Shown here piece after piece: positions 1 through 64,000 of a stretch of 64,000 nucleotides of DNA. Within the stretch, counting starts at the first letter, position 1. Each line of letters begins with the position of its first letter. Made by a program: the position numbers and the translations under genes. This DNA is from Planctomycetota bacterium (GTDB lineage Bacteria; Planctomycetota; PLA2; JAEUHO01), in assembly GCA_965222115.1 (NCBI GenBank), contig CBDCTJ010000007.1, positions 2,208,001 through 2,272,000 on the forward strand, in the 5' to 3' direction. Below the pieces are notes generated by a model, which was not told where the DNA came from, did not search any database, and worked only from the letters and a program-made list of their open reading frames with translations.

Positions 1-546
1 GGCTACTTCGGCGGCAAGGTCGATGAAGTCATGATGCGTATCGTCGATTTCTTGTATGGCATTCCCTACATGTTTCTTGTCATCCTCATCATGCTTATGT
101 TTGGCAAAGAGAGCCGAGGCGAGGCGCTCCCCATATTCGTCGGGCTCGGACTCGTCCAGTGGCTGACGATGGCGCGCATCGTTCGAGGCCAGGTATTGAC
201 GCTCCGCAATCAAGACTTCATCGAGGCTGCCAAGGCCATCGGTGTGAGTGACGCCCGTATTCTACGAAAGCACATTATTCCAAATCTATTGGGCGTCGTG
301 ATCGTGTTCGCAACGCTTACCGTCCCCGCAGTCATTATCTTGGAGTCGTTTCTGTCTTACTTGGGGCTGGGTGTTGAACTTTCGTGGGGCAAGCTCGTCT
401 CCGAGGCTGTGAAAGTCGTCAATCCCATCAACTCCTATTGGTGGCTGCTCTTCTTCCCCAGCCTCTTCCTGGGCCTCACGCTCTTCTGCCTCAATTTCTT
501 CGGTGATGGCCTCAGCTTCGCCCTCGACCCCAAGTCCAAGCGCTAG
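1..546 (+). CDS. ABC transporter permease, oligopeptide/dipeptide OppC/DppC family (5' truncated by window)
   Basis: Frame 1 is open from base 1 (GYFGGKVDEVMMRIVD...). EAA motif 'DFIEAAKAIGVSDARILRKHIIPN' and the C-terminal 'LNFFGDGLSFALDPK' are typical of OppC. Confidence 0.92.
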   Translation, partial: GYFGGKVDEVMMRIVDFLYGIPYMFLVILIMLMFGKESRGEALPIFVGLGLVQWLTMARIVRGQVLTLRNQDFIEAAKAIGVSDARILRKHIIPNLLGVVIVFATLTVPAVIILESFLSYLGLGVELSWGKLVSEAVKVVNPINSYWWLLFFPSLFLGLTLFCLNFFGDGLSFALDPKSKR

Positions 547-664
547 TGCGCCACAAAAGCCTGGATTTTGTGGCGCATCGGCCAACCTCGTGCGCCAAGA
601 AAACCAGGTATATTTGGCGCACAGAACTCGCGACGCGCCACAGAAACCAGGTATTTCTGGCGCA
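547..664. repeat. Three related REP-like palindromes (TGCGCCA...CCWGG...TGGCGCA)
   Basis: 547-577 has a perfect 12-bp stem tgcgccacaaaa/ttttgtggcgca; 590-622 has the stem gtgcgccaa/ttggcgcac; 635-664 reads gcgccacagaaa-ccaggta-tttctggcgc. Confidence 0.75.
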
Positions 665-676
665 TGAGGAGGATCG

Positions 677-1078
677 ATGAGTCAGGTGGAGCGTGAGATT
701 GTGGCGACGGAGAAGGCGCCGGCGGCGATTGGTCCCTATTCGCAGGCTACGGCATGGGGTGAGCTGGTGTTTGCCGCAGGGCAGATCGCGCTCGATCCTT
801 CATCGGGTGAGCTTGTGGGCGACGGGGACGTGGCGCGAGAGACCGAGCAAGCGCTTCGCAACCTTCGGGCGGTGCTTGAAGCGGCGGGATCGTCGATTGG
901 GGATGTGCTTCGCTGCGATGTGTATCTGGCAGACATGAACGACTTTGCTGCCATGAATGCCGTGTACGAACGCCACTTCGACGCCCATCCGCCAGCGCGC
1001 GTGACTGTAGAGGCGGCCGCGCTTCCTCGCGGCGTGCGTGTCGAGATTGCTGCAATTGCTGCGCGGCGCGCACCCTAG
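677..1078 (+). CDS. ridA: RidA/YjgF/YER057c/UK114 family reactive intermediate deaminase
   Basis: Motifs 'APAAIGPYSQA', 'DMNDFAAMNAVY', 'PPARVTVEAAALPRGVRVEI'; RBS GAGGAGG upstream. Confidence 0.95.
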   Translation: MSQVEREIVATEKAPAAIGPYSQATAWGELVFAAGQIALDPSSGELVGDGDVARETEQALRNLRAVLEAAGSSIGDVLRCDVYLADMNDFAAMNAVYERHFDAHPPARVTVEAAALPRGVRVEIAAIAARRAP

Positions 1079-1261
1079 CGAACAGACGTCTGTCGCCAAC
1101 CTTGGTCCTGCTCGCTGCCGTGCCGACACACGTCAACTGCATTGAACCGTGATGGGCCGGGGACACGAATGCGGGGCGTTGTCCATTCGGGCGGGATACG
1201 GGAACGTGTAGGACCGACGTTCAATCGTGAAGGTGCGGCCGAGGAACGGTAGGATGCCAGC

Positions 1262-1999
1262 GTGAGCCAAGCAACCACCCAGTTGGATCTCGTGTTCTTT
1301 GACTTGGACGACACGCTCTACAGCACCACGGAGTTCTCGCGTCGCGCCCGCATTAACGCCGTGCAGAAGATGATCGATCACGGTCTCCAGATTTCACTCG
1401 ATGAAGGCGTTGCGGAACTCAGCGAAGTAGTCGCCGAGTTTTCAAGCAACTATCCCGAGCACTTTGCGCGGCTCCTGGATCGACTGGGTCCCGAGATGTA
1501 CAAAGGTCACAATCCCGCGGTAGTGATCGCCGCAGGCGTGGTTGGATACCACACTACCAAAGTGACCGACATGGAGGTGCTTCCCGATGTGCGGCCCTTG
1601 CTTGAGCGCCTGCAGCAGTCGAGCATTCGGTTGGGTGTCATCAGCGCCGGCCTTCAAGTCAAACAAGCCGAGAAGCTCATTCGCCTCGATGTGTTGAAGT
1701 ACTTTTGCCCAACCGCGATCTTCTTTAGCGATCAAGTGGGGGTGAGCAAACCCAACCCCAAGATCTTCTCCAAAGCGTGCGAAGCCGTGGGTGTAGAACC
1801 GACCCGCGCCATGTACGTGGGGGATCGACCGGGGCACGACGTGGCGCCCGCCAGTACGATTGGAATGAAGACCGTGCACTACACCGGCGCACGCGGAAAA
1901 TACCATCGCCATCCAGCACCGGTGCAAGCCGATCATCAGTTGTCAGATATGCGCGATCTTGCGCCCATTCTCAAAGAGCGTTACCACCTACCGGTTTAG
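1262..1999 (+). CDS. HAD-superfamily hydrolase (subfamily IA, TIGR02253-like)
   Basis: Motif I 'FFDLDDTLY', motif III 'SKPNPKIF', motif IV 'YVGDRPGHDV'. Confidence 0.9.
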   Translation: MSQATTQLDLVFFDLDDTLYSTTEFSRRARINAVQKMIDHGLQISLDEGVAELSEVVAEFSSNYPEHFARLLDRLGPEMYKGHNPAVVIAAGVVGYHTTKVTDMEVLPDVRPLLERLQQSSIRLGVISAGLQVKQAEKLIRLDVLKYFCPTAIFFSDQVGVSKPNPKIFSKACEAVGVEPTRAMYVGDRPGHDVAPASTIGMKTVHYTGARGKYHRHPAPVQADHQLSDMRDLAPILKERYHLPV

Positions 2000-2118
2000 G
2001 CATCGTGCTCAAGCTCCCCGTGTACAAGACCCCGATCGCATTCTGCCGCGCTGCGCACTGATGGATCGATGCAGATGTTGAATGCGAACCGCTTGTCGAT
2101 CGCGCCCCATGACGTTCC

Positions 2119-2160
2119 AAAAATGAACATGGCCCCGAGCCGCAAACTGCTCGGGGCCAT
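2119..2160 (-). terminator. Intrinsic terminator downstream of secretin 1
   Basis: Perfect 12-bp stem atggccccgagc (2129-2140)/gctcggggccat (2149-2160), followed on the minus strand by gttcattttt. Confidence 0.7.
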
Positions 2161-2204
2161 CTTCGCTTGACGACGCGCAAAGGCGCATCGTGCGCTCAAT
2201 GCGC

Positions 2205-5045
2205 TTAGCGCATGAACTTCTCTTCCTGCTCGGTGAGATCGGTGATCTCGGCGCGCACGATGATCATCAGGTGGCTGACTTCATCGCTGCGGCCCTTACG
2301 GCTGAAAAGGAAGCTAAGCAACGGGATCTTGCCAAGGAAGGGGATCTCGCTCTGGCGGTCTACCGTGCGAATGTCCTTCAACCCGCCGATCACGATTGTG
2401 CCTTGGTCGGGCACGCGCACCGTGGTGCGAACCTGCTGGAGGCGCAGCTCGGGCAACTGAATGATGACCGGGGCGAACGATGAGGCGAGCGACGTTGCGA
2501 ACTCTTGGATGGGACGACGAAGGCGTGCCACCGTGGGCTGCAACTCAAGCGTGATGTAGCGACGGTCGTTGGAGACCGTGGGGCGTACGTCGAGCGTGAG
2601 GCCGTCCTGAATGATGCCCACAATCGGGTCAGCGATGAAGGAGGTCTGTGCGACCTCTACGTCGAAGTCCTGAATGTAGGAGATCTGATTCACCATCGTC
2701 AGGTTGGCGCGCTGCGTGTTGTAGACCGTTACGATAGGTGCGGTCAACGTGCGAGCGCTCAAAGACTTCTCCGTGGCTCGAACAATCATCGAGACCTCGG
2801 TGTCGTCGATGATGCTCATAGAGAGCGTGGCGCCACCGACGCTTGAGAGCACTTCGCCAAGCGGATTGTCGAAAATGTTCTCGGTACGTCCGCGGAAGTC
2901 GCCGTCCTGACCATCGTTGAAGTAGGCACCGGCGGAGGGCGGCAGTGCCGCACCCGTAGCCAGACCCGCGCCACCGTTGTCAAAACCTGCTGACGCCGCG
3001 TCTTCCAGACCGTTCGTGACGTCATCGAGGTTGACGAGCGTGCCGGGATTGGCACCCGCAACACCGTTGTTACCACCGAGGCCGCGGAAATCGACACCCA
3101 CGTCCTTCAGGAAGTTTTCGCTGACTTCAAGGAACCGGCTCTCGACCGTGACGACGATGCCAGCAAAGCCCCGCAAGTCGTCGAGGAAGTTGGCCACGCG
3201 CTGCTGAATGTCGGCGTTGGCCGTAACCACAAGATTTTGCTGACCTTGCGGAGCGATCTCGGCGCCTTCGGTCTCTTCCCAATACTTGGGCGATACCGCG
3301 CCCTTGATGAGCTCAATCAACTCGTCGGCCTGGCCGTAGGGGAAGATGGGCTCTTCAGACTCGGTTCCGAATAGCGGCGTTTCTTCATTGGCAAGATCAT
3401 CGGGACCCACCAAACGAATGGTGGGGGGAATGAAATCGGTCAAGCCCGACGTGAGGTCGGCGACCGGGTGGATTTCCACCTGGAACTTCTTGTCCTGATA
3501 CTCCTTGGAAGTGAAGACGATGATGTTGCCCTTGGGCGTCCAAATCACGTTTTCATCGCCCGAGTGCGAGCGCAACATTTCGAGCACCTGCTTGAGCGGT
3601 GCGTCTTGCACAACCAAGTTGGCAACCTTGGACTCATTTACGGACGAAGCGATTCGCGCGTCGACCATGATGTTGATACCGGTCTGAACACGAAGCGTGC
3701 TGATGACTTCACCAAACGCGCGGTCGTTGACGTCGAGGTTGACCATCGTGTTGCCGACGCGTGCCATGAGCTCGGCGGCTTCGGGATCGTCGTCTTGTTC
3801 GTTGAACGTGGGGCGTGAGGACTTGCGCAGATCCGTGATCTTGTCCCAGAACTTGCGGCTGGGCCACACAAGGATCTTGTCTTGCGGAATGCGCGTGGCC
3901 TGAATGTCGTCCATCCACTCGCGGAAGGCCTGCTTTTCTCGCTTGAGGTAGTCTACTTCCAACTGGTTGTGGCGAGCGCGCTCAGCGGCTTCACGAAGGT
4001 CTTGCGCCTTGGTGTTGTCGGGCTGCTCTTCCAGGATCTTTTCAGCGTACGCGATCGCGCTCACATAGTCGTCGCGATCGAATGCCTTGACCGCCGCACC
4101 CATCCACTGTTCAAGACGCTCAAGCTCAGCCAGGAGTTGCTGCTCTTCTTCCTTCGCCATTTCGGCAAGGGCGTCTTCGATGGCGCTTTGGCGTGCTTCC
4201 TTTTCGGCGGCTTCCTTCTGCGCCTTTGCTTGGCGGAGGCCGTTTTGTGCGTCGGACTCGATGGAACCCCACTCAACCTGGAAGGGCGATGTGTTGATGA
4301 TGAACAACGAGTCTTGGAACGCCTCAATCGCGTCGTCGTAGCGCTCATTGGTGAGGTGCATACGACCTACGTTGTTGAGCTTGCCCGCTTTGGTGCGTTG
4401 CTCTTCAATGCGCACCTTGGCGTTGAGCGCACGGCTCTTGGCGTAGTCGTCGGCGGCGTTGGCGCGGCTGCCAAGCATGGACATAACTTCGCGCATCATG
4501 AACTTGGCTTCGGCGTTGTCGGGAGAGATCTCCATCGCCTCACGCAAACGATCGCGCGCGTCGAGGTATTCGCCATTACGCATGTGGACGCGTGCGGCAT
4601 TGACCTTGCTCTGTGCCAAGAACCGTTCGCGGTCGGCTGTGGCCGCCGCGGGATCTACTGCCGGGGGGCCTTCCATGGGCGGGCCGCCATAAACAGGCAT
4701 CTCGTCGGTGAGCACCTTCTTGACGTCATCGGACGCGTCGCTATCGGATCCAAACACGCCTTTGGCCGGCGCGTCAGAATCGATTGCAACTGATCCCTTG
4801 GTTTCCGATTTCTTCGTATCCGCCTTATTCGAATCAGCGAGTCCGGTGGCTTTGGGACTGCTGCTCTTGTCAGCGAGCGTGCGCGTGGAATCGCCGCTTG
4901 CATCAAGCACGTCATTCAAGGAACGAGAGCGACATGAAGAAAGTCCAACCGTAAGCAAGACTGCAAATGCAACGACGCCAAGCGTGTGTGCGATTGCAGT
5001 GGTTGAACGGACTCGCCGCGAGAAAGTCATGGCAGTGCGCGTCAT
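2205..5045 (-). CDS. Secretin (GspD/PilQ superfamily) 1, lipoprotein with N-terminal TPR region
   Basis: ATG at 5045 with GGAG upstream; lipobox 'LLTVGLSSC'; TPR-like 'EYLDARDRLREAMEISPDNAEA'; N3-like 'QQNLVVTANADIQQRVANFLDDLR'; secretin signature 'TTVRVPDQGTIVIGGL...IPFLGKIPLLSFLF...LMIIVRAEI'. Confidence 0.9.
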   Translation of the reverse strand: MTRTAMTFSRRVRSTTAIAHTLGVVAFAVLLTVGLSSCRSRSLNDVLDASGDSTRTLADKSSSPKATGLADSNKADTKKSETKGSVAIDSDAPAKGVFGSDSDASDDVKKVLTDEMPVYGGPPMEGPPAVDPAAATADRERFLAQSKVNAARVHMRNGEYLDARDRLREAMEISPDNAEAKFMMREVMSMLGSRANAADDYAKSRALNAKVRIEEQRTKAGKLNNVGRMHLTNERYDDAIEAFQDSLFIINTSPFQVEWGSIESDAQNGLRQAKAQKEAAEKEARQSAIEDALAEMAKEEEQQLLAELERLEQWMGAAVKAFDRDDYVSAIAYAEKILEEQPDNTKAQDLREAAERARHNQLEVDYLKREKQAFREWMDDIQATRIPQDKILVWPSRKFWDKITDLRKSSRPTFNEQDDDPEAAELMARVGNTMVNLDVNDRAFGEVISTLRVQTGINIMVDARIASSVNESKVANLVVQDAPLKQVLEMLRSHSGDENVIWTPKGNIIVFTSKEYQDKKFQVEIHPVADLTSGLTDFIPPTIRLVGPDDLANEETPLFGTESEEPIFPYGQADELIELIKGAVSPKYWEETEGAEIAPQGQQNLVVTANADIQQRVANFLDDLRGFAGIVVTVESRFLEVSENFLKDVGVDFRGLGGNNGVAGANPGTLVNLDDVTNGLEDAASAGFDNGGAGLATGAALPPSAGAYFNDGQDGDFRGRTENIFDNPLGEVLSSVGGATLSMSIIDDTEVSMIVRATEKSLSARTLTAPIVTVYNTQRANLTMVNQISYIQDFDVEVAQTSFIADPIVGIIQDGLTLDVRPTVSNDRRYITLELQPTVARLRRPIQEFATSLASSFAPVIIQLPELRLQQVRTTVRVPDQGTIVIGGLKDIRTVDRQSEIPFLGKIPLLSFLFSRKGRSDEVSHLMIIVRAEITDLTEQEEKFMR

Positions 5046-5372
5046 TGAAACGTCCACTCCGAGCGAGGCCACGTGTGGGGGCAAGTCGTCCGGATCGTGC
5101 AACGCGCGGATGCCTCCCTGCACCCGCGAGTCATCCGTTTGGACGGCTCACGCAACCGTTGAGCGGGGGGCCTTCCGCCGCTCAACCTGGGGCCGCGCCC
5201 TCCTTCGACGCGACCTCCTCCCTGTGCGTCATAGGACACTGGAACGTGGTCATGTCTTTGTCATAAGCACCCGGCATAAACCGATTTCTGGCGCTTTGCC
5301 GCGAATCCGTTCGTCACGCGCCTGTGTCGGTGGTCGCGTGGCAAACAGGCGCCTACGAACTCGGGCTATCCG

Positions 5373-7166
5373 TCAGCGACACGTTCTTGCGTGTTGTGCT
5401 TTTTGTCGGTTGGTGGTGCACAGTCGCTCTGCGCGATTGCATGCCGCACGTGCCTCTTTGTCCCGCCCGAGCTCCTTCAAGAATCTCGCTCGGAGCAGCT
5501 CGACTTGGCAGTCGGGCGCAGGCAGCTCACCTGCCAAATGCTCCAATCGATCGAGCATCTCATCTTCCCTACCCACACCATTGACCATGCACGCCATGAG
5601 CAATGTTGCGGGAGCCCGACGTCCCAGCGCCCATGAGCGAAGGTAGGCCGCCTCCGCGTGCGCGCTTGCTCGCGCATCACTCGCCGAGATGGCGTGTCGC
5701 CGAAGGGCTTCGGCTCGCCAGAAGTGTGCTTCGGCATTGTTCGTGTCTCGTTCGCATAATTGATCGAGTTCGTCCAAAATGCGGCTTGGGACGCCGACCG
5801 AGGGTGGCGTCCCACGAATGGCCGCAGCGATTTCGTCAAGCCGCTTGGCATCTGCCATGTGCTCATGCGGATCGAGCAACGACGCGTTCTTCTCGGGCGA
5901 CAGAAAGGGGGTGACTAGTGCCGCCCCGCCGTAGCCACTGGACGCGGTTGCGTGGGTCGCGCGGTCGCCTCGATCCAATGCGCGATAGGCGCCGAGCATG
6001 TGCCTGAACAATTCGAGTCCTTCGACGGTCGGATCCTCGGTTGTACTCGTCGAGGGTGTGTTGGGTAGCGACTCGATCCACCGTTGGCGACCGAGGCCGC
6101 TATCCACCAGTAGGCCACGTGTGGTTGCTACGCCCGAAAGTTGTGCCCAGCGATAGCGACTGTGAGCAAAGAGCGATTCCACGGGTAGCGCGGCATCGTT
6201 CGCGCGCGACGTCGCGAGCAGGTCAATCCCTGAGCCCGGCACAACGGAAGCGTCCCATGCGATCCCCGCGAGTCCGGCAATCGTGGGTGCAATGTCCTGC
6301 AAGCATGCGATGTCATTTCGATCGTGATCTCGTTGTTCTGCACCCGTAATAAACATGGGCACCCGGAGCACTTCACCGCTCAACAACATGCCGTGACTCT
6401 CTTCGCCAAGGGCACCCAACGCCTCACCGTGGTCCGCGGCAACAATAACCGTGACGTTTCCTCGACCCCGTTCCGCCAAGCCTGTCATCAAGTGGCCAAT
6501 GGCATGATCCATGGCGGCGATATCGCCCACGTAGCCACGCGGCGTGCGATACGGGCGATGGGGGTCAAAGAGATGAACCCACAAGAAAACGTTGCTGTTG
6601 GCTTGCACACCATCCAAGTGTGCCAATGTGGTTGCGACGGTGTCTTTTGCGGCGCGTTCCGGTACGTTCAACGACGTGAGATCGTCGAGGTTCCCGTCGT
6701 CATAGTGCGTAAAACCCTGTTGCAGGCCATAGCGCTTGGACAATACACCTGCCGAAACAAACGCAGCCGTGTGCCAACCCGCGCGACGAAGGCGTTCTTG
6801 GATCAGGGGATATCCCCGTGTCGTAGAACGGGGCAGCGGCGGGCTGGCATTGACGCGCACACCCGTTGCGGCGGGGGGCAGCGCACTGAGCATCGACAGG
6901 TGCGCTGGCAACGTTAGAGGCACAGGACTAAACGCGTGGCGAAATCGAACGGCGTCCTTCGCCAATTGATCCAAATTCGGAGTATCTAGCCCTTGAGGTG
7001 CCTTGTCACCCGCCAGGGCACGAATGTAGTCGTGTCGCAACGTATCCGGCGTGAGCAGGAGAATCGTCTTGCCGGACCCGACGGGCGCTTCGCCGACATC
7101 GCGATTCAACAACCAAAGTGCCGCCGCAATCCCAAGCGCTGCAAGTAGCAAGAAGACCCTACGCAT
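5373..7166 (-). CDS. Sulfatase-like (alkaline phosphatase superfamily) protein with N-terminal membrane anchor and C-terminal TPR-like helices
   Basis: 'TILLLTPDTLRHD', 'SPVPLTLPAHLSM', 'FLWVHLFDPHRPY', 'AADHGEALG', 'VLRVPM'. The start at MRRVFLLL (7166) is inferred. Confidence 0.85.
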   Translation of the reverse strand: MRRVFLLLAALGIAAALWLLNRDVGEAPVGSGKTILLLTPDTLRHDYIRALAGDKAPQGLDTPNLDQLAKDAVRFRHAFSPVPLTLPAHLSMLSALPPAATGVRVNASPPLPRSTTRGYPLIQERLRRAGWHTAAFVSAGVLSKRYGLQQGFTHYDDGNLDDLTSLNVPERAAKDTVATTLAHLDGVQANSNVFLWVHLFDPHRPYRTPRGYVGDIAAMDHAIGHLMTGLAERGRGNVTVIVAADHGEALGALGEESHGMLLSGEVLRVPMFITGAEQRDHDRNDIACLQDIAPTIAGLAGIAWDASVVPGSGIDLLATSRANDAALPVESLFAHSRYRWAQLSGVATTRGLLVDSGLGRQRWIESLPNTPSTSTTEDPTVEGLELFRHMLGAYRALDRGDRATHATASSGYGGAALVTPFLSPEKNASLLDPHEHMADAKRLDEIAAAIRGTPPSVGVPSRILDELDQLCERDTNNAEAHFWRAEALRRHAISASDARASAHAEAAYLRSWALGRRAPATLLMACMVNGVGREDEMLDRLEHLAGELPAPDCQVELLRARFLKELGRDKEARAACNRAERLCTTNRQKAQHARTCR

Positions 7167-7276
7167 GACGACGAAGGTAGGTCCCGCATCTTTGCGTATC
7201 AAGTCTCGATGTTACTCACCACGCGTTCCGACTCGGCATTGGGCTTGTTCACCGAAACCCTCCTCCGACCGGCATC

Positions 7277-7852
7277 TCACTGAGGCTTGCGCGTGCCCTC
7301 AAACACGACGTCTGTCACGCCCAGTCGCAAAAACTCGTTGATGATGGCCATAACATCGCCGTGTGGCACCGAGCCGCCGCGTGGTTCGGGTGCGACAATC
7401 TCGCCCTTTCGCTTGCCAGGCTCAACACCTTGAACTTGACGTTGCATCGAGTTGCGAAGCGCGGCCATGACCGCTTGGTAATCGCGCACGCGCACCGGTG
7501 ATTCATGTAGATGGCCGCGCCACTTCGTAGGTAACGCATACGTTCTTGGCAAGTGTCCCACGCGCATCACTGTGCGTTGCTGTTCAGTGCCTAGGTTGCG
7601 TACGAACACCTTGACCTTGCATGCGTCCAAGTCCTCGGCCGGTGTTGGTATCGACGCCATGCCGCGATCATGTGGCAATGCTGCATCGATGCGCGAATCG
7701 ATGTCCTTGAACTTGAGACTCAGTAGAAAGAAGATGATCAACTGAAACACGATGTCGATCATCGGCGTCATGTTGAGTTCACTGTCTTCGCCGGCCGCGG
7801 CACGTTTCCACGCGCCGACTGTTCCGGATCCCTGACCAATCGGTAGAGCCAT
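7277..7852 (-). CDS. exbD: ExbD/TolR family biopolymer transport protein (copy 3)
   Basis: 'ELNMTPMIDIVFQLIIFFLL' TM segment with the conserved Asp; RBS AAGGAG before ATG 7852. The ORF-track start at 8059 overlaps the previous gene. Confidence 0.85.
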   Translation of the reverse strand: MALPIGQGSGTVGAWKRAAAGEDSELNMTPMIDIVFQLIIFFLLSLKFKDIDSRIDAALPHDRGMASIPTPAEDLDACKVKVFVRNLGTEQQRTVMRVGHLPRTYALPTKWRGHLHESPVRVRDYQAVMAALRNSMQRQVQGVEPGKRKGEIVAPEPRGGSVPHGDVMAIINEFLRLGVTDVVFEGTRKPQ

Positions 7853-7890
7853 AGCCCTCTCCTTTGCGACATATGGGTCGGACGCAATGA

Positions 7891-7933
7891 GGGTGGGGGG
7901 CGGGTCAGACGGGGGTGGGGGGCGGGTCAGACG
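7891..7933 (+). repeat. 21-bp G-rich direct repeat x2 (gggtggggggcgggtcagacg)
   Basis: Identical copies at 7891-7911 and 7913-7933, in the gap between two exbD paralogs. Confidence 0.85.
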
Positions 7934-7997
7934 TTGCGAGAAGCCGTCAGCCTGGAATCGACCGACGGCATCGCATGTTTGTGGATGTTCGCGCTGG

Positions 7998-8636
7998 TTA
8001 CTTACCCTGTGCGCGCGCGGCACGTTCGGTGCTTGTGAGCGGCGTTGCTTTGCCCTCAAAGACCACGTCGGTGATGCCCAGCTTTAGATAGACATTGAGC
8101 ACGCCCATGACATCGCCATGGGGCACCGCCCCGCCTTTGGGTGGCGGCGCAACGATTTCGCCTTTGATTTTGGCGTTGTCTACCGTCTTGCCTTGGTCTT
8201 CGGCCGTATACGCGGCTTGAAGAGCGGCCACCACCTCGGGGCCGAGGCGCTTGCGAATGGCTTCGTAGAGCTGATTGAACTTGCTGTCGTACTCTTCAAC
8301 GCGAGCGGTGTTGTTGGCGGCCTCTTCCTTGGAGCGCCCTTTCCACTGCTTCGGCAAGAGAAAGATGTTCTTGCTGTTTTCAATCTTCATCATCGTGTGT
8401 TCGCTGGGCTTACCCAAGTCGCGCCGGAAGACCTTCACTTTGACCGTGTTGAGATCTTCGGGGAAGGTGGGCGTGGCTGCCATGCCACGATCCTTGGGCA
8501 ACATGCTGTCGATGCGACGATCGATGTTCTTGAACTTCAGACTCAGCAAGAAAAAGATGATCAACTGGAACACGATGTCAATCATCGGTGTCATGTTGAG
8601 TTCGGTATCTTCCGGTTCGGGGAGATTCAGTGCCAT
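7998..8636 (-). CDS. exbD: ExbD/TolR family protein (copy 2)
   Basis: 'ELNMTPMIDIVFQLIIFFLLSLKF'; C-terminal 'VPHGDVMGVLNVYLKLGITDVVF'. Confidence 0.88.
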   Translation of the reverse strand: MALNLPEPEDTELNMTPMIDIVFQLIIFFLLSLKFKNIDRRIDSMLPKDRGMAATPTFPEDLNTVKVKVFRRDLGKPSEHTMMKIENSKNIFLLPKQWKGRSKEEAANNTARVEEYDSKFNQLYEAIRKRLGPEVVAALQAAYTAEDQGKTVDNAKIKGEIVAPPPKGGAVPHGDVMGVLNVYLKLGITDVVFEGKATPLTSTERAARAQGK

Positions 8637-8649
8637 CAGAGCCCCCTTT

Positions 8650-9156
8650 CTACTTCTCGTCTTCTTCGGGAAGTTTCTTCACCGAGAATTGTAGCTTGTA
8701 GACCTTGATGTCCTTGTGGGCGCACGCTTGCATCACCCACTGCACGTACTTCCACTTCGCGCCACGGTCGGCGTTGATCATGATCGGCACTTTGCTCGCG
8801 CCGTCTTCTTCACGCAGATCGGGGTCATTGCCAATCAGACCGCGCAGCGCGTCCTGAAGATTTTGAATGGCGTCGTCGGCGTCACCGGGATCTTCCGAGG
8901 AAAGATCAAACTCGCGATCGCGGAAAATGACCTTGCCGTCGCCCGTGAGGTTGACGGTAAAGCGCTTGACCTCGGCTTTGGGGTCTTCCTTGTCCTCATT
9001 GCCCATCGAGGCGATGGGAAGCTCCACCGGGAAGAACTCTTTCTGCGACAAGTCAATGGTGAGCATGAAAAACACGACCAAGAGGAAGGTCATGTCAATC
9101 ATGGGCGTCATGTTCATCTTGGCGTCTTCTGTTTCAATCAGAACAGGTGCTGCCAT
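8650..9156 (-). CDS. exbD: ExbD/TolR family protein (copy 1, canonical length)
   Basis: 'MNMTPMIDMTFLLVVFFML', 'VELPIA', 'IMINADRGAKWKYVQWVMQAC'. Confidence 0.92.
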   Translation of the reverse strand: MAAPVLIETEDAKMNMTPMIDMTFLLVVFFMLTIDLSQKEFFPVELPIASMGNEDKEDPKAEVKRFTVNLTGDGKVIFRDREFDLSSEDPGDADDAIQNLQDALRGLIGNDPDLREEDGASKVPIMINADRGAKWKYVQWVMQACAHKDIKVYKLQFSVKKLPEEDEK

Positions 9157-9266
9157 GCGTGGCTCCTCGATGTCGGGTCGGACGCCTGGAAATGATTCGC
9201 GCTTCTTGGTTTGTGGGTTTGTGCGCGGGGAGCGCGAACCCCCGCAACACTAGCGTATCAGGTCGT

Positions 9267-9959
9267 TTAGCGGCTGCGGAAGCGCTCGGTCATCTCTTCC
9301 AAGACTTCGGCGAAGTGGATGGAGATGCGTGTGGCCTTGTTTCGGAAGTATTGGTAGGCCGTAACCGCGGGAATCGCTACCAACAATCCCAAGAACGTGG
9401 TGACGAGCGCGGCAGAAATACCACCGGCAAGGTCGGCTGGCGTGACCTTGGCACCCTTTTCCACGATTGTTTCGAACGCCGTGATCATACCCGACACCGT
9501 ACCGAACAGGCCGAGCATGGGTGCCACGTTGGAGAGGAAGAGCATCCAGCTCACCTTTTGCTGCAGCTTGACCGCTTCCACGCCCGCGGCTGCATCGACG
9601 GCTTCCTTCACTTTGGGATAGCCTTCGTTCAATCGGGGCAGCCCCGCCGCCAACGAGCGCGTCACGAAGTTGGGCTCGGACTCGCAGAGTTCGAGTGCTT
9701 CTTGGTACTCGTCTTCTTCCAGCAATGCTTCCACCTCGTCGATGATCTCGGGGGGGCAGAGCTTGTCGGCGCGGACGTTTACGGCGTACTCAATAATGAG
9801 GGCCACCGTAGCGATGGACAGGGCGATAATCACCCAACCAATGGCGCCGCCATCCTCGAGAATGCCGCCGATGGACATCGCGTGAGCGTCGGGAGCAAAC
9901 GCCAAGGTGCATACCGAGGCGAAACCTAGTGAAACGATCAAAGTGCTGAGCTTGGGCAT
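9267..9959 (-). CDS. exbB: MotA/TolQ/ExbB proton channel family protein
   Basis: 'NVAPMLGLFGTVSGMITAF' and 'LAGGISAALVTTFLGLLVAIPA'; ATG 9959 preceded by GGAG; signal-like N-terminus ending AHA. Confidence 0.93.
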   Translation of the reverse strand: MPKLSTLIVSLGFASVCTLAFAPDAHAMSIGGILEDGGAIGWVIIALSIATVALIIEYAVNVRADKLCPPEIIDEVEALLEEDEYQEALELCESEPNFVTRSLAAGLPRLNEGYPKVKEAVDAAAGVEAVKLQQKVSWMLFLSNVAPMLGLFGTVSGMITAFETIVEKGAKVTPADLAGGISAALVTTFLGLLVAIPAVTAYQYFRNKATRISIHFAEVLEEMTERFRSR

Positions 9960-10369
9960 GGCCGCATGGACTCCGAAAACTGGGACCACGAGGGTTGGGT
10001 GAAAACGCGGAGGACTCCCTCGATTCCGTCCGCGACCAATACGTGAAATCCTGAACTGAATGTTCGTTGGTTGAAAATTCGTCGACCCGAGACGATTGAT
10101 TGGAGGGCGAGTGCTCCCAGCGTCGCTATCGCGCTACGAGAACCCGCCACCCAATTCGACGCGCGTCAGATGACGCTGCCGCCGATCTACCTGCCTCCGG
10201 GCGAGCCGAAGCGTACCCGATCGCAGGAAATGCCGCTACTTCCGGCGAGCCCGGATTAATCGTGAAGTACGCGCCGCGCCGTTTCCGGTGCGATGAACGT
10301 GGTTCATGAGCGTCTGGGATTCGATTGGATCTGGGATTGGATATCGCCCGGAATCGGATGTTGAGCGCC

Positions 10370-11755
10370 CTACTTGCTCGCCCAGCTCGTCTTGCCGAAA
10401 CGTTCCGACAGAAGACGCGTGGCGGAGGCCTTGAGACCCTCGTACATCTTGCGAACACCGGCGTCCTTTGCCGCGGCGGCCGCCTTTTCCGCCGCTTGGG
10501 CGAGGTAATAGCAGGCGCGACCCGACTGATCGGGGTCACCAAGCAGATACTTCACCGTAACGGCGCGAAATCGAATGATGGCTTCTGCGAATTGGCCTTC
10601 CTCGAGGAACGCACGGCCAATGCCATTGAGCACAATGGACTGGACGCGCGGATCGCGAGCGCCCGCTACAAGCGCGGCGAGACTCTCCTTCTTGAGCTTG
10701 CTGCCAAACTCCTCGCGGAGCGCTTCGGGCGAATTGCCCATCAAGAAGGTTCGCAACGATTGATAACCGGCCGCGTTGTTGGCCTTCTCTGCATCCGCCA
10801 TGCGAATAATCGCCATGCGGCTCCGCGCCAAACTGAAGAACCGCCCGTACTCCTTTTGGAAATATGGCAATGCCTCGTTTTCAAGACGGGTGCGCATCAC
10901 AGTGGCCGCGGCGTTATAGGCCGAGCTGGCTTTGTTCTTGTCGCCCTTTGCTTCTTCGATGGTGCCCAAGCCAACTTTTGCTTCATAAGCCCAGCGAGGA
11001 TGCAGTGGAACTTGAATTGCTGCCGAGTACAAGGCGTCAAATGCTTCGCGCGCCTCGTCGTACTTCTTCAACCCGACAAGCGTCAATGCCTTTACATGCA
11101 TGGCATGGGGATAGAAGCGACTCGCGCCGTCCTTGAACCGTTCCAGGAATCCACCTGTGGTTACACCCTTTTCTGCATCGGGGATAGGCATGTCGTCCAA
11201 GCACATGAGGACCTTTTGAAACAGGTCGAGGTCGTCGTTTTGCTTGGCCTTTTCGTAGAGGGCGCGCACGTAGTAATAGTGCGCGTATTCGGATTCCCAC
11301 GCGGGGCGCGCTTTCTTACCGGGAGGATCGCCCGCCGAGAAGGATGAGAACTTTTCATCGCCTGAATCGGGATCCTTATAGATCCCGCCACCGTGAACGC
11401 GTCGAAGTTGTTCAAGTGCTTCGTCATAGTTTCCACGACGAAGTTCACTAATCCCATTTTGAAGACGCTGGGAGTCGGCGCTGTCCTTGCGCTCGATGCG
11501 TTCCACAAGACGGGCCGGCACGCTCTCCTCGGCACCCTTGGGCCGCGTTCGGTATTTCACTTCTGCCCACGACTCGGAGGTGATCTCCGACGCGCGAATC
11601 GAACGTACGCGATTTGTGTTTGGATCGCGCGTGATGATCTCATCAGCCGCGGCTGTCGTGGCTGTGGCCCACACGGCCATCAGTGCCACGGCGGCTGTCA
11701 CACTTAAACGAGTCGTCACACTCGAACGAAACGTCGATTGCATGAATGATTTCAT
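10370..11755 (-). CDS. Exported TPR-like protein
   Basis: Signal peptide ending 'ATATTAAA-DEII'; TPR-like helices 'KKYDEAREAFDAL', 'NGIGRAFLEEGQFAEAIIRF', 'RACYYLAQA'; AAGGA upstream of ATG 11755. Confidence 0.75.
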   Translation of the reverse strand: MKSFMQSTFRSSVTTRLSVTAAVALMAVWATATTAAADEIITRDPNTNRVRSIRASEITSESWAEVKYRTRPKGAEESVPARLVERIERKDSADSQRLQNGISELRRGNYDEALEQLRRVHGGGIYKDPDSGDEKFSSFSAGDPPGKKARPAWESEYAHYYYVRALYEKAKQNDDLDLFQKVLMCLDDMPIPDAEKGVTTGGFLERFKDGASRFYPHAMHVKALTLVGLKKYDEAREAFDALYSAAIQVPLHPRWAYEAKVGLGTIEEAKGDKNKASSAYNAAATVMRTRLENEALPYFQKEYGRFFSLARSRMAIIRMADAEKANNAAGYQSLRTFLMGNSPEALREEFGSKLKKESLAALVAGARDPRVQSIVLNGIGRAFLEEGQFAEAIIRFRAVTVKYLLGDPDQSGRACYYLAQAAEKAAAAAKDAGVRKMYEGLKASATRLLSERFGKTSWASK

Positions 11756-11842
11756 CGTTGGGGACATCCTTACGTGAGTCAAGGCGAATGCACTTCTGCG
11801 CGTCGTCGGACGGGGCGCGCGACCGTTGCTTTGCGAAGCCAT

Positions 11843-14800
11843 CTAGTTATCTTCCGTGGCGGGCTGTGTGGAACCCGCTGCTTTCGGCATTGGGACCGTG
11901 TCCGCGGACATGCTGAGCTTCATACGTAGCGTCTCAATGCGCTTGCTCAGCGCGGTGAACTCCTCCGGGGTTTCCGGTCGAACGCCTACGCCCACCGTGG
12001 GGTCGCCCATCGCAAGGCGCTTGAGCAACCTTGTTGAGAGTTCAGCCTTCTCTTTGGCATCGCCGGAGTCACCGCTCACGCTTTGAAGCATTTCGGCCCA
12101 CTTGGTGGCGGCGGCGGCGCGAATGATCTGCGCGCTCCACCACTCGGCGCTTCCGTCTTCCACACCAAACTGACGCGACTTCACCAATCCCTCGCACAAA
12201 CGCAGGGCCTTGGGTTTGTCTTCCAGGCGCTCCGACTCGGAGTACACCCAGGCAAGCGCCAAGCGGAAGTCGATGGTGTCGTTGGCGTGCAACTTGTAAA
12301 ACGCAGAGTCGAATCCACAGGGGTGAAAACTGGCCACCACTTGCTTGGCTTCACGCTCGGGCTGAGCGCGTGTGACGTAGGTACGGAAGTGTTCGACGCC
12401 GGCGAGGTAGCGTCGGTTGGCCGCGTCATTGGCAAATACAGGCACCGCAAAGCCACCACTCTTGCCAAGTGTCTGCGCCACTTGCTTAAGTTCGGCCACG
12501 GTCTTGACTCGGGGCAGCACGTAGCGGCGACTGACATTGTCAACATTGCTTGTCCATCGCACGACCGCGTAATCGCCCTTGATATGTCCAACGAGCAAGT
12601 CCGTATTGGCGGAAACATTGGCAATACCCGCCTGCAAGCGCTCAAGCGCTTTACCGACAAGTTTCCTTCGTTCCTCGTTTGAATCGGCACGCCGTGCCAA
12701 CTCGTAATACACGGTCCCGAGCCATCCCGTGACCTCTTGGCGATCCGACTCTTTGGTGCCCTCAAAGTTCAAGTAATCCTCGGCCAACTCCTTGCACCGT
12801 TCCCAGTTCTCCTTGACTTCGGGCCGCAACTTGGCCGCCTTCAAATAGTTGTGGGCAAAGATCTTGACGTTTGCGGGGTTCTGCTTGACGCCCGACTTCT
12901 TGCGCTCGATGTAGAGACGGTAGTAGTAGCCCACAGAACGTGCACGCGGGTCATAGATCTTGAGCTTGAGTTCGGCCAACTCGTTGTCGAGCGCGGCCTT
13001 GCGCGTGATGAGTTCACCTTCTTCGGCCACAAACTTGTTGATCTTCTCGTTCAGGCGTTTGATGTCGGCCTTGGCTTCGGGAATGCCCTTGGATGCCTCT
13101 TCGAAGTCGGCTTTGGACACACCAAAGTCTTCGCCCTCCGTCTGCTGCTTCTCCCAGATTTTTATGGCCTGCTCGTATTTCCCGATCAGGTTCTTGACGT
13201 CACCGACGCGCTCACGCGCCTTGAAGATGAGATCACCCGTGGACTTGATTTTCTTGTTGAGCCCCATTGGCTGCTCACGGGTCCCGTACAACTCTTGCGT
13301 AATCTCGCGAATGCGCGTCTCAAACACCTTTGCTTTGCCGGCAAAGTGCTTGGCCATGGAACTCGTGATGCTGTCAAGTCGCGGGTAGGTGGCATCGGCT
13401 TCGATAAGCTGCGTTAAGTACCGTTCGGCCTTGTCTACCTCACCCTTGCCAATGTGGGCAAGCACGAGGTGGCCAAGCGTGCCGGCGTAGATCTGCTTCT
13501 GACCGCCACTGCCGTTTTTGAACTGGCTATACTTGGCGTGAAAGCCATCCAAGGTCTTGAGGATCTCGTCGAACTGTTCCTGTTTGTAGTGCGCCTCCGC
13601 TTTCCAATAGAGCGCCTCGCCAAGAGCCGCCTGACGCCGACTGGCAACCGTAGCGAACTTGGCAGCCTGGTCCTTGGCCTCCTTGGAGTTCCAGTAGGCG
13701 GTCGCAGCCTCGAATGCCTTTAGGCTGCCATTCCAGTCATCTTGCTCGTGGGCAACGCGCATGAGCTGTACCCATGCCGCGTCTTGTCGCGGGTGGGAGG
13801 GGTCTTGCGTTACTTGCTTGAACAACGGAATGGAATCTTGATACGCCTTCTTCCAGCCCGACGCCTTAGTGCGTTTCTGCTTACGTGCCTTGCTCAGTGC
13901 CTCGCGGGCTTCATCCCAAATCGTGCGGGCACCCGAAGGATGGTTGGGGTAGTCGGTTTGGAAACTCTTACGAATATCGGCGAAGCGTTTCCGGTAGGCC
14001 TCGTCGCCGGTGAGTTCATAGAGTTGCTTCCATTTGCGCATGGCCGTCTGGCGGAAGTTGCCCATGGCGATCATGTTCTGATCGGTCGCCGTACCGTCGG
14101 TCGGCAACAAGCCGTCCATCCAGATTTCATGCAGCGCGTCATACGCCAGAGCACAACCAACGAGGTCGCCGCTTGATTCGGCGGCTCTGGCAATCTTCTG
14201 CCATGACGGAACAATGAGTTCCTTGATGGACGCTTCGTCTTTGTTGGAGGCGAGGATCGCTTCTTGGAACGTGCTTATGGCTTCATCCCACTTTTCTTGG
14301 GCGTAGAAACTCTTGCCGATGCGCTCCAACACCTTGGGGTCGGCGCGGCTTGCCCCCCCGCTACCGCCCATCACGATTTCTTGAAGCAATGCGTTGGCAC
14401 GATTCTCAAGATAACCCTTTCCTTCGGTACGGGCGAACGCAGCAGCCTTGTTGGCATATTCGGTAGCCTCGGTGGTGCGTTCACGAAGAAGCTCAATGCG
14501 TGCCAATTCGATGAGGGCGAGTATGCCGTCGTCGTATTTGCCAGCGCGCGGCACGAGCTTGAGCATCTGTCCCACAACCTTGGACGCATCTTTGTAGAAA
14601 TTATAGCCCGCAATGCGGCCCGCTTGGCGGCACGTGCGCGCGTAGAGGTAGTAGCCGCGGCAGATGATCCGCTCTTCGTCGTTCGATACATTGTCCGTTT
14701 GCATGACGGTGTCGAACCACTCATTGGCAAAGCGGTAGTTTTCTTTCTTTTGCTCGTCATCCGTGGCGCATTTGGCCAACTCCACGTAGTTCTTCCCGTA

Positions 14801-15562
14801 GATCAACGCCGCGTGTACGGCAACAAGTTGTCCGTCTCGGAGCGTGATGTAGTCCTCAAGTGCATTGCCGGCGCTCTTGAATGCGTTGACCGCAGCTTCG
14901 CTGCAGCGTTCCATGACCAATGCGCGATAGTGTTGGCAGCGTACCCATTCAAACTGGGCGATCTCGGCGCGCAGGGGTGCGTCTTGGGCGTCGTGGCCCT
15001 CGCGCAAACCATCAAAGTATGAGATGGCCTTTTCCACCATGGATTTGGCATCGCTGATGACCGTCTCGACGTCGGTCTTGCGCTTCTTTAGACGCTCAGC
15101 GTCGGGGGCGAGCGTTTCGCGCGCCCAAATCACGAATCCCAATCGCGTGCGACCTGCGCTCATCTTGGCCTCAAGCGCGCGCGGGTGGCTGGGGTTGTTC
15201 TCTGCGAACTTCTCCATCGCCTGGCTCGCCTGCTCGTAGGCGGCAAGCACATCTTTGTAGGGCACGCTGGAGCGACCCCGCAAACCGTCAGCACGTTGAC
15301 TATCGAGACGCGCGAGGCCGTACCGCGCGAGTTCCTTTTGCTCGTCGGTGCCGGTCGCCAGGCTGTTTTCCAAAACTTGGCGTGCGTACACGAAGTAAAA
15401 GTCCTTACCCCTTCGCTTGCCAAGTTCTGCGAGTTTCTGGGCGAACTCGAAGTCATCTGCGCCGGCTTCTGCGTGGGGTTGCCATGCGGGACACGCCAAG
15501 GCGAGCGCCAACGCTAGGGATAGATAAATCGGGGTGCGAGCAACGCGTGACATGGAGTTCAT
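11843..15562 (-). CDS. Large exported alpha-helical/TPR-like protein with central coiled coil
   Basis: 1239-aa ORF; signal peptide 'IYLSLALALALACPAWQPHAEA'; TPR-like 'IGKSFYAQEKWDEAISTFQEA' and 'EALYWKAEAHYKQEQFDE'; heptad-rich K/E stretch around aa 745-870. Confidence 0.8.
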   Translation of the reverse strand: MNSMSRVARTPIYLSLALALALACPAWQPHAEAGADDFEFAQKLAELGKRRGKDFYFVYARQVLENSLATGTDEQKELARYGLARLDSQRADGLRGRSSVPYKDVLAAYEQASQAMEKFAENNPSHPRALEAKMSAGRTRLGFVIWARETLAPDAERLKKRKTDVETVISDAKSMVEKAISYFDGLREGHDAQDAPLRAEIAQFEWVRCQHYRALVMERCSEAAVNAFKSAGNALEDYITLRDGQLVAVHAALIYGKNYVELAKCATDDEQKKENYRFANEWFDTVMQTDNVSNDEERIICRGYYLYARTCRQAGRIAGYNFYKDASKVVGQMLKLVPRAGKYDDGILALIELARIELLRERTTEATEYANKAAAFARTEGKGYLENRANALLQEIVMGGSGGASRADPKVLERIGKSFYAQEKWDEAISTFQEAILASNKDEASIKELIVPSWQKIARAAESSGDLVGCALAYDALHEIWMDGLLPTDGTATDQNMIAMGNFRQTAMRKWKQLYELTGDEAYRKRFADIRKSFQTDYPNHPSGARTIWDEAREALSKARKQKRTKASGWKKAYQDSIPLFKQVTQDPSHPRQDAAWVQLMRVAHEQDDWNGSLKAFEAATAYWNSKEAKDQAAKFATVASRRQAALGEALYWKAEAHYKQEQFDEILKTLDGFHAKYSQFKNGSGGQKQIYAGTLGHLVLAHIGKGEVDKAERYLTQLIEADATYPRLDSITSSMAKHFAGKAKVFETRIREITQELYGTREQPMGLNKKIKSTGDLIFKARERVGDVKNLIGKYEQAIKIWEKQQTEGEDFGVSKADFEEASKGIPEAKADIKRLNEKINKFVAEEGELITRKAALDNELAELKLKIYDPRARSVGYYYRLYIERKKSGVKQNPANVKIFAHNYLKAAKLRPEVKENWERCKELAEDYLNFEGTKESDRQEVTGWLGTVYYELARRADSNEERRKLVGKALERLQAGIANVSANTDLLVGHIKGDYAVVRWTSNVDNVSRRYVLPRVKTVAELKQVAQTLGKSGGFAVPVFANDAANRRYLAGVEHFRTYVTRAQPEREAKQVVASFHPCGFDSAFYKLHANDTIDFRLALAWVYSESERLEDKPKALRLCEGLVKSRQFGVEDGSAEWWSAQIIRAAAATKWAEMLQSVSGDSGDAKEKAELSTRLLKRLAMGDPTVGVGVRPETPEEFTALSKRIETLRMKLSMSADTVPMPKAAGSTQPATEDN

Positions 15563-15726
15563 GAGATAGGGGACCTCGCGGTACAGAAGCCGAATAGGAG
15601 ATACGCGCGAATAGAACCAGATCGCCCATGCTCATGGATTGGGATTCCATGAAGCGGGCGAAGCCTTACCCAGCGCGCACGTCGCGATCGCGCCGAAACG
15701 GCGCATGGAGATGTGCTCGCATCCAA

Positions 15727-15768
15727 GAACACGTATCCCAGGACACGTATTTCGGGACACGTATTTCG
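15727..15768. repeat. 14-bp direct repeat x3 (ggacacgtatttcg)
   Basis: gaacacgtatccca / ggacacgtatttcg / ggacacgtatttcg in the intergenic region upstream of the 15562 gene. Confidence 0.8.
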
Positions 15769-16089
15769 GGTTACGAACGGCGGCATTCTAAGGATGCGCC
15801 CTCTGACGGTCAATGCGACCCAAGGCACCCGCCGCGATTGCTTCCCCAAAACCAAGCAGGACGACCCGAACTCAGAAACCCGAAGGGCAGCAATTCGACG
15901 GGCAGGGCATCCGCGCAAAACGAAGAAAGCCTCACCGCTTCACGGCGAGGCCAGAACGGGCGTCGGGTCGGACGACCTGCACAGCAGTATACACGTGAAT
16001 TCCAACGATGCAAGCCCGCATGACGATCGCGAGCATTGACGGCCTGTGGCGACTCGCAGCACCTGCCACCTCGCTTCCGCGAACCCAAC

Positions 16090-16135
16090 AAAAATGAGCG
16101 AAGGCCTTGAACCCTTCGATTCAAGGCCTTCTTTT
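16090..16135. terminator. Probable (bidirectional) intrinsic terminator after secretin 2
   Basis: Perfect 12-bp stem gaaggccttgaa (16100-16111)/ttcaaggccttc (16120-16131); tttt follows on +, gctcattttt on -. Confidence 0.7.
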
Positions 16136-16172
16136 CGCCACTCGGACGGGTCTCGCTACATCCCCGGATCGA

Positions 16173-19100
16173 CTAGCCGCCGGGGATCATCATGGGCACG
16201 GGCTCCATCATGGGCATCATCGGATCACACGGCGAACAAGGCGGCGCGGGATTCACGATGACGGGCTCGCACGGATCGCACACGTTGCAGGGTGCGGGCG
16301 CGGGCTCCACCATGACCGGAGCAGCCACGGGGCAAGGCACCGGCTCGGCCGGAATGTTGCACTGACCGCCTTCGCAGTCATCGCAATCTTCAAAGTCCAC
16401 GATGGGCACGTAGTCGCGTACGTCGAGCGGGGGGATGTCCAAGTTGTCCTTGGGCTCGCGCTCGGACAGCGAGACAACATTCGCACGCACCAAGATCATC
16501 AGGTTGCGGCGATTGACGAAGTTGCCCTTTCGCGTGAGCAGCATCGAGAGAATCGGAATCTTGGAGAGAATCGGTACTCCGCTCTCACGCACATCCTTCT
16601 CGTAGAACTTCATGCCGCCGATCAGCAACGTGCCGCCATCGGGCATGGTCACTGTTGTGCGGACCTTGCTCACTCGCAACTCGGGAATCTGCAATGTGAC
16701 GGGTGCGTTGGCACCAATCGGGCCCGATGCCAAGTTCGTGGTGAACTCGCCGATGGGACGAACCACTGTGGCAACGGTGGGGCGCAGTTCAAGCTGAATG
16801 AAACGACGGTCTGCCGAGACAACCGGGCGCACATCCAATACGACACCTTCCTGAATGGTCTGGATGACCGGGTTGGCGATATTGGACGCCTGGGCAATCT
16901 CAACTTCGTAGTCCTGCACATACGAAATCTGGTTGAGCACCGACACGTTGGCGCGCTGCGTGTTGTAAACCGTAATGCGCGGTGCGGTAATCTCCTGGAT
17001 GCGCTCCGACTTCTCAACCGCGCGAAGAATGACTTCTACGGCGGTGTCATCGAGGTAGGTGTGCTGGAAGGAGAGGCCACCCGTGTTGCGCAAGCGGTCG
17101 GGATCGCCGAAGCGACGAACCACGGTGTCGAAGAGGTTCTCGACACGACCGGCGTACGCGCCGTCGGAGTTGTCGTTGTAGAAGATACCGGCGTCGTTTG
17201 CCGTACCGACCGAGCTGGGCTCGGGGTTGGTACCAAACGGGACACCTGACGGGTTCGCCGACGTGCCAAAGAACACGTCATCGATTACGACGGGCGGACC
17301 CGAACCCTGTGTCTGGACCGGATTGACGCCGCTACCCAAGCCACGCACGTCTACACCTACGTCGCGCAGGAAGTTGTCTTCCGCGGTGAGGAAGCGCACT
17401 TCGAGGTCCACGAGAATGCCGCTGTTTGCGCGCAACTGACGAAGCAAATCGGAAATCTGTGCGTGGATCGCGGGCGTATTGCGCACGATCAGGATGTTGT
17501 TGCGGGGCTCGATGCTGGCGGGCTCTTCCCAGGCCGGCTCACCACCAATGGTGGTCTTGATCAGTTCGACCAAGTTTTCCGCAGCAATGATGGGCTCGGG
17601 TTCGGGGAGCTCAGGGGGTTCGGGTGCTGCGAAGTTCGACGGGACAAGATTGATGTCTTGGCCGATGAAATTCTGAATGGCTACGGCGAGGTCCTTGACG
17701 TCGTAGTAGTCAAGCTTCATCGTCTCCTGAACTTCGTCGGGCATGCTGATGTAAATCACGCCGCCGCGCGGGCCCCAACGCAGGTCGTACTGGCTGGTGA
17801 GCACGTCGAGCAGGTTGTAGACACTCACGTCGTCGAGTTCGAGCGTGAGTTCGATCTCTTCACCCTTCTCATCGCGCACCTTCGGCGTGACGTGGAAGTT
17901 GAGACCGGTGTAGACGCGGAGGTACTCGACGGCGCGGTCGAGCGTGGCGCCTTCCCACACAAGGCCCTTGACGCGCTTCTTGCGAAGTACGGCCATGACG
18001 GCTTCATTGGCAACGTCGGTTTCGCCCACGTCGCTGTCGCCCACGGAACGAGGCGTGCGGATGGCGATGTCTTCCAACCAGTTATCGGGGAAGCGAACCA
18101 CGTCGATCTGAGGAAGGGCGCTGCGCTCGAGGTCGAGCATGATGCTCTTCCATTGGTTGTCAAAGCGACGACGGTTCTCTACCTGGTTCTTCATGTGTTC
18201 CGCGTCGTGCGACATCTCAATGATGCGATTCGCGTCACAGTTGCCGGGGTCGGAGCGCAAGATGTTCTTGGCGTAGGTGCGAGCGAGTTCGTATTCGCCA
18301 CGGCGGAAGGCGCGGTGTGCACCCTCAAACCAACTGCGGATACGCGCCATGCGTTGTTCGCGAATGCCCGCGAGTTCGATTTCCTTTTCTTCTTGGGCAT
18401 CACGAATCTGCTCTTGGCGGTTGCGACGCTCCAAGACTTCGGCTTGGTACGACGTGTTGTCAATCAAGTCGCGAATGGCGGCGGCGCTCGTTCCAAAGTC
18501 ACCGGTCTCGTCGTACCAAGAAATGATGGCCAAGGCTTTTTGGAATTCCTTGACGGCTTCCTTGTAACGCTCTTCACCGGCAAGTTGAGTACCGTTGTTC
18601 AGATGCTTGCGCACTTCAGTAGAGGCCTGATCGCGGCGCACTTGCGATACCGACGTGCGGTCTTCGTGGTACTGATCGGCAGTGGATGCACGGTTGGGAG
18701 AAAGGCCGTGCCAGCCTTCGCGGGCAGCTTCGCTCTGCGGATCAATCTGAAGCGCCTTATAGAAGAAGTCGCGCGCCGCGTCCAAATCGCCAACCTCAAC
18801 GGCCGCACGACCTTTCTTTACGTACTGTTCGACGAGGAACTGATTGCGGCTACTGATGACATTGCCCATGTCTTCGGGCGTCATGCCACCCGCGGGACCC
18901 GCGTCACCATTGTCTGGTGATGGGGCTGGTAGGCCTTCCATGGTTGGACTGCTTCCGGCTGCACTACCCGACGTATCACCTGTTACCGGTGCAATGGCCG
19001 GAACAACGGGTGCAGCGGGCTGCATGAATGGAATCGCAGCAGCGGCATGGTTGGCAGCCGTGGTCGCTTCGACAACTGTGCCGTGTACTGCGTTACCGGC

Positions 19101-19439
19101 TTTCTCCGCAACGCCATTTGCCAGAGTTGCAGGCTCGGGGAATGCACCCTCAGCCTTCTTCGCAGCGCGCTTTGCTGCATCCTTCACAGCAGATGCTGCT
19201 TCGGACGCAAGCGGTTGCGCCTTAGCGGGAACGGGCGGTGTCCCGTATTCGGACGCATCAGGCGCGGCATCGGAATCGGATCCGAAGATGCCTTTCTTGC
19301 TATCAGGCGCGTCGCTCTTAGACGTGGACGATGCCGTATCGAGATCGCCGGTAACCGACGGACTCTGACAACCGACCGAAATGAAAAGCATTCCAATGAA
19401 TGCAAGGAATGGGGCAATACGCTTCATCCCGAAATCCAT
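16173..19439 (-). CDS. Secretin (GspD/PilQ superfamily) 2, lipoprotein with TPR region and Cys/Pro-rich C-terminal tail
   Basis: Lipobox 'MLFISVGC'; TPR 'DLDAARDFFYKALQIDPQSEAA'; N3-like 'NNILIVRNTPAIHAQISDLLRQLR'; secretin 'TTVTMPDGGTLLIGG...GVPILSKIPILSMLL...LMILVRANV'. Confidence 0.9.
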   Translation of the reverse strand: MDFGMKRIAPFLAFIGMLFISVGCQSPSVTGDLDTASSTSKSDAPDSKKGIFGSDSDAAPDASEYGTPPVPAKAQPLASEAASAVKDAAKRAAKKAEGAFPEPATLANGVAEKAGNAVHGTVVEATTAANHAAAAIPFMQPAAPVVPAIAPVTGDTSGSAAGSSPTMEGLPAPSPDNGDAGPAGGMTPEDMGNVISSRNQFLVEQYVKKGRAAVEVGDLDAARDFFYKALQIDPQSEAAREGWHGLSPNRASTADQYHEDRTSVSQVRRDQASTEVRKHLNNGTQLAGEERYKEAVKEFQKALAIISWYDETGDFGTSAAAIRDLIDNTSYQAEVLERRNRQEQIRDAQEEKEIELAGIREQRMARIRSWFEGAHRAFRRGEYELARTYAKNILRSDPGNCDANRIIEMSHDAEHMKNQVENRRRFDNQWKSIMLDLERSALPQIDVVRFPDNWLEDIAIRTPRSVGDSDVGETDVANEAVMAVLRKKRVKGLVWEGATLDRAVEYLRVYTGLNFHVTPKVRDEKGEEIELTLELDDVSVYNLLDVLTSQYDLRWGPRGGVIYISMPDEVQETMKLDYYDVKDLAVAIQNFIGQDINLVPSNFAAPEPPELPEPEPIIAAENLVELIKTTIGGEPAWEEPASIEPRNNILIVRNTPAIHAQISDLLRQLRANSGILVDLEVRFLTAEDNFLRDVGVDVRGLGSGVNPVQTQGSGPPVVIDDVFFGTSANPSGVPFGTNPEPSSVGTANDAGIFYNDNSDGAYAGRVENLFDTVVRRFGDPDRLRNTGGLSFQHTYLDDTAVEVILRAVEKSERIQEITAPRITVYNTQRANVSVLNQISYVQDYEVEIAQASNIANPVIQTIQEGVVLDVRPVVSADRRFIQLELRPTVATVVRPIGEFTTNLASGPIGANAPVTLQIPELRVSKVRTTVTMPDGGTLLIGGMKFYEKDVRESGVPILSKIPILSMLLTRKGNFVNRRNLMILVRANVVSLSEREPKDNLDIPPLDVRDYVPIVDFEDCDDCEGGQCNIPAEPVPCPVAAPVMVEPAPAPCNVCDPCEPVIVNPAPPCSPCDPMMPMMEPVPMMIPGG

Positions 19440-19760
19440 CCTTTCGCTCGTAGACGATGGACGTTGCTATAGCGCATGCGGATCAACACCCGCACACGGT
19501 TCGCAACAATCACGAACGCTCCGGTTTGCGCAAAATGTGCAGTTGACTCAACTCGCGCACGGCCCCTGATTTAGGGGGGGTGTGCACCCAGTGGAATTCG
19601 CCTGCCTCTTACGCGAACCGCTCCTCCCTCCCTGGAGGATGCCTTCGCCGGTCGATATGGAAGTTTGAGCCTGTCATGTCCACGTCACCTGTACCCCCCG
19701 GAAATCGAGTCTTTTGGGGTATTGGCTTACCTATCACCCCCCTGACGTAGACTTCCGACC

Positions 19761-20567
19761 ATGACGTCGAACGACACATCCGGGGATCGCGCACTCGTGG
19801 AAGTGCTTGCTTGGATGCGACGCGCCGCGGGACCCATGCTGCCATCCGATCAACCTCCAATTGCATTTGGCGGGGCCGCATCCACGTCGATTTCAACCCG
19901 TGACCCATCCTCCGGCGTAGCTTCTGAGCAGCCTTCCACGTCCGTCAAAGCCCATCGTTCTGCGAGTTCAACGCCTTCGCTCTCCTCAGAGGAACGTAGT
20001 AATGCGATGCAACGATTGGCTGCGGACGCGGCGTCGTGCACCCGCTGCGTCTTGTGTGAGACCCGCAATCAGGTTGTGTTTGGTGAAGGCTCCCTCAAGC
20101 CCCGGTTGGTGGTCGTGGGCGAGGGGCCTGGCGCCAAGGAGGATCAGACGGGACGCCCATTTGTTGGGCCCGCAGGGCAGTTGTTGGACCGAATGTTGGC
20201 CGCGATTGGCTTGGATCGCACCTCGGTCTACATCTGCAATGTCGTCAAGTGTCGTCCGCCAAGCAACCGCGATCCGCGTCCGGGAGAGGTTGGCGCATGT
20301 CGTCCATTCCTCGATGAGCAATTGAGACTCCTAGATCCCGAGCTTGTGCTCACGGTGGGGGCGCCGGCAAGTCGCACGGTGCTTCAGACCCAGCGCGGAA
20401 TCACCAGCTTGCGGGGCCGCATTCACACGACGTCGCGCGGCCTACGCGTGCTCCCCACGTTTCATCCGGCCTATCTCTTGCGCAATCCCGCTGCAAAGCG
20501 CGATGCCTGGGCGGATATGAAGAAGGTCGCAGCGCTTCTGGAGATTGAGATTCCCAGCCGCAGATAG
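19761..20567 (+). CDS. Uracil-DNA glycosylase family 4 (Fe-S)
   Basis: 'CTRCVLC', 'VGEGPGAKED..GRPFVGPAG', 'NVVKCRPP.NRDP', 'TFHPAYLLR'. Confidence 0.95.
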   Translation: MTSNDTSGDRALVEVLAWMRRAAGPMLPSDQPPIAFGGAASTSISTRDPSSGVASEQPSTSVKAHRSASSTPSLSSEERSNAMQRLAADAASCTRCVLCETRNQVVFGEGSLKPRLVVVGEGPGAKEDQTGRPFVGPAGQLLDRMLAAIGLDRTSVYICNVVKCRPPSNRDPRPGEVGACRPFLDEQLRLLDPELVLTVGAPASRTVLQTQRGITSLRGRIHTTSRGLRVLPTFHPAYLLRNPAAKRDAWADMKKVAALLEIEIPSRR

Positions 20568-20725
20568 CATGATTTTATATGTATTTTGCAAATATATGCG
20601 GGTTAGCAGGGCAGCGGGGGCGTGGAATGGGCTCCGGGGGCGCAAAATGACGTCAATATGACCACCGAGGGGTTCACTACGCGCCCCCTCGCGCGCTTCA
20701 GACATCGCGCGGAGCGGGCGAGGGA

Positions 20726-23700
20726 GTGCAAGTGTCGCCCAGATCGCCAAATGTCACCGGATCCTCATCGAGTGGGTGGATTCGATACTTGCTGGGCCGA
20801 ATCGGGTCGAGTCAGGCTCGGTTGTATGCACTGGGATGTGCGACGCTCGCGCTACTTGTTCACTCCGGATTACGCGAGGGCGGCATTTGGCGCTATGACT
20901 CGCTCGACGCCGGTGACCGCTCGCTCTGGGCCAACGTGTCTGACTTTAGTGTTGGCAAAGAGGGGGGCTTCTTTCCGCTTCGCGATCTCAGCCTTTCGCT
21001 CGACCGTTGGCTCGCCACCGATCTCTTTGGACAGCGTGACGCGGTCGCGTGGGCTCATTCAGTTAGTTGGATACTCTTCGCCTGCGCGGTGTTGCTCTTT
21101 GTCTATCTGATGTACGACATCAGTAAGAACCGTGGCATTGCCGGCTTGGCTGGCTTATTCATGGCCACGCATCCTCTCTTTGTTGAAAGTGTCGCGTGGG
21201 TATCACGCCGTGGCGATGTGTTGGCGCTCGTGTTTTTATTTGCCGCGCACTTGCGTTGGCGATGGGGGCGCGAACGACAACAGTTGTTTCCTTTGGGCGC
21301 GTTGGTCTTGCTTGCAGCCGCTACACTTTCGCGCTCGTGGGCGTGCATGTATGGACTTGTGTTGTGGCTCGACGCGTGCATGGCCGCCAAAGAACACGAA
21401 GAGTCTAAGGCCAGCGACACAGTAGCCCTAGCGTCATCGCGCATCGTTCCACTTGTACTGCTTACGGTAGCGGGTGTTGCTTGGGAATTTTTGCGCCCTC
21501 GCAATTTGAGTGGCGCGACGTCCGTCGATGCGATGGAAGGTGCTACATCGAGTCTTGCGTCGTTTGTCTATGGGCTGATTGCACCGATTGGCCGTGCATT
21601 TGAGACGTTTCCAACACCGGGCGTCTCAACCATCCTCGCTGGATTGGGCGCCTTGGCGCTGCTTGTTTCATTGGTCCTCTTGATCGCTCGGCGCTCACGG
21701 TTGCGCGCAGTGATGGCGTTGGGGTTATGCATTTGGGTCGTGATGTGGCTTGGTCACAACGGTTGGTGGCCGTCGCGTTCGCCGGTATTTATGGATCACT
21801 ACGGTGCGCTCGCGCTGCCTGGATTGCTCGCCGTTGTAGCGGCCCTCCTGCGAGGTCCGCTTGCATGGCTTGGTGTTCTGGCCGCGTTGTTCTTTGGTTA
21901 TACGACGTGGCAGAGTTCGCCACGCTTTCGTAGCGACGAGGCGCTCCATACCCACGCGTTAGAGAATGGGGGCGGCGCACGTGCGTCGGTTGGGCTTGGC
22001 CGCGCGCTCATGCGTGGAACGTCGCCGGACTACACGCGTATCCTCGCGTTGAGCGATAGGGCCATCGCGTCGACCGAGGGCGGTGTGCTCGTAGCCGACG
22101 CAAACGCACTGCGCAGCCACGCGCTTTTCGGCTTGAATCGACCCGATGAGGCGCTGGATGCTGCAAATGCATCGGTGCGGCATGCTGAACGGCTCAGTGA
22201 CAACGTACGTGCCGTTACACGACGACGCACGCAGGCACGTGCACACGTAGGACGCGGGCGCTCATTGCAGGCCATAGGCGACACCTACTCTGCGCAAGAT
22301 GCGCTGCGACGCGCCGTCTTATTGGATCCAGACAACGCGTTGGCGCGACGAGCGTATGGATCGTTGTTGGCGTCGTCGCGAGACCCCAGCGCCATGCGTG
22401 AGGCCGTTACGCATTTACAGCGTGCGGTGGACTTGCGTCCGGAAGACGCCGCCTCGTCCATGGCGCTGGCCAATGCTCACACGCTGCTTGGCGATGGTCC
22501 GGCCGCAATCGCAGCCTTGGAACGCGCCATCGATCGTCACGGTCGTACGCCGGATTTGATTTACGCGCTCGCAAGCGTCCACATCCAGGCCACGCGCGAC
22601 TATGAACGTGCGCGTACACTGCTCCGCGAGTTGCAAGATGTCGCGCCACAGCACCCCAAGGGATCGCGCTTGCAGTGCGACCTGCACATGGCACGCGGGC
22701 GTACGCTATTTGATGAAGCACGAGCGAATCGCAAGGGGTACGCGGCTGCACTGGAGCAGTTTGACTTTGCGCTTGAGGCCGATTCCAAACGATGGGAAGC
22801 CCATATGTGGGCCGGGGATGTGCGCGCCGCGGAAGGACTCTACCCTCTCGCGGTCAATCGCTATCGCGACGCAAAGCAACTCGCGCCGGGCGAGCGTTGG
22901 ATCGCCGGTGCTGTGGCACGCGCACTCGCACTCGAGAGCGCTTGGCTCACGTCGCGGACGGACGATCCCGATGAGTTGCTGGCGGCCGCCGAGCGGTTGG
23001 CGCTTGCTTTGGACTCCGACGCCACGCGTATTGACTTGGGCTTTGCCCCTCTCGAAGATGAACTCGCAATTTTGCGTGAGGTCCGCGCCCATTTGCGCGG
23101 CGACGACGCCATTGTGAAACACCTTGCGGGCGGCGTCCTGTGTGGTGCTGCGTGCCTTGTGGCCGGGGATGAACGTGGCGCGGTCAAACACATTCTCACA
23201 ACGCTTCAGCGCATGACGGAACACGCAACGCCCGCACCATTGGTGGACGCATGTCTTCTGATGCGCGCGATTCTCTATGAGCGCACCGCCAACTTGGACG
23301 AGGCACGCCGTGACTATGACATGCTCCGTGATCGCCGATCGGACGATGTATTGCCCAAGCTGCGCTTGCTGCAAATCGAGCTGCGTGCGGCGATAGCGCG
23401 TCGCAAAACGGCCGAGGGCTTCCCGGATGAAAAGGAGACGCTGAAGAAACGTTCCGAGGAAGTTGCAAGGACAGCGGCTCGCATTGTGGCGTTTGCTGAT
23501 AGGCATCGCGCGTCGACGTCGGCGGGTCTTCTTGCTGTTGAAGCCGAGATGCATCAACGACGTTGGACGCCTGCCCTTGCACGACTCAATGACCTCGTGG
23601 AACGTTTCTGCGAACGCGAGGGTAAGGCGCCAGCGCAAGGCTGCTCGTCGGTGTATCGCGGCTACAACATGGTGTACTTGGATCAGTATCTACAGAACGC

Positions 23701-24901
23701 CGATGTGTCGTTGCTTCGCGCGGGGCATGCGGCCGTGGCCAAGGCACTACGACTCGATCGGCGTGACGCGCGAGCTCTGCTTGATGCCGCGCGGCTGGCG
23801 CGCATTGGACAGAACCCGCGGCAAGCATTGAAGCTCGCCCGCGAAGCGTATGGCTATGAGATCAAGCGTGGTGGTCCCGCCGCGCGGCTCTTGGCAGACC
23901 TGCATGTGCAAATGGGCGAGAAGGCCTTGGAGGATGGCCGAGCCGACATCGTCGAGCGCGCCATACGCGATGCGCGAACCGTGGATGCGTCTCATGCAGG
24001 CAGCTACCTCTTGCAAGCCAAGTTAATGTTGAAGATCCGCAAGATGACGATGCGCGAGCGGTACAACCGCGCCATTCAGGTTGCGCTGCGTGCTAAGGAG
24101 TTGGAACCCACCAACAACAAGGTCAATTCGTTCCTCGCGCAGTGTTACAAGATCAAAGGCACGGAGGCGCTGCTAGCGATGAGTGGTGTCCGTCGGCCCA
24201 AGAAGCCTGAGACTGCAAAGGACTGGTCCACGTTATCGGACGACGAACAAGAACGTCGCCGAGAGGCATGGCAAACCTATGTCACGGAGACCATGCCCGC
24301 GAAACGACGCCAATGGCGCGCACGTGCGGTGGACTATATGCACCAAGCACTTGTCTTGGATCCGCGAGCGGACGATGCGGAAGAAACACGCAAACGAGTC
24401 GAAGAGCTCAAGGCTACCGATCCCGAAGCGCGGTTCGAGCGCCGTCAGTTGGCGCAAAAGGCCTACGAGCGTGCCGAGTCGCTGCGCAGCCAAGGTAAGC
24501 CCATTCGCGCGTTTCACGCCTACGAACGTGCTGTGGAACTTCATCCGCGCTTCGAGCGTGCCCACTTTCGTCTGGCGCAAGTGGCCTACAAGAGCATTTT
24601 CGGGTTGCGCGCAAGCGACAAGAAGGAACGTGCCACCATCGACCGGCTTATTACGCGCGCGTTTCAATCCCTGCAGGTCTTGGATCAAATCGATCCATTC
24701 GACCGCTTTCCCGAACGTTGGCTCTACCGCGGTCTACTCAACCGTTGGCTCTACCGCGCCGACAAGCAGGAAGAAGCCAAGGTTGCTGCTATGCGTGCCT
24801 ACACGCGCTTTTTGCGTCTAAAGGAAGTTGCACGCGCCGATGCGGATAAGAACACCGAGATCGCAACGGCGCATTTGCGCATCCTCGAAGAGTCCAAGTG
24901 A
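20726..24901 (+). CDS. TMTC-like multi-pass membrane protein (GT-C-like N-terminus) with very long TPR array
   Basis: About 10 hydrophobic segments in the first ~400 aa; 'THPLFVESVAWVSRRGDVL' matches the TMTC HP..VE.V.W...R motif; many TPRs such as 'ALRRAVLLDPDNALARRAYG' and 'AYERAVELHPRFERAHFRLA'. Confidence 0.8.
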   Translation: MQVSPRSPNVTGSSSSGWIRYLLGRIGSSQARLYALGCATLALLVHSGLREGGIWRYDSLDAGDRSLWANVSDFSVGKEGGFFPLRDLSLSLDRWLATDLFGQRDAVAWAHSVSWILFACAVLLFVYLMYDISKNRGIAGLAGLFMATHPLFVESVAWVSRRGDVLALVFLFAAHLRWRWGRERQQLFPLGALVLLAAATLSRSWACMYGLVLWLDACMAAKEHEESKASDTVALASSRIVPLVLLTVAGVAWEFLRPRNLSGATSVDAMEGATSSLASFVYGLIAPIGRAFETFPTPGVSTILAGLGALALLVSLVLLIARRSRLRAVMALGLCIWVVMWLGHNGWWPSRSPVFMDHYGALALPGLLAVVAALLRGPLAWLGVLAALFFGYTTWQSSPRFRSDEALHTHALENGGGARASVGLGRALMRGTSPDYTRILALSDRAIASTEGGVLVADANALRSHALFGLNRPDEALDAANASVRHAERLSDNVRAVTRRRTQARAHVGRGRSLQAIGDTYSAQDALRRAVLLDPDNALARRAYGSLLASSRDPSAMREAVTHLQRAVDLRPEDAASSMALANAHTLLGDGPAAIAALERAIDRHGRTPDLIYALASVHIQATRDYERARTLLRELQDVAPQHPKGSRLQCDLHMARGRTLFDEARANRKGYAAALEQFDFALEADSKRWEAHMWAGDVRAAEGLYPLAVNRYRDAKQLAPGERWIAGAVARALALESAWLTSRTDDPDELLAAAERLALALDSDATRIDLGFAPLEDELAILREVRAHLRGDDAIVKHLAGGVLCGAACLVAGDERGAVKHILTTLQRMTEHATPAPLVDACLLMRAILYERTANLDEARRDYDMLRDRRSDDVLPKLRLLQIELRAAIARRKTAEGFPDEKETLKKRSEEVARTAARIVAFADRHRASTSAGLLAVEAEMHQRRWTPALARLNDLVERFCEREGKAPAQGCSSVYRGYNMVYLDQYLQNADVSLLRAGHAAVAKALRLDRRDARALLDAARLARIGQNPRQALKLAREAYGYEIKRGGPAARLLADLHVQMGEKALEDGRADIVERAIRDARTVDASHAGSYLLQAKLMLKIRKMTMRERYNRAIQVALRAKELEPTNNKVNSFLAQCYKIKGTEALLAMSGVRRPKKPETAKDWSTLSDDEQERRREAWQTYVTETMPAKRRQWRARAVDYMHQALVLDPRADDAEETRKRVEELKATDPEARFERRQLAQKAYERAESLRSQGKPIRAFHAYERAVELHPRFERAHFRLAQVAYKSIFGLRASDKKERATIDRLITRAFQSLQVLDQIDPFDRFPERWLYRGLLNRWLYRADKQEEAKVAAMRAYTRFLRLKEVARADADKNTEIATAHLRILEESK

Positions 24902-24913
24902 GGGTTCGTAACG

Positions 24914-25651
24914 ATGGCAACCGCGGGTGACACGCGTGGCAGGGGACCGCAGCGCGCTTTCGTCGAATCGCTGCCCTCAAGTGGCGCAGTGCGTCTCTCA
25001 CCCGAGGAGTCCCACCATCTCTGTCGCACACGTCGCGTGGCACAAGGGGCAACCGTTGTGCTCTTCGATGGCGAAGGCGCAACCATGCGCGGCACCTTGG
25101 TCCACGCAGACGGACGCGCAGCCGTTGTCGAGTTGGATGCGCCCTATCCCGATCGTGAACCCGCGGTTCGCGTGCACATCGCCGCCGCCGTGCCCGAACC
25201 CGCGCGTGCCGATCACATGATTGCCACCATGGCGGAACTCGGCGTGTGGAGTTATCAACCCACGCAATTTGAACGGATGCACCCCAAGCGTATTGAGCTC
25301 GTACAACGGCGCGGGGAGCGCTGGACGAAAATGACGCGAGAAGCGGCGAAGGTCAATGGGCGTAGCCGACTCATGGAGATCCGCGAGGTTTTGAGATTTC
25401 GAGAGCTCAGACTTCACGACTCGATTGTTTTGGATCCATCGCCTGACGTGCCGCCACTCGCAAGCGTAATTCGCCGTGACGCATCTAGCGCGATGCTCGT
25501 GATTGGTCCCGAAGGTGGGCTTACGCCGGGGGAGCTTGAGCATGCGCGCGAGCAAAAGGCGCGTCTCGCTAACCTGGGCGCGCCCGTCTTGCGTATCGAA
25601 ACTGCGGCACTCGCAGCGGCGGCCATCGCGCTATCCACGCCGCGGGGATAG
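24914..25651 (+). CDS. rsmE: 16S rRNA (uracil1498-N3) methyltransferase RsmE
   Basis: 'ESHHLCRTRR', 'LFDGEG', 'ELGV', SPOUT motif 'IGPEGGL...LGAPVLRIETAA'. Confidence 0.93.
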   Translation: MATAGDTRGRGPQRAFVESLPSSGAVRLSPEESHHLCRTRRVAQGATVVLFDGEGATMRGTLVHADGRAAVVELDAPYPDREPAVRVHIAAAVPEPARADHMIATMAELGVWSYQPTQFERMHPKRIELVQRRGERWTKMTREAAKVNGRSRLMEIREVLRFRELRLHDSIVLDPSPDVPPLASVIRRDASSAMLVIGPEGGLTPGELEHAREQKARLANLGAPVLRIETAALAAAAIALSTPRG

Positions 25652-25654
25652 GCT

Positions 25655-27673
25655 TTGTCGGTGCACGTTTCAAACCTCCGCCTGTTCATCACAACGCCCG
25701 GCGTGGCGGAACGTGTCTATGACTTGGTGGAGGGCGAGGCCATCTTTGGGCGCGACGAAAGCGTGACCATTCCGGTCGCAGATCGCACGTTGAGCCGCAA
25801 ACATTGCCGAATGTACATGGGGGCTGATGGCTGGCGCGTGACGGACCTCGGTTCAAAGAACGGGACGTTTCTAAATGGCGCTGTGATTCTCGACGAACGC
25901 GTGCGCTCCGGGGACAGCGTTGAGATTGGCGAGACGCGCATAGCCGTACACGACATTGAGACGACGGGTGCGGGCGCTGATATTCGCGCCCACGAACATT
26001 CGGCGCGCCTGTCAATTGAGAAGCCTGTCCCGCCGGGTCGTGCCGAGGCCGCCCACCACCGTGAGATTCGCGCGCTCAATCACCTCATGACGCTGAATGA
26101 GAAGATTAATGCGCTCGATAGCGAAGATCGATTGCTCGACGGCATCTTGGATGCCGCTATTGAACTGACTGAGGCCGCGCGCGGCTTTCTGCTAATTCGC
26201 CAAGAGGATCACTTTGTTGTGCGTCGCGCGCGTCTGCCCGATCACCGCGATATGGCCGATGCGGAAGGAAACTTTTCCGTGAGCGTTGCCACGGAAGTGA
26301 TTCGCAGCGGCAATGCCATGCTTTCTGAAGATCTGCAGCACGATCCCCGCTTTGAGGGGAGCGGAAGTGTGGCCAACTTGGACTTGCGCTCGCTCGTGTG
26401 TGTCCCCTTGCGCTCGTCCAAAGAAGTCTTTGGCGCTGTGTATCTCGACAATAGTTACGCCGAAGGGACGTTTGATGGTTGGGACGTGCGCATGCTCGAA
26501 GGCTTTGCGAGTCTCGCGTCGATTGCGATTCGCAACGCGAGGCAGCGCAAGGACATGGCGAAGCATCGGCGCGAAGCGGTGCGCCAAGCCCGTCGCATTG
26601 AACGCCTCAATGAACGTCTGCGTAAAGCGCTCAAGGTTCGCACCGACGCGCTTCGCCGCGCGCGTGAAGATCTCGCCAAGCAGGCCGATCAGTTTGGCTT
26701 GCGGTATCGCTACGAAAACGTGATTGGACGCAGTCCCGCCATGCAGGCCGTGTTGCGTACCGTGGATCGCATCACCGACCTCACCATTCCCGTCATGATC
26801 ATTGGTGAGTCCGGCACGGGCAAAGAACTCATTGCGCGAGCCATGCACTTCAACTCGGACCGTCGCGGTGAGCGATTGGTAAGCGAAAACTGCGCCGCCA
26901 TACCCGCCGCATTGGTCGAAAGTGAGTTCTTTGGTCACAAGAAGGGCGCGTTTACGGGCGCCGATCGCGATCACGTAGGGCTGTTTGAACAAGCCCATGC
27001 CGGCACGCTCTTCCTGGACGAGGTGGGGGAGATGCCCGCCGAACTCCAGAAGAAGTTCTTGCGTGTGTTGGAAGAAGGCAGCGTCCGTCGTTTGGGAAGC
27101 AAGCGCCTGCGGTCAATTGACGTACGACTCATCAGCGCCACCAACCGCAACATTGGGTCCATGTTGCAAAACGGACAGTTTCGAGAAGATCTCTATTACC
27201 GCATCGCCGGCGTCGTGATCGAGTTGCCGCCGCTGCGTGAACGCCGTCAAGACATTCCGGCGCTCGTGGCTCACTTCCTCGCCTCGGAAGGGGAAGAAGC
27301 CAGTCGCATCACCATCGATCGCGCCACGATGGATTTACTGGTGGCCTTTGACTGGCCCGGCAATGTCCGCGAACTTCGCAACGAAGTGCAGCGCCTCGTC
27401 GCCGTCCAGCGCGCGGGTGTTGTTCAACCGGCGCACTTAAGCGCACGCATTTTGAACTACGAGCCCAGCGATCCCGATGACGTACCCGAGGGCGGTCTCA
27501 AGACGATGGTGGAAGACTTGGAACGCCGCGTCCTGCGGGCCGCACTCACGCGCCATGAGTGGAATAAGAGCCGCACCGCGCGCGAACTCGGCCTCAGCCG
27601 CCTCGGCCTGCGCAAAAAGATCGAACGCTACGGCATCGACAGCGAAGAACCGCCCAAAGGTGTAAATGTGTAA
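25655..27673 (+). CDS. Sigma-54-dependent enhancer-binding protein with FHA, GAF, AAA+ and HTH domains
   Basis: FHA 'FGRD...LSRKHC...DLGSKNGT'; GAF 'LRSLVCVPL...GAVYLDN'; Walker A 'GESGTGKE'; GAFTGA; 'WPGNVREL'; HTH 'NKSRTARELGLSR'. Confidence 0.95.
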   Translation: MSVHVSNLRLFITTPGVAERVYDLVEGEAIFGRDESVTIPVADRTLSRKHCRMYMGADGWRVTDLGSKNGTFLNGAVILDERVRSGDSVEIGETRIAVHDIETTGAGADIRAHEHSARLSIEKPVPPGRAEAAHHREIRALNHLMTLNEKINALDSEDRLLDGILDAAIELTEAARGFLLIRQEDHFVVRRARLPDHRDMADAEGNFSVSVATEVIRSGNAMLSEDLQHDPRFEGSGSVANLDLRSLVCVPLRSSKEVFGAVYLDNSYAEGTFDGWDVRMLEGFASLASIAIRNARQRKDMAKHRREAVRQARRIERLNERLRKALKVRTDALRRAREDLAKQADQFGLRYRYENVIGRSPAMQAVLRTVDRITDLTIPVMIIGESGTGKELIARAMHFNSDRRGERLVSENCAAIPAALVESEFFGHKKGAFTGADRDHVGLFEQAHAGTLFLDEVGEMPAELQKKFLRVLEEGSVRRLGSKRLRSIDVRLISATNRNIGSMLQNGQFREDLYYRIAGVVIELPPLRERRQDIPALVAHFLASEGEEASRITIDRATMDLLVAFDWPGNVRELRNEVQRLVAVQRAGVVQPAHLSARILNYEPSDPDDVPEGGLKTMVEDLERRVLRAALTRHEWNKSRTARELGLSRLGLRKKIERYGIDSEEPPKGVNV

Positions 27674-30600
27674 TGAGAAGGCGTTGCTTCATGAGGGGTT
27701 CATTTGTAATTGTTGTACGCAGTCTTTTGCTCATGGCGTTTACGTCCCTCGTGCAGGTGATTGATGCGCCTCCGGCCAGCGCAAAGGAAGATGCGGCCAA
27801 ACTCGAAGCCAAGATTGCCAAAATCGATTATTCGAATCTGAACCCGTTTGGCTTTCGGTCGTTTGAGCGATGGTACGGAACCAACCGCACCGAGCGCACG
27901 AATTCAATAAAAGCGATAGACCTCGGTCTCGACTGGATCGCAGCCCAACAAGTGAAGGACGGCAGTTTTCGTCACGACGACGACAAGAGCGTGAATGAAG
28001 GGTTTCGGTCAGGTGTGACCGCGCTTTGCGCGCTAGCGATGATGGGACGAGGGCGCAACGGCCGCGATGGAAACTCCCATGATGCTGTCCTGGTCCGCGC
28101 CTTGGGATATCTGGTGAACAACCAAGCTGAAAATGGTGCCATTGGTTGGGACAAGTCCTTCGGCCATTCAATCTATAACCATGCATTCGCCGCGCTCGCC
28201 CTCGTCGAGGCGTTCGGATTATCCGGCGACCACAAATGGCGCGCCCCCGCGCAGCGCGCATTGGACTTTCTCGCCTTGGCCAGAAATCCCTATTTTGGCT
28301 GGCGATATGGGATTCGTACGGGAGAGGTAGATACCTCCGTGTCTTGCTGCTGCGTACTCGCCATACTCGCGGCCAAGCGAGTCAATCGTGCGGCCATTGC
28401 GAATGGGTTTGCGTCGCCACTTCGGGTGGATGAGCCTGCGCTGGAAGGTGTGAAGGCCTGGCTCGACAAGATTGTCGATCCCGATTACGGCGCTGCGGGA
28501 TACGTCGTTCGCGGTCAAAGCGGCAGAGGATACAAGGGCGACGTACCGCGAGACCCCGAAACGAACCTGGACGCCAATACCGCATCTGCTCTGCTCTACT
28601 TCACCCATATCTATAACTATGAGCCGCGCAGACTGCAGAAAGAGAAATTGCCAAAACTCATGACCGACCGGTGTCTGTCAAACCTCCCCCGTTGGCAGTC
28701 GGGTCGGGCTGACTACTACTACTGGTTTTTCGCGACAACAGCGTTTGCGCGCCTCGGCGGAAAGGCATGGGATACGTGGCGCGAAGCGCTCAACAAGGTA
28801 TTACTGACGAACCAGATTCTGGAAAAGCCGACTTACCGAGGTTCATGGGATCCGATCGGCGTGTGGTCCAGTCACGGGGGACGCTTGTATTCGACCGCCA
28901 TGGCGGTACTTGCGCTTGAGGCACCCGCGCGCACGATTGATCATCGCTTGAAGGCGAGCATGGTTGTCTCGCTCATCAAGGACAAGACGTCTTCGCATCT
29001 GGCATCCAGATCGATAGTGTCGTGGTTCATCAATCATCGCGCCTACAAAACTAAATCGAAAGACATCGATCAAATCATACGCGCGGCGTGCAAGCACAAA
29101 CACGTGTCGGTCCGAATCGCAGGAATTGAGGCTCCGCGTCATCCGGATCAGCTGAGCGGGGGCATCAAGAGTGCGATTCGACGCTGCCTTTCCGATACCG
29201 ATTCGCGTGTTCGGGTTGCGGCTGTGCTTGCCGTGCGGCGGCTCATGCCCAAGCACAAGAAGTTGTCAGAGTGGCTGGCCACCGCGGCAAAAGACAAGGA
29301 TCCGAGTGTCCGCACCGCTGCAACGATCGACATCGCATTGGGTCGCGATGAAGTCGCGAAGCGACTCGGCATTCTGTCCGGGCTGGCCGCCAACGATCCC
29401 TGGGCTCGTGCGTGTTCGCTTTTTTCTGCTCAAGATTCTCTGAGTGACTCCAAGGCGCTAACGTCCCATGCCGTAGCAGCTCTGGGCAGCCAGCATGAAT
29501 CAATCGTTCGAGCTGGTCTTATGACGCTACACACCTTGCCCAAGCCCGAAGCGATGGAGCTCGCTCCGATTGAGGCGCTTCTTGCCCGAAACAGCCCCTG
29601 GATTCGCCTTGATGCGTGCAAAGCTCTCCTTCACGTACAGCCAACGAAAGGAAACGAACGCGTCCTCTCCACCTTGCAGGACCTGATTACGTCCGAAGAT
29701 CTGGCCGTCGTTGCCGCCGCCATGGATGTTCTGCATCGCATCGGTGGACTCGAGAAGGTGAACGAGTTTCTGTTGGTGAGGCTTCTGCGTGGCCCCGACC
29801 ACGAAGTACGTCGGATGGTCATTGACGAGTTGGGTCGTCGTAAGAGCAAACGAGACAACACCGTGCGGAATCTCGCGCTGATTCGTTACTCGTCCCTGCG
29901 AGAAGCGGAACGCGTTCATGCTGCTTCCGCGCATTCGAAGGCCGGGTTTACGGAAGAACAAGTGCTCGATATCGTCGCTCGTGGACTGCGCGCAGCCGAC
30001 ACGCGTATGCTTGCGACGGAGGCCTTGATCATGGCTGGGTCGGCGTCGATTCCCGCGCTGCTGCGCGAGCTGAATCACGCGGACAACAAGAATCCCTTGC
30101 CGGTCTTGCACGCACTTCAGCATTTAGGATTTGGTGCTAGCGGTGCCGTGCTGCCGCTACGGGCGTATCTCGCGACCGTGAAGGACGACAGAGTCAAGTC
30201 TGAAGTCATTACAACGTTGATTGCAACCGGAGATGACACTCACAACGTTCAATCGCTCCCCAAGGCACTCAATGCGGGGTTTGATCGCTTGGGGCTGCGC
30301 CGATCCATACTCAGCTATCGACAGAAGCTGCGCACGGAACCACAGACCGTGAAAGCTCTCTGCGAGGCCTACAAGGCGTCGGCAGATCCCAAGGTGCGTG
30401 CGACAGCACTTTTTGTATTGATCGATCACGCGTGGACCCATCCCGATGCGATGGACGTGTGCGTGGATGCCGCATGGAGTCATCCCGATGCGCATGTTCG
30501 ATGGGTCGCGCTCTTTATCGCACTGCAGACACCCAAGAAGAAGGACAAGCACCTGCGCGCGATTGTGCTTGGGCTGTCCGACGAGGACCCCCGCGTGCGT

Positions 30601-31023
30601 TCGCTCTGCGCCGAGCACATTGGAATCGGCTGGCGCATCTCAAAGGCAACAATCGATCAGCTCTTGCGTGCCATGGAGTCATCCATTCCTGCGGCGAGGC
30701 GCGCCGTAGGCAGGCTTCTCAAGAAACACGCGAAACAAGCGGTTCCTGCCTTGATCGATGCGTGGAAGCGAGGCGTACACAAAATCGGTGCGGCACGCGC
30801 GGCGGGCTGGTGCGGCCCCGAATCCTTCGAGACGATTCAACAGTGGCTGTTGGATCCCGATGCCAAGTCTCGCATCGCCGCGGCTCACGGCATGGGCGTG
30901 CTGATTCAGGGCAATCGCGTACCTCATGCGCCAGAGTTGATCTTGAAACGAATGCAATCGGAGGCGGATCCTGCCGTGCGTGAAGCCCTCGTTCGGGCTC
31001 TATGGGGACATATTGGCAAGTAG
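27673..31023 (+). CDS. Exported prenyltransferase/squalene-oxidase-repeat (alpha/alpha toroid) protein with C-terminal HEAT repeats
   Basis: TAATG overlap with the upstream gene; signal peptide ending ASA; 'GLDWIAAQQVKDGSF', 'YNHAFAALALVEAFG', 'GWRYG', 'DYYYWFF', 'GSWDP...GGRLYSTAM'; HEAT 'DTDSRVRVAA', 'DKDPSVRTAA', 'DEDPRVR'. Confidence 0.82.
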   Translation: MRRRCFMRGSFVIVVRSLLLMAFTSLVQVIDAPPASAKEDAAKLEAKIAKIDYSNLNPFGFRSFERWYGTNRTERTNSIKAIDLGLDWIAAQQVKDGSFRHDDDKSVNEGFRSGVTALCALAMMGRGRNGRDGNSHDAVLVRALGYLVNNQAENGAIGWDKSFGHSIYNHAFAALALVEAFGLSGDHKWRAPAQRALDFLALARNPYFGWRYGIRTGEVDTSVSCCCVLAILAAKRVNRAAIANGFASPLRVDEPALEGVKAWLDKIVDPDYGAAGYVVRGQSGRGYKGDVPRDPETNLDANTASALLYFTHIYNYEPRRLQKEKLPKLMTDRCLSNLPRWQSGRADYYYWFFATTAFARLGGKAWDTWREALNKVLLTNQILEKPTYRGSWDPIGVWSSHGGRLYSTAMAVLALEAPARTIDHRLKASMVVSLIKDKTSSHLASRSIVSWFINHRAYKTKSKDIDQIIRAACKHKHVSVRIAGIEAPRHPDQLSGGIKSAIRRCLSDTDSRVRVAAVLAVRRLMPKHKKLSEWLATAAKDKDPSVRTAATIDIALGRDEVAKRLGILSGLAANDPWARACSLFSAQDSLSDSKALTSHAVAALGSQHESIVRAGLMTLHTLPKPEAMELAPIEALLARNSPWIRLDACKALLHVQPTKGNERVLSTLQDLITSEDLAVVAAAMDVLHRIGGLEKVNEFLLVRLLRGPDHEVRRMVIDELGRRKSKRDNTVRNLALIRYSSLREAERVHAASAHSKAGFTEEQVLDIVARGLRAADTRMLATEALIMAGSASIPALLRELNHADNKNPLPVLHALQHLGFGASGAVLPLRAYLATVKDDRVKSEVITTLIATGDDTHNVQSLPKALNAGFDRLGLRRSILSYRQKLRTEPQTVKALCEAYKASADPKVRATALFVLIDHAWTHPDAMDVCVDAAWSHPDAHVRWVALFIALQTPKKKDKHLRAIVLGLSDEDPRVRSLCAEHIGIGWRISKATIDQLLRAMESSIPAARRAVGRLLKKHAKQAVPALIDAWKRGVHKIGAARAAGWCGPESFETIQQWLLDPDAKSRIAAAHGMGVLIQGNRVPHAPELILKRMQSEADPAVREALVRALWGHIGK

Positions 31024-31050
31024 GTCTCGATCGAGACCCATGCGTAGCTG

Positions 31051-32316
31051 CTATCCGCCTCCCGTAACACTCGCTTTCGCCGGTTCGGGTTTGCGGTCGT
31101 TGGGGATGGCGCGCAGCGAGGTTTTGTCGAGCAGCAAGATCAAGGTGTGCATTGCCGTGACATAGGCTTCAGTACGTCCGCGTGAAAGGCCGCCTTTCTT
31201 GGAATCATTTGACGAAGCGGGCAGCGCATCGCGGCAGATGCATTCAAAGGACCCATTGTCGGATTGATGTTTGATCATGCGTGCAAAGAACGTCTCTCGA
31301 AACCGGTCCCAGGCCGTATTGCCGCGTGCGCGAAAGAGAAAGGCGGCCAGCATAAAGTTGTAGGTCGCTGACCCATGGCCTTCGGTGAGGTATTCCATCC
31401 CGTCGTCAACGAACTCGAGCGCGCGCGACATCTCCACATCACGCCAACCTATGCCCAAGATGTGCATGGCCCACGCTGCGCCGGCTGCACGGCTTACACC
31501 GGTGAGTGCTTTGTGGGCACTGCGTTGGCTCGGATCGTAGGGAAAGTTGCCATTGGCGTGTTCGGCATACTTGAAGTAGCGAATTGCGCGCTCAAGGGCT
31601 TCATTGCCGACGGCATCGATCTTCTTAGTTGCCGCATTCTTAGTAGGCGGTAGGGGAGCGACCGCATTTGACATATGTAGCGCGGGTGCCACGAGGTTGG
31701 TCGTCGACACGAGCGTATCGGCGTACATCCCGTAGCCATCCATGGGATCCGGGCCGCGCGGCTTGCCTTTGTCCTTCACAATGCCGTGGCCCCATCCTCC
31801 GTTTTCGGCCTGGGCGCGAATCAGAATGGCGTTGATCTTCGCAAGAGACGCCCTCGCGGCACGTTTCTTGATTCCGCGCGCGTGGCACTCGGCAAAGAAC
31901 ACGGCCGACATGGCCAAGGGCCAAGTGAATTGCACAAGCTTACTGGAGCTGATGGATCCATTACGTTCCGGGATCATTGCCGGGTCGGCGAGTTTGGTCG
32001 CCACCGTGTCGGCATAACGATCCAAATACTTGCGTATGGCGTCGATGGACAACGCGGGGCGTTTGGATGAACTGCGAACGTCTTTGGCGAGCAGCATGAC
32101 CAACCCAGTAACGGCCATGGTGAACTGTTTGCGCGGCGTTCCGGAACTCTCGCGCATACTGGGAAGCGTGCGTTCGAGATAGCCCACGCCTTTCAACGCT
32201 GATTCAATAGCACTTGCCTTTCGTTTGCCACGCTCCTTGGCGATGGATGTGCCAGCACTTACCGATAGTGCGATTGCAAGCGCCGTAGCCGTTGAGATCA
32301 CTCTACGTCGTGTCAT
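31051..32316 (-). CDS. Exported prenyltransferase-like alpha/alpha toroid protein
   Basis: Signal peptide 'MTRRRVISTATALAIALSVSAGTSIA'; QW-like repeats 'AQAENGGWGHG', 'ANGNFPY', 'HQSDNGSF'. Confidence 0.65.
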   Translation of the reverse strand: MTRRRVISTATALAIALSVSAGTSIAKERGKRKASAIESALKGVGYLERTLPSMRESSGTPRKQFTMAVTGLVMLLAKDVRSSSKRPALSIDAIRKYLDRYADTVATKLADPAMIPERNGSISSSKLVQFTWPLAMSAVFFAECHARGIKKRAARASLAKINAILIRAQAENGGWGHGIVKDKGKPRGPDPMDGYGMYADTLVSTTNLVAPALHMSNAVAPLPPTKNAATKKIDAVGNEALERAIRYFKYAEHANGNFPYDPSQRSAHKALTGVSRAAGAAWAMHILGIGWRDVEMSRALEFVDDGMEYLTEGHGSATYNFMLAAFLFRARGNTAWDRFRETFFARMIKHQSDNGSFECICRDALPASSNDSKKGGLSRGRTEAYVTAMHTLILLLDKTSLRAIPNDRKPEPAKASVTGGG

Positions 32317-32479
32317 GGCGCGTCTCCCTGCGTTGTGACTCCCTACGCCTTCGTCCTCGTTTCGTTTGAACGTTTCTGAGCATTGAAATTTTCAGGATTC
32401 GTCAAACACCGTCTGTTTGGCGGCGTATGAGGAAAGAAGGGTGCGGCTTTCTCCTGCGCATTGAGTTCGTCCTCATCAC

Positions 32480-34516
32480 TTGTGCTCGTCCGTTCACGTC
32501 GAGGGAGTCGCCATGGTTCACGTTTCGATCTTCGCGAGCCCTCTTAGATTGTACTCGAACGGGTTTGTGAAAATCGCAGGGGTGGCCACGTTGCTCTGCA
32601 TGTCTTCACTGTGTTGCTCACCGTGTTGCTGGTTACTGTCTGCGGCGAGCGCCTCTCCCCAAGCGGATGTGCCATCAGCGCGTCAAGTCATACACAGGCG
32701 TTCGAAATCACTTCATGATGCGATTCTCGTTGCATGCGGTCACGCTGTAGGTGAACATAAGCGTCAGGGCGCGCTCATTGTGGATGTCACACCGCATGTT
32801 CGCAAGCACGCGCACCTGATTCAGGAGGCATTACGCGCCTTGTCCGATGACGATCGCGGACCCAAGCGTTGGCGCGTTGCACGACTCGGCGGCTCGTTTT
32901 CACCGGCGGTGCCGCCTCGATCCCTTGCGCCGTTGATTCCTCCACTGTTTCACGCAAAGACAACGGAGCGCAATACGTTTGAACTACTCGCCAACACGAT
33001 TAAGTCGCTCAAACGCCGCGACGTATCGGTGGTATTCATCGCCGATTGGCAATTTGAGGACGAGTACCGTTTGGAGCGATTCATCAAGTTGATGAGCGAT
33101 CGCCGCCACCGATTTGGTGTTGTGGGTTCCGAAGCTGGTTTTGGACGCGCGTGGAACGACGGCGTACTCGATGTCCGCGAGCGCTTGCACAATTTTGACG
33201 CGTTGAAAGGAAACCTCGGCAAAGGCGCGGACATGAAGGCGAAATCGCGCTACGACGCCACCATTGGCCGCGCGCCCTTTGGACCCGTAACCCGTGAGGC
33301 GCCCTGGCATGGGGGCGACACGGCCTATCCGCACATCCCGTATCGATATTCGGCTCAACTCTGGAAGACTGAGTTTTCGCCACGGGATCTTGAGTTTGAC
33401 AGCGGCGAGCACGAGCGATCGCGTCGCCGCGTGCGTTCCGAAGATATGGAAGACCTGCTGGAGCGACGCGGGCGAGGTCCCAATATCACGCGTGCCAGCA
33501 TGGGTCGTGCCGTCGCACTGCCATCCACTTTTGGTCCTTATGGCCTCATGCGCGCGGCCAGCATGCTCGGTGGAAAGTACGTTCTGTGGTCTTGGAATCC
33601 AACAGGCCGCAGTCCACTGGTCTATGACTTCAGTCGCTGCGATTTCTTCGAACCCGACTTGCGATCGCGCTCAGCCATTCGCGCCTCCATTACGCGCAAT
33701 GCGTTGTCACGCGCGCTCCTGAAAGCATGGCATCGCATCGCATCGAAATTCGACGCGGTCGCCGAACACACCCCGCCTCTCTCACAGGGAGCTGGGCCTG
33801 CTTCGATCGACTTGCTTGAGCGCTCGGCCACGCAGCTTCCAACGATGCTTCGTGGACCATCGGATGTGCGTGAACTCGTGCGACGCGCCACGCAATGGCA
33901 GCGGGCCACACGCGATGCACAGACGATATTGCGTACCGCCGTTACTCGTGCACGTGCCGACGCGAAGGGCCCGCGCCGCCTCCTTGCCGATGCCGAACTC
34001 GCTCTGCACACGCTGCACGTGATCGACTTTCAGTTGGGTGAGTCGTTAGCCGTCGCACGAAACATTCCTCGAGTTGCATGGAAGAAGGAGGGGACGCGTG
34101 TGGTCGTGTCACCACGCCCGTGGATTCTGCGCGGCGACGATCCGGAGAACATTGAGAAGGTGCACGGGGTGACGCCTCACCAAGAGGACCGAGCTGCCGA
34201 AATCGAGGCCGCTCGTGCGCGTCATTTGCGGCGTTACCGGGCCACACCGTTCGGCGTACAGGTCGCGGCGAACCCCGTCAACACCTACAGGCTGCGGGTT
34301 ATTGAGCCGCGCGAGTCGAAGGGCGAGCGCCGCTTCCCCGGTCGCGGCTTGGCCGAGTCCGACGGGAAGAAGCGGCCTCGAACGCCTCGGCCGCGCGCCC
34401 GTCCCGATGACACGGAGACGGAGCCATCGGAACCCGAGTCTGAGCCTGGACGTCCCGCGCCGCCACCTCGCGGTGGATCATCGGGCGGCGGCGGACCGCA
34501 GACGGGTGGGGGTTAG
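32480..34516 (+). CDS. Exported hypothetical protein resembling planctomycete vWA-domain proteins; Pro/Gly-rich C-terminus
   Basis: Start uncertain (32480 TTG or 32513 ATG); hydrophobic leader; 'VVFIADWQFED...FGVVGSEAGFGR', 'STFGPYGLMRAASMLGGKY' and 'FFEPD' recall the vWA-type pattern; no clear DxSxS MIDAS. Confidence 0.55.
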   Translation: MCSSVHVEGVAMVHVSIFASPLRLYSNGFVKIAGVATLLCMSSLCCSPCCWLLSAASASPQADVPSARQVIHRRSKSLHDAILVACGHAVGEHKRQGALIVDVTPHVRKHAHLIQEALRALSDDDRGPKRWRVARLGGSFSPAVPPRSLAPLIPPLFHAKTTERNTFELLANTIKSLKRRDVSVVFIADWQFEDEYRLERFIKLMSDRRHRFGVVGSEAGFGRAWNDGVLDVRERLHNFDALKGNLGKGADMKAKSRYDATIGRAPFGPVTREAPWHGGDTAYPHIPYRYSAQLWKTEFSPRDLEFDSGEHERSRRRVRSEDMEDLLERRGRGPNITRASMGRAVALPSTFGPYGLMRAASMLGGKYVLWSWNPTGRSPLVYDFSRCDFFEPDLRSRSAIRASITRNALSRALLKAWHRIASKFDAVAEHTPPLSQGAGPASIDLLERSATQLPTMLRGPSDVRELVRRATQWQRATRDAQTILRTAVTRARADAKGPRRLLADAELALHTLHVIDFQLGESLAVARNIPRVAWKKEGTRVVVSPRPWILRGDDPENIEKVHGVTPHQEDRAAEIEAARARHLRRYRATPFGVQVAANPVNTYRLRVIEPRESKGERRFPGRGLAESDGKKRPRTPRPRARPDDTETEPSEPESEPGRPAPPPRGGSSGGGGPQTGGG

Positions 34517-34659
34517 ATTCGGTCTCGGCTGATTCGGTTGGCAACCTCGTTACCTATCTCTTGAGGGCCATTTGCTGCCCCTAGGCGACTTACGCCCACC
34601 GTTGCAACGCTCCGCGCCGCTGTGGATGCGCCTCGCAATAACCTGTGGTCCATTTCGTA

Positions 34660-34676
34660 TAGGCATGGGTGTTGCA
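34660..34676 (+). promoter_or_regulatory. Candidate sigma-54 (-24/-12) promoter for the FHA-pilM-pilin operon
   Basis: TAGGCATGGGTGTTGCA: GG at 34662-63, exactly 10 nt, then GC at 34674-75; close to consensus TGGCAC-N5-TTGCW. Confidence 0.6.
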
Positions 34677-34965
34677 GATTGACGGTCCCGCTTCGCTTCG
34701 CGAAATCAACGTGACGCCCGTCCGCCCGTCCGCCCGTCCCGCGCCCATCCGAAGCCATTCGCATATGCGAAGGCATGGCATCGTGCAGGCATTGGTGCCG
34801 TCGTGCCGCGCGCATACCGTTGGCCGTTCGAGGACGCATAAGAGAAGCAGAGCCCAGGCATATCGAGCCCGGCGCGGCAACGCATCGGCGCACGTGTGTC
34901 AACCAAGGCCCCTGTGTCAGCCAAGACCGGTGCCCCGTTCGGGGTCCCGGCGTTTTGGAGAAGCT

Positions 34966-37470
34966 ATGGCGCGTTTGACCTACAAGGTCGACGACGAAGA
35001 ACGAGTCGTAGAACTTGACCCCAACAATGCGGTGCGCATTGGGCGCGATGAAGCCTGTACCATCCCGCTTCCCGATGTTCGCGGTGTCTCGCGGCGGCAC
35101 TGTCAAATCATGGCGCTTCCGCATCAAGGGCGAACGGTTTGGGAGTTGACCGATCTCGGCGCCACCAACAAGACCCACGTCAATGGCAAGCCCGCCGATC
35201 GAAAAGTGCTGTCAAGCGGCGACACCATTCAAGTGGGCGAGTGCGAGTTTGCATTTGCGGATGAAGAAGAAGAGAAGCAACTGCGCGAAGCCGGTAGCCA
35301 GGGCGTGTGTTATCTCGAATGGGTTACCGGCGGACAGAAGGGCGCGAAAGTTTGGCTCGACAAGCCCCGCGTGACGATGGGTCGTCGCGACTCGAGCACC
35401 ATTCCCCTTGATGACCGAATGGCCTCGGGTCACCACGCCGAAATCACCAAAGACCTCAACGGTTTCACGATTCGCGATATGGGTTCAACCAACGGCACGT
35501 TGGTCAACGGCGAACCCACGACCGAGGCTCCGCTCAATCACGGGACGCGTATTCGCATCGGCAACAGTCGCTTCGTTTTCAAAGACCCCTCCATGAAAGA
35601 CATCGAAGTCGAACTCTCGCAGTTCGATGATGACGACGGTTGGGGGATGATGGGCGACATCGATCTCACCAAGGCTCGTGGGTCGTATGGCGGATTGCTC
35701 GCCAGTCTGTTGCTATTGGGTCTGGTTGGAGCGGGTGCCTATTTCTTCTTGAACGCAAAGAAGAAGACCAACATCGCAGGCGTTACGGCCGACACGCTCG
35801 TCACCAATCACAACTTTGACGACGCCCAAAATTTGCTGTGGTCCGAAGAGGGCGGCGGAGATGACGTGGGCGTGGTGATACGTGGCAAGGGCAAGAAGGC
35901 CGCGCTGGTTGTGACCGGGAACTCCGCCGAGGACGAAGGAAGCGCAGCAAAATCACGTATCGTCGTGTATGACGAGTCGTTCGCCGCGCTCGATCAACCG
36001 CTTCATATTCAGGCCAAGTCTCGCAGCAGTGATCCCGCATCGGGCATGGTGGGTATTTGGCGCAGCGGTGCAGCGAGTGCCACCAGTCTCACGCGCACGA
36101 TCATGCTTCAGCCCACCGAAGGTGACACCGTTGATGTCGTTCTCTCGCGTCCGCCGTGGGCCGACTCGTTCACATTGGGTGTGCTGGTACAGCCCGATGC
36201 TTCCGTGACCATCGACAATGTGTTGGTGGACTACAATGCAGATCTAGACGCCAAGGCGATTGACATTGAGTGTGCTGGCGATCCCACGGCCCACGTCAAC
36301 AGTGACGGCACCATCGACATTCTCAATAGTGCAGTCGTCATGGCCGCCGGTTGTCAGCCCGTTGCGCAAGACGAACGCGGTGAACTGCTTACACGCTTCA
36401 TGGTTGACGGCGCGCCGTCGGCGTCGGGTGAGACGGTTTCGATTCGTGGAACATTGTCTAGCGGAGAATCGACGGTACCTGTCTCCATGAAGATTGCCTC
36501 CACGCCCGATGGACTTCAGATTTCGATCGAAGGCCAGGGCGCCAAGGCCGTTGGGCTTCGTACGCTTCAACCGCTTGCCAATCTCTCGGCGGGTGTACAC
36601 GTCCTCACAACATCGGGGCCGCGTACGTTGGGTGCTGAAGCGGGTTCGAAGGCCGAGCAGGTACGAAAGACGCTTGCGGGCGAGCCTAAGGCAACCGCGC
36701 AAAGCCCGGTTACGCTCGTGACGATTGCTTCATCGGCATCGGGCGATGAAGCACCCGCGCCCACCACGCTCTCCATCGCCGATACGCTCGACCCCTCCAT
36801 GTTGGCCATCACCAATGTGGCCTCGGGTGCATCGGCCACGTTGGATGTGGTGACCAACTACCGCGCGCAGGATGAAAAGGCGCGCACCGCCTATGATCAG
36901 GCCAAAGTCGTGCTGGCCAACAAACCCATCGTGGGCATCACGCAGATGCGAGCCGTCGCGCAAGAGTACCCGTTTGCCGAAGCGGTTCGCGACAGTGCGT
37001 TGAAGGACGCCGCCGACACCGAGAAGAAGGTGCGGCAGCAGGTTCAGGCGTTTCGCGAGTCGTTGCATCGCTTCCGCATCTTCCAAAGTGAAGAAGCGCT
37101 TACAGAGCTTACGACGCTACAGTCCGCGCTCGAATCGAGCGTTGAGGGATTGACGCCCGAGCAAGGGGCTGTGGTGGGCGAAGTCCACGATTTGCTGAAG
37201 GCCACCAACGAAGCAAAGGCCGAGCACTATCGCAAGAACGCGGGGCTCGAAATGAGTCGCCTCGAACGCTTCGCCAATGTGCTCAAGGGCACCGATGGCT
37301 ACAAACCTATGGCCGCCCTGCTCTTCCAGACCATCCAGTCGCGTTTCGCTGCACTGGGTGATGACGAGTCGTTTCGCGCGCGCATGGAAGCCGCAAAGGC
37401 CAGTTTGAAAGAGCTTACGGGTGACCCCAACGTAAACACGGCCCTGCCGCCACCCGTGGAGGGGAAGTAG
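34966..37470 (+). CDS. Double-FHA-domain bitopic membrane protein with large extracytoplasmic region
   Basis: ATG 34966 with GGAG; FHA1 'IGRD...VSRRHC...DLGATNKTHVNG'; FHA2 'MGRR...ASGHHA...DMGSTNGTLVNG'; TM 'GGLLASLLLLGLVGAGAYFFL'; then beta-rich and helical regions. Confidence 0.88.
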   Translation: MARLTYKVDDEERVVELDPNNAVRIGRDEACTIPLPDVRGVSRRHCQIMALPHQGRTVWELTDLGATNKTHVNGKPADRKVLSSGDTIQVGECEFAFADEEEEKQLREAGSQGVCYLEWVTGGQKGAKVWLDKPRVTMGRRDSSTIPLDDRMASGHHAEITKDLNGFTIRDMGSTNGTLVNGEPTTEAPLNHGTRIRIGNSRFVFKDPSMKDIEVELSQFDDDDGWGMMGDIDLTKARGSYGGLLASLLLLGLVGAGAYFFLNAKKKTNIAGVTADTLVTNHNFDDAQNLLWSEEGGGDDVGVVIRGKGKKAALVVTGNSAEDEGSAAKSRIVVYDESFAALDQPLHIQAKSRSSDPASGMVGIWRSGAASATSLTRTIMLQPTEGDTVDVVLSRPPWADSFTLGVLVQPDASVTIDNVLVDYNADLDAKAIDIECAGDPTAHVNSDGTIDILNSAVVMAAGCQPVAQDERGELLTRFMVDGAPSASGETVSIRGTLSSGESTVPVSMKIASTPDGLQISIEGQGAKAVGLRTLQPLANLSAGVHVLTTSGPRTLGAEAGSKAEQVRKTLAGEPKATAQSPVTLVTIASSASGDEAPAPTTLSIADTLDPSMLAITNVASGASATLDVVTNYRAQDEKARTAYDQAKVVLANKPIVGITQMRAVAQEYPFAEAVRDSALKDAADTEKKVRQQVQAFRESLHRFRIFQSEEALTELTTLQSALESSVEGLTPEQGAVVGEVHDLLKATNEAKAEHYRKNAGLEMSRLERFANVLKGTDGYKPMAALLFQTIQSRFAALGDDESFRARMEAAKASLKELTGDPNVNTALPPPVEGK

Positions 37471-37519
37471 ATGAACGTGTTCACGAACTCCCCCCGCATG
37501 ACAATCGAAGGAGTTGACC

Positions 37520-39448
37520 ATGGCATCTAGTGGACTGGGCGCCACCATCGGAAGCCACTCGCTTCGCGCCATCAAGATCAAGAAGAAGGGGCGCGGCGAC
37601 TCGTTTGTTGTCCAACGCGTGTTTTCCGATCGTGTCAACGATGAAACGCGCCGCGTTGCCGGGCGCGCGCTCGCAGCGCGCGGGATCAAGGGAATACCCG
37701 CTACGGTCGGACTCACGGGTCGCGACGTCATCATTCGCTACAGCCAGATTCCACCGGTTCCCGATTGGCGTCTGCAGACATTGATGAAATTTGAGGTCGA
37801 AGAAGTCAGCAGTCAGTCCGGTGGCGATGTCTCCGCGGACTATCGCAAGCTTGACCTGCCCGATCCCGAGGGCGAACGCGACGACGACACCGTGCTCGTG
37901 GCTCTCGCACGCAACCGGCATGTAGACACGCTCATCAAGTCGCTGGACACGGGCGGACTCAAATACGGCAATGGTGTGCCCAATAGCGTGGCGCTCTTCA
38001 ATGCCTTCGCCATCAACGCCACCTACACCGACAAAGAGACCACGCTGCTCGTCAATATTGGCGCCGACAACCTCGATATGGCGATTCAGCAGGGCGGCGA
38101 GTTGATCTTCGCGCGCAATGCAACGCCCGCGGGGCAGGCCTTTACCGAGGCCATTGAGCGTGCGTTTAGCACACCGACCAACAAAGCCGAGCGCATGAAG
38201 ACCAGCAAGGCGGATGTCACGCCGAAGAGCCAAGCAAAGTATCCCGATCCCGCGTCGGAGAAAATCGCCAACGCCATCATCGGTGTGGCGGGTCAACTCG
38301 CATCGCTGATTCAGTCCACGCTCATGATTGCGCGCGCTCAAACGCGCACGCCGGGCCTCACGGTGGATCGCGTCTTGCTCAGTGGGGGCGGCGCCTCGCT
38401 AAAGGGCATCGACCTCTACCTCAAGCAAGCCATGGGGATCGACGTCGAGCGCTTTGACCCCTTCGATTTGTGTGACCTGACGCAGCTTAGCGACGACGAA
38501 CAGGCCATGATTGAGAAGGCGCCGCACGAGTTTGTGATTCCACTCGGTCTGGCGCAGACCGATCTGTCGCCCGCCGCGTTCAATCTTTCCGTCATGCCGG
38601 CCGCGCTTAAGCGCAAGCGCGACTTTGCCACCAAAGGCATCTGGGTGGCGGCTGCGGGGCTGCTCGCGCTCGGTTCGCTCTATGTGCTCTACAAGAAGCG
38701 CAGTGATGCGTCGAAAGAGTACGCCTCGAAGATCAAGGGCATCGATCGGGAGGCGGGGGCGGCCAAGAGCGCAGATAAGAAAATGCGCAATGTGCTCAAA
38801 GCCGCGCAGCAGGAGAATGTCAAACATCGGTTGCTTGCTGAGCTGACGTCACCGGGCGCGTTGCTCACCAACGTCTTGGCCGAAGTCAAGGAGGGCATCG
38901 AGGCCGTGTCGCCCCACATCTACGTGGACGACGTTCGGCTTGAAGTCTCCAAGAAGACCAACATCTTTCCCTACTACGTCCCCACGGGCAATTCGCCGGC
39001 AAGCGGATTCACCCGCGCGTCGCGCAACTACTACAACACGCGCACGCCCAAGGTGCGGGTAACGGGTCGCATCTCGGGCGGTCAACGACCCGCGCGCCTC
39101 TACGAGCAATTCGTACAGCGCTGTTTGGCCAACCAACGGGGATTGACCGTTGAGACGTTTCAGCGCTACAAGCCCGGTCGCGGGCCCAAGCAGGATGGCA
39201 CGTTCAAACTCGATTTCACGTCGGGTGTGACGCTACTACCCACCGAGAAAGACGGTCGACGCATTACGTTGACCGACCTCAAGCTCGATGAAGCCGAAGA
39301 TCCAACGGCGATCTTGGGTCGCCGCATTGACGGCATATTGGAAAGCGTGCCGCTGAAAGAAATCAACGAAGACCAACGCAATCAGCTTGTGGCCGAGCTC
39401 AAAGAGAAAGCCAAGGCGAGCGCCAACGCATCCGCCAACAACAAGTAG
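37520..39448 (+). CDS. pilM: Type IV pilus assembly protein PilM (actin-like) fused to a PilN-like TM/periplasmic region
   Basis: 'GATIGSHSLRAI', 'LLVNIGADNLD', 'GQAFTEAI...AERMK', 'VLLSGGGASLKGIDLYL...FDPF'; then 'FNLSVMP' (INLLP-like), a TM and a coiled coil; RBS AAGGAG. Confidence 0.88.
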   Translation: MASSGLGATIGSHSLRAIKIKKKGRGDSFVVQRVFSDRVNDETRRVAGRALAARGIKGIPATVGLTGRDVIIRYSQIPPVPDWRLQTLMKFEVEEVSSQSGGDVSADYRKLDLPDPEGERDDDTVLVALARNRHVDTLIKSLDTGGLKYGNGVPNSVALFNAFAINATYTDKETTLLVNIGADNLDMAIQQGGELIFARNATPAGQAFTEAIERAFSTPTNKAERMKTSKADVTPKSQAKYPDPASEKIANAIIGVAGQLASLIQSTLMIARAQTRTPGLTVDRVLLSGGGASLKGIDLYLKQAMGIDVERFDPFDLCDLTQLSDDEQAMIEKAPHEFVIPLGLAQTDLSPAAFNLSVMPAALKRKRDFATKGIWVAAAGLLALGSLYVLYKKRSDASKEYASKIKGIDREAGAAKSADKKMRNVLKAAQQENVKHRLLAELTSPGALLTNVLAEVKEGIEAVSPHIYVDDVRLEVSKKTNIFPYYVPTGNSPASGFTRASRNYYNTRTPKVRVTGRISGGQRPARLYEQFVQRCLANQRGLTVETFQRYKPGRGPKQDGTFKLDFTSGVTLLPTEKDGRRITLTDLKLDEAEDPTAILGRRIDGILESVPLKEINEDQRNQLVAELKEKAKASANASANNK

Positions 39449-39547
39449 ACCGCTCGATTCGGCTACGCCGAGTCAAGACCGATCCACCGGAATCGCAACC
39501 AACCGAGAGTCAGCAACCCAAAGGCAGTAACCAAGAGGCAGTAACAC

Positions 39548-40507
39548 GTGGACGAACTCTGGCAACGCTACCGAACATTCTGGACGCCCGTGCTGATTGG
39601 CATCGGCATCTTCCTGGCAGGCTTGATTGCTGTGCACATCATCTCCGACGACCCGGAAGATGCGGCGCGTAGGGCGAAGAGCAAAGCGCGCAAGTTAAAG
39701 AAGATGCAAAAGCCCGATTCCAGGAAGATTACGGCGCTACGCAATCAGGCGGAGGTGCTCAAGAAGCAAAACGCTGAGTGGGGTCTGCGACTGGATCAGT
39801 CGGGGAGTGGCGGTAAGCGCATGATTGAGGCGGCTGCCGAGCAGTGCCTGCGTGCCGTTCATCTGCGGGGGGCCACGTCCGACGAAGCGGCGTCGCCGAC
39901 TACGCTTGCCGCGCGCTTTGATGACGATGAGTCCGCCGCGCGGCGCGCAATTCGAAAGTACGAAGAGTCTCTAACCGCCCATGTGGAACTGCTTCGCTCC
40001 GGCGATCCGAACGTGGCGTTTAGTCGCCTGCTCAGTGAAGTCTGGGGCACCTTGCGGGTGCGCGCCAACCGCGCCGACGTCGGCATCACCCCGTCGCTTG
40101 GATTCGGCGCGGTGAGTTCGGTTAACCGCGCCACCCTTCCGGCGCGTGCACTCACTCTTGCATTGGTTGCGCGCGTCGTGGATGTCGCGATTCGCCATCG
40201 TGTGCAGTCCGTGGATCACATTCGCATTGACCCCGTACTTCGCCCTGGCAACCCCGGCGACTTCATCATGGAGTGGCCGGTGGGCTTTTCCATCACCGGT
40301 CCGGGCCCGGCCATTATGAAGATCATCGACCATGTGACCGATCCGGCTCATCCGGTTCCCATCGTGGCGAACTCAGTGATTGCTTTGCCCAAGGGACGCC
40401 GCGCAGGTGCCCTCTCCGGCCTCGTTCAAGTCGACATCACACTGGCCAGCACCGTGGTGCGCCCGGATGTCAATCTCAATCTCTCAAAAGAAGATGAGGA
40501 CGCCTAA
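39548..40507 (+). CDS. PilO/GspM-like bitopic assembly protein
   Basis: Position after pilM; N-terminal TM, coiled coil and a ferredoxin-like C-terminus 'EWPVGFSITGPGPAIMKIIDHV...LVQVDITL'. Confidence 0.55.
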   Translation: MDELWQRYRTFWTPVLIGIGIFLAGLIAVHIISDDPEDAARRAKSKARKLKKMQKPDSRKITALRNQAEVLKKQNAEWGLRLDQSGSGGKRMIEAAAEQCLRAVHLRGATSDEAASPTTLAARFDDDESAARRAIRKYEESLTAHVELLRSGDPNVAFSRLLSEVWGTLRVRANRADVGITPSLGFGAVSSVNRATLPARALTLALVARVVDVAIRHRVQSVDHIRIDPVLRPGNPGDFIMEWPVGFSITGPGPAIMKIIDHVTDPAHPVPIVANSVIALPKGRRAGALSGLVQVDITLASTVVRPDVNLNLSKEDEDA

Positions 40508-40509
40508 CC

Positions 40510-43500
40510 ATGGTTTCGCTTCATTCCACATTGGCGAGCGCGTTTGATGGCGTGTTGTTGACGCCCGTCTTTGCCGGTGCATTTACAACGTTCCTCTTGT
40601 TCGTAGCGCTCGGCATTGGCGCGTTGTTCTTTACGGCCGCACTAGACGGTTCCTTGGGCAAAGAGAAAGCGCTGTTGCTCTACGCGGGACTCGTATTGTT
40701 GCTTACCATGTTCGTCATCGGGCCGGCGGCAGCAAAGGGTGCCAAGAAGGGACGGGCGGGCGCCGAAGACAAGGTTCCTGCCTCGGAACTCGATCAGCAA
40801 GGAAATCCGTTTCATCGCGAGGTGCTTGGTCCCGATGTTGAGTTCGCCACCGAAAACGACAGCGGTGACGACTCACGCAACATCTTTCAGAAGTACTCCG
40901 ATACCCGCCCCTTAGCGCCCATCGCACTGGCCACCCCGCCGTGGCTAAAGCTCGACTTTCATCTGCCGCCCACCATTCCCGGACCGGCGCCCGGTGCTCG
41001 ACACGTGCTGCGCGGGCAACGACCCGGGCCATCAGCAAGTGAGGGCGAAGAAGGTGATGACGAAGACGGCGAGAGCATGCCCGAAGGGGATGGATCGCTA
41101 GGGGAGGTCCCCACGGCCAGCTTCACAACGTATGAGCCGCAACCTGCCGATGTTTACGATTGGGTTCTGCAGGGATCGAGACCGCAGTACATCTACATTC
41201 GCGCCATTAACGCGGGGTCAGGTTGGGTCGGCGAGGGGGCGCCCGGCTTTCGGGATCTCCTGTGGTCGTTGGCCAAGCCCAGTGGCTCAGATCGCGATCG
41301 TCTAAACGTGCGCTTCGCCGTCATTGGTGGGGAATCGGAAGCCGCAAAGCGACTTGCGCCCGAGGCCATCGTGAAGGCGCGCGGGTCCTCCGTGACCACG
41401 GCACGCGCCACCGACAAGCCGCGTTGGTTCTTGCGCCGCTCCGTGGACAATCTCTATCTCGCGGCCACGCGAAGCAATGGCATTACGGATCTCAGCGGTG
41501 CCACCGATGCAGGCGCGCTCACCCGTGCCGCGGAGGAGATGGCGAAGGTTGGCGCGACGGGCAAAGAGTTTGGCGAGGGGTGGCGACGCGCTGCCGAGTT
41601 GCTCGAAGCTGCATTGACCATTGCCGAGAAGTCCGGCAGTACCGCACAACAGACGGCGATACTTACCAATCTTCTCAAGGCCTACCGCGCCACCAACGAC
41701 GAGCAGTCCGAACTGCGCGTGCTTGCCAAATATGCCCGCACGAGTCCAACCGCTAGTGAAGCATGGTCGTCGATTGGCGACTTGTTCGTAACAGCCCTCA
41801 ATCTTCCCAAGGAAGCGCTCCCGTACTACGAGCGTGCTATTCAGCTCGACTCCCGAAATGCAAGGGCCATCATTGGACGCGGGCGCGCCCTCAGTCTCGC
41901 GGGGCGTTACGACGACGGTCTGGACGTGCTGCGAAACACACCCGGTGGCAATCCCGACGCCGAAGCCGCGCGGGCCATGGCGCAACTGCGTGTGGGCAAA
42001 CTCGATGAGGCAAAGTCCACCGCCGAGCGCGTTCTTTCGAGCAACGCCGACCATGCACAGGCGATGCTTGTGCGCGGTGCAGTGTTTTATGCAAAGGGTG
42101 AACTCGAAGCGGCGCTACCTGTGTTTCAGCAAGTCTTGGTCATGCCGAGTGCCCAGGCATGGCGCGCTATGGCGGCCTACAATTTGGGTCTTACTGCCAC
42201 GCGCATGAATCGCTTCGCTATGGCATCCGCTGCGTTCGATGCGGCCGACAAGGCGTTGCTCTTTGGGTCTCGTTCGGCGCTTTCGCCCGAGGAAACAGTG
42301 GCGCCCTCCCTGGGCCGTGCGTTTCTCGCCCTTGCCAAGGGGGATGAGGCCGACATAACAACGCAACTGGATTCGGCGCGCAATGAGGCGCCGCGCTCGG
42401 CTTATGTCGATCTCTTTGCCGCGCAGTACTTTGCTGGACAGCCCCTGTCACAAAGTGCCGCGGCGTTCCGCCATCTCACGGATGCATTTCGAAAGTCCAA
42501 GGGCTACGGCGAGATCGACGGCTGGATGGGCAAAGTATGTTCCGAGTTGGGTGTGCTCGAAGGCGCCGAGGGCGGTGGAGAGTCTCGCGCCGGCAACTTT
42601 GAACGCGCGGTGGCGTTCATGAAGCGCATTGCCGATCGGGAAGACAAGCGCGATCGCGATGCCTTTGCCATGCGTGTGCGCGAGGCCATGGTGCGCATCA
42701 ACCGCACCGATCTACCCCGACGTCGGCGCTATACTGAAGCGCTGGATGCTGTCAATATGGTGCTGAAGAAGAACCAACGCCGCGAAGAGCCGTCTGCGCT
42801 TGCGGTGCGCGCGTATTGCAACTACCAGTTGGCCGATTACGACCAATGCATTCGCGACTTTGACAATATTCTCTCCACCGTTCCTGCCGATGCCACCGAT
42901 TGGCGCCGTGCGTTTCGCGACTATGCCGAAGAACAGCGCGCGGCGGTCAACAAGTGGCGCTCGCTCGAAGTCAAGACAGTCACCTTTGATCAGGACCAAC
43001 TTCCGCGAGATCTCTGGCGCCCCGATGAGAGCGGCAGGGTGAAGATTCGCTCCGGCGATGGATGGCTACACTTCGTCGGGCAATCTTCGCGAGACGGATC
43101 GTTGGAGAAGCCGGTCGTTGCCGTCAACAACCCCACGTTGTTTGATAAGAACAGCTTTGTTGAGTTGGCGGTCGTCCTCAAGATTCCCAAGATGGACCGC
43201 AGCGCGGCCGTGAACAACGTCACCTTTGGCATTGAAGTCATGCGCGCGTCGAGGCGTGGTCGCAGCTCCAGCAGCAAGAGTATGGGCGGTATCGGCATCT
43301 TCTACGACAAGGGCCGTGTTGCTGCGCGCAGTGCGAAGGGCAGCGAAGATGCCTTCAAAGATGCGGTGATCCATCGGTTGCTTGACGACGGCGCCGAGGT
43401 GGATTGGCCGGATGGAAACGACGGTGAGGTGGAAGTGCGCTTTGTGCGCGAAGTCGACGAGAAGGGCACCATGGTGGTCTATATCGACGGCAAAGAATTT

Positions 43501-43629
43501 CACCGCGACGACATCTCAACCTTCAAGCGCTCCAATGGATCTGCGGCGTTGTGGATCGGGGGCTTCTCAACGCAAGCCCAAAAATTCGACATCCGCGTGG
43601 GCCAAATCCGCGTGATTCGTCGCCGATAG
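40510..43629 (+). CDS. Large membrane-anchored TPR protein with C-terminal beta-sandwich-like domain
   Basis: Two N-terminal TM segments, a Pro-rich and acidic linker, TPRs 'EALPYYERAIQLDSRNARAIIGRG' and 'AMLVRGAVFYAKGELEAA', and a beta-rich C-terminus. Confidence 0.8.
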   Translation: MVSLHSTLASAFDGVLLTPVFAGAFTTFLLFVALGIGALFFTAALDGSLGKEKALLLYAGLVLLLTMFVIGPAAAKGAKKGRAGAEDKVPASELDQQGNPFHREVLGPDVEFATENDSGDDSRNIFQKYSDTRPLAPIALATPPWLKLDFHLPPTIPGPAPGARHVLRGQRPGPSASEGEEGDDEDGESMPEGDGSLGEVPTASFTTYEPQPADVYDWVLQGSRPQYIYIRAINAGSGWVGEGAPGFRDLLWSLAKPSGSDRDRLNVRFAVIGGESEAAKRLAPEAIVKARGSSVTTARATDKPRWFLRRSVDNLYLAATRSNGITDLSGATDAGALTRAAEEMAKVGATGKEFGEGWRRAAELLEAALTIAEKSGSTAQQTAILTNLLKAYRATNDEQSELRVLAKYARTSPTASEAWSSIGDLFVTALNLPKEALPYYERAIQLDSRNARAIIGRGRALSLAGRYDDGLDVLRNTPGGNPDAEAARAMAQLRVGKLDEAKSTAERVLSSNADHAQAMLVRGAVFYAKGELEAALPVFQQVLVMPSAQAWRAMAAYNLGLTATRMNRFAMASAAFDAADKALLFGSRSALSPEETVAPSLGRAFLALAKGDEADITTQLDSARNEAPRSAYVDLFAAQYFAGQPLSQSAAAFRHLTDAFRKSKGYGEIDGWMGKVCSELGVLEGAEGGGESRAGNFERAVAFMKRIADREDKRDRDAFAMRVREAMVRINRTDLPRRRRYTEALDAVNMVLKKNQRREEPSALAVRAYCNYQLADYDQCIRDFDNILSTVPADATDWRRAFRDYAEEQRAAVNKWRSLEVKTVTFDQDQLPRDLWRPDESGRVKIRSGDGWLHFVGQSSRDGSLEKPVVAVNNPTLFDKNSFVELAVVLKIPKMDRSAAVNNVTFGIEVMRASRRGRSSSSKSMGGIGIFYDKGRVAARSAKGSEDAFKDAVIHRLLDDGAEVDWPDGNDGEVEVRFVREVDEKGTMVVYIDGKEFHRDDISTFKRSNGSAALWIGGFSTQAQKFDIRVGQIRVIRRR

Positions 43630-43646
43630 AAATAGGTAGGTCGGTT

Positions 43647-44342
43647 ATGCAGCAACAAGCAACGAATGAGCAAGGCACGAACGGATGTCGTCCCGCGCGC
43701 GAAGCGGGATTTTCATTCATCGAGATCTTGGTCGTCATGGGCATCATTGCCGTGCTCACCGGCGGCGTGCTGGTGGTGGTCCAGATCATGGGCAAGAAAG
43801 GACCTCAGTTCGATACCCAGACTCGGATGCAGAATCTCGATGCGCTGATTCAGAAATTCAAAATGGACACGGGCACGCATCCGCCCAGCAAAGTCAGCAA
43901 GATTGGCTACATCGTTGGGAGCGAGAAGAAAGCCAAGGGCGAAAACCGCGTCAATGAGGGCATCGAGGCGCTCTACCAAGCACTCACCTGGGAGGGCATC
44001 AAGACAAACTACGACTTCAAGGAAGTTGAACTTGGCAACACCGACGATGACAAGTTGCGTAAAGCGGTGAACAAGCTGAATCAAGCCGAGCTGTATGAGA
44101 TCTTGGATGGCTATGGCAATCCGTTTGTCTACATCCCTAGTGAGGACTACGTGAAGGCCTTTGAAGGGGGCGTGCCCTATATATCGGTCAATGAAGAGGG
44201 TGAAGAAGACGAGCCTCTTGCCAAGCCCCACAAGCGCAGCGACGGCACCGGCTTTGTCAACCCCAGCAGCTATCAGCTCTACAGCATGGGCCCTGACGGC
44301 GAGCCCAATACCGAAGACGACATCGCACCCTGGAAGGAATAA
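43647..44342 (+). CDS. Type IV prepilin, GspG-like major pseudopilin
   Basis: Class III signal 'AREAG|FSFIEILVVMGIIAVL'; 'LDGYGNPFVY' and 'YQLYSMGPDGEPNTEDDIAPW' (GspG Ca-binding-loop pattern); ATG 43647. Confidence 0.88.
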   Translation: MQQQATNEQGTNGCRPAREAGFSFIEILVVMGIIAVLTGGVLVVVQIMGKKGPQFDTQTRMQNLDALIQKFKMDTGTHPPSKVSKIGYIVGSEKKAKGENRVNEGIEALYQALTWEGIKTNYDFKEVELGNTDDDKLRKAVNKLNQAELYEILDGYGNPFVYIPSEDYVKAFEGGVPYISVNEEGEEDEPLAKPHKRSDGTGFVNPSSYQLYSMGPDGEPNTEDDIAPWKE

Positions 44343-44347
44343 GTTTC

Positions 44348-45553
44348 CTGAAGCGACGCCCCGCCACCTTCCGATTCACTTCACACGCGCCTGCTGCCAG
44401 TCGCGAACGGGGATTTTCGTTTCTTGAGCTGCTGCTCGTCATGGCTGTCATGGCCATGTTGATGGGACTAGCGATTGGGCTCATTTCGCCCGCAGGCGCA
44501 ACGCTCATCAAACAGTCGCAATCCATCCTCGAAGAGACCGCGCGCAAATGTATAGGCGCCAGCGTTGGCAATCGACGCGCCGTATTTCAGCTGCGCCAAC
44601 TGGACGACGAACTCGGGTCCCCCTATCTCCAAGTGTCGGGCACCATTGCACAGACCGTGCTTACCCACAATTTCGAAACGCCCACCGAGGCCAGCTTGGG
44701 CACGATTGCCGAAATGGAAGGCACGGTAAAGAGCATCTCCGACGGCTACGTGGGCAACGCGGCACAGTTCGCGGGCGGGGGCGTGCTGCGATTTTCTGCC
44801 CAACCCAAGTTTGCCATGACCGAGGGCTTTGCACTCGACGTGTGGGTGCGACCCGAAGGCGGCAGCCAGGAGATGGATATTGTTGTGGGCGACTCAAGCT
44901 ATCGCCTCTCCTTGGTTCGCCCAGGCAAAGACGAGCGATACGACGTCAAGCTCTCACTCCTGCTACGGCCCGTGGGTGCCGACCCGCGCGAGACCGCAGC
45001 GCAGGAAGTTTCGTTTGCAACCAAGGACGCGCCGGTTCGCGTAAACGGTCGGTGGTCGCATATTGAAGTGGAATACGACGGTCGTGATGTGTCGCTGCGT
45101 GTCAATGGCATGGAGCGCATCACCACGGGGCGTAAGAAACGCACCGAGGGCAGCGTCCAACTTTCGGAGTTGCGTCGCATTGCCGTGCCCGAACTTGGCG
45201 CCGTGGCGCTTTCCATTTCCTCCACCCGGCGTCCGTTTACCGGCGCCATGGACATGTTGCAGTTGCGTGGCACATTTCGGTCACGTGAGTTGGAACGAAG
45301 GCTTGCACCGGAACTCACCATCATCTCGCCCACGTTGCCCGTGCGCGTTGTCTATGTAAACGGTCAAATGGACCCGACCTTGCACTCGGCGCCGGTTATT
45401 ATGCGTTTTCGCGACGAGAACGAGCCCGACGATCTCCCCTTGCGCCTCATACTTGGACCCTACGGCACGGTAGAGGCCGGCTTAGGCGATGCCGAAACGA
45501 GTTCACGCGCCAAGCCGCGCGTCTCGAGTTCGCGAAAGAAGGAGGGCTCGTAA
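44348..45553 (+). CDS. Prepilin with LamG/concanavalin A-like domain; probable CTG start
   Basis: In frame upstream of the ORF-track ATG (44441) the sequence reads 'RERG|FSFLELLLVM' (44402-44443). CTG 44348 follows AAGGA. LamG-like 'FALDVWVRP', 'RWSHIEVEYDGRDVSLRVNG', 'FTGAMD'. Confidence 0.78.
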   Translation: MKRRPATFRFTSHAPAASRERGFSFLELLLVMAVMAMLMGLAIGLISPAGATLIKQSQSILEETARKCIGASVGNRRAVFQLRQLDDELGSPYLQVSGTIAQTVLTHNFETPTEASLGTIAEMEGTVKSISDGYVGNAAQFAGGGVLRFSAQPKFAMTEGFALDVWVRPEGGSQEMDIVVGDSSYRLSLVRPGKDERYDVKLSLLLRPVGADPRETAAQEVSFATKDAPVRVNGRWSHIEVEYDGRDVSLRVNGMERITTGRKKRTEGSVQLSELRRIAVPELGAVALSISSTRRPFTGAMDMLQLRGTFRSRELERRLAPELTIISPTLPVRVVYVNGQMDPTLHSAPVIMRFRDENEPDDLPLRLILGPYGTVEAGLGDAETSSRAKPRVSSSRKKEGS

Positions 45554-46818
45554 TGGCGCTCCGACCGACCGCAATCAAGTCGTTTCGCGGTGATCGAACA
45601 CCTCACGGCTTCACCATGTTGGAGCTGTTGATCGCCATGTCGATCTTCACGGTGCTAGGCACCATGGCGATCTACTTCATGCGTAACAGCCTCGACATTT
45701 TCAATCAGGGCACGTCAGAGTTGGCCAAACTCGATCGCGCCGACATTGTCCTGCCCAAGATCGTGGACGACCTAGCGGGTCTCTATATCGGTGACGATTG
45801 GGATCCGCCCACGCCACCACCCGAAGAAGATGCGTTGCTGAATGCGGGCATGTCCAAACCGCCGCCACCACCCCCCAATGCGATTCGCTTCCGCTCTGGC
45901 TTTGTGAAGCTCACGGACGGCGTATTCAAGGACTATCCCTGCCCCTACTTCGCATTCATTCAGGCCACAGGTAGTGAGTGGCGCGACGCATCGCTGCGAC
46001 GTTCGGGTGAGACGATCGACGAAAAGGCACTCGACTACACGCCCACCACGCGCGAGAAATCCGATGGGTCTACCCAGTTCAAACCCATGGGCGGACTCAT
46101 GGAAGTTTGTTACATCGCGATTCCTCAGAGCGAATCGCAGTCGTCGTTGCTAACGCTCTATCGCGGCTTCCGTGCGCCCATTGGTAGTCCCAGCGGCTCG
46201 CTCCTCGATCCCGCCAACCTCGATACCACCGACAAGGTCAAAGCCGCATGCCGACCCATTGCCCGCGACCTTGTTCACTTTGGCGCGCTTTGGCGGCGCA
46301 GCTTTTCGACGTCGTGGGATCGTTTCCAGGGTGGAACCGGCAGCGAAACCGATCCCTATGTGGGCGAAGTGTGGGACTCCACGCGCGGGCTCGACCCCAA
46401 GTGGCAGTTCTTCCGTGGCAAGGACAGTGCGTCCGACAATAGCGACGACATTTTCCCGGCCTTTGTGCGCTTGGAGGTCACGCTTCAAGGTACGGGTCTC
46501 TTTGGGCAGGGCCGGGGCGAAACGCGAACCCTCGACGTCCTTAACACCGAGGATCGTGAACTTCGCGTGCATGATGTTGATTTTCTGATTCGTCCAGGCC
46601 CCGACAAGATTCGATACCTCAAGATCGGGTCCGAGTGGATGCGCTATCACGTGGACGACGTCGAGTACCAGGCGAAGAAAGTACGCGTTCACCGCGCCCA
46701 GCGCGGGACGTCGAAGTTTCTGCATAAGGAAGGTTCGTGGATTTACATCGGTAACCCGTTTACACGTGATATGCGGCTACCCGTTACGCGGGACCGATTT
46801 GTGGTGAAGAAACAATGA
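45553..46818 (+). CDS. Prepilin, minor pseudopilin (GspJ/PilW-like position)
   Basis: 'PHG|FTMLELLIAMSIFTVLG'; TAATG coupling to the upstream gene. Confidence 0.85.
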   Translation: MALRPTAIKSFRGDRTPHGFTMLELLIAMSIFTVLGTMAIYFMRNSLDIFNQGTSELAKLDRADIVLPKIVDDLAGLYIGDDWDPPTPPPEEDALLNAGMSKPPPPPPNAIRFRSGFVKLTDGVFKDYPCPYFAFIQATGSEWRDASLRRSGETIDEKALDYTPTTREKSDGSTQFKPMGGLMEVCYIAIPQSESQSSLLTLYRGFRAPIGSPSGSLLDPANLDTTDKVKAACRPIARDLVHFGALWRRSFSTSWDRFQGGTGSETDPYVGEVWDSTRGLDPKWQFFRGKDSASDNSDDIFPAFVRLEVTLQGTGLFGQGRGETRTLDVLNTEDRELRVHDVDFLIRPGPDKIRYLKIGSEWMRYHVDDVEYQAKKVRVHRAQRGTSKFLHKEGSWIYIGNPFTRDMRLPVTRDRFVVKKQ

Positions 46819-47279
46819 GCACGATGAGCGACACCACATTCCGCACGCCCACGCGCGCCGCGAGCGCCGACGGCTTCACGTTTATCGAAGTGTTGATGGC
46901 ACTGGGCATATTCATTGTGGGCAGCGTGGGCATTGTCGCGCTGTTCGCGCAGGGCGTAGACAGTCAGGTACGGCGACGCTTGAGTTCTAAGGCCGTACAG
47001 GTTCGCCCCGAAGTAGACACCATTGTGCAGGATGCAATTGACAAGTCGCGCCCTGGGGTTTCTCCGCCGCTCATCAAAGACAAACCACTCTCGGTACGGG
47101 GCTTTTCGCTCGACGTGCGGTGGCGACCCAATCCTTGGAACGAGTCGACGATGATCGCGTTTCCCACGCTGCTCTTCGAAGGCCGTCGTTTCGAAGCGCT
47201 ACCACCCATTATGGTGACCCGCTCCACACTGGATCCTTCGCTACTTACGCAACCGCCAGGCGGGGGAGGTGGCAACTGA
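46815..47279 (+). CDS. Prepilin, small minor pilin (PilV/GspI-like)
   Basis: 'ADG|FTFIEVLMALGIFIVGSVGIVALF'; ATGA overlap with the upstream gene. Confidence 0.85.
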   Translation: MSTMSDTTFRTPTRAASADGFTFIEVLMALGIFIVGSVGIVALFAQGVDSQVRRRLSSKAVQVRPEVDTIVQDAIDKSRPGVSPPLIKDKPLSVRGFSLDVRWRPNPWNESTMIAFPTLLFEGRRFEALPPIMVTRSTLDPSLLTQPPGGGGGN

Positions 47280-47496
47280 GTTACCCAGCCCACCATCTTA
47301 TTCGGTTGTTTGTAGCCGGTTCGCGGATCGAGACACGTTCTGTTGAAAAGCGGTGTGTCCCAGATCTGTTTTCTTCGGATACACCTAATAAGGATCGAGC
47401 CGGAGCTGTTCCGCTTGCGAACGTTCCTCAGTTTGTGAGCGCGAGTCAAGTTTGTGCTGTGATCGTTTCGATCGCTCCCGAAAGAAAGGTGATGTC

Positions 47497-49047
47497 ATGA
47501 CACCTGAAATGAACAACAAGCGCGCCCGAACGGTTGTGCCCGGTGATGGCTATGTTCTTGGAGATGGCTACGAGCCCGGCAACCGCCGAGTTCGTAGCGT
47601 GATGGTTGCCATCGCGACGCTCATGCTCCTGGGCACGATGTTTCTTCATACGGGCGATGCCTATTCGGACGTCGTGAGACTTCGCACCGGGGAGTCCATC
47701 AAGGGTCGTCTCCTGCAGTCGTCCAGCAATCCCGATGTGTTGGTCGTCGAGGACTTCCTCAGCGGCGCCATGCGTAAGCTCTCGTGGAGCGTCGTCTCGC
47801 CTGCCGACCGCGATCGTATCCAAGAAGACTGGGGCTGGAAAAACAAGAACAAGCGTGTGGTCAAGGCCCACATTGTTCGCCACCGCCTGAGCAATGGCGA
47901 CGTCGTGGAAGTCGAGGGACTCGTTGAGCAGGACGACGCGGCGGGCATCAAGATTCGATTTGATGGCCGCGTCGAGTTTATTCCCCGCGATCGCGTGGTG
48001 GGCGAAGTGATCGAAACCGAACTCGACCCGCGCGACATCTGGAGCCCTGATCAGCTCTACCAACGCTTCATGGATGAGTTGGCCAAGGAAGATGGCGTAG
48101 ATATCAACAACCTCAATTCGATTCAGCGATGGCGTTGCGCGGAAATGGCTGTTTGGATTGGCAAATTGAAAGAAGCGCTTGAACACTATGAAGCGTGCGC
48201 GGCCGACGAGGAATTCACACGGGCTGGCGTGGCCGCGGCGCGGGCCATCAATGTCAAAGCGTTGTTGGCCGATGCCGCAGCACTCTCGAAGCTGCGTCAA
48301 ATTGCGCGCACCATAAGCATCGACAAATTCGGTCGCGCAAAGACGATGATCGAAGCGTTCGCGGAAGAGCATCCCGAGTCGCGTAAGCCCGTTCTCGAGA
48401 AGCTTGAGAAGACCAAACAACGGCTTGAGACCGAGCGCCTGGAGTTCTTCCAGCGCATGGCCGCCAATCGTTTCGTCAAGATCGTCGAGAAGATGATCTC
48501 CGTGAAGACCCGAGATCGAGATTTGACGTTGAGCGATGCGACCAACTGGGCGCGCAAAGAGCTGGTTGATGAAGCATTCAAGGTTCTCGCGGCCAACATG
48601 TCAAAACATGACGAGGTAACGCCGGAACAGGCTCGCACGTTCTGGGACGGTCGTAAGAAACGTAGGAATTGGCACTCGGCAACCTATGGCGCCGGCACCT
48701 TTGTTGTGCGCCCCCCCAAGGTGAAGCAGCCCAAGCGACGGAGAAGTTCATCTCGTAAGCGCAAGAAGTCCAGCGGCCCGCGCGTGAAGATCGATATTCC
48801 CAAGCCACCTACCAAGGAACAGTTTTGGGAACGCGCCAAGGGCGCCGCGCGCTCGTCTTGGTTGATGGCATTTTTCGTTGAGAACTCCGATCTCTTTGAG
48901 ATTCATCCCAAGGAGCGATTGTCCAAGTGCCCGCTTTGTAACGGCGTAGGTCTACGGACAAAGTCCATGAGCAATGGCACCCAGATCCAACACCTGTGTG
49001 AGCGTTGTGCCGGCGCCCAAATGGATGTGCGCATTCGATTCCGCTAG
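47497..49047 (+). CDS. Exported hypothetical protein with C-terminal DnaJ-type zinc-finger-like motif
   Basis: ATG 47497 after AAGGT; hydrophobic signal ending 'DAYS-DVVRLRTGESIKG'; C-terminus 'CPLCNGVG...CERCAG'. Confidence 0.75.
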   Translation: MTPEMNNKRARTVVPGDGYVLGDGYEPGNRRVRSVMVAIATLMLLGTMFLHTGDAYSDVVRLRTGESIKGRLLQSSSNPDVLVVEDFLSGAMRKLSWSVVSPADRDRIQEDWGWKNKNKRVVKAHIVRHRLSNGDVVEVEGLVEQDDAAGIKIRFDGRVEFIPRDRVVGEVIETELDPRDIWSPDQLYQRFMDELAKEDGVDINNLNSIQRWRCAEMAVWIGKLKEALEHYEACAADEEFTRAGVAAARAINVKALLADAAALSKLRQIARTISIDKFGRAKTMIEAFAEEHPESRKPVLEKLEKTKQRLETERLEFFQRMAANRFVKIVEKMISVKTRDRDLTLSDATNWARKELVDEAFKVLAANMSKHDEVTPEQARTFWDGRKKRRNWHSATYGAGTFVVRPPKVKQPKRRRSSSRKRKKSSGPRVKIDIPKPPTKEQFWERAKGAARSSWLMAFFVENSDLFEIHPKERLSKCPLCNGVGLRTKSMSNGTQIQHLCERCAGAQMDVRIRFR

Positions 49048-49107
49048 CAGGAGCCTCCTCGACGCGCACTTCATGAATCGTCCTGGATAGCGTGGTACGC
49101 TGTATCG

Positions 49108-49749
49108 ATGCGTACGCCCATTCAATTGTTCGTGACGAGACTTCTGCTCGTGGGATTCCTCGCGGCGAGTTTGGTTGCGGGAAGTCCCGTTCATGCCGAA
49201 GACGCCGTTCGAATCCGCCCGCCATCGGTGGCCGATCTTGGGGACCTGGCCGAGCAAGTCATTAAGGTCACCAAGGACCTCGACGATCTCGTCAATCTGG
49301 CGGCCAAAGATCCTCGGGCCGTGCGCGTGGATATGTATATGGCCTACACGCCGAGCGTGATGAAGTCGCGAAAGGCAAAGGACGGGGCGGTATTCGCTGA
49401 AGAACTCGTCGAGATCATGGAAGACAAGGACGCCGAGTTTACCCTCCGTCGAAGTGCACGCGACGCGCTCTATCACGGCACGATGATTTCCCAAGACCCC
49501 GAACTCAGCGGTGACATCAAGAAGCGCAGTGGGACCAATCGTGGCTACTTCTATCGCACAAAGGTGGTTCCATTTCTCACGGATAAGCGTGATGCCCGGC
49601 TTCGTAAGCTCACTCAAGAACTACTGACCCGGGTGTTTGGCTCGATGCAACATGAACGTGCCATCGCCAAGTATGATCCGATCAAGGCCGGATCCAAGAC
49701 GTGGTCGCCCGCTCGCAAGGCGTGGGCGAAGCACTTGCTCAAGCGCTAA
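49108..49749 (+). CDS. Exported hypothetical protein (alpha-helical)
   Basis: Signal peptide 'RLLLVGFLAASLVAGSPVHA'; same strand as the operon, coding-like codon usage. Confidence 0.7.
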   Translation: MRTPIQLFVTRLLLVGFLAASLVAGSPVHAEDAVRIRPPSVADLGDLAEQVIKVTKDLDDLVNLAAKDPRAVRVDMYMAYTPSVMKSRKAKDGAVFAEELVEIMEDKDAEFTLRRSARDALYHGTMISQDPELSGDIKKRSGTNRGYFYRTKVVPFLTDKRDARLRKLTQELLTRVFGSMQHERAIAKYDPIKAGSKTWSPARKAWAKHLLKR

Positions 49750-49761
49750 CGCGGACGTTAC

Positions 49762-50772
49762 ATGAAGGAAATCGGTACGAAACGCGCGTCGTGGCGTCTC
49801 AAAGTCGATCTCCGGGTACGCATCATTGCCCTCGTCGTTGCGTCGTTGACAGTTACGCCGCTCACAATGGGGGGGTGCGGCCGCGCCGATACGACACCTC
49901 CATCGCGTGAAGCCCAAGTCAGCCCCGTGTACGGCAGTGAGAGCGGCGAAGATGCGTTTGCACCGGTGGCAACACTGGATGGCAGGCCAATAAGCAAGGG
50001 GCAGTTGGCCGACTTCTGGTTTGAGCGTTATCCCGAAGAGTACGCCCGAACCGTACAGAGTTTTGTCGATCGCAAACTCATCTACCGAGAAGCCACGCGG
50101 CATGGGATGAAGGTGCCGCGTAGCGTGTTGGAACGCGCGGTTGCGAACGAGGTTGCGGCGCGGCGAAAGCAAATCGCTGCGCGCTACGGTCCACGGGCGC
50201 GCCTGGAAGACGAGGTGCGTCGCGCCTATGGCGTGGAACTCGCGGTGTGGACAAACAACATTTTGCGACGACGCATCTACGAACGGCTGCTACTGGAACG
50301 CGTCGTGCGTTTACAGACACGCAGCGCGCTTCGCGTTCATGCGCGTGTCATCGTGCTCCTGACCGAGGCGGATGCCCGGCGCGTGGCAGCCAAAATCCGG
50401 CGTGGCGCCGACTTTTCGTTGGTTGCTCTGCGCGAATCCAAAGATCCCACGGGAAAAGCGGGCGGGGACCTTCCGCCGATTGCCCGCGGAGATCTTGCCC
50501 ACCCTCAAGTTGAGTCGCGCCTGTTTGCGGCATCCCCCGGCGATCTCGTTGGGCCGCTTCGCGTTCTGGTCGAAGGTCGCCCTCAATTTCACCTCTACAA
50601 AGTGATTGCCCGGCACCCGCCGTGGTCGGGCGACTTGGCCGCGCTTGAAAGGGACCTAAGCGAGCAGCCCGTCCGGCCGGCCGAAGTGGATCGTTGGCGC
50701 GCGCGCCTGCATCGGGAGACGGGGCTCACACTGTTTCGCCCCGATGGAACGCGGTGGGTGCGCCCAAAGTAG
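49762..50772 (+). CDS. PpiC/parvulin-type peptidyl-prolyl isomerase (PrsA/SurA-like), probable lipoprotein
   Basis: 'VATLDGRPIS', 'VHARVI...GADFSLVALRESKDPTGKAGGDL...VGP...FHLYKV'; lipobox-like 'MGGC'. Confidence 0.85.
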   Translation: MKEIGTKRASWRLKVDLRVRIIALVVASLTVTPLTMGGCGRADTTPPSREAQVSPVYGSESGEDAFAPVATLDGRPISKGQLADFWFERYPEEYARTVQSFVDRKLIYREATRHGMKVPRSVLERAVANEVAARRKQIAARYGPRARLEDEVRRAYGVELAVWTNNILRRRIYERLLLERVVRLQTRSALRVHARVIVLLTEADARRVAAKIRRGADFSLVALRESKDPTGKAGGDLPPIARGDLAHPQVESRLFAASPGDLVGPLRVLVEGRPQFHLYKVIARHPPWSGDLAALERDLSEQPVRPAEVDRWRARLHRETGLTLFRPDGTRWVRPK

Positions 50773-51052
50773 GCGTGTTTATCTAGATGCGTCCATTGCG
50801 AGCCAATGCGTCCGATGATTCTAGGCGCTGTCTGAAAACTCCTCTACTACGCAATCCGATCCTCTCGCTGCGAGTCGCGTCCCTTCGAAATTGCCGTCCT
50901 CGACGTGAACAGACCACGCCTGCGGGCCAATTTCTTGGTCCATCGACTCTCGCATCGGTCTCGAATCGCTCGTCACGAGGCTTTTCAGACAGAGCCTAAG
51001 CTGGCGAACTTCTAGGTTCGTAACATTGAGTGGCACGGGTAGGCTACGTCGC

Positions 51053-51760
51053 ATGATTCAAGAGACGCCGGCGGCCGAGGAAGCTACGCAGACGATGAGT
51101 GACGCCCCTCCTGAGATTGAAGCAGGCAGCGAGTCGGGCAAGAAGCCCGTCGAGGCGTCATCGAAAGAGCCATCGAATAGAGCGAGCAAGGGGTCGAAGC
51201 GCAAGGCTGCCAAGGAAAAGCCGCCCAAGCCGCCAGCCCCGGAGTTGCTTGAAGGTGCCGTGGAGTCGCTCTTGCTTGCCACCGGCGATGTGATTCGGCT
51301 CTCCCGACTACGTGATGTCCTGGGGCTTCCGTCCGTGGCACCGGTCAAAGAAGCGCTTGAGGCCATTGAATCGCGTTGGCAGAAGGCCAACGTGGCCGTG
51401 CAATTGGAGTTTGTCGGCGGTGGTGTCCGCGCCGTTACGCGGCCCGAATTTGCCGAGTTCGTGGCGCGGCTCAGCAAGCGTCCGGCGCGGTCCGATTCGC
51501 TTACAAAGACCCAGCTTGAGACGCTCTCCATCGTTGCCTACAAGCAGCCGGTGCCTCGGGCTGAGGTGGAGCGCATTCGAGGCGTCCAGTGCGGCGAATC
51601 GTTGCGGGCTCTACTGGAGCGGCAGCTCATCAAGGTGGTAGGGCGAAGCGACCAGCCCGGACGTCCCATGCTCTACGGAACGACCCGGCGCTTTCTTACG
51701 AGCTTTGGCCTGTTTGACCTCAAGGACCTCCCGTCCGCCGCGGACCTCAAACGCTTGTAA
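51053..51760 (+). CDS. scpB: SMC-Scp complex subunit ScpB
   Basis: 'VESLLLA', 'LETLSIVAYKQPVPRAEVERIRGV', 'GRSDQPGRPMLYGTTRRFL..FGL..LKDLP'; exact start uncertain. Confidence 0.95.
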   Translation: MIQETPAAEEATQTMSDAPPEIEAGSESGKKPVEASSKEPSNRASKGSKRKAAKEKPPKPPAPELLEGAVESLLLATGDVIRLSRLRDVLGLPSVAPVKEALEAIESRWQKANVAVQLEFVGGGVRAVTRPEFAEFVARLSKRPARSDSLTKTQLETLSIVAYKQPVPRAEVERIRGVQCGESLRALLERQLIKVVGRSDQPGRPMLYGTTRRFLTSFGLFDLKDLPSAADLKRL

Positions 51761-51940
51761 TCTTCTGTCGGATTCGCATCCAGCGTCTGTCTCGGTGGAA
51801 TCGACCGGCGCGGGCGCCGTTTCTACGGGTGGAGACGCCGATTGGATGCTGGGATGGGGCCCGCTATCCTCTCGGGCTTGCCCCATGCCGGGGGCACGCG
51901 TCTCCCACGATGAGGGCAGGCGGCTGCTGGCGGAGATTCC

Positions 51941-54900
51941 ATGGCTAGTTTCAAGAAGACCTACAAGCGCTACGAGCGAGCCTTCCTCCTTGGATTGGTG
52001 TTCCTATTGCTTGCCACATTCTCCATCGGTGGCGCCATGTCGTGCGACCAGCAGACGGGGCCCGCGATGGAGGCCTACGCGGGTTCGTTCAACGTTCCGG
52101 GCGGCGGTGAAGCTGAAGTAGACGAAGACGACTGGAATCAGGCTTTTCTGAATGTGCGCGCATTGCAGGCGTCAACCGGCACGTTGACGGCCGAGTACGC
52201 CGACTTCTTTGATGGCCGTGATACGACCGATCTCCGACACGCGACATGGGTTCAACTTCTGGGCACCAAGCTTGGTAAGGCGGCAGGCTACAAGGCCGGT
52301 AAGAGCCAAGTCGATCAGGCGGTTCGCGATCTCGTTGGCGGTCGCTGGGCACGCCAATCGCAGCGCGTATTCGATGATCAGTCCTATAGCGACTTTCTTC
52401 GCAACCAAGTACGGATGACACAAAGTGAGTTTGAAGAACTCATGGGTGACGTCGTCGTGCGCGACCAGTTCATTACGCCGCTCATCGAGAGCGCCAAGTA
52501 TCAATTCGCCATGCCTGAAGTTTTTGAAGAGTGGAAGCACCAGCGCGAGCGCGTCAATCTCGAGTTCGTGTCGCTTCCCGCGGGACCCATGGAAGCGAGA
52601 GTTGCCAAGCAAGAGGCCACCCGCGAGACGATTCAAGAGGAAATCACCCGTCTCCGTGAGTTGTCGCTTGTGGCGCGCAACATTCGAACGGCGTCGGCGC
52701 AAATCGATTCAGCATTCAAGAAGAACGGCACGCTGCCCGCCGATTTCACGAAGCTGCGACCGGGATCCACGGTTCCCAAAGACCCGTGGGGCACCGAACT
52801 GGCGTACAAGGTGGACGGCGAATCCTACACGCTGCGATCCGCGGGTCCGGACAAGTCACTTGGCAATGAGGACGACGTTACGCTGATCGACCAGCGTGCC
52901 TTGCAGAGTTATGCGCGCATGCTTCGCGTTGGTAAGGCGCTACAGGCATGGAAACGCGTTAAAGACGCCTGGCCAGAGGACCTCGAGACGTTGAAAACGG
53001 CGCCCAATGCCGAAACCACCGCCCCGCTTCCCAAGACGGAGCCTCTTGTCGATGGGTGGAAGCGCGAACTCGTCTATGTGGCGCCCACGGGCGATAGCCC
53101 AGCAGTCGTTTCGTCGGTGGGCAACGACGGCGAAGCGGGCACGGACGATGACTATCGCCTTGAAGTTACCGACGATCCGCTTCACTTGGCCCCGTTTGGG
53201 CGCTACGCCTTCCGTTCCGACAGTAACGCGCCCAAGGGTGCCGTAGCCACTCCAAAGGACGGATGGGACCGGCCGTTTCGACTGTCGCTTGCGGATCCCG
53301 CGCGTTTGATGTGGGAAGTGCGAAGCGCCGGCGCCGACGGAACCTTTGACAATGACGATGATCTGACCACCCCCAACCAGGCCGAGATCGCGCGCTTCTA
53401 CGCCCAGCCCGATACACGGCGCCGGTTCCGTGAGCCCCTTCGACGCGAGTTCGAAGCGCTCTACGTGCATCTACCCAATCTAAGCGACGGCATTCTTGAG
53501 GTGCTCTGGAAGAAGTTCCCTGAGGCGCGCCCCGCCGATGAGGAGACGGTGTTCGAGCATTGGAAGAGCCACCGCGGTGGCGACGCGCTTTCGATCTACA
53601 ACGCCAAGGATCCAAAGGATGCCGAAGAAGGCCACGGCGCGGCGACGATGAAAGAGGTTGCGCCCGATACTCAAGTCAATCTGCGCCCTTCGCCCAGCGT
53701 GTTTCCCGATTTGGGCCATCGCAAGCCCGAAGAAACAGGTCCGAAGGATAACGAATCGAACGATGGCGAGTCTAAGGATGACGAGTCCGAGGATAAGAAA
53801 GACGACGAAAAGGACGCTACGGATCCCGATGAAGAACTCCGGAAAGAGTTCGTGGATAAGGGTTGGCGTGAAATCGTGATTCGCGAGATGTTTGTTGAGT
53901 CGTTGCTCAACGAGCTACTGAAGAAGCTTCAAGCAAACCAACGTGAGATTCGCGACTGGGACAAGAAGTACGGTTCGAAGTCGGGTGACGACACGTCCGA
54001 TGACAAGGAATCCGACAAGAAGTCCGGTGAGAATGGCGAGTCCAAGGACGAAAAGAAGGCACCACCCCCGCGCCCCAAAGAACTCACCATGGAAGGCCTC
54101 TTCGAGGACGACCTGAGAGATGCGGTCCCTACGCCGGAAGAAGAAGAAAAGGGCCACCGCTCGTTTACCTACTTCAAGACCACGGGCGGCGTCACGCGCG
54201 ATGAGTGGGAGGCGCTGCCCTTCCTTGGTGATCCGAATCTGAACATGACGCTTGGCACACTCAGCAGTGATGGGCAATACGCAAGTATTCCGCTTCAATT
54301 GCATAGCCGAACCACCAAGGCGCTCATTCGTCAGATCAAGCTTACGCCTGCCCACGATCCCAAGTTTGAGGACATCAAGAACAAAGTGTTTGAAGCCTTT
54401 GTGTCAAAGCGCGCACTTGACTATGCGTTCAAGGAACTTGGTAAGCTCAAGACTGCGATTCAAACGGCGGAAGATGAAGACGCCGAGAAGGGCGCCGAGA
54501 AGGCGCTCAAGGAATTCGCTGAGCGTGTTGGCGTTCCCTACTTCCGTGAGACAACGGGCATGTTTATTGGGGCCCGTCCGCCGCAGCAGACCGAACTTGA
54601 AGGCGAAGACGACGATCAAGACAAGAAGAAGCGGATCTACACCCCCGAGGAAAAGAAGATCCGTCGTCGGAACTTCATTTTGCGTACGGGCTACGCGACG
54701 GTGCGAAAGGGAACGTCCCAGCAAGACGAAATTGAAGCCGCACCCGGTACGTTTGGACGTCGCGTGTTGCGCGATGGCGGTGAAGATAGCACCAACAGTG
54801 CGTACCTCGTCCGTGTGAAAGAACGCCAGTTCCCCGATCCCGCGGAGTTCTCATCGCGCGATTACCTGATGGAGCTCTACCGCAAGGTGTATGGCACGCA

Positions 54901-55045
54901 GGGGCGCAACCAGCGCATCGCCCAGCGCGACGGTACGTTTTTCAAGAGCTTGCATCGTTACACGCAGGACTATCAGTGGCTCAAGTCCACCTTCGATGTG
55001 GAATTGGATGATGGCAAGGACCTGCTGGCCCCCAAAACGCGGTAG
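51941..55045 (+). CDS. PpiD/SurA_N-like membrane-anchored periplasmic protein with three inserted GspG-like head modules
   Basis: N-terminal anchor 'AFLLGLVFLLLATFSIGG'; PpiD-like 'SEFEELMGD...EWKHQRERVNLEFV', 'EIARFY...FREP', 'PKFEDIKNKV'; three 'D(P/G)W...S.G.D......DD' modules; RBS GGAG. Confidence 0.7.
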   Translation: MASFKKTYKRYERAFLLGLVFLLLATFSIGGAMSCDQQTGPAMEAYAGSFNVPGGGEAEVDEDDWNQAFLNVRALQASTGTLTAEYADFFDGRDTTDLRHATWVQLLGTKLGKAAGYKAGKSQVDQAVRDLVGGRWARQSQRVFDDQSYSDFLRNQVRMTQSEFEELMGDVVVRDQFITPLIESAKYQFAMPEVFEEWKHQRERVNLEFVSLPAGPMEARVAKQEATRETIQEEITRLRELSLVARNIRTASAQIDSAFKKNGTLPADFTKLRPGSTVPKDPWGTELAYKVDGESYTLRSAGPDKSLGNEDDVTLIDQRALQSYARMLRVGKALQAWKRVKDAWPEDLETLKTAPNAETTAPLPKTEPLVDGWKRELVYVAPTGDSPAVVSSVGNDGEAGTDDDYRLEVTDDPLHLAPFGRYAFRSDSNAPKGAVATPKDGWDRPFRLSLADPARLMWEVRSAGADGTFDNDDDLTTPNQAEIARFYAQPDTRRRFREPLRREFEALYVHLPNLSDGILEVLWKKFPEARPADEETVFEHWKSHRGGDALSIYNAKDPKDAEEGHGAATMKEVAPDTQVNLRPSPSVFPDLGHRKPEETGPKDNESNDGESKDDESEDKKDDEKDATDPDEELRKEFVDKGWREIVIREMFVESLLNELLKKLQANQREIRDWDKKYGSKSGDDTSDDKESDKKSGENGESKDEKKAPPPRPKELTMEGLFEDDLRDAVPTPEEEEKGHRSFTYFKTTGGVTRDEWEALPFLGDPNLNMTLGTLSSDGQYASIPLQLHSRTTKALIRQIKLTPAHDPKFEDIKNKVFEAFVSKRALDYAFKELGKLKTAIQTAEDEDAEKGAEKALKEFAERVGVPYFRETTGMFIGARPPQQTELEGEDDDQDKKKRIYTPEEKKIRRRNFILRTGYATVRKGTSQQDEIEAAPGTFGRRVLRDGGEDSTNSAYLVRVKERQFPDPAEFSSRDYLMELYRKVYGTQGRNQRIAQRDGTFFKSLHRYTQDYQWLKSTFDVELDDGKDLLAPKTR

Positions 55046-55069
55046 CGCATTCGGCGGTCAGCCCTGACG

Positions 55070-55103
55070 CTAACCCGGATTATTCATAAACAGTCCGGGC
55101 TAG
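55070..55103. repeat. Short palindromic element / bidirectional terminator between convergent genes
   Basis: ctaacccggatt-attcataaac-agtccgggctag; its end supplies the yidD TAG stop. Confidence 0.55.
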
Positions 55104-55390
55104 GATTTGGGTAGCGCCTTGGGTACGGGATCGTACCCACCGCCGCCACCCGGACCCGGTCGGCAGCGTGTGAGCCGCCCGAACCCCATCGTTACGCCCC
55201 GCACAACGCCGTGACGCTCAACCGCTTCCTTCATGTATTCCGAACATGTGGGCGTAAAGCGACACGCGCTTGGTAGCAGTGGTGAGATCAGCACCTTGTA
55301 CATATGCAGTACGAGAACAACGACGCTCCTAAACGGGCGCGACCACCACAGCGGTGCCGGCGTGGATGCAGGCTGGGTCTCGTGAGTCAT
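55100..55390 (-). CDS. yidD: Membrane protein insertion efficiency factor YidD
   Basis: 'YKVLISPLLPSACRFTPTCSEY..EAV..HG...G......RL.RC.P....GYDPVP'. Confidence 0.95.
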   Translation of the reverse strand: MTHETQPASTPAPLWWSRPFRSVVVLVLHMYKVLISPLLPSACRFTPTCSEYMKEAVERHGVVRGVTMGFGRLTRCRPGPGGGGGYDPVPKALPKS

Positions 55391-55791
55391 TTCCCCTTCC
55401 TACGCGGACGGTGACGTGGGCGAGCCGGTTGCTTGGTGAGTGTGCGTTCCAAATCGTGTGCAATGCCTTCAAGGGTTGGCTTGACGAGACTCCGTTTCGG
55501 CGACACAAGGAAGTCGTAGGCACCCAGGCGATCTTGGCGATGGCGAAATGCTTCTCGTACCAACCGGCGAAATCGGTTTCGTTTCACCGCCGTGCCATAC
55601 GCACGGGGCGTCGCGCAACCCATGCGGGGATATCCAACCTCGTTTGCAAATCGCCGCACAACGACCTCTCGCCCGGGAAAAACATCGCCTCGGGTCGTCA
55701 CATTGTGAAAGGACGTCCGATGCCGCAACCGTGCACGTCGCTTGAAACGTCGTGACGGAGGCGGTTCTGGGGTGGCCGATGGATCACTCAC
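55387..55791 (-). CDS. rnpA: Ribonuclease P protein component
   Basis: 'RFKRRARLR...F', RNR motif 'GTAVKRNRFRRLVREAFR'; ATGA overlap with yidD; GTG 55791 inferred as start. Confidence 0.92.
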   Translation of the reverse strand: MSDPSATPEPPPSRRFKRRARLRHRTSFHNVTTRGDVFPGREVVVRRFANEVGYPRMGCATPRAYGTAVKRNRFRRLVREAFRHRQDRLGAYDFLVSPKRSLVKPTLEGIAHDLERTLTKQPARPRHRPRRKGK

Positions 55792-55858
55792 GGCGCGTGA
55801 GTATCCCCGCAATAGTGGCAAGGCACACGATTCCACGCCCGGCGGGTAAGATTCGGGC

Positions 55859-57001
55859 GTGACTCAGGGTTTTCTGTTTTACCGCCGTTTCCTTGTCCAC
55901 CTTCTTCCGGAGGGGGATTACGGACGCTATCTGGAGGCACTAGCGGAAGCGCTTCCGATTGAGGTCGTTGCCACAGATGCGGCGGGGCGCGTGATCGTGT
56001 GGAATGCGGCCATGGCGCGCGTTGCCGGCACGCGTGAGGACGCCATCGGAAAACACCTGCTCGACGCACTCCCGTGGCTTGCGTCCGATCCCAATTTGGA
56101 TTGGCGGCGCGCGCTCGACGACGTGCTCATGGGTGGACGACCGTATCGCTTGGCAAGGCATCCACTTGGTGCGCGGGTTGTGCGTGCCACGCTGGGCGCC
56201 ATGCGAGGTGAAGAAGACACGGTGCTCGGTGCCGCGCTCTCGCTCGAAGACATTACCCATGGGACGCGACAAGAAGAGCAAAAGCGTATGCGGGAACGCG
56301 TGGACGCGATTCACGATCTCGGTGCAAGCCTTGCCCATGAACTTCGCAATCCACTCAATGCACTCTCTCTTAATCTGCAACTCCTCCGTGAACAGATTCG
56401 CGATCCCAAGGCGATACCCGCCGACGTCGAAGCGCGCACGGATGGCATGATCGATGAAGTGTCACGCGTGGAGCGGCTCATCACGCATCTGTTGGAAGTC
56501 AGTCGCGGCGGGCCGCTTCGCAGGCGCAACATGAAGATCGATGGCATTGTCGCCGCCGTTGTGTCTCGACTCGAGGGCATGGTTCGGGCACACGATGTCC
56601 ATGTGCAAAAGTCGTTGGGCTCAGCGAGGATGTTGCGACTCGACGAGCAACGTGTCGATCGCGCCTTGCACAACTTGATCCAAAACGCGGTTCAAGCCGC
56701 CGCCGAAGGCGGTGGTCACGTATGGATTACCACGCGGGATGATCCGCATAGCACCGTGGTGGTTGTCGACGATGACGGTCCTGGAATTCGGCCGGAAGAT
56801 CGATCCGAAGTCTTCGTATTGTACTCAACCGGTAAACGCGGTGGCACGGGTTTGGGGCTACCGTTGGCGCGCGAGGACCTGCGACGTCACGGTGGCGAAG
56901 TCGAAGTCTTGTCGCGTCCCGGTGGGGGCGCACGATTTGTCGTGCATTTGCCGATGGACACTTCGGCCCTGGACACTTCGACCCAGGACTGGGAGGAGTA
57001 G
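55859..57001 (+). CDS. Cytoplasmic PAS-domain sensor histidine kinase
   Basis: PAS 'DAAGRVIVWNAAM'; H-box 'LAHELRNPL'; N-box 'NLIQNA'; 'DDGPGI'; 'GTGLGL'. Confidence 0.93.
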   Translation: MTQGFLFYRRFLVHLLPEGDYGRYLEALAEALPIEVVATDAAGRVIVWNAAMARVAGTREDAIGKHLLDALPWLASDPNLDWRRALDDVLMGGRPYRLARHPLGARVVRATLGAMRGEEDTVLGAALSLEDITHGTRQEEQKRMRERVDAIHDLGASLAHELRNPLNALSLNLQLLREQIRDPKAIPADVEARTDGMIDEVSRVERLITHLLEVSRGGPLRRRNMKIDGIVAAVVSRLEGMVRAHDVHVQKSLGSARMLRLDEQRVDRALHNLIQNAVQAAAEGGGHVWITTRDDPHSTVVVVDDDGPGIRPEDRSEVFVLYSTGKRGGTGLGLPLAREDLRRHGGEVEVLSRPGGGARFVVHLPMDTSALDTSTQDWEE

Positions 57002-57004
57002 CGC

Positions 57005-58405
57005 GTGCCACGCATGTTGATCATTGAGGATGAAGTCAATGCTCGCAAGGCTCTAGGAGAAGTATTCTCGACAGAGCATGAAGTCACCTTGGTCGAGGAT
57101 GCAGAAGCGGCGCAGGCGTTCTTGGATGGCGGCGCGCCGGATGTGGTCCTGACGGACGTGGTACTGCCCGGCGACGAAGACGGCCTCGACATTTTGCGAC
57201 GCGTGAAGCGCGACTACCCTTCGTGTCCGGTATTGGTCATGACCGCGTATGGCAGCGTGGGCAAAGCCGTTGACGCCATGCGTGATGGTGCCCACGATTT
57301 CCTTGAAAAGCCGTTGGACCTAAAGCGACTTCGTGCCGTCGTGGCCAGCGCACTCCGGTCGAGCAGCAATGCCCCTACAAGTGAACCGTATCGCAAGGAA
57401 ATCGCTGAGGCAGGCGTGCCGCCCGGATTCGTGGGAGAACACCCGCGCATCAAGGAAATCTTTCGCGTCGTCGCCAAGGCTGCACCAACTAACGCGACGG
57501 TGCTCATTGTGGGCGAGAGCGGAACTGGCAAGGAACTCGTCGCGCGCGCCATACATCACAGCAGTCCACGCACGAAGGGCCCCTACATCAAGGTCAACTG
57601 CGCTGCCTTGCCCGAGAGCTTGTTAGAAGGTGAGCTCTTTGGTCACGTGAAGGGGGCATTTACCGGCGCCATGGCCGATCGGGCGGGCCGCTTCGAAGCG
57701 GCCAGTGGCGGCACGTTGTTCTTGGATGAAGTGGGGGAGATTCCACCCCATACGCAAGTCAAACTTCTCCGCGTGCTGCAAACGCGTGAAGTGGAGCGAT
57801 TGGGCGAAAGCAAGTCGCGTGCGATTGACGTGCGCCTGGTTGCCGCAACAAACGCGGACCTCGACGCCATGGTGAAAAAGGGCACGCTGCGCGAAGACTT
57901 CTACTTTCGACTGAAAGTGATCACCGTGCGCATGCCGGCACTCCGTGAACGTCGCAGCGACATTCCCCTGCTGGTGAATCACTTTGTGTCGATGTATGGC
58001 GAGCGCCACGGGCGCGATGCGATGACGGTTTCCGATGGCGCGATGGACGTCATGACGTCGCATGATTGGCCCGGGAATGTTCGCGAACTCGAGAACACCA
58101 TTGAAGCGGCTGTCGTTTTGGCCGAACGCGAGACGATCACGCCCGATGTGTTGCCCGAAGAGATTGGTGGTGCCCAACGGGTTGAGGATCTACCGACGGG
58201 CGACGTCATCGTGATTCCCGCCGGCACGCCGCTTCCAGACGCCGAACGAACCGTGATTCTCGATACGCTTCGGCGTACCGGCGGCAACAAAACGGCGGCG
58301 GCGCGCATCTTGGGCATCGGCCTGCGCACGCTCTATCGAAAACTCGAACAGTACGAGCAGGATGGTGACACGGGCGCGTCCAAACGCGACGCATCAGCAG
58401 ATTAG
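57005..58405 (+). CDS. NtrC/AtoC-family sigma-54-dependent response regulator
   Basis: Receiver 'LIIEDE...DVVLTD..LPG', 'GESGTGKE', 'GAFTGA', 'WPGNVRELEN', HTH 'GNKTAAARILGIGLRTLYRKL'. Confidence 0.95.
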   Translation: MPRMLIIEDEVNARKALGEVFSTEHEVTLVEDAEAAQAFLDGGAPDVVLTDVVLPGDEDGLDILRRVKRDYPSCPVLVMTAYGSVGKAVDAMRDGAHDFLEKPLDLKRLRAVVASALRSSSNAPTSEPYRKEIAEAGVPPGFVGEHPRIKEIFRVVAKAAPTNATVLIVGESGTGKELVARAIHHSSPRTKGPYIKVNCAALPESLLEGELFGHVKGAFTGAMADRAGRFEAASGGTLFLDEVGEIPPHTQVKLLRVLQTREVERLGESKSRAIDVRLVAATNADLDAMVKKGTLREDFYFRLKVITVRMPALRERRSDIPLLVNHFVSMYGERHGRDAMTVSDGAMDVMTSHDWPGNVRELENTIEAAVVLAERETITPDVLPEEIGGAQRVEDLPTGDVIVIPAGTPLPDAERTVILDTLRRTGGNKTAAARILGIGLRTLYRKLEQYEQDGDTGASKRDASAD

Positions 58406-58478
58406 TATTGTGGCGATGCTTACGACGCGAGTACACGCTATCGTGTTCACGTGGGCGTGACGGTCAAGGGAGCACGGA

Positions 58479-59510
58479 ATGAACTCGAACGCGAAGTGCG
58501 ATGGTTGTCACAAGATAGCAACCGGGCATAACCCCGTACGCATTCTCGGACTCGTGGCGCTTATCGCGATCGTCCACCTAGCGATTCGTGCGTGGGAGCC
58601 CTCTCCGGCACGGGCTGCACACGGTGGCCCACCGAGTTTCTCGACGGTCGTCCAGCAGGCCAACCCCAGCATTGCTCACGTCATCGTTCGTCTTCGCAAC
58701 GAACGTTCACGCAAGTCGCGTGACGATGCCGTGGGGGCCGGCTTTGTCGTGTCATCTGACGGACTTGTTCTCACCAGTCGACATGTCCTCAAAGGGGCGA
58801 AGCAAATTGTCGTTGACCTGCCAGGGCGCGAACCTCAACTGGCTCGCGTTGTTCGCGAAGATGAGGCCTCCGACCTCGCGCTGCTTCGCATCCCATTGCA
58901 AGGTCTCCGTCCCATTGCGATGGGTGATTCCCGCACCCTTCAGGTGGGCGACTGGGTGGTTGCCGCGGGCAGCCCCTACCATCTCAAGCGCTCGTGGAGC
59001 GTGGGCATTGTGAGTGCGTTGGGCCGTACAAACGTTGGGCGTGCTGGAAAGTCTGGTGTGCGTTTCATTCAGACCGACGCCGCCGCCAACCTTGGCAATA
59101 GTGGTGGGCCGCTGCTTGATGCCGATGGGCGCGTCGTTGGTGTCATGACTGCGATCCTCTCGAAATCAAGTGGCCATCAAGGCGTGGCACTGGCGACGCC
59201 CATCAACTATGCACAACGGTTTGTGGGTCGTTCTCTCGGCAGCGTTGTTCGTTCGGCGCCTCATGCCGATCTAGGCTTGAGCCTTCAATCAGTACGCGGC
59301 GGCGTCCTCGTTACCCGCGCGCCCTCAAACTTACGCGCCTACGCGGCTGGCATTCGGAGGGGCGACATTTTGGTCTCGGTTGATGGTCAGGCCGTGCGTC
59401 GGCCAGATGATGTTTATCGCGCTGTCATGATTCACCGCGGCGATGGACTCCTACAGGTCACGTTCCTACGAGATGGGGCCACAGCGGTGGTTTCTATTCC
59501 ACTTCGATAG
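58479..59510 (+). CDS. HtrA/DegS-like trypsin serine protease with one PDZ domain
   Basis: Catalytic triad contexts 'LTSRHV', 'SDLALL', 'QTDAAANLGNSGGPL'; PDZ 'AGIRRGDILVSVDG'; N-terminal TM. Confidence 0.93.
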   Translation: MNSNAKCDGCHKIATGHNPVRILGLVALIAIVHLAIRAWEPSPARAAHGGPPSFSTVVQQANPSIAHVIVRLRNERSRKSRDDAVGAGFVVSSDGLVLTSRHVLKGAKQIVVDLPGREPQLARVVREDEASDLALLRIPLQGLRPIAMGDSRTLQVGDWVVAAGSPYHLKRSWSVGIVSALGRTNVGRAGKSGVRFIQTDAAANLGNSGGPLLDADGRVVGVMTAILSKSSGHQGVALATPINYAQRFVGRSLGSVVRSAPHADLGLSLQSVRGGVLVTRAPSNLRAYAAGIRRGDILVSVDGQAVRRPDDVYRAVMIHRGDGLLQVTFLRDGATAVVSIPLR

Positions 59511-59543
59511 CGTCTCGTCTTTTTTCTTCCTCTCGAGTTCTAC

Positions 59544-59856
59544 CTCACGCAGAGACGCGGAGTACGCAGAGGCGCAGAGGGCATATGTAGAGGAGCGTCT
59601 ACCGCAAGTGTGGTTGGTGTGGGTTGTGGATCGGGTACTGAAGAAGAGGAGGCAGAGGAAGAAGAGAGAGAAGAAGAAGAAGAAGAACGGCGTAAGCGTT
59701 GGGGCGGGGAGCGTCATGAATTTTACGTGCGGAACGTTGCTCGATCCCTACCAGATAGGATGTGCTCATCGCGCAATTGGATATCTCGATCCTAGTCCTG
59801 CCGCCAACGGGTACTTGTGCCCCCTGCGTCTCCATCGCTCTGCGCCCCTGCGTGAG
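59544..59856. repeat. Imperfect ~36-bp inverted repeats (CTCACGCAGRGRCGCRGAG...) enclosing a purine tract; MITE-like
   Basis: Left arm ctcacgcagagacgcggagtacgcagaggcgcagagg (59544-59580); right arm cccctgcgtctccatcgctctgcgcccctgcgtgag (59821-59856); GAA/GAG tract at about 59640-59687. Confidence 0.6.
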
Positions 59857-59998
59857 ATCAAACACCACTGGTAACCACACTCGCGAACCGCACACCAAAA
59901 CGACAAGAACGCGCGCAGCTCATCGCCACGCGCGTTTCCGTTCACCTATACGAATCGGCAAGCCAGCTCGACGAATAGGCTTTGACTACAGGCTCAGA

Positions 59999-60604
59999 CT
60001 AATACGTGCGCAGCACGCCTCGTACGACGCCGCGGATTTCGAGCTTCTGCGGAGGACGCACGAAAATGGGATCCATGGTGCTATTGGCGGGCTGTAGACG
60101 GACGCTGCCGTCGGGTTCTCGGAAGAAACGCTTGAGCGTGGCCTCACCATCGACTACGGCTACAACGATTTCGCCATCGCGAGGTGCGGTGCAGCGTTCG
60201 ACCATGACCAAATCGCCATCGGTGATGTGATCATCGATCATGGAATGGCCAACGACGCGGAGCAAATAGCTCTCTTGGCCTGGCGCAATGGGCAACAGCT
60301 CTTCCATCGTGTAGGGGCGCGCGTCTTCCAGCGCCTCAATCGGTCGGCCCGCTGCGATGCGACCCAACAGTTTGACCGTGGGGTCAGGCAGGTAGTTGCG
60401 ATCGAGAATCTCGATTGAACGCGAGCGCTGTGGAAGTTTGCGAATGGCACCCTTCTTCACCAGCGCGGCCACGTGTTGATGAACCGTGACACGATGAACA
60501 CCTAGCGACTGCCCGATTTCTTCGAGCGTGGGGCTGGTGTGGTTCTCCCTCCGGTAATCCCGAATGAAGTTCATGATCTGCAGTTGCTTCGGCGTGTAGT
60601 TCAT
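59999..60604 (-). CDS. lexA: SOS transcriptional repressor LexA
   Basis: wHTH 'TPKQLQIMNFI...SPTLEEIG...L..KG.I'; cleavage site 'GRIAAG.PIEA'; catalytic 'GHSMID' and 'EATLKRF'; RBS GGAGG before ATG 60604. Confidence 0.96.
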   Translation of the reverse strand: MNYTPKQLQIMNFIRDYRRENHTSPTLEEIGQSLGVHRVTVHQHVAALVKKGAIRKLPQRSRSIEILDRNYLPDPTVKLLGRIAAGRPIEALEDARPYTMEELLPIAPGQESYLLRVVGHSMIDDHITDGDLVMVERCTAPRDGEIVVAVVDGEATLKRFFREPDGSVRLQPANSTMDPIFVRPPQKLEIRGVVRGVLRTY

Positions 60605-61563
60605 GAAATCGCCCTCCCTCGGCCCCATGGGGGACAGACAGAAGCGCCCAGGCGTAATCGCGCTTCATCTGCTACATGTGGCCATGCGATATCACTTGCG
60701 CAATCATGCGGCTTCGTCGCGCCTACACGCGCATCAGCCGAGCGATCGCTCGTGCGTTGACTTAAAAATGGCTGACCGAAAATCGGTCGGCTTTGAAAAT
60801 CCTGCACCCTTCGAAGTCCCTGTTGCGCAGAGCACGCGAACAGGAAATCAAAGGGGCGAAAAACAGAGGGCATCCAAACGCGCATCGCAGTCGAGCCACT
60901 AGCGAGCCCTCGTGCGACGGGTTCCGGTTTGAACAAGACAGCTTCATGAGCAGCAAACCGCCCGACCAGCGGGAGCGTTTGAGAAGGGGCCTTCCTGCCC
61001 TCAACCCTCCGGAATAGCCCCATGACTTTTCCGAAACACCGACGTCCGAAAGCTGCACGTAAGACGTGTGCAAACGAAAACCGGCGGATGAAGGCAACCC
61101 TTCTGCAAACGTTCCAGTGGCCGTGCGGACTCCTACGAAGGCCGCCGTCCCTCAAGGAACTGGATCGGTTGGGCTTTCGGGCCACTTTGCCCTTTGTCTT
61201 TGAAGCATTTGTTTCTGGCCACGAAAACACTTCCGCAGGATGGAAGAAGGAGCACGACATACCTAACAATCCGAGTTCTATCAGTGAATTACATATACTA
61301 ACAACACCTTGAGCCCCGTGGGATCGCCCCTCGAAAAGCCCAGGAAATTCACACTTTTCCGACGCTCTTTCCTGTGTTTTTTCCGAAAATTCACCCCAAA
61401 TACGACCTCGATCGCGCGCAATTGGGTCGAATGGGGCCGGGTCGAATGGGGCCGGGTCGAATGGGGCCGGGTCGAATGGGGCCGGGTCGAATGGGGCCCG
61501 CGCCGCCGCGTGCACCTCCACGACTGAGCACCAATCCGTCACGGCTGAACACGAATCCGTCAT
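60601..61563 (-). CDS. Questionable orphan ORF (320 aa) with (PFDPA)5 repeat, ATGA-coupled at both ends
   Basis: Long open frame with no opposite-strand gene to explain it; no recognisable domain; atypical composition. Confidence 0.25.
   Translation of the reverse strand: MTDSCSAVTDWCSVVEVHAAARAPFDPAPFDPAPFDPAPFDPAPFDPIARDRGRIWGEFSEKTQERASEKCEFPGLFEGRSHGAQGVVSICNSLIELGLLGMSCSFFHPAEVFSWPETNASKTKGKVARKPNRSSSLRDGGLRRSPHGHWNVCRRVAFIRRFSFAHVLRAAFGRRCFGKVMGLFRRVEGRKAPSQTLPLVGRFAAHEAVLFKPEPVARGLASGSTAMRVWMPSVFRPFDFLFACSAQQGLRRVQDFQSRPIFGQPFLSQRTSDRSADARVGATKPHDCASDIAWPHVADEARLRLGASVCPPWGRGRAIS
61424..61498 (+). repeat. 15-bp tandem repeat gggtcgaatggggcc x5
   Basis: Five perfect adjacent copies. 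Confidence 0.95.
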
Positions 61564-62045
61564 GCCAACACCGCCAAGACGAGCAACACTGCCAGGCCCA
61601 ACGCGCCCGCAAACTCTCGCTCCCTCGCTTCAGCACGCCTCACATCACTCCGGCGTGTAGCGGGCTTCCGATCTCGACCCGATCCAGCATAGATTCCAGT
61701 AGTTGCGACAATCGACGCGCTGGGCTCGTCCTTCGCCTCTTCAAGCAGTCCTACCTCTCCCGGTAATGACGAGGTCTCTTCAAGCAGGGCCTCTTCAAGC
61801 GGGGTCTCTTCAAGCAGGGTCTCTTCAAGCAATGACGAGACGGTGCGACAAGTCGGTCTCGCCTGAAACTGAACAGCACGAAACTGAACAGCACGAAACT
61901 GAATCGCCCGGTGCCGAACCGAATGGTGCCGAACCGAATGGTGCCGAACCGAATGGTGCCGAACCGAATGGTGCCGAACCGAACGGCTGTCACACGCAGC
62001 TCGCAAGCACCGCAGCGACTTGGGGTGTTGAAGATCGAACTCCAT
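61560..62045 (-). CDS. Orphan small protein with pentapeptide tandem repeats and C-terminal hydrophobic tail
   Basis: Strong RBS AAAGGAG shortly before ATG 62045; sigma-70-like TTGCGT-N16-TAGTGT upstream; C-terminus 'FAGALGLAVLLVLAVLA'; repeats HHSVR, QFRAV, LEE(T/A)L. Confidence 0.5.
   Translation of the reverse strand: MEFDLQHPKSLRCLRAACDSRSVRHHSVRHHSVRHHSVRHHSVRHRAIQFRAVQFRAVQFQARPTCRTVSSLLEETLLEETPLEEALLEETSSLPGEVGLLEEAKDEPSASIVATTGIYAGSGRDRKPATRRSDVRRAEAREREFAGALGLAVLLVLAVLA
61773..61832 (+). repeat. 15-bp tandem repeat ggtctcttcaagcag x4
   Basis: Four near-identical copies bracketed by aatgacgag (61765-61773 and 61831-61839); a partial extra copy lies near 61735-61748. Confidence 0.92.
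61865..61984 (+). repeat. Adjacent 15-bp tandem repeats gaaactgaacagcac x3 and ggtgccgaaccgaat x5
   Basis: 61865-61909 and 61910-61984, contiguous and in the same 15-bp register. Confidence 0.95.
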
Positions 62046-62183
62046 GGGTGGCTCCTTTGACTACGAAATACACACTAACCTTACAATCGCAGAACGCAAG
62101 TATTTGTTTCGGTTTTTTTCGCCGAGCTTGACTGTAGGGTCTGAAACGCCCATTACTTGGGTCAACGACAGTCTGGAGGGCGC

Positions 62184-64000
62184 GTGCAAAGAGCAGGTTT
62201 CCGCCCTCGTCTTGCGATTCGGCCGTCGAGTGCGTTCCTGCCGGGACTCGCGCTTGTGTCGTTCATCCTGTGGGGTTGTGTGCGCTCGAGTTCGCGCGTC
62301 GTTGAGCATGGGGGGCCTCGAGGACATCCCCTCGATTCGATTGATGTGTCGGGCCGCGAGATGGCGCAAGTGCAGGCGGCTCGCGAGCGACTGCGGGCCC
62401 ACGACACGCGCGGTGCGTTGGATGCACTTGAGGCGCATCGGGGCCTCGATCCTCGCGAACCCGCACGCAGTTGGATGCTGGTTGCGATTTGGGCCGGGAC
62501 GAATCAGCGCCATGTCGCTGAGACGCGAGCTCGCGCCCTTACGCCAGGCCCCATTCGCGACACATTGATTGCGGTCGCATCGGAAGATCCAGCCGCGACA
62601 TTGGACGAATTGTCCGTTCGTGCAAGTGAGCCCCACCCGTGGCGAGACCTCGCCATTGCATTGCTCTACGCCAGTCGCGCTGAGCACGATCACGCTCGCC
62701 GTTTTGCAGATCGCACGCTTTCTCCCTCAGCACCGGCCTTTGTTGTGCACGCTGCGCACCGCGTGTTGGCGCGCGGGCATGCCTTGGATGGAAATCCGAA
62801 AGAGGCGCTGCGTCTCGCCCATCTCGTTTACAGTCAAGACCCAGGCGATACTCGCAATTGCCGCTTACTGGCGGAGCTCTATCGTCGTGGCGGGGATCTC
62901 GAAGCGGCCGTGCGGTATCAAGCGCTGGCCGTCTCTAGCGCGCCGCATCACGAACGGTACGCACGAAAGCTCGCCGAGTTGCTTCGTCGCTATCATGAAG
63001 TGCATGACGGAACGAAGCCCCTGCCCATGGCGCTTGACGTCAATCAACTTTTGCACGTCGCACCGCAAAATCCCGAGCTGCACACGGTTGCGGGCTACAT
63101 CGCACGTGCGCAGCGTCGTTTCATTGTTGCCGAACAACACTTTGAGCAAGCGTTAGCGCGCGGCGCGGTTCCCATACTTGCCGATCGCGATCTTCGTGAA
63201 TTGCACTTTCGTCACGGTCGCTTTGCCGACGGGTTGCGATTGCTTCAACAAGCGCTTCCGCCGGGAACGACAACCGACGTCCATAACATTGTGCGGCCTG
63301 CCTGGGACGCGCTCAATCAATCGGTTCACACTTCATCCGGTTCGCACAATGGAAGCGAGCGACACATTGCTTCATGCTTACTCGCGGTCGGCGCGCTTCG
63401 CGACGCGCGTGCTGTAGCTTCACGGGATCCGTCAAATGTTGATCTCGTAACCAAGATTTCAGCCCATTTGGCATTTGAGCGAAGTTTGCGGGCATTGACA
63501 GAAAGTGACTACCGCAATGCCATTGACGAAGCGCCCGTGCGCGCGTTGGACGAAATTCTGGCAAAGATCCCCGCGCTTATGTGTCGGCATTTGCCACCTG
63601 ACGACCGCTTGTCGCATGCTCAGGTTCGCGCCGGCCTCAACGATGTGCTGCTTATCGGATCGTGGCTCGATCATCGACCGAAGAGTTCGAGCCCATTGGT
63701 TCGTTACTTTCGTCGTTGGAATCGCTATTTGATTTTGGGGCAACGCCAAGGCAGTCCGGTGGAAGCGATTTCGTTTTCCATAGGCTCGATGGTGTGCAAT
63801 CAGAAGATCTGTTCCAACAGGCAGCGACAAGTACACCATGTAGTCGTTGGCTACGATCGTGATATGCGAAGTCTAGTGGCCGCGGACGGCGGCAACCTGG
63901 GCGGCGCGTGTCTACCCGACGGCGTTTGGCTCGATGCGGATGCCACCCGCGAAACGGAAGGTGAAATGCGCCGCGCCATGGTTCGCGATCCCTACGACGC
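62184..64000 (+). CDS. TPR-like lipoprotein (3' truncated by window; absent from ORF track)
   Basis: Manual translation from GTG 62184 (GGAGG upstream) is open to the window end; lipobox 'LALVSFILWGC'; TPR-like 'LLAELYRRGGDLEAAVRYQALAVSSAP' and 'AEQHFEQALARG'. Confidence 0.8.
   Translation, partial: MQRAGFRPRLAIRPSSAFLPGLALVSFILWGCVRSSSRVVEHGGPRGHPLDSIDVSGREMAQVQAARERLRAHDTRGALDALEAHRGLDPREPARSWMLVAIWAGTNQRHVAETRARALTPGPIRDTLIAVASEDPAATLDELSVRASEPHPWRDLAIALLYASRAEHDHARRFADRTLSPSAPAFVVHAAHRVLARGHALDGNPKEALRLAHLVYSQDPGDTRNCRLLAELYRRGGDLEAAVRYQALAVSSAPHHERYARKLAELLRRYHEVHDGTKPLPMALDVNQLLHVAPQNPELHTVAGYIARAQRRFIVAEQHFEQALARGAVPILADRDLRELHFRHGRFADGLRLLQQALPPGTTTDVHNIVRPAWDALNQSVHTSSGSHNGSERHIASCLLAVGALRDARAVASRDPSNVDLVTKISAHLAFERSLRALTESDYRNAIDEAPVRALDEILAKIPALMCRHLPPDDRLSHAQVRAGLNDVLLIGSWLDHRPKSSSPLVRYFRRWNRYLILGQRQGSPVEAISFSIGSMVCNQKICSNRQRQVHHVVVGYDRDMRSLVAADGGNLGGACLPDGVWLDADATRETEGEMRRAMVRDPYD

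Follow-up and report, generated by a model that had tools for sequence, protein, structure and literature searches.

We found that nine co-directional genes in the window (the whole 64,000-nucleotide stretch of planctomycete DNA analysed here) encode a motor of the ExbB/ExbD type and two exported TPR proteins set between two paralogous secretins, and that the linkage of secretin and motor genes recurs across the phylum. No published description of the cluster was found in the literature; it suggests an undescribed envelope machine and may bear on how large molecules pass the planctomycete outer membrane. We regard it as evenly balanced whether a TolQR/AglRQS-like motor and CpoB-like TPR scaffolds work, through physical coupling, with two PilQ-like secretins that are lipoproteins. 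The first-pass annotation had listed the nine genes, with paralogous secretins bracketing two exported TPR proteins, one ExbB and three ExbDs, and Pfam domains and translations recovered every one of them on the minus strand, as follows.

19761 to 20567, plus strand: family-4-type UDG gene (Pfam, 1.4e-39), context and not a functional part
16173 to 19439, minus strand: sec2, 1088-aa TPR-secretin with a lipobox (Pfam Secretin, 1.2e-25)
16100 to 16131, minus strand: terminator-like hairpin (14-bp stem, T-run) directly 3' of the sec2 stop codon
11843 to 15562, minus strand: large exported TPR/coiled-coil protein, 1239 aa (Pfam, translation, hydropathy)
10370 to 11842, minus strand: smaller exported TPR protein, 490 aa (Pfam)
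9267 to 9989, minus strand: ExbB/TolQ-type proton channel subunit, 240 aa (Pfam, 7.1e-27)
8650 to 9156, minus strand: ExbD1, canonical ExbD/TolR, 168 aa (Pfam, 2.3e-18)
7998 to 8636, minus strand: ExbD2, divergent ExbD, 212 aa (Pfam, 1.6e-7, N-terminal part only)
7277 to 7852 (open reading frame to 8059), minus strand: ExbD3, tandem paralogue of ExbD2, 191 aa (Pfam, 3.9e-8)
5373 to 7202, minus strand: alkaline-phosphatase-superfamily (sulfatase-fold) protein, 609 aa (PF00884, 5.4e-22; Phosphodiest, 8.3e-11)
2205 to 5123, minus strand: sec1, paralogous TPR-secretin with a lipobox, 972-aa open reading frame (Pfam Secretin, 5.2e-27, plus TPR)
2129 to 2160, minus strand: terminator-like hairpin (12-bp stem) 3' of the sec1 stop codon, at the cluster end

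A terminator near 16100 and long spacers had also been proposed, and both are there: the hairpin runs from 16131 to 16100 immediately past the sec2 stop codon, and spacers of 610 bp after sec2 and then of 380 bp and 327 bp follow. Terminator-like sites in the region numbered 22, no excess over the 20.3 found in shuffles, so for the sec2 hairpin position and strength alone count. The strong hairpin and the three spacers together suggest several transcription units.

The channel motifs were intact as claimed, with TPMID in all three ExbDs and both LGLFGTVSGM and ALVTTFLGL in ExbB; we take the TPMID Asp and the Thr of the two ExbB motifs to be the channel residues. This Asp was invariant in 27/27 aligned ExbD sequences (T16, P17, I19 and D20 were all invariant). 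ExbD2 has an insertion in its periplasmic part, and ExbD3 is 54% identical to it in A5; ExbD3 probably starts at 7852 (MALPIGQ...) and not at 8059, which does away with its overlap with ExbD2. The NCBIfam models scored ExbB higher as TolQ (84 bits) than as ExbB (47.5 bits), both under the cut-offs, and the TolR model matched ExbD1 at 3.7e-10, also under its cut-off. In a tree of ExbB proteins, 11 TonB-adjacent ExbBs were separated from the other 25 (support 100/99; 100% of 200 bootstrap trees), and on this phylogeny the secretin-linked ExbBs group in a separate clade, apart from the TonB-adjacent ones.

Both TPR proteins carry signal peptides in their translations, and the large one has no membrane helix by hydropathy. 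The 490-aa gene starts where the large TPR gene stops, with a gap of 0. Across relatives, an open reading frame of 959 to 1365 aa occupied the large-TPR position in 49 of 50 loci, and a crude call found one of at least 350 aa 3' of it in 38 of 50. Profile comparison by hhalign matched the large TPR protein to its counterparts in genomes G040 and G039 (99.6% and 99.9%), by which the family is homologous across the phylum. The YbgF/CpoB model hit it at 2.1e-5, under the cut-off, and its relatives bear the JGI label 'TolA-binding protein'; the profile of the 490-aa family matched CpoB (6g5s, 1.1e-8) and BamD/YfiO (3qky, 8.6e-6).

The sec2 protein begins with a lipobox (..SVGC, Cys24), after which come a long linker of low complexity, a TPR region (residues about 190 to 440), an N0/N1-like region, the secretin domain (807 to 989) and a Cys/Pro-rich tail; its Secretin_N match in Pfam (20.9 bits) was under the cut-off. 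The true start of sec1, which is 36% identical to sec2, is probably 5045, with the lipobox ..LSSC. Across an alignment of 16 sec1/sec2 sequences, at least 90% retain Cys24, and from their lipoboxes both secretins are predicted lipoproteins, a point that the first-pass annotation had not made. The secretin profile matched PilQ (9sh1, 2.2e-22) and the PilQ N-domain (4ar0, 6.7e-7), and the Tgl pilotin model matched sec1 residues 163 to 273 at 1.2e-6, far under its cut-off. As one part of the evenly balanced explanation as a whole, and no more firmly than it, we suggest that sec1 and sec2 are an anciently duplicated PilQ-like pair, each with its own N-terminal TPR region.

The enzyme called a sulfatase in the first-pass annotation kept that name in its fold (PF00884) but not in its catalytic signature: aligned to choline sulfatase 6fny, it has Thr-x-Pro-x-His where sulfatases have Cys-x-Pro-x-Arg, with Thr and His replacing the formylglycine Cys and the Arg. 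The motif was retained in 36/36 tblastn matches, duplicate loci among them, and the protein has a single N-terminal membrane helix by hydropathy. Its residues mark it as a Thr-type alkaline-phosphatase-fold enzyme, and many lineages have one in the cluster.

Unlinking of the secretins from the TPR-exbB-exbD block in related genomes had been named beforehand as evidence against a joint system; in our synteny survey the two remained linked in most relatives. A sec1/sec2-type secretin lay on the ExbB contig, within about 10 kb, in 25 of the 30 order-level relatives having an ExbB match, and all 15 retrieved loci, chosen for having both genes on one contig, were collinear. At the species level, sampling one genome from each species, we examined the best 80 among 464 confirmed relatives of sec2; 16 of these had too little flank to decide, and in the remaining 64 loci ExbB/ExbD lay at most 10 kb downstream in 51, a second secretin with no motor between in 12, and neither in 1. 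When the phylum was sampled evenly, at least 44 of 76 genomes had such a secretin and the orthologous ExbB about 12 kb apart or less (38 linked among the 58 with a secretin match, five with diverged secretins that came from 14 further regions examined, and G040). The other 20 of those 58 showed no linkage, among them complete genomes of 9.3 to 9.5 Mb in which the orthologous ExbB is megabases from both secretins. As a control, none of 13 TonB-adjacent ExbB paralogues shared a contig with such a secretin. Because it recurs across the phylum, the arrangement exceeds chance.

The motor block lies between the two secretin genes in most lineages, and the whole cluster is present in the cultured Engelhardtia mirabilis Pla133, among seven MotA/ExbB genes. 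The order in G040 is secretin, secretin, a TPR protein of 1188 aa, another of 358 aa and ExbB, with overlaps of 4 bp, and G054 is similar; in G103, a 1619-aa TPR-secretin stops 32 bp before ExbB, and separate TPR genes are absent. Where the two secretins stand together without the motor, the TPR-ExbB-ExbD block lies by itself at another site; G037, G039 and G036 are genomes in which the block occurs alone. Upstream of sec2, the UDG gene was found in 52 of the 53 loci whose upstream flank reached 5 kb or more, and no signal peptide was seen in its product; since the gene for an unrelated, cytoplasmic protein is conserved here no less than the motor genes, the surroundings of sec2 are of unusual stability and synteny alone may mislead. 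PilM/GspL-like platform genes also adjoin sec2 in some lineages, which the first-pass annotation had not mentioned: in 10 of the 53 loci, a PilM-domain protein with a membrane helix and then two bitopic proteins are encoded directly upstream, suggesting a pilus-type platform as a possible real partner of the secretins.

The best explanation that we can offer would place a TolQR/AglRQS-like proton-driven 5:2 motor of ExbB and two or three ExbD paralogues in the inner membrane, an exported CpoB-like TPR pair (about 1000 to 1300 aa and about 400 to 500 aa) in the periplasm, and the lipid-anchored PilQ-like secretin pair, each with its N-terminal TPR region, in the outer membrane. The Thr-type enzyme (in many lineages) and the PilM/GspL-like platform (in some) would be optional additions. 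The motor would act via the TPR proteins on the secretin pair, which it might open, hold or use to pull something through, and proton-motive force, not a dedicated ATPase, would drive the outer-membrane step; the cargo, at a guess, may be an imported macromolecule or a surface fibre. The first-pass annotation had read the cluster in much this way, and that reading gained from the conserved linkage and the separate ExbB clade and lost ground to the finding of TonB in a host genome with a sole ExbB.

The first-pass annotation was right that TonB, its receptors and TolB are missing here: the one TonB_C match and the two TonB-dependent receptor matches of the host genome all lie outside the window (TonB adjoins one receptor about 2 Mb away, and the second is elsewhere), and TolB_N had no match in the genome. 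It had also named a cognate TonB and receptor elsewhere as evidence against its proposal, and on this the results are divided, with the distant TonB and receptor and the sole ExbB on one side and the phylum-wide separate ExbB clade on the other. The window ExbB is the only MotA/ExbB-family match in the host genome; among 35 order-level relatives, 24 likewise have one ExbB match each and 34 have TonB_C, so that an ordinary TonB role is a live option, and in the host genome and its order the window motor probably also energises TonB. That the ExbB-ExbD motor is an ordinary energiser of TonB and receptors elsewhere, with the TPR proteins as accessories and the secretins as unrelated neighbours, we nevertheless consider improbable. 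It leaves the secretin linkage unexplained, and none of the genomes listed has a TonB_C match within the cluster or next to it. The TonB-adjacent ExbBs are a separate clade, G060, G037, G039, G040 and G034 hold both kinds, and ExbB scores better as TolQ; moreover, TonB_C went unmatched in 6 of the 38 linked genomes, 5 of which have no ExbB match other than the linked one. The host assembly, at only 90% completeness, may lack a second ExbB gene. An equally slight likelihood attaches to an assembly role, in which motor and TPR proteins would aid the passage, insertion or multimerisation of the secretins across the enlarged periplasm and wall and would not drive transport through them. Pilotins and the GspA/B (ExeA/B) pair are assembly aids for other secretins, and the usual pilotins are TPR lipoproteins; the weak Tgl match of the secretin TPR region and the BamD/YfiO and CpoB resemblance of the TPR families fit such a role. 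Against it, these secretins already have a lipid anchor and a TPR region, by which they may be self-piloting, the TPR-motor block persists apart from secretins in several lineages, and we know of no precedent for assembly being the sole task of a motor that contains two or three ExbD paralogues.

Less likely than direct coupling, but well ahead of these two, is that the cluster joins two independent modules which have long been neighbours and which inheritance or co-regulation, not contact, keeps side by side. The motor and TPR proteins, Tol-Pal- or Agl-Glt-like, would then serve outer-membrane upkeep, division or gliding-type force, and the secretins would be a pilus-type (type IV filament) pair whose PilM/GspL-like platform and ATPases are encoded elsewhere. 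In keeping with this, the motor block occurs alone in three genomes and the secretin pair alone in 12 of 64 loci, the unrelated UDG gene is as faithful a neighbour, a terminator-like hairpin follows sec2, PilQ is closest to the secretin profile, and PilM/GspL-like and bitopic genes can directly precede sec2. The window also holds a PilM-like, pilin-like module at 34669 to 46818, and the host genome has four full-length T2SSE ATPases with no secretin close by. However, the motor block sits between the secretin paralogues in most lineages, follows both with overlapping codons in G040 and comes 32 bp after a secretin in G103; among the retrieved clusters that we annotated, none showed an ATPase, a platform protein or a prepilin peptidase, and TonB-adjacent ExbB paralogues were never near such secretins (0/13).

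Compared with known systems, the cluster with its proposed motor-secretin coupling shares parts with several. Like type IVa pilus and type II secretion systems (PilQ or GspD, with PilMNOP or GspL/M), it has a secretin with an N0-like domain closest to PilQ, a lipobox and TPR region that may resemble a built-in pilotin (cf. PilF or Tgl) and, in 10/53 loci, pilus-like PilM-domain and bitopic genes before sec2. Unlike them, it lacks ATPase, platform protein, pilin and peptidase, and has a conserved paralogous secretin pair and a proton motor inside the cluster; furthermore, the pilus and type II clusters of the host have their own secretins (one pilM-linked, one GspE/F-linked), distinct from sec1 and sec2, and no T2SSE ATPase is encoded within 260 kb of the window. 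With TonB-ExbB-ExbD it shares the motor family and presumably the coupling of proton-motive force to an outer-membrane transport step, but it has no TonB, its ExbB clade is separate, and its presumed outer-membrane partner is a multimeric secretin and not a plugged barrel. As in Tol-Pal (TolQ, TolR, TolA, TolB, Pal, CpoB/YbgF), there are TolQ- and TolR-type proteins (TolQ is the best-scoring model for ExbB, and TolR for ExbD1) and both TPR families match CpoB/YbgF, whereas every score is under the curated cut-offs, TolA is absent from the cluster and no Pal is apparent there, TolB_N had no match in the genome, CpoB is 4 to 10 times shorter than the TPR proteins, and secretins are present. [quoted passage not shown] Unlike the Agl-Glt (or Nfs) 'core complex' of Myxococcus (AglR, AglQ, AglS, GltD, GltE, GltG, GltC), the cluster shows no GltG/GltJ-type TonB-like transducer, GltC or GltA/B/H/K barrels and has two secretins instead, and no Glt name or model appeared among the TPR profile matches or the JGI names of TPR relatives. 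The two are nevertheless alike, by size and gene set and as far as Table 1 of PMC3169522 describes the complex, in pairing one TolQ-like and two TolR-like genes with two exported TPR proteins encoded in tandem, one very large and the other mid-sized: GltD, GltE, AglR, AglQ and AglS have 1191, 471, 245, 162 and 194 aa, and their counterparts in the cluster have 1239, 490, 240, 168 and about 190 to 212 aa.

Gene coordinates and domain matches bore out the nine co-directional minus-strand genes at 2205-19439 that the first-pass annotation had described, among them two paralogous lipoprotein TPR-secretins, here called sec1 and sec2.

Genes of the cluster, in transcription order
16173-19439, minus strand: sec2, 1088 aa, with TPR and Secretin (1.2e-25) matches
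11843-15562, minus strand: large TPR protein, 1239 aa
10370-11842, minus strand: small TPR protein, 490 aa, with a gap of 0 to the large TPR gene
9267-9989, minus strand: ExbB (7.1e-27)
8650-9156, minus strand: ExbD1 (2.3e-18)
7998-8636, minus strand: ExbD2, a divergent ExbD
7277-7852 (start probable), minus strand: ExbD3, a divergent ExbD
5373-7202, minus strand: sulfatase-fold protein (PF00884; Phosphodiest, 8.3e-11)
2205-5123, minus strand: sec1, with Secretin (5.2e-27) and TPR matches

From sec2 to sec1, the intergenic gaps were 610, 0, 380, 110, 13, 145, 74 and 327 bp. The two strongest minus-strand terminator-like hairpins lay directly after the stops of sec2 and sec1, and a promoter-like site preceded the large TPR gene; the gaps and the hairpin behind sec2 uphold the earlier caveat that the cluster comprises several transcription units. 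Within the window, promoter and terminator totals showed no excess over shuffles, the sigma-54 promoter pattern occurred 30 times where 35.8 were expected, never at a useful position, and Rfam gave zero matches. The small ORFs in the spacer between sec2 and the large TPR gene had no relatives in any fetched locus. Unrelated housekeeping genes flank the cluster, with an ABC permease, RidA and a HAD hydrolase on one side and a family-4-type UDG gene (19761-20567, plus strand) on the other. The gene adjoining UDG, at 20726-24901 on the plus strand, encodes a 1391-aa product that has many TPR matches and for which about six membrane helices are predicted; its relatives lie upstream of sec2 in six fetched loci, mostly at the family level.

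Next, we looked into the motor genes. ExbB scored 94.1 bits against PF01618 (cut-off 22.9), and all three ExbD genes exceeded the PF02472 cut-off of 25.4 bits (67, 31.9 and 33.8 bits). The channel residues had been described as intact, and they appear so: the ExbB translation, as read from the sequence, contains LGLFGTVSGM and ALVTTFLGL, and the membrane-helix Asp is kept in all three ExbD proteins and invariant in 27 of 27 aligned sequences. The Thr residues of the last two membrane helices are, we assume, those that matter in the ExbB/TolQ/MotA channel. ExbB scored higher against the TolQ model than against the ExbB model and ExbD1 matched the TolR model, all far below curated cut-offs (47.5 against 206 bits for the ExbB equivalog TIGR02797). 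The motor is a putative inner-membrane proton channel pair with its signature residues intact, and forms a lineage of its own.

The large and the small TPR protein each carry a signal peptide and lack membrane helices, and both families match CpoB/YbgF and BamD-type TPR proteins; relatives of the large one carry the JGI name 'TolA-binding protein'. BLASTP of the window's two TPR proteins against those of G040, a distant genome, gave zero matches, and hhalign placed the large TPR protein in one family with its counterparts in G040 (99.6%) and in the likewise distant G039 (99.9%). An ORF of 959-1365 aa lay between sec2 and ExbB in 49 of 50 loci, and a crude ORF call placed a second one, of 350 aa or more, behind it in 38 of 50. 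The sulfatase-fold protein lacks the formylglycine motif C/S-x-P-x-R, having T-L-P-A-H against the C-A-P-A-R of choline sulfatase 6fny. All 36 matches, some of them from duplicate loci, have T-x-P-x-H, a motif reminiscent of the superfamily branch formed by phosphodiesterases with a Thr nucleophile.

Both secretins were well above the Pfam cut-off of 27.5 bits for PF00263 (sec1, 94.9 bits; sec2, 90.5 bits), and they scored far below the curated cut-offs for PilQ (TIGR02515, 65 and 70 against 284 bits) and GspD (TIGR02517, 80 and 70 against 351 bits). Each starts with a lipobox, whose Cys is conserved in 90% or more of 16 aligned sequences. Among solved structures, the profile of these secretins was closest to PilQ and phage pIV, and an N0-like stretch is present. 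The C terminus of sec2 (window 16173-16400) is a Cys/Pro-rich tail, some 75 residues long, in which C-x-x-C and P-C-x-P spacings recur; sec1 does not have this tail.

We then assessed conservation, the relatives being Planctomycetota by record title. At the order level, 25 of the 30 relatives with ExbB have it no more than about 10 kb apart from a sec1/sec2-type secretin on one contig (manual reading); the remaining five are assemblies of 420-910 contigs. All 15 fetched loci, picked for a shared contig, were collinear with the window. Among the best 80 of 464 confirmed sec2 relatives, taken across species, 51 have ExbB/ExbD within 10 kb downstream of sec2, 12 have a second secretin and no intervening motor, a single one shows neither, and in 16 the flank is too short. 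An even sample of the phylum (76 genomes, each at least 85% complete) yielded a sec-type match at E <= 1e-40 in 58 genomes, and in 38 of these such a match lies no further than 12 kb from an ExbB match. Two secretins were counted by script in 22 of these 38, though the pair in G044 is a single frame in two parts. Fourteen of the 18 genomes with no sec match were examined around their best ExbB, and five of them showed a diverged secretin-domain ORF; with these and G040, a sixth additional linked genome, linkage is found in at least 44 of the 76 evenly sampled genomes. The secretins and ExbB were unlinked in 20 of the 58, including two complete genomes of 9.3-9.5 Mb. In the cultured Engelhardtia mirabilis Pla133, the order is UDG, sec2, large TPR, small TPR, ExbB, three ExbD, a 205-aa protein without assignment, and sec1. 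Across the 53 loci with 5 kb or more of sequence ahead of sec2, UDG is its most constant neighbor, present upstream in 52 (loci L027-L106; co-directional in 44, median distance 850 bp); no signal peptide was seen in it. The cluster also occurs in L051 and L065, whose records bear the titles Candidatus Kuenenia stuttgartiensis and Candidatus Paceibacteria; L051 has its large TPR frame broken into three ORFs (566, 198 and 377 aa).

Other gene orders occur. In G040, genes for a 636-aa membrane protein (no match in this genome and no Pfam family), two secretins, a 1188-aa TPR protein, a 358-aa TPR-like protein and ExbB follow one another with successive 4-bp overlaps, and G054 resembles this arrangement. 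In locus L139 of G103, a PilM-like gene and two bitopic genes are followed by a giant TPR-secretin (5117-9976, 1619 aa, with a TPR-rich N-terminal part of about 1300 aa) and, after 32 bp, by ExbB and two ExbD genes. That cluster is without separate TPR genes; the N-terminal 1300 aa of its secretin, considered as a possible fused copy of the large TPR protein, reached only 44% against it in hhalign. G037 keeps UDG, sec2, the sulfatase-fold gene and sec1 together, with the TPR-motor block on another contig; in G039, sec2 and sec1 are adjacent and the TPR-motor block lies elsewhere. A 583-aa membrane protein upstream of the G039 TPR gene was considered as a TonB/TolA-like anchor and rejected as a member of a many-copy family (nine matches in this genome; weak prenyltransferase-type match).

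We also evaluated whether the motor serves TonB. The 4.55-Mb assembly (7 contigs, 90% complete), in which the window spans C7:2208001-2272000, has exactly one MotA/ExbB match, the ExbB of the cluster. Its one TonB_C match, at a distance of 2 Mb, shares an operon with a TonB-dependent receptor, and a second such receptor is encoded elsewhere. This sole TonB_C gene (contig C7, 217803-220120) stands in the order receptor-TonB-LpxD, with ExbB/ExbD not adjoining. Most of the order likewise has one ExbB and one or more TonB_C genes. Given the single ExbB alongside TonB_C genes, the cluster motor most likely also serves TonB in this genome. That it is an ordinary TonB energizer only is a reading we consider very unlikely. 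TonB_C was not found in or beside the cluster in any listed genome. In a tree of ExbBs grouped by their neighbors and not by similarity, the 11 TonB_C-adjacent sequences split from the 25 secretin-linked or orthologous ones (support 100/99, and 100% of 200 bootstrap trees, the bootstrap being not fully settled and several branches long). A quick tree was also made; L075 (no match) and L018 (frame running off its contig) were dropped. Both kinds of ExbB occur in G060, G037, G039, G040, G034 and G030, among others, and E. mirabilis Pla133 has six MotA/ExbB matches besides that of its cluster. None of 13 TonB-adjacent ExbB paralogues shared a contig with a sec-type secretin (manual reading). Moreover, 6 of the 38 linked genomes (G048, G055, G069, G086, G087 and G092, 88-95% complete) had no TonB_C match, bearing in mind that Pfam may miss diverged TonBs, and in five of them the linked ExbB was the sole ExbB match.

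Another reading is that the real partner of the secretins is a pilus-type platform, on the grounds of PilM-like gene sets near sec2. Ten of the same 53 loci (5 kb or more of upstream flank) have a co-directional PilM-domain protein (563-588 aa, with a membrane helix after the PilM domain) 2.1-3.2 kb before sec2, followed by two proteins with single N-terminal helices. A similar set is found in the window, 15-27 kb from the cluster on the other strand; the distant locus L104 again has PilM-like, FHA and activator genes of this set upstream of its sec2.

Pilus/type II-like gene set of the window
25655-46818, plus strand: pilus/type II-like module without ATPase or secretin, comprising the following
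25655-27673, plus strand: sigma-54 activator with FHA and GAF domains
27673-31023, plus strand: HEAT-repeat protein
34669-37470, plus strand: two-FHA protein with one membrane helix and a 570-aa periplasmic part
37514-39448, plus strand: PilM-like 644-aa protein with a helix
plus strand: bitopic 319-aa protein
40510-43629, plus strand: membrane TPR protein with two helices
43551-44342 and 45553-46818, plus strand: two N-methyl pilin-like proteins
plus strand: laminin-G protein

No ATPase or platform gene was seen beside the PilM-like genes upstream of sec2. The trio upstream of sec2 in those ten loci occupies the position that pilM, pilN and pilO take ahead of pilQ in pilus clusters; pilMNOP genes are absent beside sec1 and sec2 in the window. 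The genome has seven secretin-domain matches and eight T2SSE ATPase matches, the nearest of the latter more than 260 kb from the window. A pilM-linked secretin gene (697 aa) and another that is followed by GspE, GspF and GspH (877 aa, contig C3) are both separate from sec1 and sec2, so the pilus and type II systems do not need the latter.

The cluster might also consist of two independent modules that are merely old neighbors, which we regard as somewhat unlikely. Among the strongest points against coupling of motor and secretins are that UDG, which is functionally unrelated, is equally conserved beside sec2, and that in some lineages the secretins and motor are apart. For sec1, the N-terminal TPR weakly matches the Tgl pilotin model, and this Tgl-like match together with the lipid anchor suggests that TPR plus lipid anchor make up a built-in pilotin in these secretins; that the motor is a secretin assembly aid seems to us improbable. 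We put at about even the chance that the motor acts on or through the secretins. It is accompanied by two exported TPR proteins and usually bracketed by two lipid-anchored secretins. The TPR proteins would bridge an enlarged periplasm, from the ExbD periplasmic domains to the TPR/N0 ring at the secretin base, and proton flow would change the state of the secretin gate or pull on something passing through.

The cluster also gives named candidate genes for a known activity. Excerpts of PMC5394234 report that Planctomycetes take GFP and 10-40 kDa dextran into the periplasm, that the proton uncoupler CCCP blocks this and that dextran bound fibers arising from crateriform structures; its abstract calls the uptake mechanisms 'unclear'. 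The cluster is thus a candidate for this CCCP-sensitive macromolecule uptake. A fuller proposal, in which a TolQR-type proton motor takes the place of an ATPase and acts through giant periplasmic TPR scaffolds on a two-paralogue, possibly mixed-ring secretin, the whole forming a new class of trans-envelope machine that underlies uncoupler-sensitive protein and polysaccharide uptake, and perhaps the crateriform structures and fibers, is one we offer as quite unlikely. Suited for testing are E. mirabilis Pla133, a cultured carrier of the cluster, and Planctopirus limnophila, a genetically tractable candidate carrier for which, according to excerpts of PMC11958385, gene deletion tools and a strain without three pilQ-like genes exist.

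Finally, we compared the cluster with known systems. Against the Tol-Pal equivalogs, its proteins scored 84 versus 221 bits (TolQ) and 40.5 versus 127 bits (TolR); TolA/TonB_C is not in the cluster, and TolB_N had zero matches in the 90%-complete genome. The likeness of the motor-TPR block to AglR, AglQ, AglS, GltD and GltE of the Agl-Glt core complex in Table 1 of PMC3169522 is one of sizes and gene order. Glt names or models did not appear to E 10 in NCBIfam or among the 40 profile matches listed (8000 candidates scored). A GltG-type transducer (FHA, helix, TonB_C) is likewise not in the cluster; the two-FHA protein 15 kb off has the helix and a large periplasmic part and gave no TonB_C match. 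The PVC-type clusters of PMC12204202 include a vWA gene, unlike the cluster here, in which none was seen, and the word secretin is absent from the main text of that paper. We found no paper on secretins linked to ExbB/ExbD or TolQR in Planctomycetes (the supplements of PMC12204202 and PMC5394234 may bear on this), and terms on secretin-motor linkage are absent from PMC5287468. The parts belong to known families, and their combination, with its conserved secretin pair, matches no named system. Secretins are known to form the outer-membrane channel of machines driven by ATPases and of the export route of filamentous phages, and TolQR/ExbBD-type motors are known to act through TonB, TolA or Glt proteins. 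If secretin and proton motor do join, this phylum-wide cluster would add a new class of partner for TolQR/ExbBD motors.

Follow-up and report, generated by a model that had tools for sequence, protein, structure and literature searches.

Gene product and membrane anchor

The gene analyzed here is located at 51941..55045 on the forward strand of a 64-kb stretch of Planctomycetota DNA (64,000 nucleotides, referred to as the window) and encodes a protein of 1034 amino acids, P0001, all features of which are given below in forward-strand coordinates of the window. The open reading frame was confirmed together with its translation, which contains every sequence string quoted for it in the first-pass annotation. 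The start codon was judged to be correct because the N-terminus is conserved across 14 aligned homologues. At the gene ends, a promoter and terminator scan detected no sigma-70-like site and no convincing terminator. The AlphaFold2 model of the protein has a mean pLDDT of 80.3.

P0001 starts with a K/R-rich cytoplasmic tail (aa 1-13), which is followed by a signal-anchor transmembrane helix (approximately aa 14-34; 51980..52042) that is visible in the sequence and in the model, where a helix spans residues 2-34. Tail and hydrophobic helix were found in all 14 aligned members, and the anchor region is the best conserved part of the family, with a mean pairwise identity of 0.53. According to the positive-inside rule, a single N-terminal anchor with N-in/C-out topology is predicted, which would place the bulk of the protein in the periplasm. 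The first-pass annotation had stated that a prepilin leader is missing, and indeed the Pfam scan yielded no match to N_methyl (PF07963) or a prepilin motif in P0001 at E<=1.

Two stretches of the protein are predicted to be disordered, both with pLDDT values below 50. The first is an acidic low-complexity linker (aa 593-626; 53717..53818), the length of which varies between homologues; 34 aspartate or glutamate residues are located within aa 601-700. The second linker (aa 681-705; 53981..54055) is acidic and lysine-rich and shows a gap fraction of 0.42 across the family.

Chaperone scaffold and its relation to PpiD

The SurA-N/PpiD-type N-terminal chaperone region (aa 48-221; 52082..52603) ends with the strand RVNLEFVSLP directly before an insertion. 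Behind it, the C-terminal scaffold (aa 479-1018; 53375..54994) resumes with NQAEIARFY...REFEALYVHLP and mostly has pLDDT values of 80-94. These flanks had been assigned to the PpiD/SurA_N pattern in the first-pass annotation. At the family level this assignment stands, since the SurA_N_3 model matches 6 of 14 family members at E<=0.01 (best E 4e-08) and a sister family carrying this domain aligns with a probability of 99.85%. For P0001 itself the match is sub-threshold, staying below the SurA_N_3 cutoff of 27.2 bits with 17.5 bits for the whole sequence and 22.5 bits for aa 1-240 (match at aa 16-176).

The sister family comprises P0145 and nine relatives of 628-689 aa, which are module-less SurA_N_3 proteins of Planctomycetota. 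PF13624 was found in all ten and a precomputed parvulin domain in none of them; one is named 'SurA N-terminal domain-containing protein'. Using hhalign, the P0001 family was aligned to P0145 with a probability of 98.7% (E 3.3e-16) and to the ten-member sister family with E 1.6e-30 over 611 columns (Q12-984/T16-653), and in both alignments the insertion appears as a gap. The junction measures 6 residues in the sister family versus 248-256 residues in the family of P0001 (256 in P0001 itself). On these profile alignments, the N-terminal anchor, the SurA-N-like region and the C-terminal scaffold are common to both families from end to end. A tblastn search with P0145 found no module-less paralogue within the 64-kb window.

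For the comparison with PpiD, the sister family was aligned to the E. coli protein, which gave a probability of 63.3% (E 6.9e-5) over 387 colinear columns (20-536/17-421); through it, the N-terminal chaperone region of P0001 is placed on E. coli PpiD 17-~200. The direct alignment of the P0001 family to the single E. coli PpiD sequence reached a probability of only 20.6% over 67 columns, in which residues 773-842 of P0001 align weakly to PpiD 331-397. Hence, the PpiD link rests on the chain via the sister family. Taking the nested domain order of PpiD as given in PMC9643414, P0001 is, on the alignments through the sister family, colinear with PpiD in domain order, and the insertion is located in the loop corresponding to approximately E. 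coli PpiD 196-207, within the N-terminal piece of the 'second domain'.

The structural comparison points to the same relative. A single-sequence search of the PDB sequences with P0001 gave no match. In the Foldseek search with the whole model, PpiD of the PpiD-YfgM complex (8zht_A) was the sole match with E<=0.001 among 473 PDB matches with E<=10 (E 1.4e-4, probability 0.99). The global TM-scores of 0.17 and 0.23 are low, as would be expected for a flexible multidomain model, and do not by themselves prove the same fold. SurA (1m5y, probability 0.97) and PrsA entries follow behind PpiD; unlike the membrane-anchored P0001, these foldases are either soluble or attached by a lipid, and their parvulin domains are active. 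In the protein atlas, whole P0001 scored 0.84-0.86 to SurA_N clusters of Planctomycetota and Verrucomicrobiota, values that serve as leads only.

Taken feature by feature, P0001 resembles PpiD in its predicted type II topology, its one N-terminal transmembrane anchor, the long colinear periplasmic scaffold and, at the family level, the SurA-N-like region. It differs by being about 400 residues longer, by its two acidic disordered linkers, by the inserted cassette of three GspG-type heads described below and by the lack of a detectable parvulin domain. Concerning the latter, no Rotamase family was found by Pfam at E<=10 in any of six segments of P0001, and a comparison of aa 706-815 with 12 genuine parvulin proteins by hhalign gave a probability of 0.2%. 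A degenerate parvulin remnant could be considered for aa ~717-802 on the basis of the weak positional alignment to the end of the PpiD parvulin domain (probability 20.6%), which the alignment of the sister family to E. coli PpiD implies as well; the isolated model of this region has a pLDDT of 59. A replacement of the parvulin domain by the cassette was rejected, since the junction lies upstream of the parvulin position, at the loop around PpiD ~196-207. A separate parvulin gene is located at 49762-50772, two genes upstream of the P0001 gene.

PpiD forms a complex with YfgM and associates with SecYEG. In the 64-kb window, no YfgM-like gene was recognised near the P0001 gene. The ORF 49108-49749 was tried as a YfgM-like partner and rejected (hhalign versus E. 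coli YfgM, probability 2.1%); its profile produced only insignificant alpha-repeat matches in the PDB.

The inserted cassette of GspG-type heads

The cassette (aa 222-478; 52604..53374) interrupts a single loop, with the strand RVNLEFVSLP before it and the helix NQAEIARFY behind it, and consists of about 256 residues. Within it, the three head modules span aa 241-478. The block at 52670-53370, in which the first-pass annotation had seen three GspG heads, translates to aa 244-477 and thus coincides with them. The Pfam model T2SSG (PF08334) matches P0001 in two stretches with 58.4 bits (E 8.5e-16; gathering cutoff 21), which is far beyond chance, and it matches all 14 aligned family members. When the segments were searched separately, module 1 (aa 241-325) and module 2 (aa 326-415) exceeded the cutoff with 25.9 and 30.2 bits, respectively, and the module 3 segment (aa 416-500) remained below it with 15.2 bits (E 0.023).

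Module 1 (aa 241-320; 52661..52900) is built of the end of a long helix (residues 215-262), the DPWG motif, a beta-hairpin (288-300) and a Ca loop. On the model, this helix corresponds to alpha1C of pilins, and the profile match to the GspG structure 29jd covers profile positions 248-317. Module 2 (aa 321-410; 52901..53170), with a helix at 315-341, a DGW motif, strands within 378-409 and a Ca loop, is the most complete head: its T2SSG match covers model positions 21-101 of 108, and in the profile comparison its alignment with XcpT and EpsG extends across almost the entire soluble domain. Module 3 (aa 437-478; 53249..53374) is a truncated head consisting of DGW, a beta-hairpin (447-462) and a Ca loop, without a helix of its own. 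Though below the T2SSG threshold, it is the best conserved part of the cassette (identity 0.48), and seven of its residues (D440, W442, S462, G464, D466, G467, D473) do not vary among 14 sequences. The cassette comprises two nearly complete heads and one truncated head, all without leader and without the hydrophobic helix used for polymerisation.

The assignment is backed by solved structures. The family profile gave eight matches to solved GspG-type chains with E-values from 1.7e-5 to 0.012, including XcpT (2kep, 1.7e-5), EpsG (3gn9, 3fu1 and 4lw9, ~3e-5) and PulG (1t92, 3e-3). Foldseek with the whole P0001 model identified EpsG (3fu1) with a probability of 0.99 and a TM-score of 0.58 to the target, PulG (5o2y) with a probability of 0.98 and an rmsd of 3.2 over 95 columns, and XcpT (2kep) with a probability of 0.82; the E-values of these heads are weak in this whole-model search (0.23-1.4). 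Like GspG, PulG, EpsG, XcpT and OutG, the modules possess the head fold with alpha1C helix, DPWG, beta-sheet and C-terminal Ca loop. The mean identity of the cassette is 0.39 and equals that of the N-domain (0.39) in the family alignment; judged by this measure, the cassette is under constraint and conserved equally with the scaffold.

That P0001 is itself a genuine, unusually long GspG major pseudopilin is hardly conceivable. Such a reading could draw on the passed T2SSG cutoff and on the homologue P0003, which was named 'MAG: type II secretion system protein GspG [Planctomycetota bacterium]' by the NCBI pipeline. It is already contradicted by the missing prepilin leader and N_methyl motif and by the NCBIfam GspG equivalog TIGR01710, which reached 37.9 bits on P0001 versus a cutoff of 88.85 (30.6 bits on P0003 and 37.4 bits on P0012). 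Furthermore, ~75% of P0001 is PpiD-like scaffold, and its heads are internal and arranged in tandem. Unlike GspG pseudopilins, which are subunits of ~140 aa, P0001 has neither a class III signal peptide nor an N-methylated alpha1N helix. We regard the 'GspG' label of P0003 as a misnomer.

Predicted calcium-binding loops

For OutG and PulG, PMC13081927 names the side chains of D117, T/S122, D125 and, with or without it, D124 as Ca ligands, corresponding to the spacing D-x4-[T/S]-x-D-D in GspG. This published spacing is kept as D-x4-[T/N]-x-D-D in all three modules of P0001, which bears out the Ca-binding-loop motif claimed in the first-pass annotation. Loop 1 is D304-x4-N309-x-D311-D312 (52850..52876), loop 2 is D396-x4-T401-x-D403-D404 (53126..53152) and loop 3 is D466-x4-N471-x-D473-D474 (53336..53362); unlike in GspG pseudopilins, one ligand position of modules 1 and 3 is occupied by N rather than T/S. 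All three aspartates of loop 1 (D304, D311, D312) and of loop 2 (D396, D403, D404) are invariant in 14 sequences, as are D466 and D473 of loop 3, where D474 is conserved in at least 90% of them. At the motif level, the three heads thus carry predicted Ca sites. With a strict regular expression for the loop, at least three copies were counted in 29 of 38 full-length family members, two copies in eight and one copy in one. Module number varies, as P0013 and P0039 possess four Ca loops.

These loops could also serve a purely structural purpose. The cassette might be a passive, Ca-stabilised rigid spacer or stability module without a partner, which lengthens or stiffens the chaperone or makes its stability Ca-dependent; we regard this as rather unlikely. 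It would agree with the major pseudopilins, in which the Ca site mainly governs subunit stability according to PMC13081927, with the invariant residues, which form the structural motif itself (D-x-W...S-x-G-x-D...DD), with the variable number of modules and with the enlarged periplasm of Planctomycetota, which is mentioned in the abstract of PMC11958385. However, the cassette is conserved to the same degree as the chaperone domains and contains three modules in 29 of 38 members, which is more than a spacer needs, whereas the true spacers of the protein, the acidic linkers, vary freely.

Leaderless heads in other proteins and the local pilin

A GspG-like pseudopilin encoded in the window served for comparison (ORF 43551-44342; gene 43647..44342, forward strand; N_methyl 26.4 bits, T2SSG 19.6 bits at a cutoff of 21). 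The first-pass annotation had matched the modules to the head of this pilin. The pilin strings quoted there are present in the ORF, and the likeness holds at the motif level only: the best BLASTP HSP between cassette and pilin has 11/23 identities, is confined to the Ca loop and has an E-value of 0.003. By contrast, the cassette is colinear with the stand-alone secreted three-head protein P0071 in one HSP (Q67-263/T70-274; E 1e-12), and likewise colinear with P0076 (E 9e-12). Measured by sequence, the local pilin is thus a far more distant match to the cassette than these stand-alone secreted proteins with three heads.

These stand-alone tandem-head proteins (among them P0071 with 278 aa, P0076 and P0086) share with the cassette three heads, a similar total length, the missing leader and 26-31% identity. 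In contrast to the heads of P0001, which are embedded in a chaperone, they occur free, secreted or anchored, and carry an ordinary signal peptide. PF08334 was found in 43 and PF07963 (N_methyl) in 5 of 59 relatives of P0071, and a prepilin-type motif within the first 80 aa was found in 6 of 87 weaker matches. Among 24 scanned proteins, T2SSG was present in 19, and N_methyl at E<=0.001 in none. Leaderless GspG heads were also found fused to Peptidase_M48, HEAT repeats, FecR and other families, so on domain matches they represent a widespread module on unrelated periplasmic proteins. The protein atlas, queried with the cassette, gave no usable match.

In the literature searched, no PpiD/SurA-T2SSG fusion, no leaderless GspG heads and nothing on stand-alone three-head proteins could be found. 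Sequence, profile and fold comparisons all back the fusion, which the first-pass annotation did not recognise as described. It is a real and conserved domain combination and, within the literature searched, an undescribed one.

Distribution and gene neighbourhood

About 38 full-length family members and 13 genome loci were compiled, all of the latter in Planctomycetota MAGs. ScpB is conserved in 12/12 loci. The genes yidD-rnpA were found convergent to the P0001 gene in 11/11 loci with downstream flank, a histidine kinase and a sigma-54 regulator, forming a two-component system, in 9/9 loci, and HtrA and LexA are conserved as well. YidD is listed as a membrane-insertion factor in its Pfam description, a context in favour of the chaperone reading proposed below. 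The window contains two genes for secretins, a PilM-like gene and, 5-8 kb upstream of the P0001 gene on the same strand, pilin-like genes.

These genes bear on a reading of P0001 as a pilin-dedicated chaperone, the heads of which mimic pseudopilin heads and either recognise new prepilins or dock on the assembly platform, so that Sec export would be coupled to a pilus or T2SS-like machine. In 9/9 loci whose upstream flank measures 5.7 kb or more, pilin-like genes stand upstream; the secretin genes and the PilM-like gene are in the window, and the heads are true GspG-type domains in which the Ca loops are intact. In addition, prepilins are inserted through SRP/Sec, a route that would bring a Sec-side chaperone and prepilins together. 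Nevertheless, we consider this reading improbable. The synteny does not single out the pilus, because ScpB, RnpA, YidD, LexA, HtrA and the two-component system are equally conserved, and genes for ScpB and a PPIase intervene between the P0001 gene and the pilin genes. The local pilin is matched over the Ca loop only, but the leaderless three-head proteins over all modules, and the fusions of leaderless heads to M48, HEAT and FecR proteins argue for a generic periplasmic module. Moreover, without the alpha1N helix the usual entry into a filament is impossible. For the same reason, a capping of the pseudopilus by the cassette, which the first-pass annotation had considered, is unlikely, since the modules are devoid of the hydrophobic helix that pilins carry at their N-terminus and use for polymerisation. 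When the cassette (aa 241-480) was modelled as a complex with the soluble head of the local pseudopilin, the score was 0.00 against a mark of 0.32; without controls, this value is neutral on binding.

In a more specific form, the leaderless heads would be pilin decoys, by which a Sec-associated chaperone binds nascent prepilins head to head or docks on the assembly platform. We give this form little credence. It would describe a dedicated chaperone for the handover from Sec to the pseudopilus, a class that to our knowledge is not known in any bacterium, and leaderless GspG heads, including those of the M48, FecR and HEAT fusions, would then be a general 'pilin-recognition' module in envelope quality control. 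More generally, if the heads recognised pilins, Sec export and pilus assembly would be connected in a new way.

Proposed role of P0001

We lean towards a reading of P0001 as a PpiD-type, inner-membrane-anchored periplasmic chaperone that carries the cassette as a Ca-stabilised extra arm and not as a filament subunit, and hold this with modest confidence. By analogy to PpiD, the protein would be located on the periplasmic side of the inner membrane, probably next to the Sec translocon, where it may hold or release newly exported polypeptides. Chaperone activity, Sec association and Ca binding are ascribed to P0001 by homology. The cassette may derive from a free-standing secreted protein with three heads, of which it would be a captured copy. 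The arm could offer a binding surface for clients or partners, or extend the reach of the chaperone in the enlarged planctomycetal periplasm.

Although PpiD is conserved, little is understood about this accessory of the Sec translocon, and doubts extend even to the role of its parvulin domain. The family of P0001 represents a natural lineage in which the parvulin domain is undetectable and in which a different, well-folded cassette has entered a defined loop and remained under constraint. It thereby offers a way to learn which surfaces of a PpiD-type chaperone can accept or make use of accessory domains.

The GspG head is normally regarded solely as a filament subunit. The proteins compared here show that it is also in circulation without a leader, as a domain of periplasmic proteins. 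It is found in tandem arrays that stand alone and joined to proteases, FecR and HEAT proteins, and annotation pipelines routinely give such proteins the wrong label 'GspG'. In annotation, a T2SSG match that lacks a prepilin leader should not be taken as a pseudopilin. The stand-alone tandem-head proteins are at present either unnamed or automatically labelled 'GspG' or 'hypothetical'.

Three GspG-type heads in P0001

The coding sequence at 51941-55045 (+) of the window encodes P0001, a protein of 1,034 amino acids. The first-pass annotation had placed three GspG pseudopilin heads inside a PpiD-like chaperone at 52670-53370, which corresponds to aa 244-477, and all strings quoted for them were found in the translation. 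The Pfam family T2SSG (PF08334) matched P0001 in two stretches with an E-value of 8.5e-16 and 58.4 bits (gathering cutoff 21). Scored by segment, module 1 (aa 241-325) reached 25.9 bits and module 2 (aa 326-415) 30.2 bits; module 3 (aa 416-500) was sub-threshold with 15.2 bits (E 0.023).

In agreement with the claimed lack of a prepilin leader, the Pfam family N_methyl gave no match in P0001 at E≤1; leader and alpha1N are both absent. TIGR01710, the NCBIfam GspG equivalog, scored 37.9 bits (cutoff 88.85). One relative is named 'MAG: type II secretion system protein GspG [Planctomycetota bacterium]' by NCBI, and for all practical purposes P0001 can be ruled out as a true pseudopilin.

The profile of A1, an alignment of 14 family sequences, matched 8 distinct solved GspG-type sequences. 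The best were XcpT (2kep, 1.7e-5), EpsG (3gn9/3fu1/4lw9, 2.5-4.3e-5) and 29jd (2.3e-4), followed by PulG (1t92, 3e-3) and, more weakly, 3g20 and 5wda. The alignment to the GspG structures spans the alpha1C helix, the alpha-beta loop, DPWG, the beta-sheet and the Ca loop. The AlphaFold2 model of P0001 on A1 was good (mean pLDDT 80.3, pTM 0.59). Foldseek matched it in the PDB to EpsG 3fu1 (prob 0.99, TM to target 0.58), PulG 5o2y (prob 0.98, rmsd 3.2 over 95 columns), XcpT 2kep (prob 0.82) and others; the length of the query makes the E-values weak (0.23-1.4). In the model, module 1 (215-262) and module 2 (315-341) have helices of their own, and module 3 consists of a beta-hairpin and the Ca loop alone.

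According to the available part of PMC13081927, the Ca2+ ligands of OutG/PulG are the side chains of D117, T/S122, D125 and possibly D124 together with two backbone carbonyls. The spacing described there recurs three times in P0001 (D304...N309.D311 D312; D396...T401.D403 D404; D466...N471.D473 D474). T2SSG scores, profile matches to solved structures, fold matches and this ligand spacing agree with the earlier assignment, and the three modules are GspG heads. The three-head block in a PpiD-like protein is real and far beyond chance.

Family size and conservation

Among 5.8 billion proteins, a word-indexed search identified 13 full-length relatives of 974-1,098 aa with 29-73% identity. With phmmer, run exhaustively on 1.84 billion cluster representatives, 149 matches had E≤1e-3, of which 45 reached E≤1e-30; pooling both searches gave 38 proteins 900 aa or longer. 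T2SSG matched all 14 aligned members, and the motif D-x-W...S-x-G-x-D...D-D is invariant or nearly so in each of the three modules. By a strict regular expression, at least three Ca-loop copies were counted in 29 of the 38 proteins, two in 8 and one in 1, some of the 'missing' copies being visibly variant loops. P0013 and P0039 have four. This fourth Ca-loop module of some members is inserted after module 1 and before module 2 (around A1 columns 400-540) and adds about 100 residues to P0013; the copy number is therefore variable within the family. The mean pairwise identity was 0.39 for the cassette (the inserted block), the N-domain and aa 813-1018 alike, and within the cassette it was highest for module 3 (0.48). 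When one genome per GTDB species was scanned, the gene was found at 13 loci, all in Planctomycetota MAGs; the scan used a single peptide pattern and may miss distant members.

Cys35 (52043-52045) immediately follows the TM helix and occurs in 14/14 aligned members with small register shifts. The residues before it (e.g. AMS-C, ALK-C, AMQ-C) deviate from the canonical lipobox.

PpiD-like scaffold and insertion point

Among 473 PDB matches of the P0001 model at E≤10, the sole one at E≤0.001 was PpiD of the PpiD-YfgM complex (8zht_A; E 1.4e-4, prob 0.99, 1,051 alignment columns), with SurA and PrsA next; the global TM-scores to 8zht_A were low (0.17 and 0.23). SurA_N_3 (cutoff 27.2) scored 17.5 bits on the whole of P0001 and 22.5 bits on its first 240 residues, both sub-threshold, and was found in 6 of the 14 family members (best E 4e-08). 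The SurA_N flanks that had been claimed are supported at the level of the family and sub-threshold in P0001 itself.

P0145, a protein of 641 aa among the weak phmmer matches, has SurA_N_3 above cutoff, lacks T2SSG and weakly matches NCBIfam PRK10788, a 626-position peptidylprolyl isomerase model which we take to be that of PpiD. It aligned to A1 in hhalign (prob 98.7%, E 3.3e-16). Its family comprises 10 proteins of 628-689 aa, one of them named 'SurA N-terminal domain-containing protein [Planctomycetota bacterium]'; all 10 carry PF13624 and none a precomputed parvulin domain. The profile of this module-less family (A5) matched A1 over 611 columns (prob 99.85%, E 1.6e-30, Q12-Q984) with the module block as one gap. 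In the direct alignment the junction is 6 residues long in four sister proteins versus 256, 248 and 248 in P0001, P0003 and P0012, between flanks that are both conserved (...RERVNLEFVSLP before the cassette, NQAEIARFY...REFEALYVHLP after it). The cassette is an insertion into a PpiD-like scaffold.

A5 is colinear with E. coli PpiD (annotated CDS) between the TM helix and residue 421 (prob 63.3%, E 6.9e-5, 387 columns). The direct alignment of A1 to the single PpiD sequence was weak (prob 20.6%, Q773-842 / PpiD 331-397), and the link to PpiD is therefore a two-step chain plus the fold match. Read through the sister alignment, the junction corresponds to PpiD ~196-207. In the nested domain scheme found in the available part of PMC9643414, Q187-F223 is the N-terminal piece of the 'second domain'. 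By this scheme the junction lies within that piece, which rules out that the cassette replaces the parvulin domain.

A parvulin domain is undetectable in P0001: no Rotamase/parvulin family appeared at E≤10 in any Pfam segment, and aa 706-815 compared by hhalign with 12 parvulin proteins gave prob 0.2%. The candidate degenerate remnant at aa 717-802 was poor when modelled alone (pLDDT 59). PPIase function may be supplied in trans by the parvulin gene at 49762-50772 (+).

This gene (Rotamase 31.4 bits) lies two genes upstream of that for P0001 and is conserved in 11 loci. The N-terminal part of its product contains a hydrophobic stretch ending ...LTMGGC, a possible PrsA-like lipoprotein signal.

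Origin of the cassette

The best module-only phmmer matches outside the family were leaderless proteins. A prepilin-type motif within the first 80 residues was found in 6 of 87 proteins (P0071-P0157). Most of the 87 begin instead with an ordinary signal peptide, a lipoprotein-like signal or a TM anchor, and have 1-4 Ca-loop motifs. Among 24 proteins scanned, Pfam identified T2SSG in 19 and N_methyl in none at E≤0.001; partner families include Peptidase_M48 (P0116), HEAT repeats (P0155), FecR (P0093) and DUF5763 (P0113). Many further phmmer matches show an N-terminal motif like NTLGLVGFILSxCLSPIGL followed by one or two heads. Together with the leaderless fusions, they make up a set of undescribed periplasmic architectures.

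P0071, P0076 and P0086 are stand-alone proteins, roughly 275 aa long, in each of which T2SSG matches three stretches. The cassette is colinear with P0071 over all three modules in one HSP (E 1e-12, Q67-263/T70-274) and with P0076 (E 9e-12). The 59 relatives of P0071 include 43 with PF08334 and 5 with PF07963, under the names 'hypothetical', 'GspG' (including one from Thermoanaerobaculia) or 'DUF4190 domain-containing protein [Phycisphaeraceae]'. Judged from these sequence matches, the simplest reading is that the chaperone gene captured a free three-head periplasmic protein.

The annotated likeness to the local pseudopilin at 43647-44342 (+) was recovered for the Ca loop (E 0.003) and not elsewhere in the cassette. 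This pilin scores 26.4 bits with N_methyl and 19.6 bits with T2SSG. Its DGYGNPFVY motif and Ca loop are separated by a long insertion, which brings the T2SSG score below the cutoff of 21, and the internal modules of the chaperone therefore outscore the real pilin as 'GspG'.

Neither a PpiD/SurA-T2SSG fusion, which the first-pass annotation had not recognized as described, nor leaderless GspG-head domains turned up in full-text literature searches; databases label such proteins 'GspG' or 'hypothetical'. Domain shuffling into a chaperone loop is no new principle.

Gene neighborhood and proposed function

By analogy with PpiD as described in the available part of PMC9643414, P0001 would be retained on the periplasmic side of the inner membrane, probably close to SecYEG, and would capture and then release emerging polypeptides. 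The cassette would project from the second domain next to the membrane-proximal NC domain and would be stabilized by Ca2+. On balance we favor, with modest confidence, a PpiD-like chaperone near Sec whose Ca-stabilized cassette most likely serves as an extra arm for binding clients or partners. The nearest rival, a passive spacer or stability element, appears unlikely.

A pilin-specific role is possible but unsupported, and we consider it quite improbable. Pilin-like genes lie upstream of P0001 at 43551, 45553 and 46815, along with a PilM-like gene at 37514 and a gene for a TPR protein. The entire gene order is conserved across 13 loci, with pilin-like genes in 9/9 loci that have at least 5.7 kb of upstream flank. 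Synteny covers housekeeping genes alike: ScpB (51026, between the PPIase and P0001) is upstream in 12/12 loci whose flank is long enough, YidD and RnpA are downstream in 11/11 with downstream flank, and the histidine kinase and sigma-54 regulator are present in 9/9. Identity across loci was 27-37% for the P0001 gene, 53-72% for ScpB and 73-83% for LexA. Since pilus and housekeeping genes are equally conserved, synteny does not tie P0001 to the pilus.

Directly after P0001 lies rnpA-yidD (55100-55836, -). Further neighbors are the histidine kinase paired with the sigma-54 regulator, as well as HtrA and LexA. The membrane-insertion factor gene yidD is the sole suggestive neighbor; being convergent, it is not co-transcribed with P0001. 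A promoter and terminator scan at the P0001 gene gave no informative call. Usually, yidC follows next after rnpA-yidD. Here it is absent beside them, and the PpiD-like gene occupies that position convergently in 11/11 loci with downstream flank.

Between the pilin genes and the PPIase, two conserved ORFs without family assignment were found. The first (47452-49047, +, 531 aa) has a zinc-finger-like C-terminal CxxC...CxxC (DnaJ_CXXCXGXG 18.8 bits, sub-cutoff) and is syntenic in 11/13 loci, the flank being too short in L004, L012 and L013. The second (49108-49749, +, 213 aa) has a signal-like N-terminal segment, and its only PDB similarities, of the alpha-repeat/HEAT-like kind, are weak (E 0.085 at best); its identification as YfgM was rejected (prob 2.1%). 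The LamG/concanavalin-like protein between the pilin-like genes (44441-45553, +) has a hydrophobic N-terminus and may be a modular minor pilin with a lectin-type domain.

Farther upstream, two large secretin genes with N-terminal TPR (2205-5123 and 16173-19439, both -) flank ExbB and three ExbD-like genes (7277-9989, -), an unusual pairing, with a sulfatase (5373-7202, -) and a 1,239-aa TPR/AAA_13 protein (11843-15562, -) also between them. An FHA-GAF-sigma54 activator is encoded at 25655-27673 (+), and upstream of the PilM-like gene lies that of a 933-aa protein containing two FHA domains (34669-37470, +); the two suggest phospho-threonine-dependent control of the pilus-like cluster.
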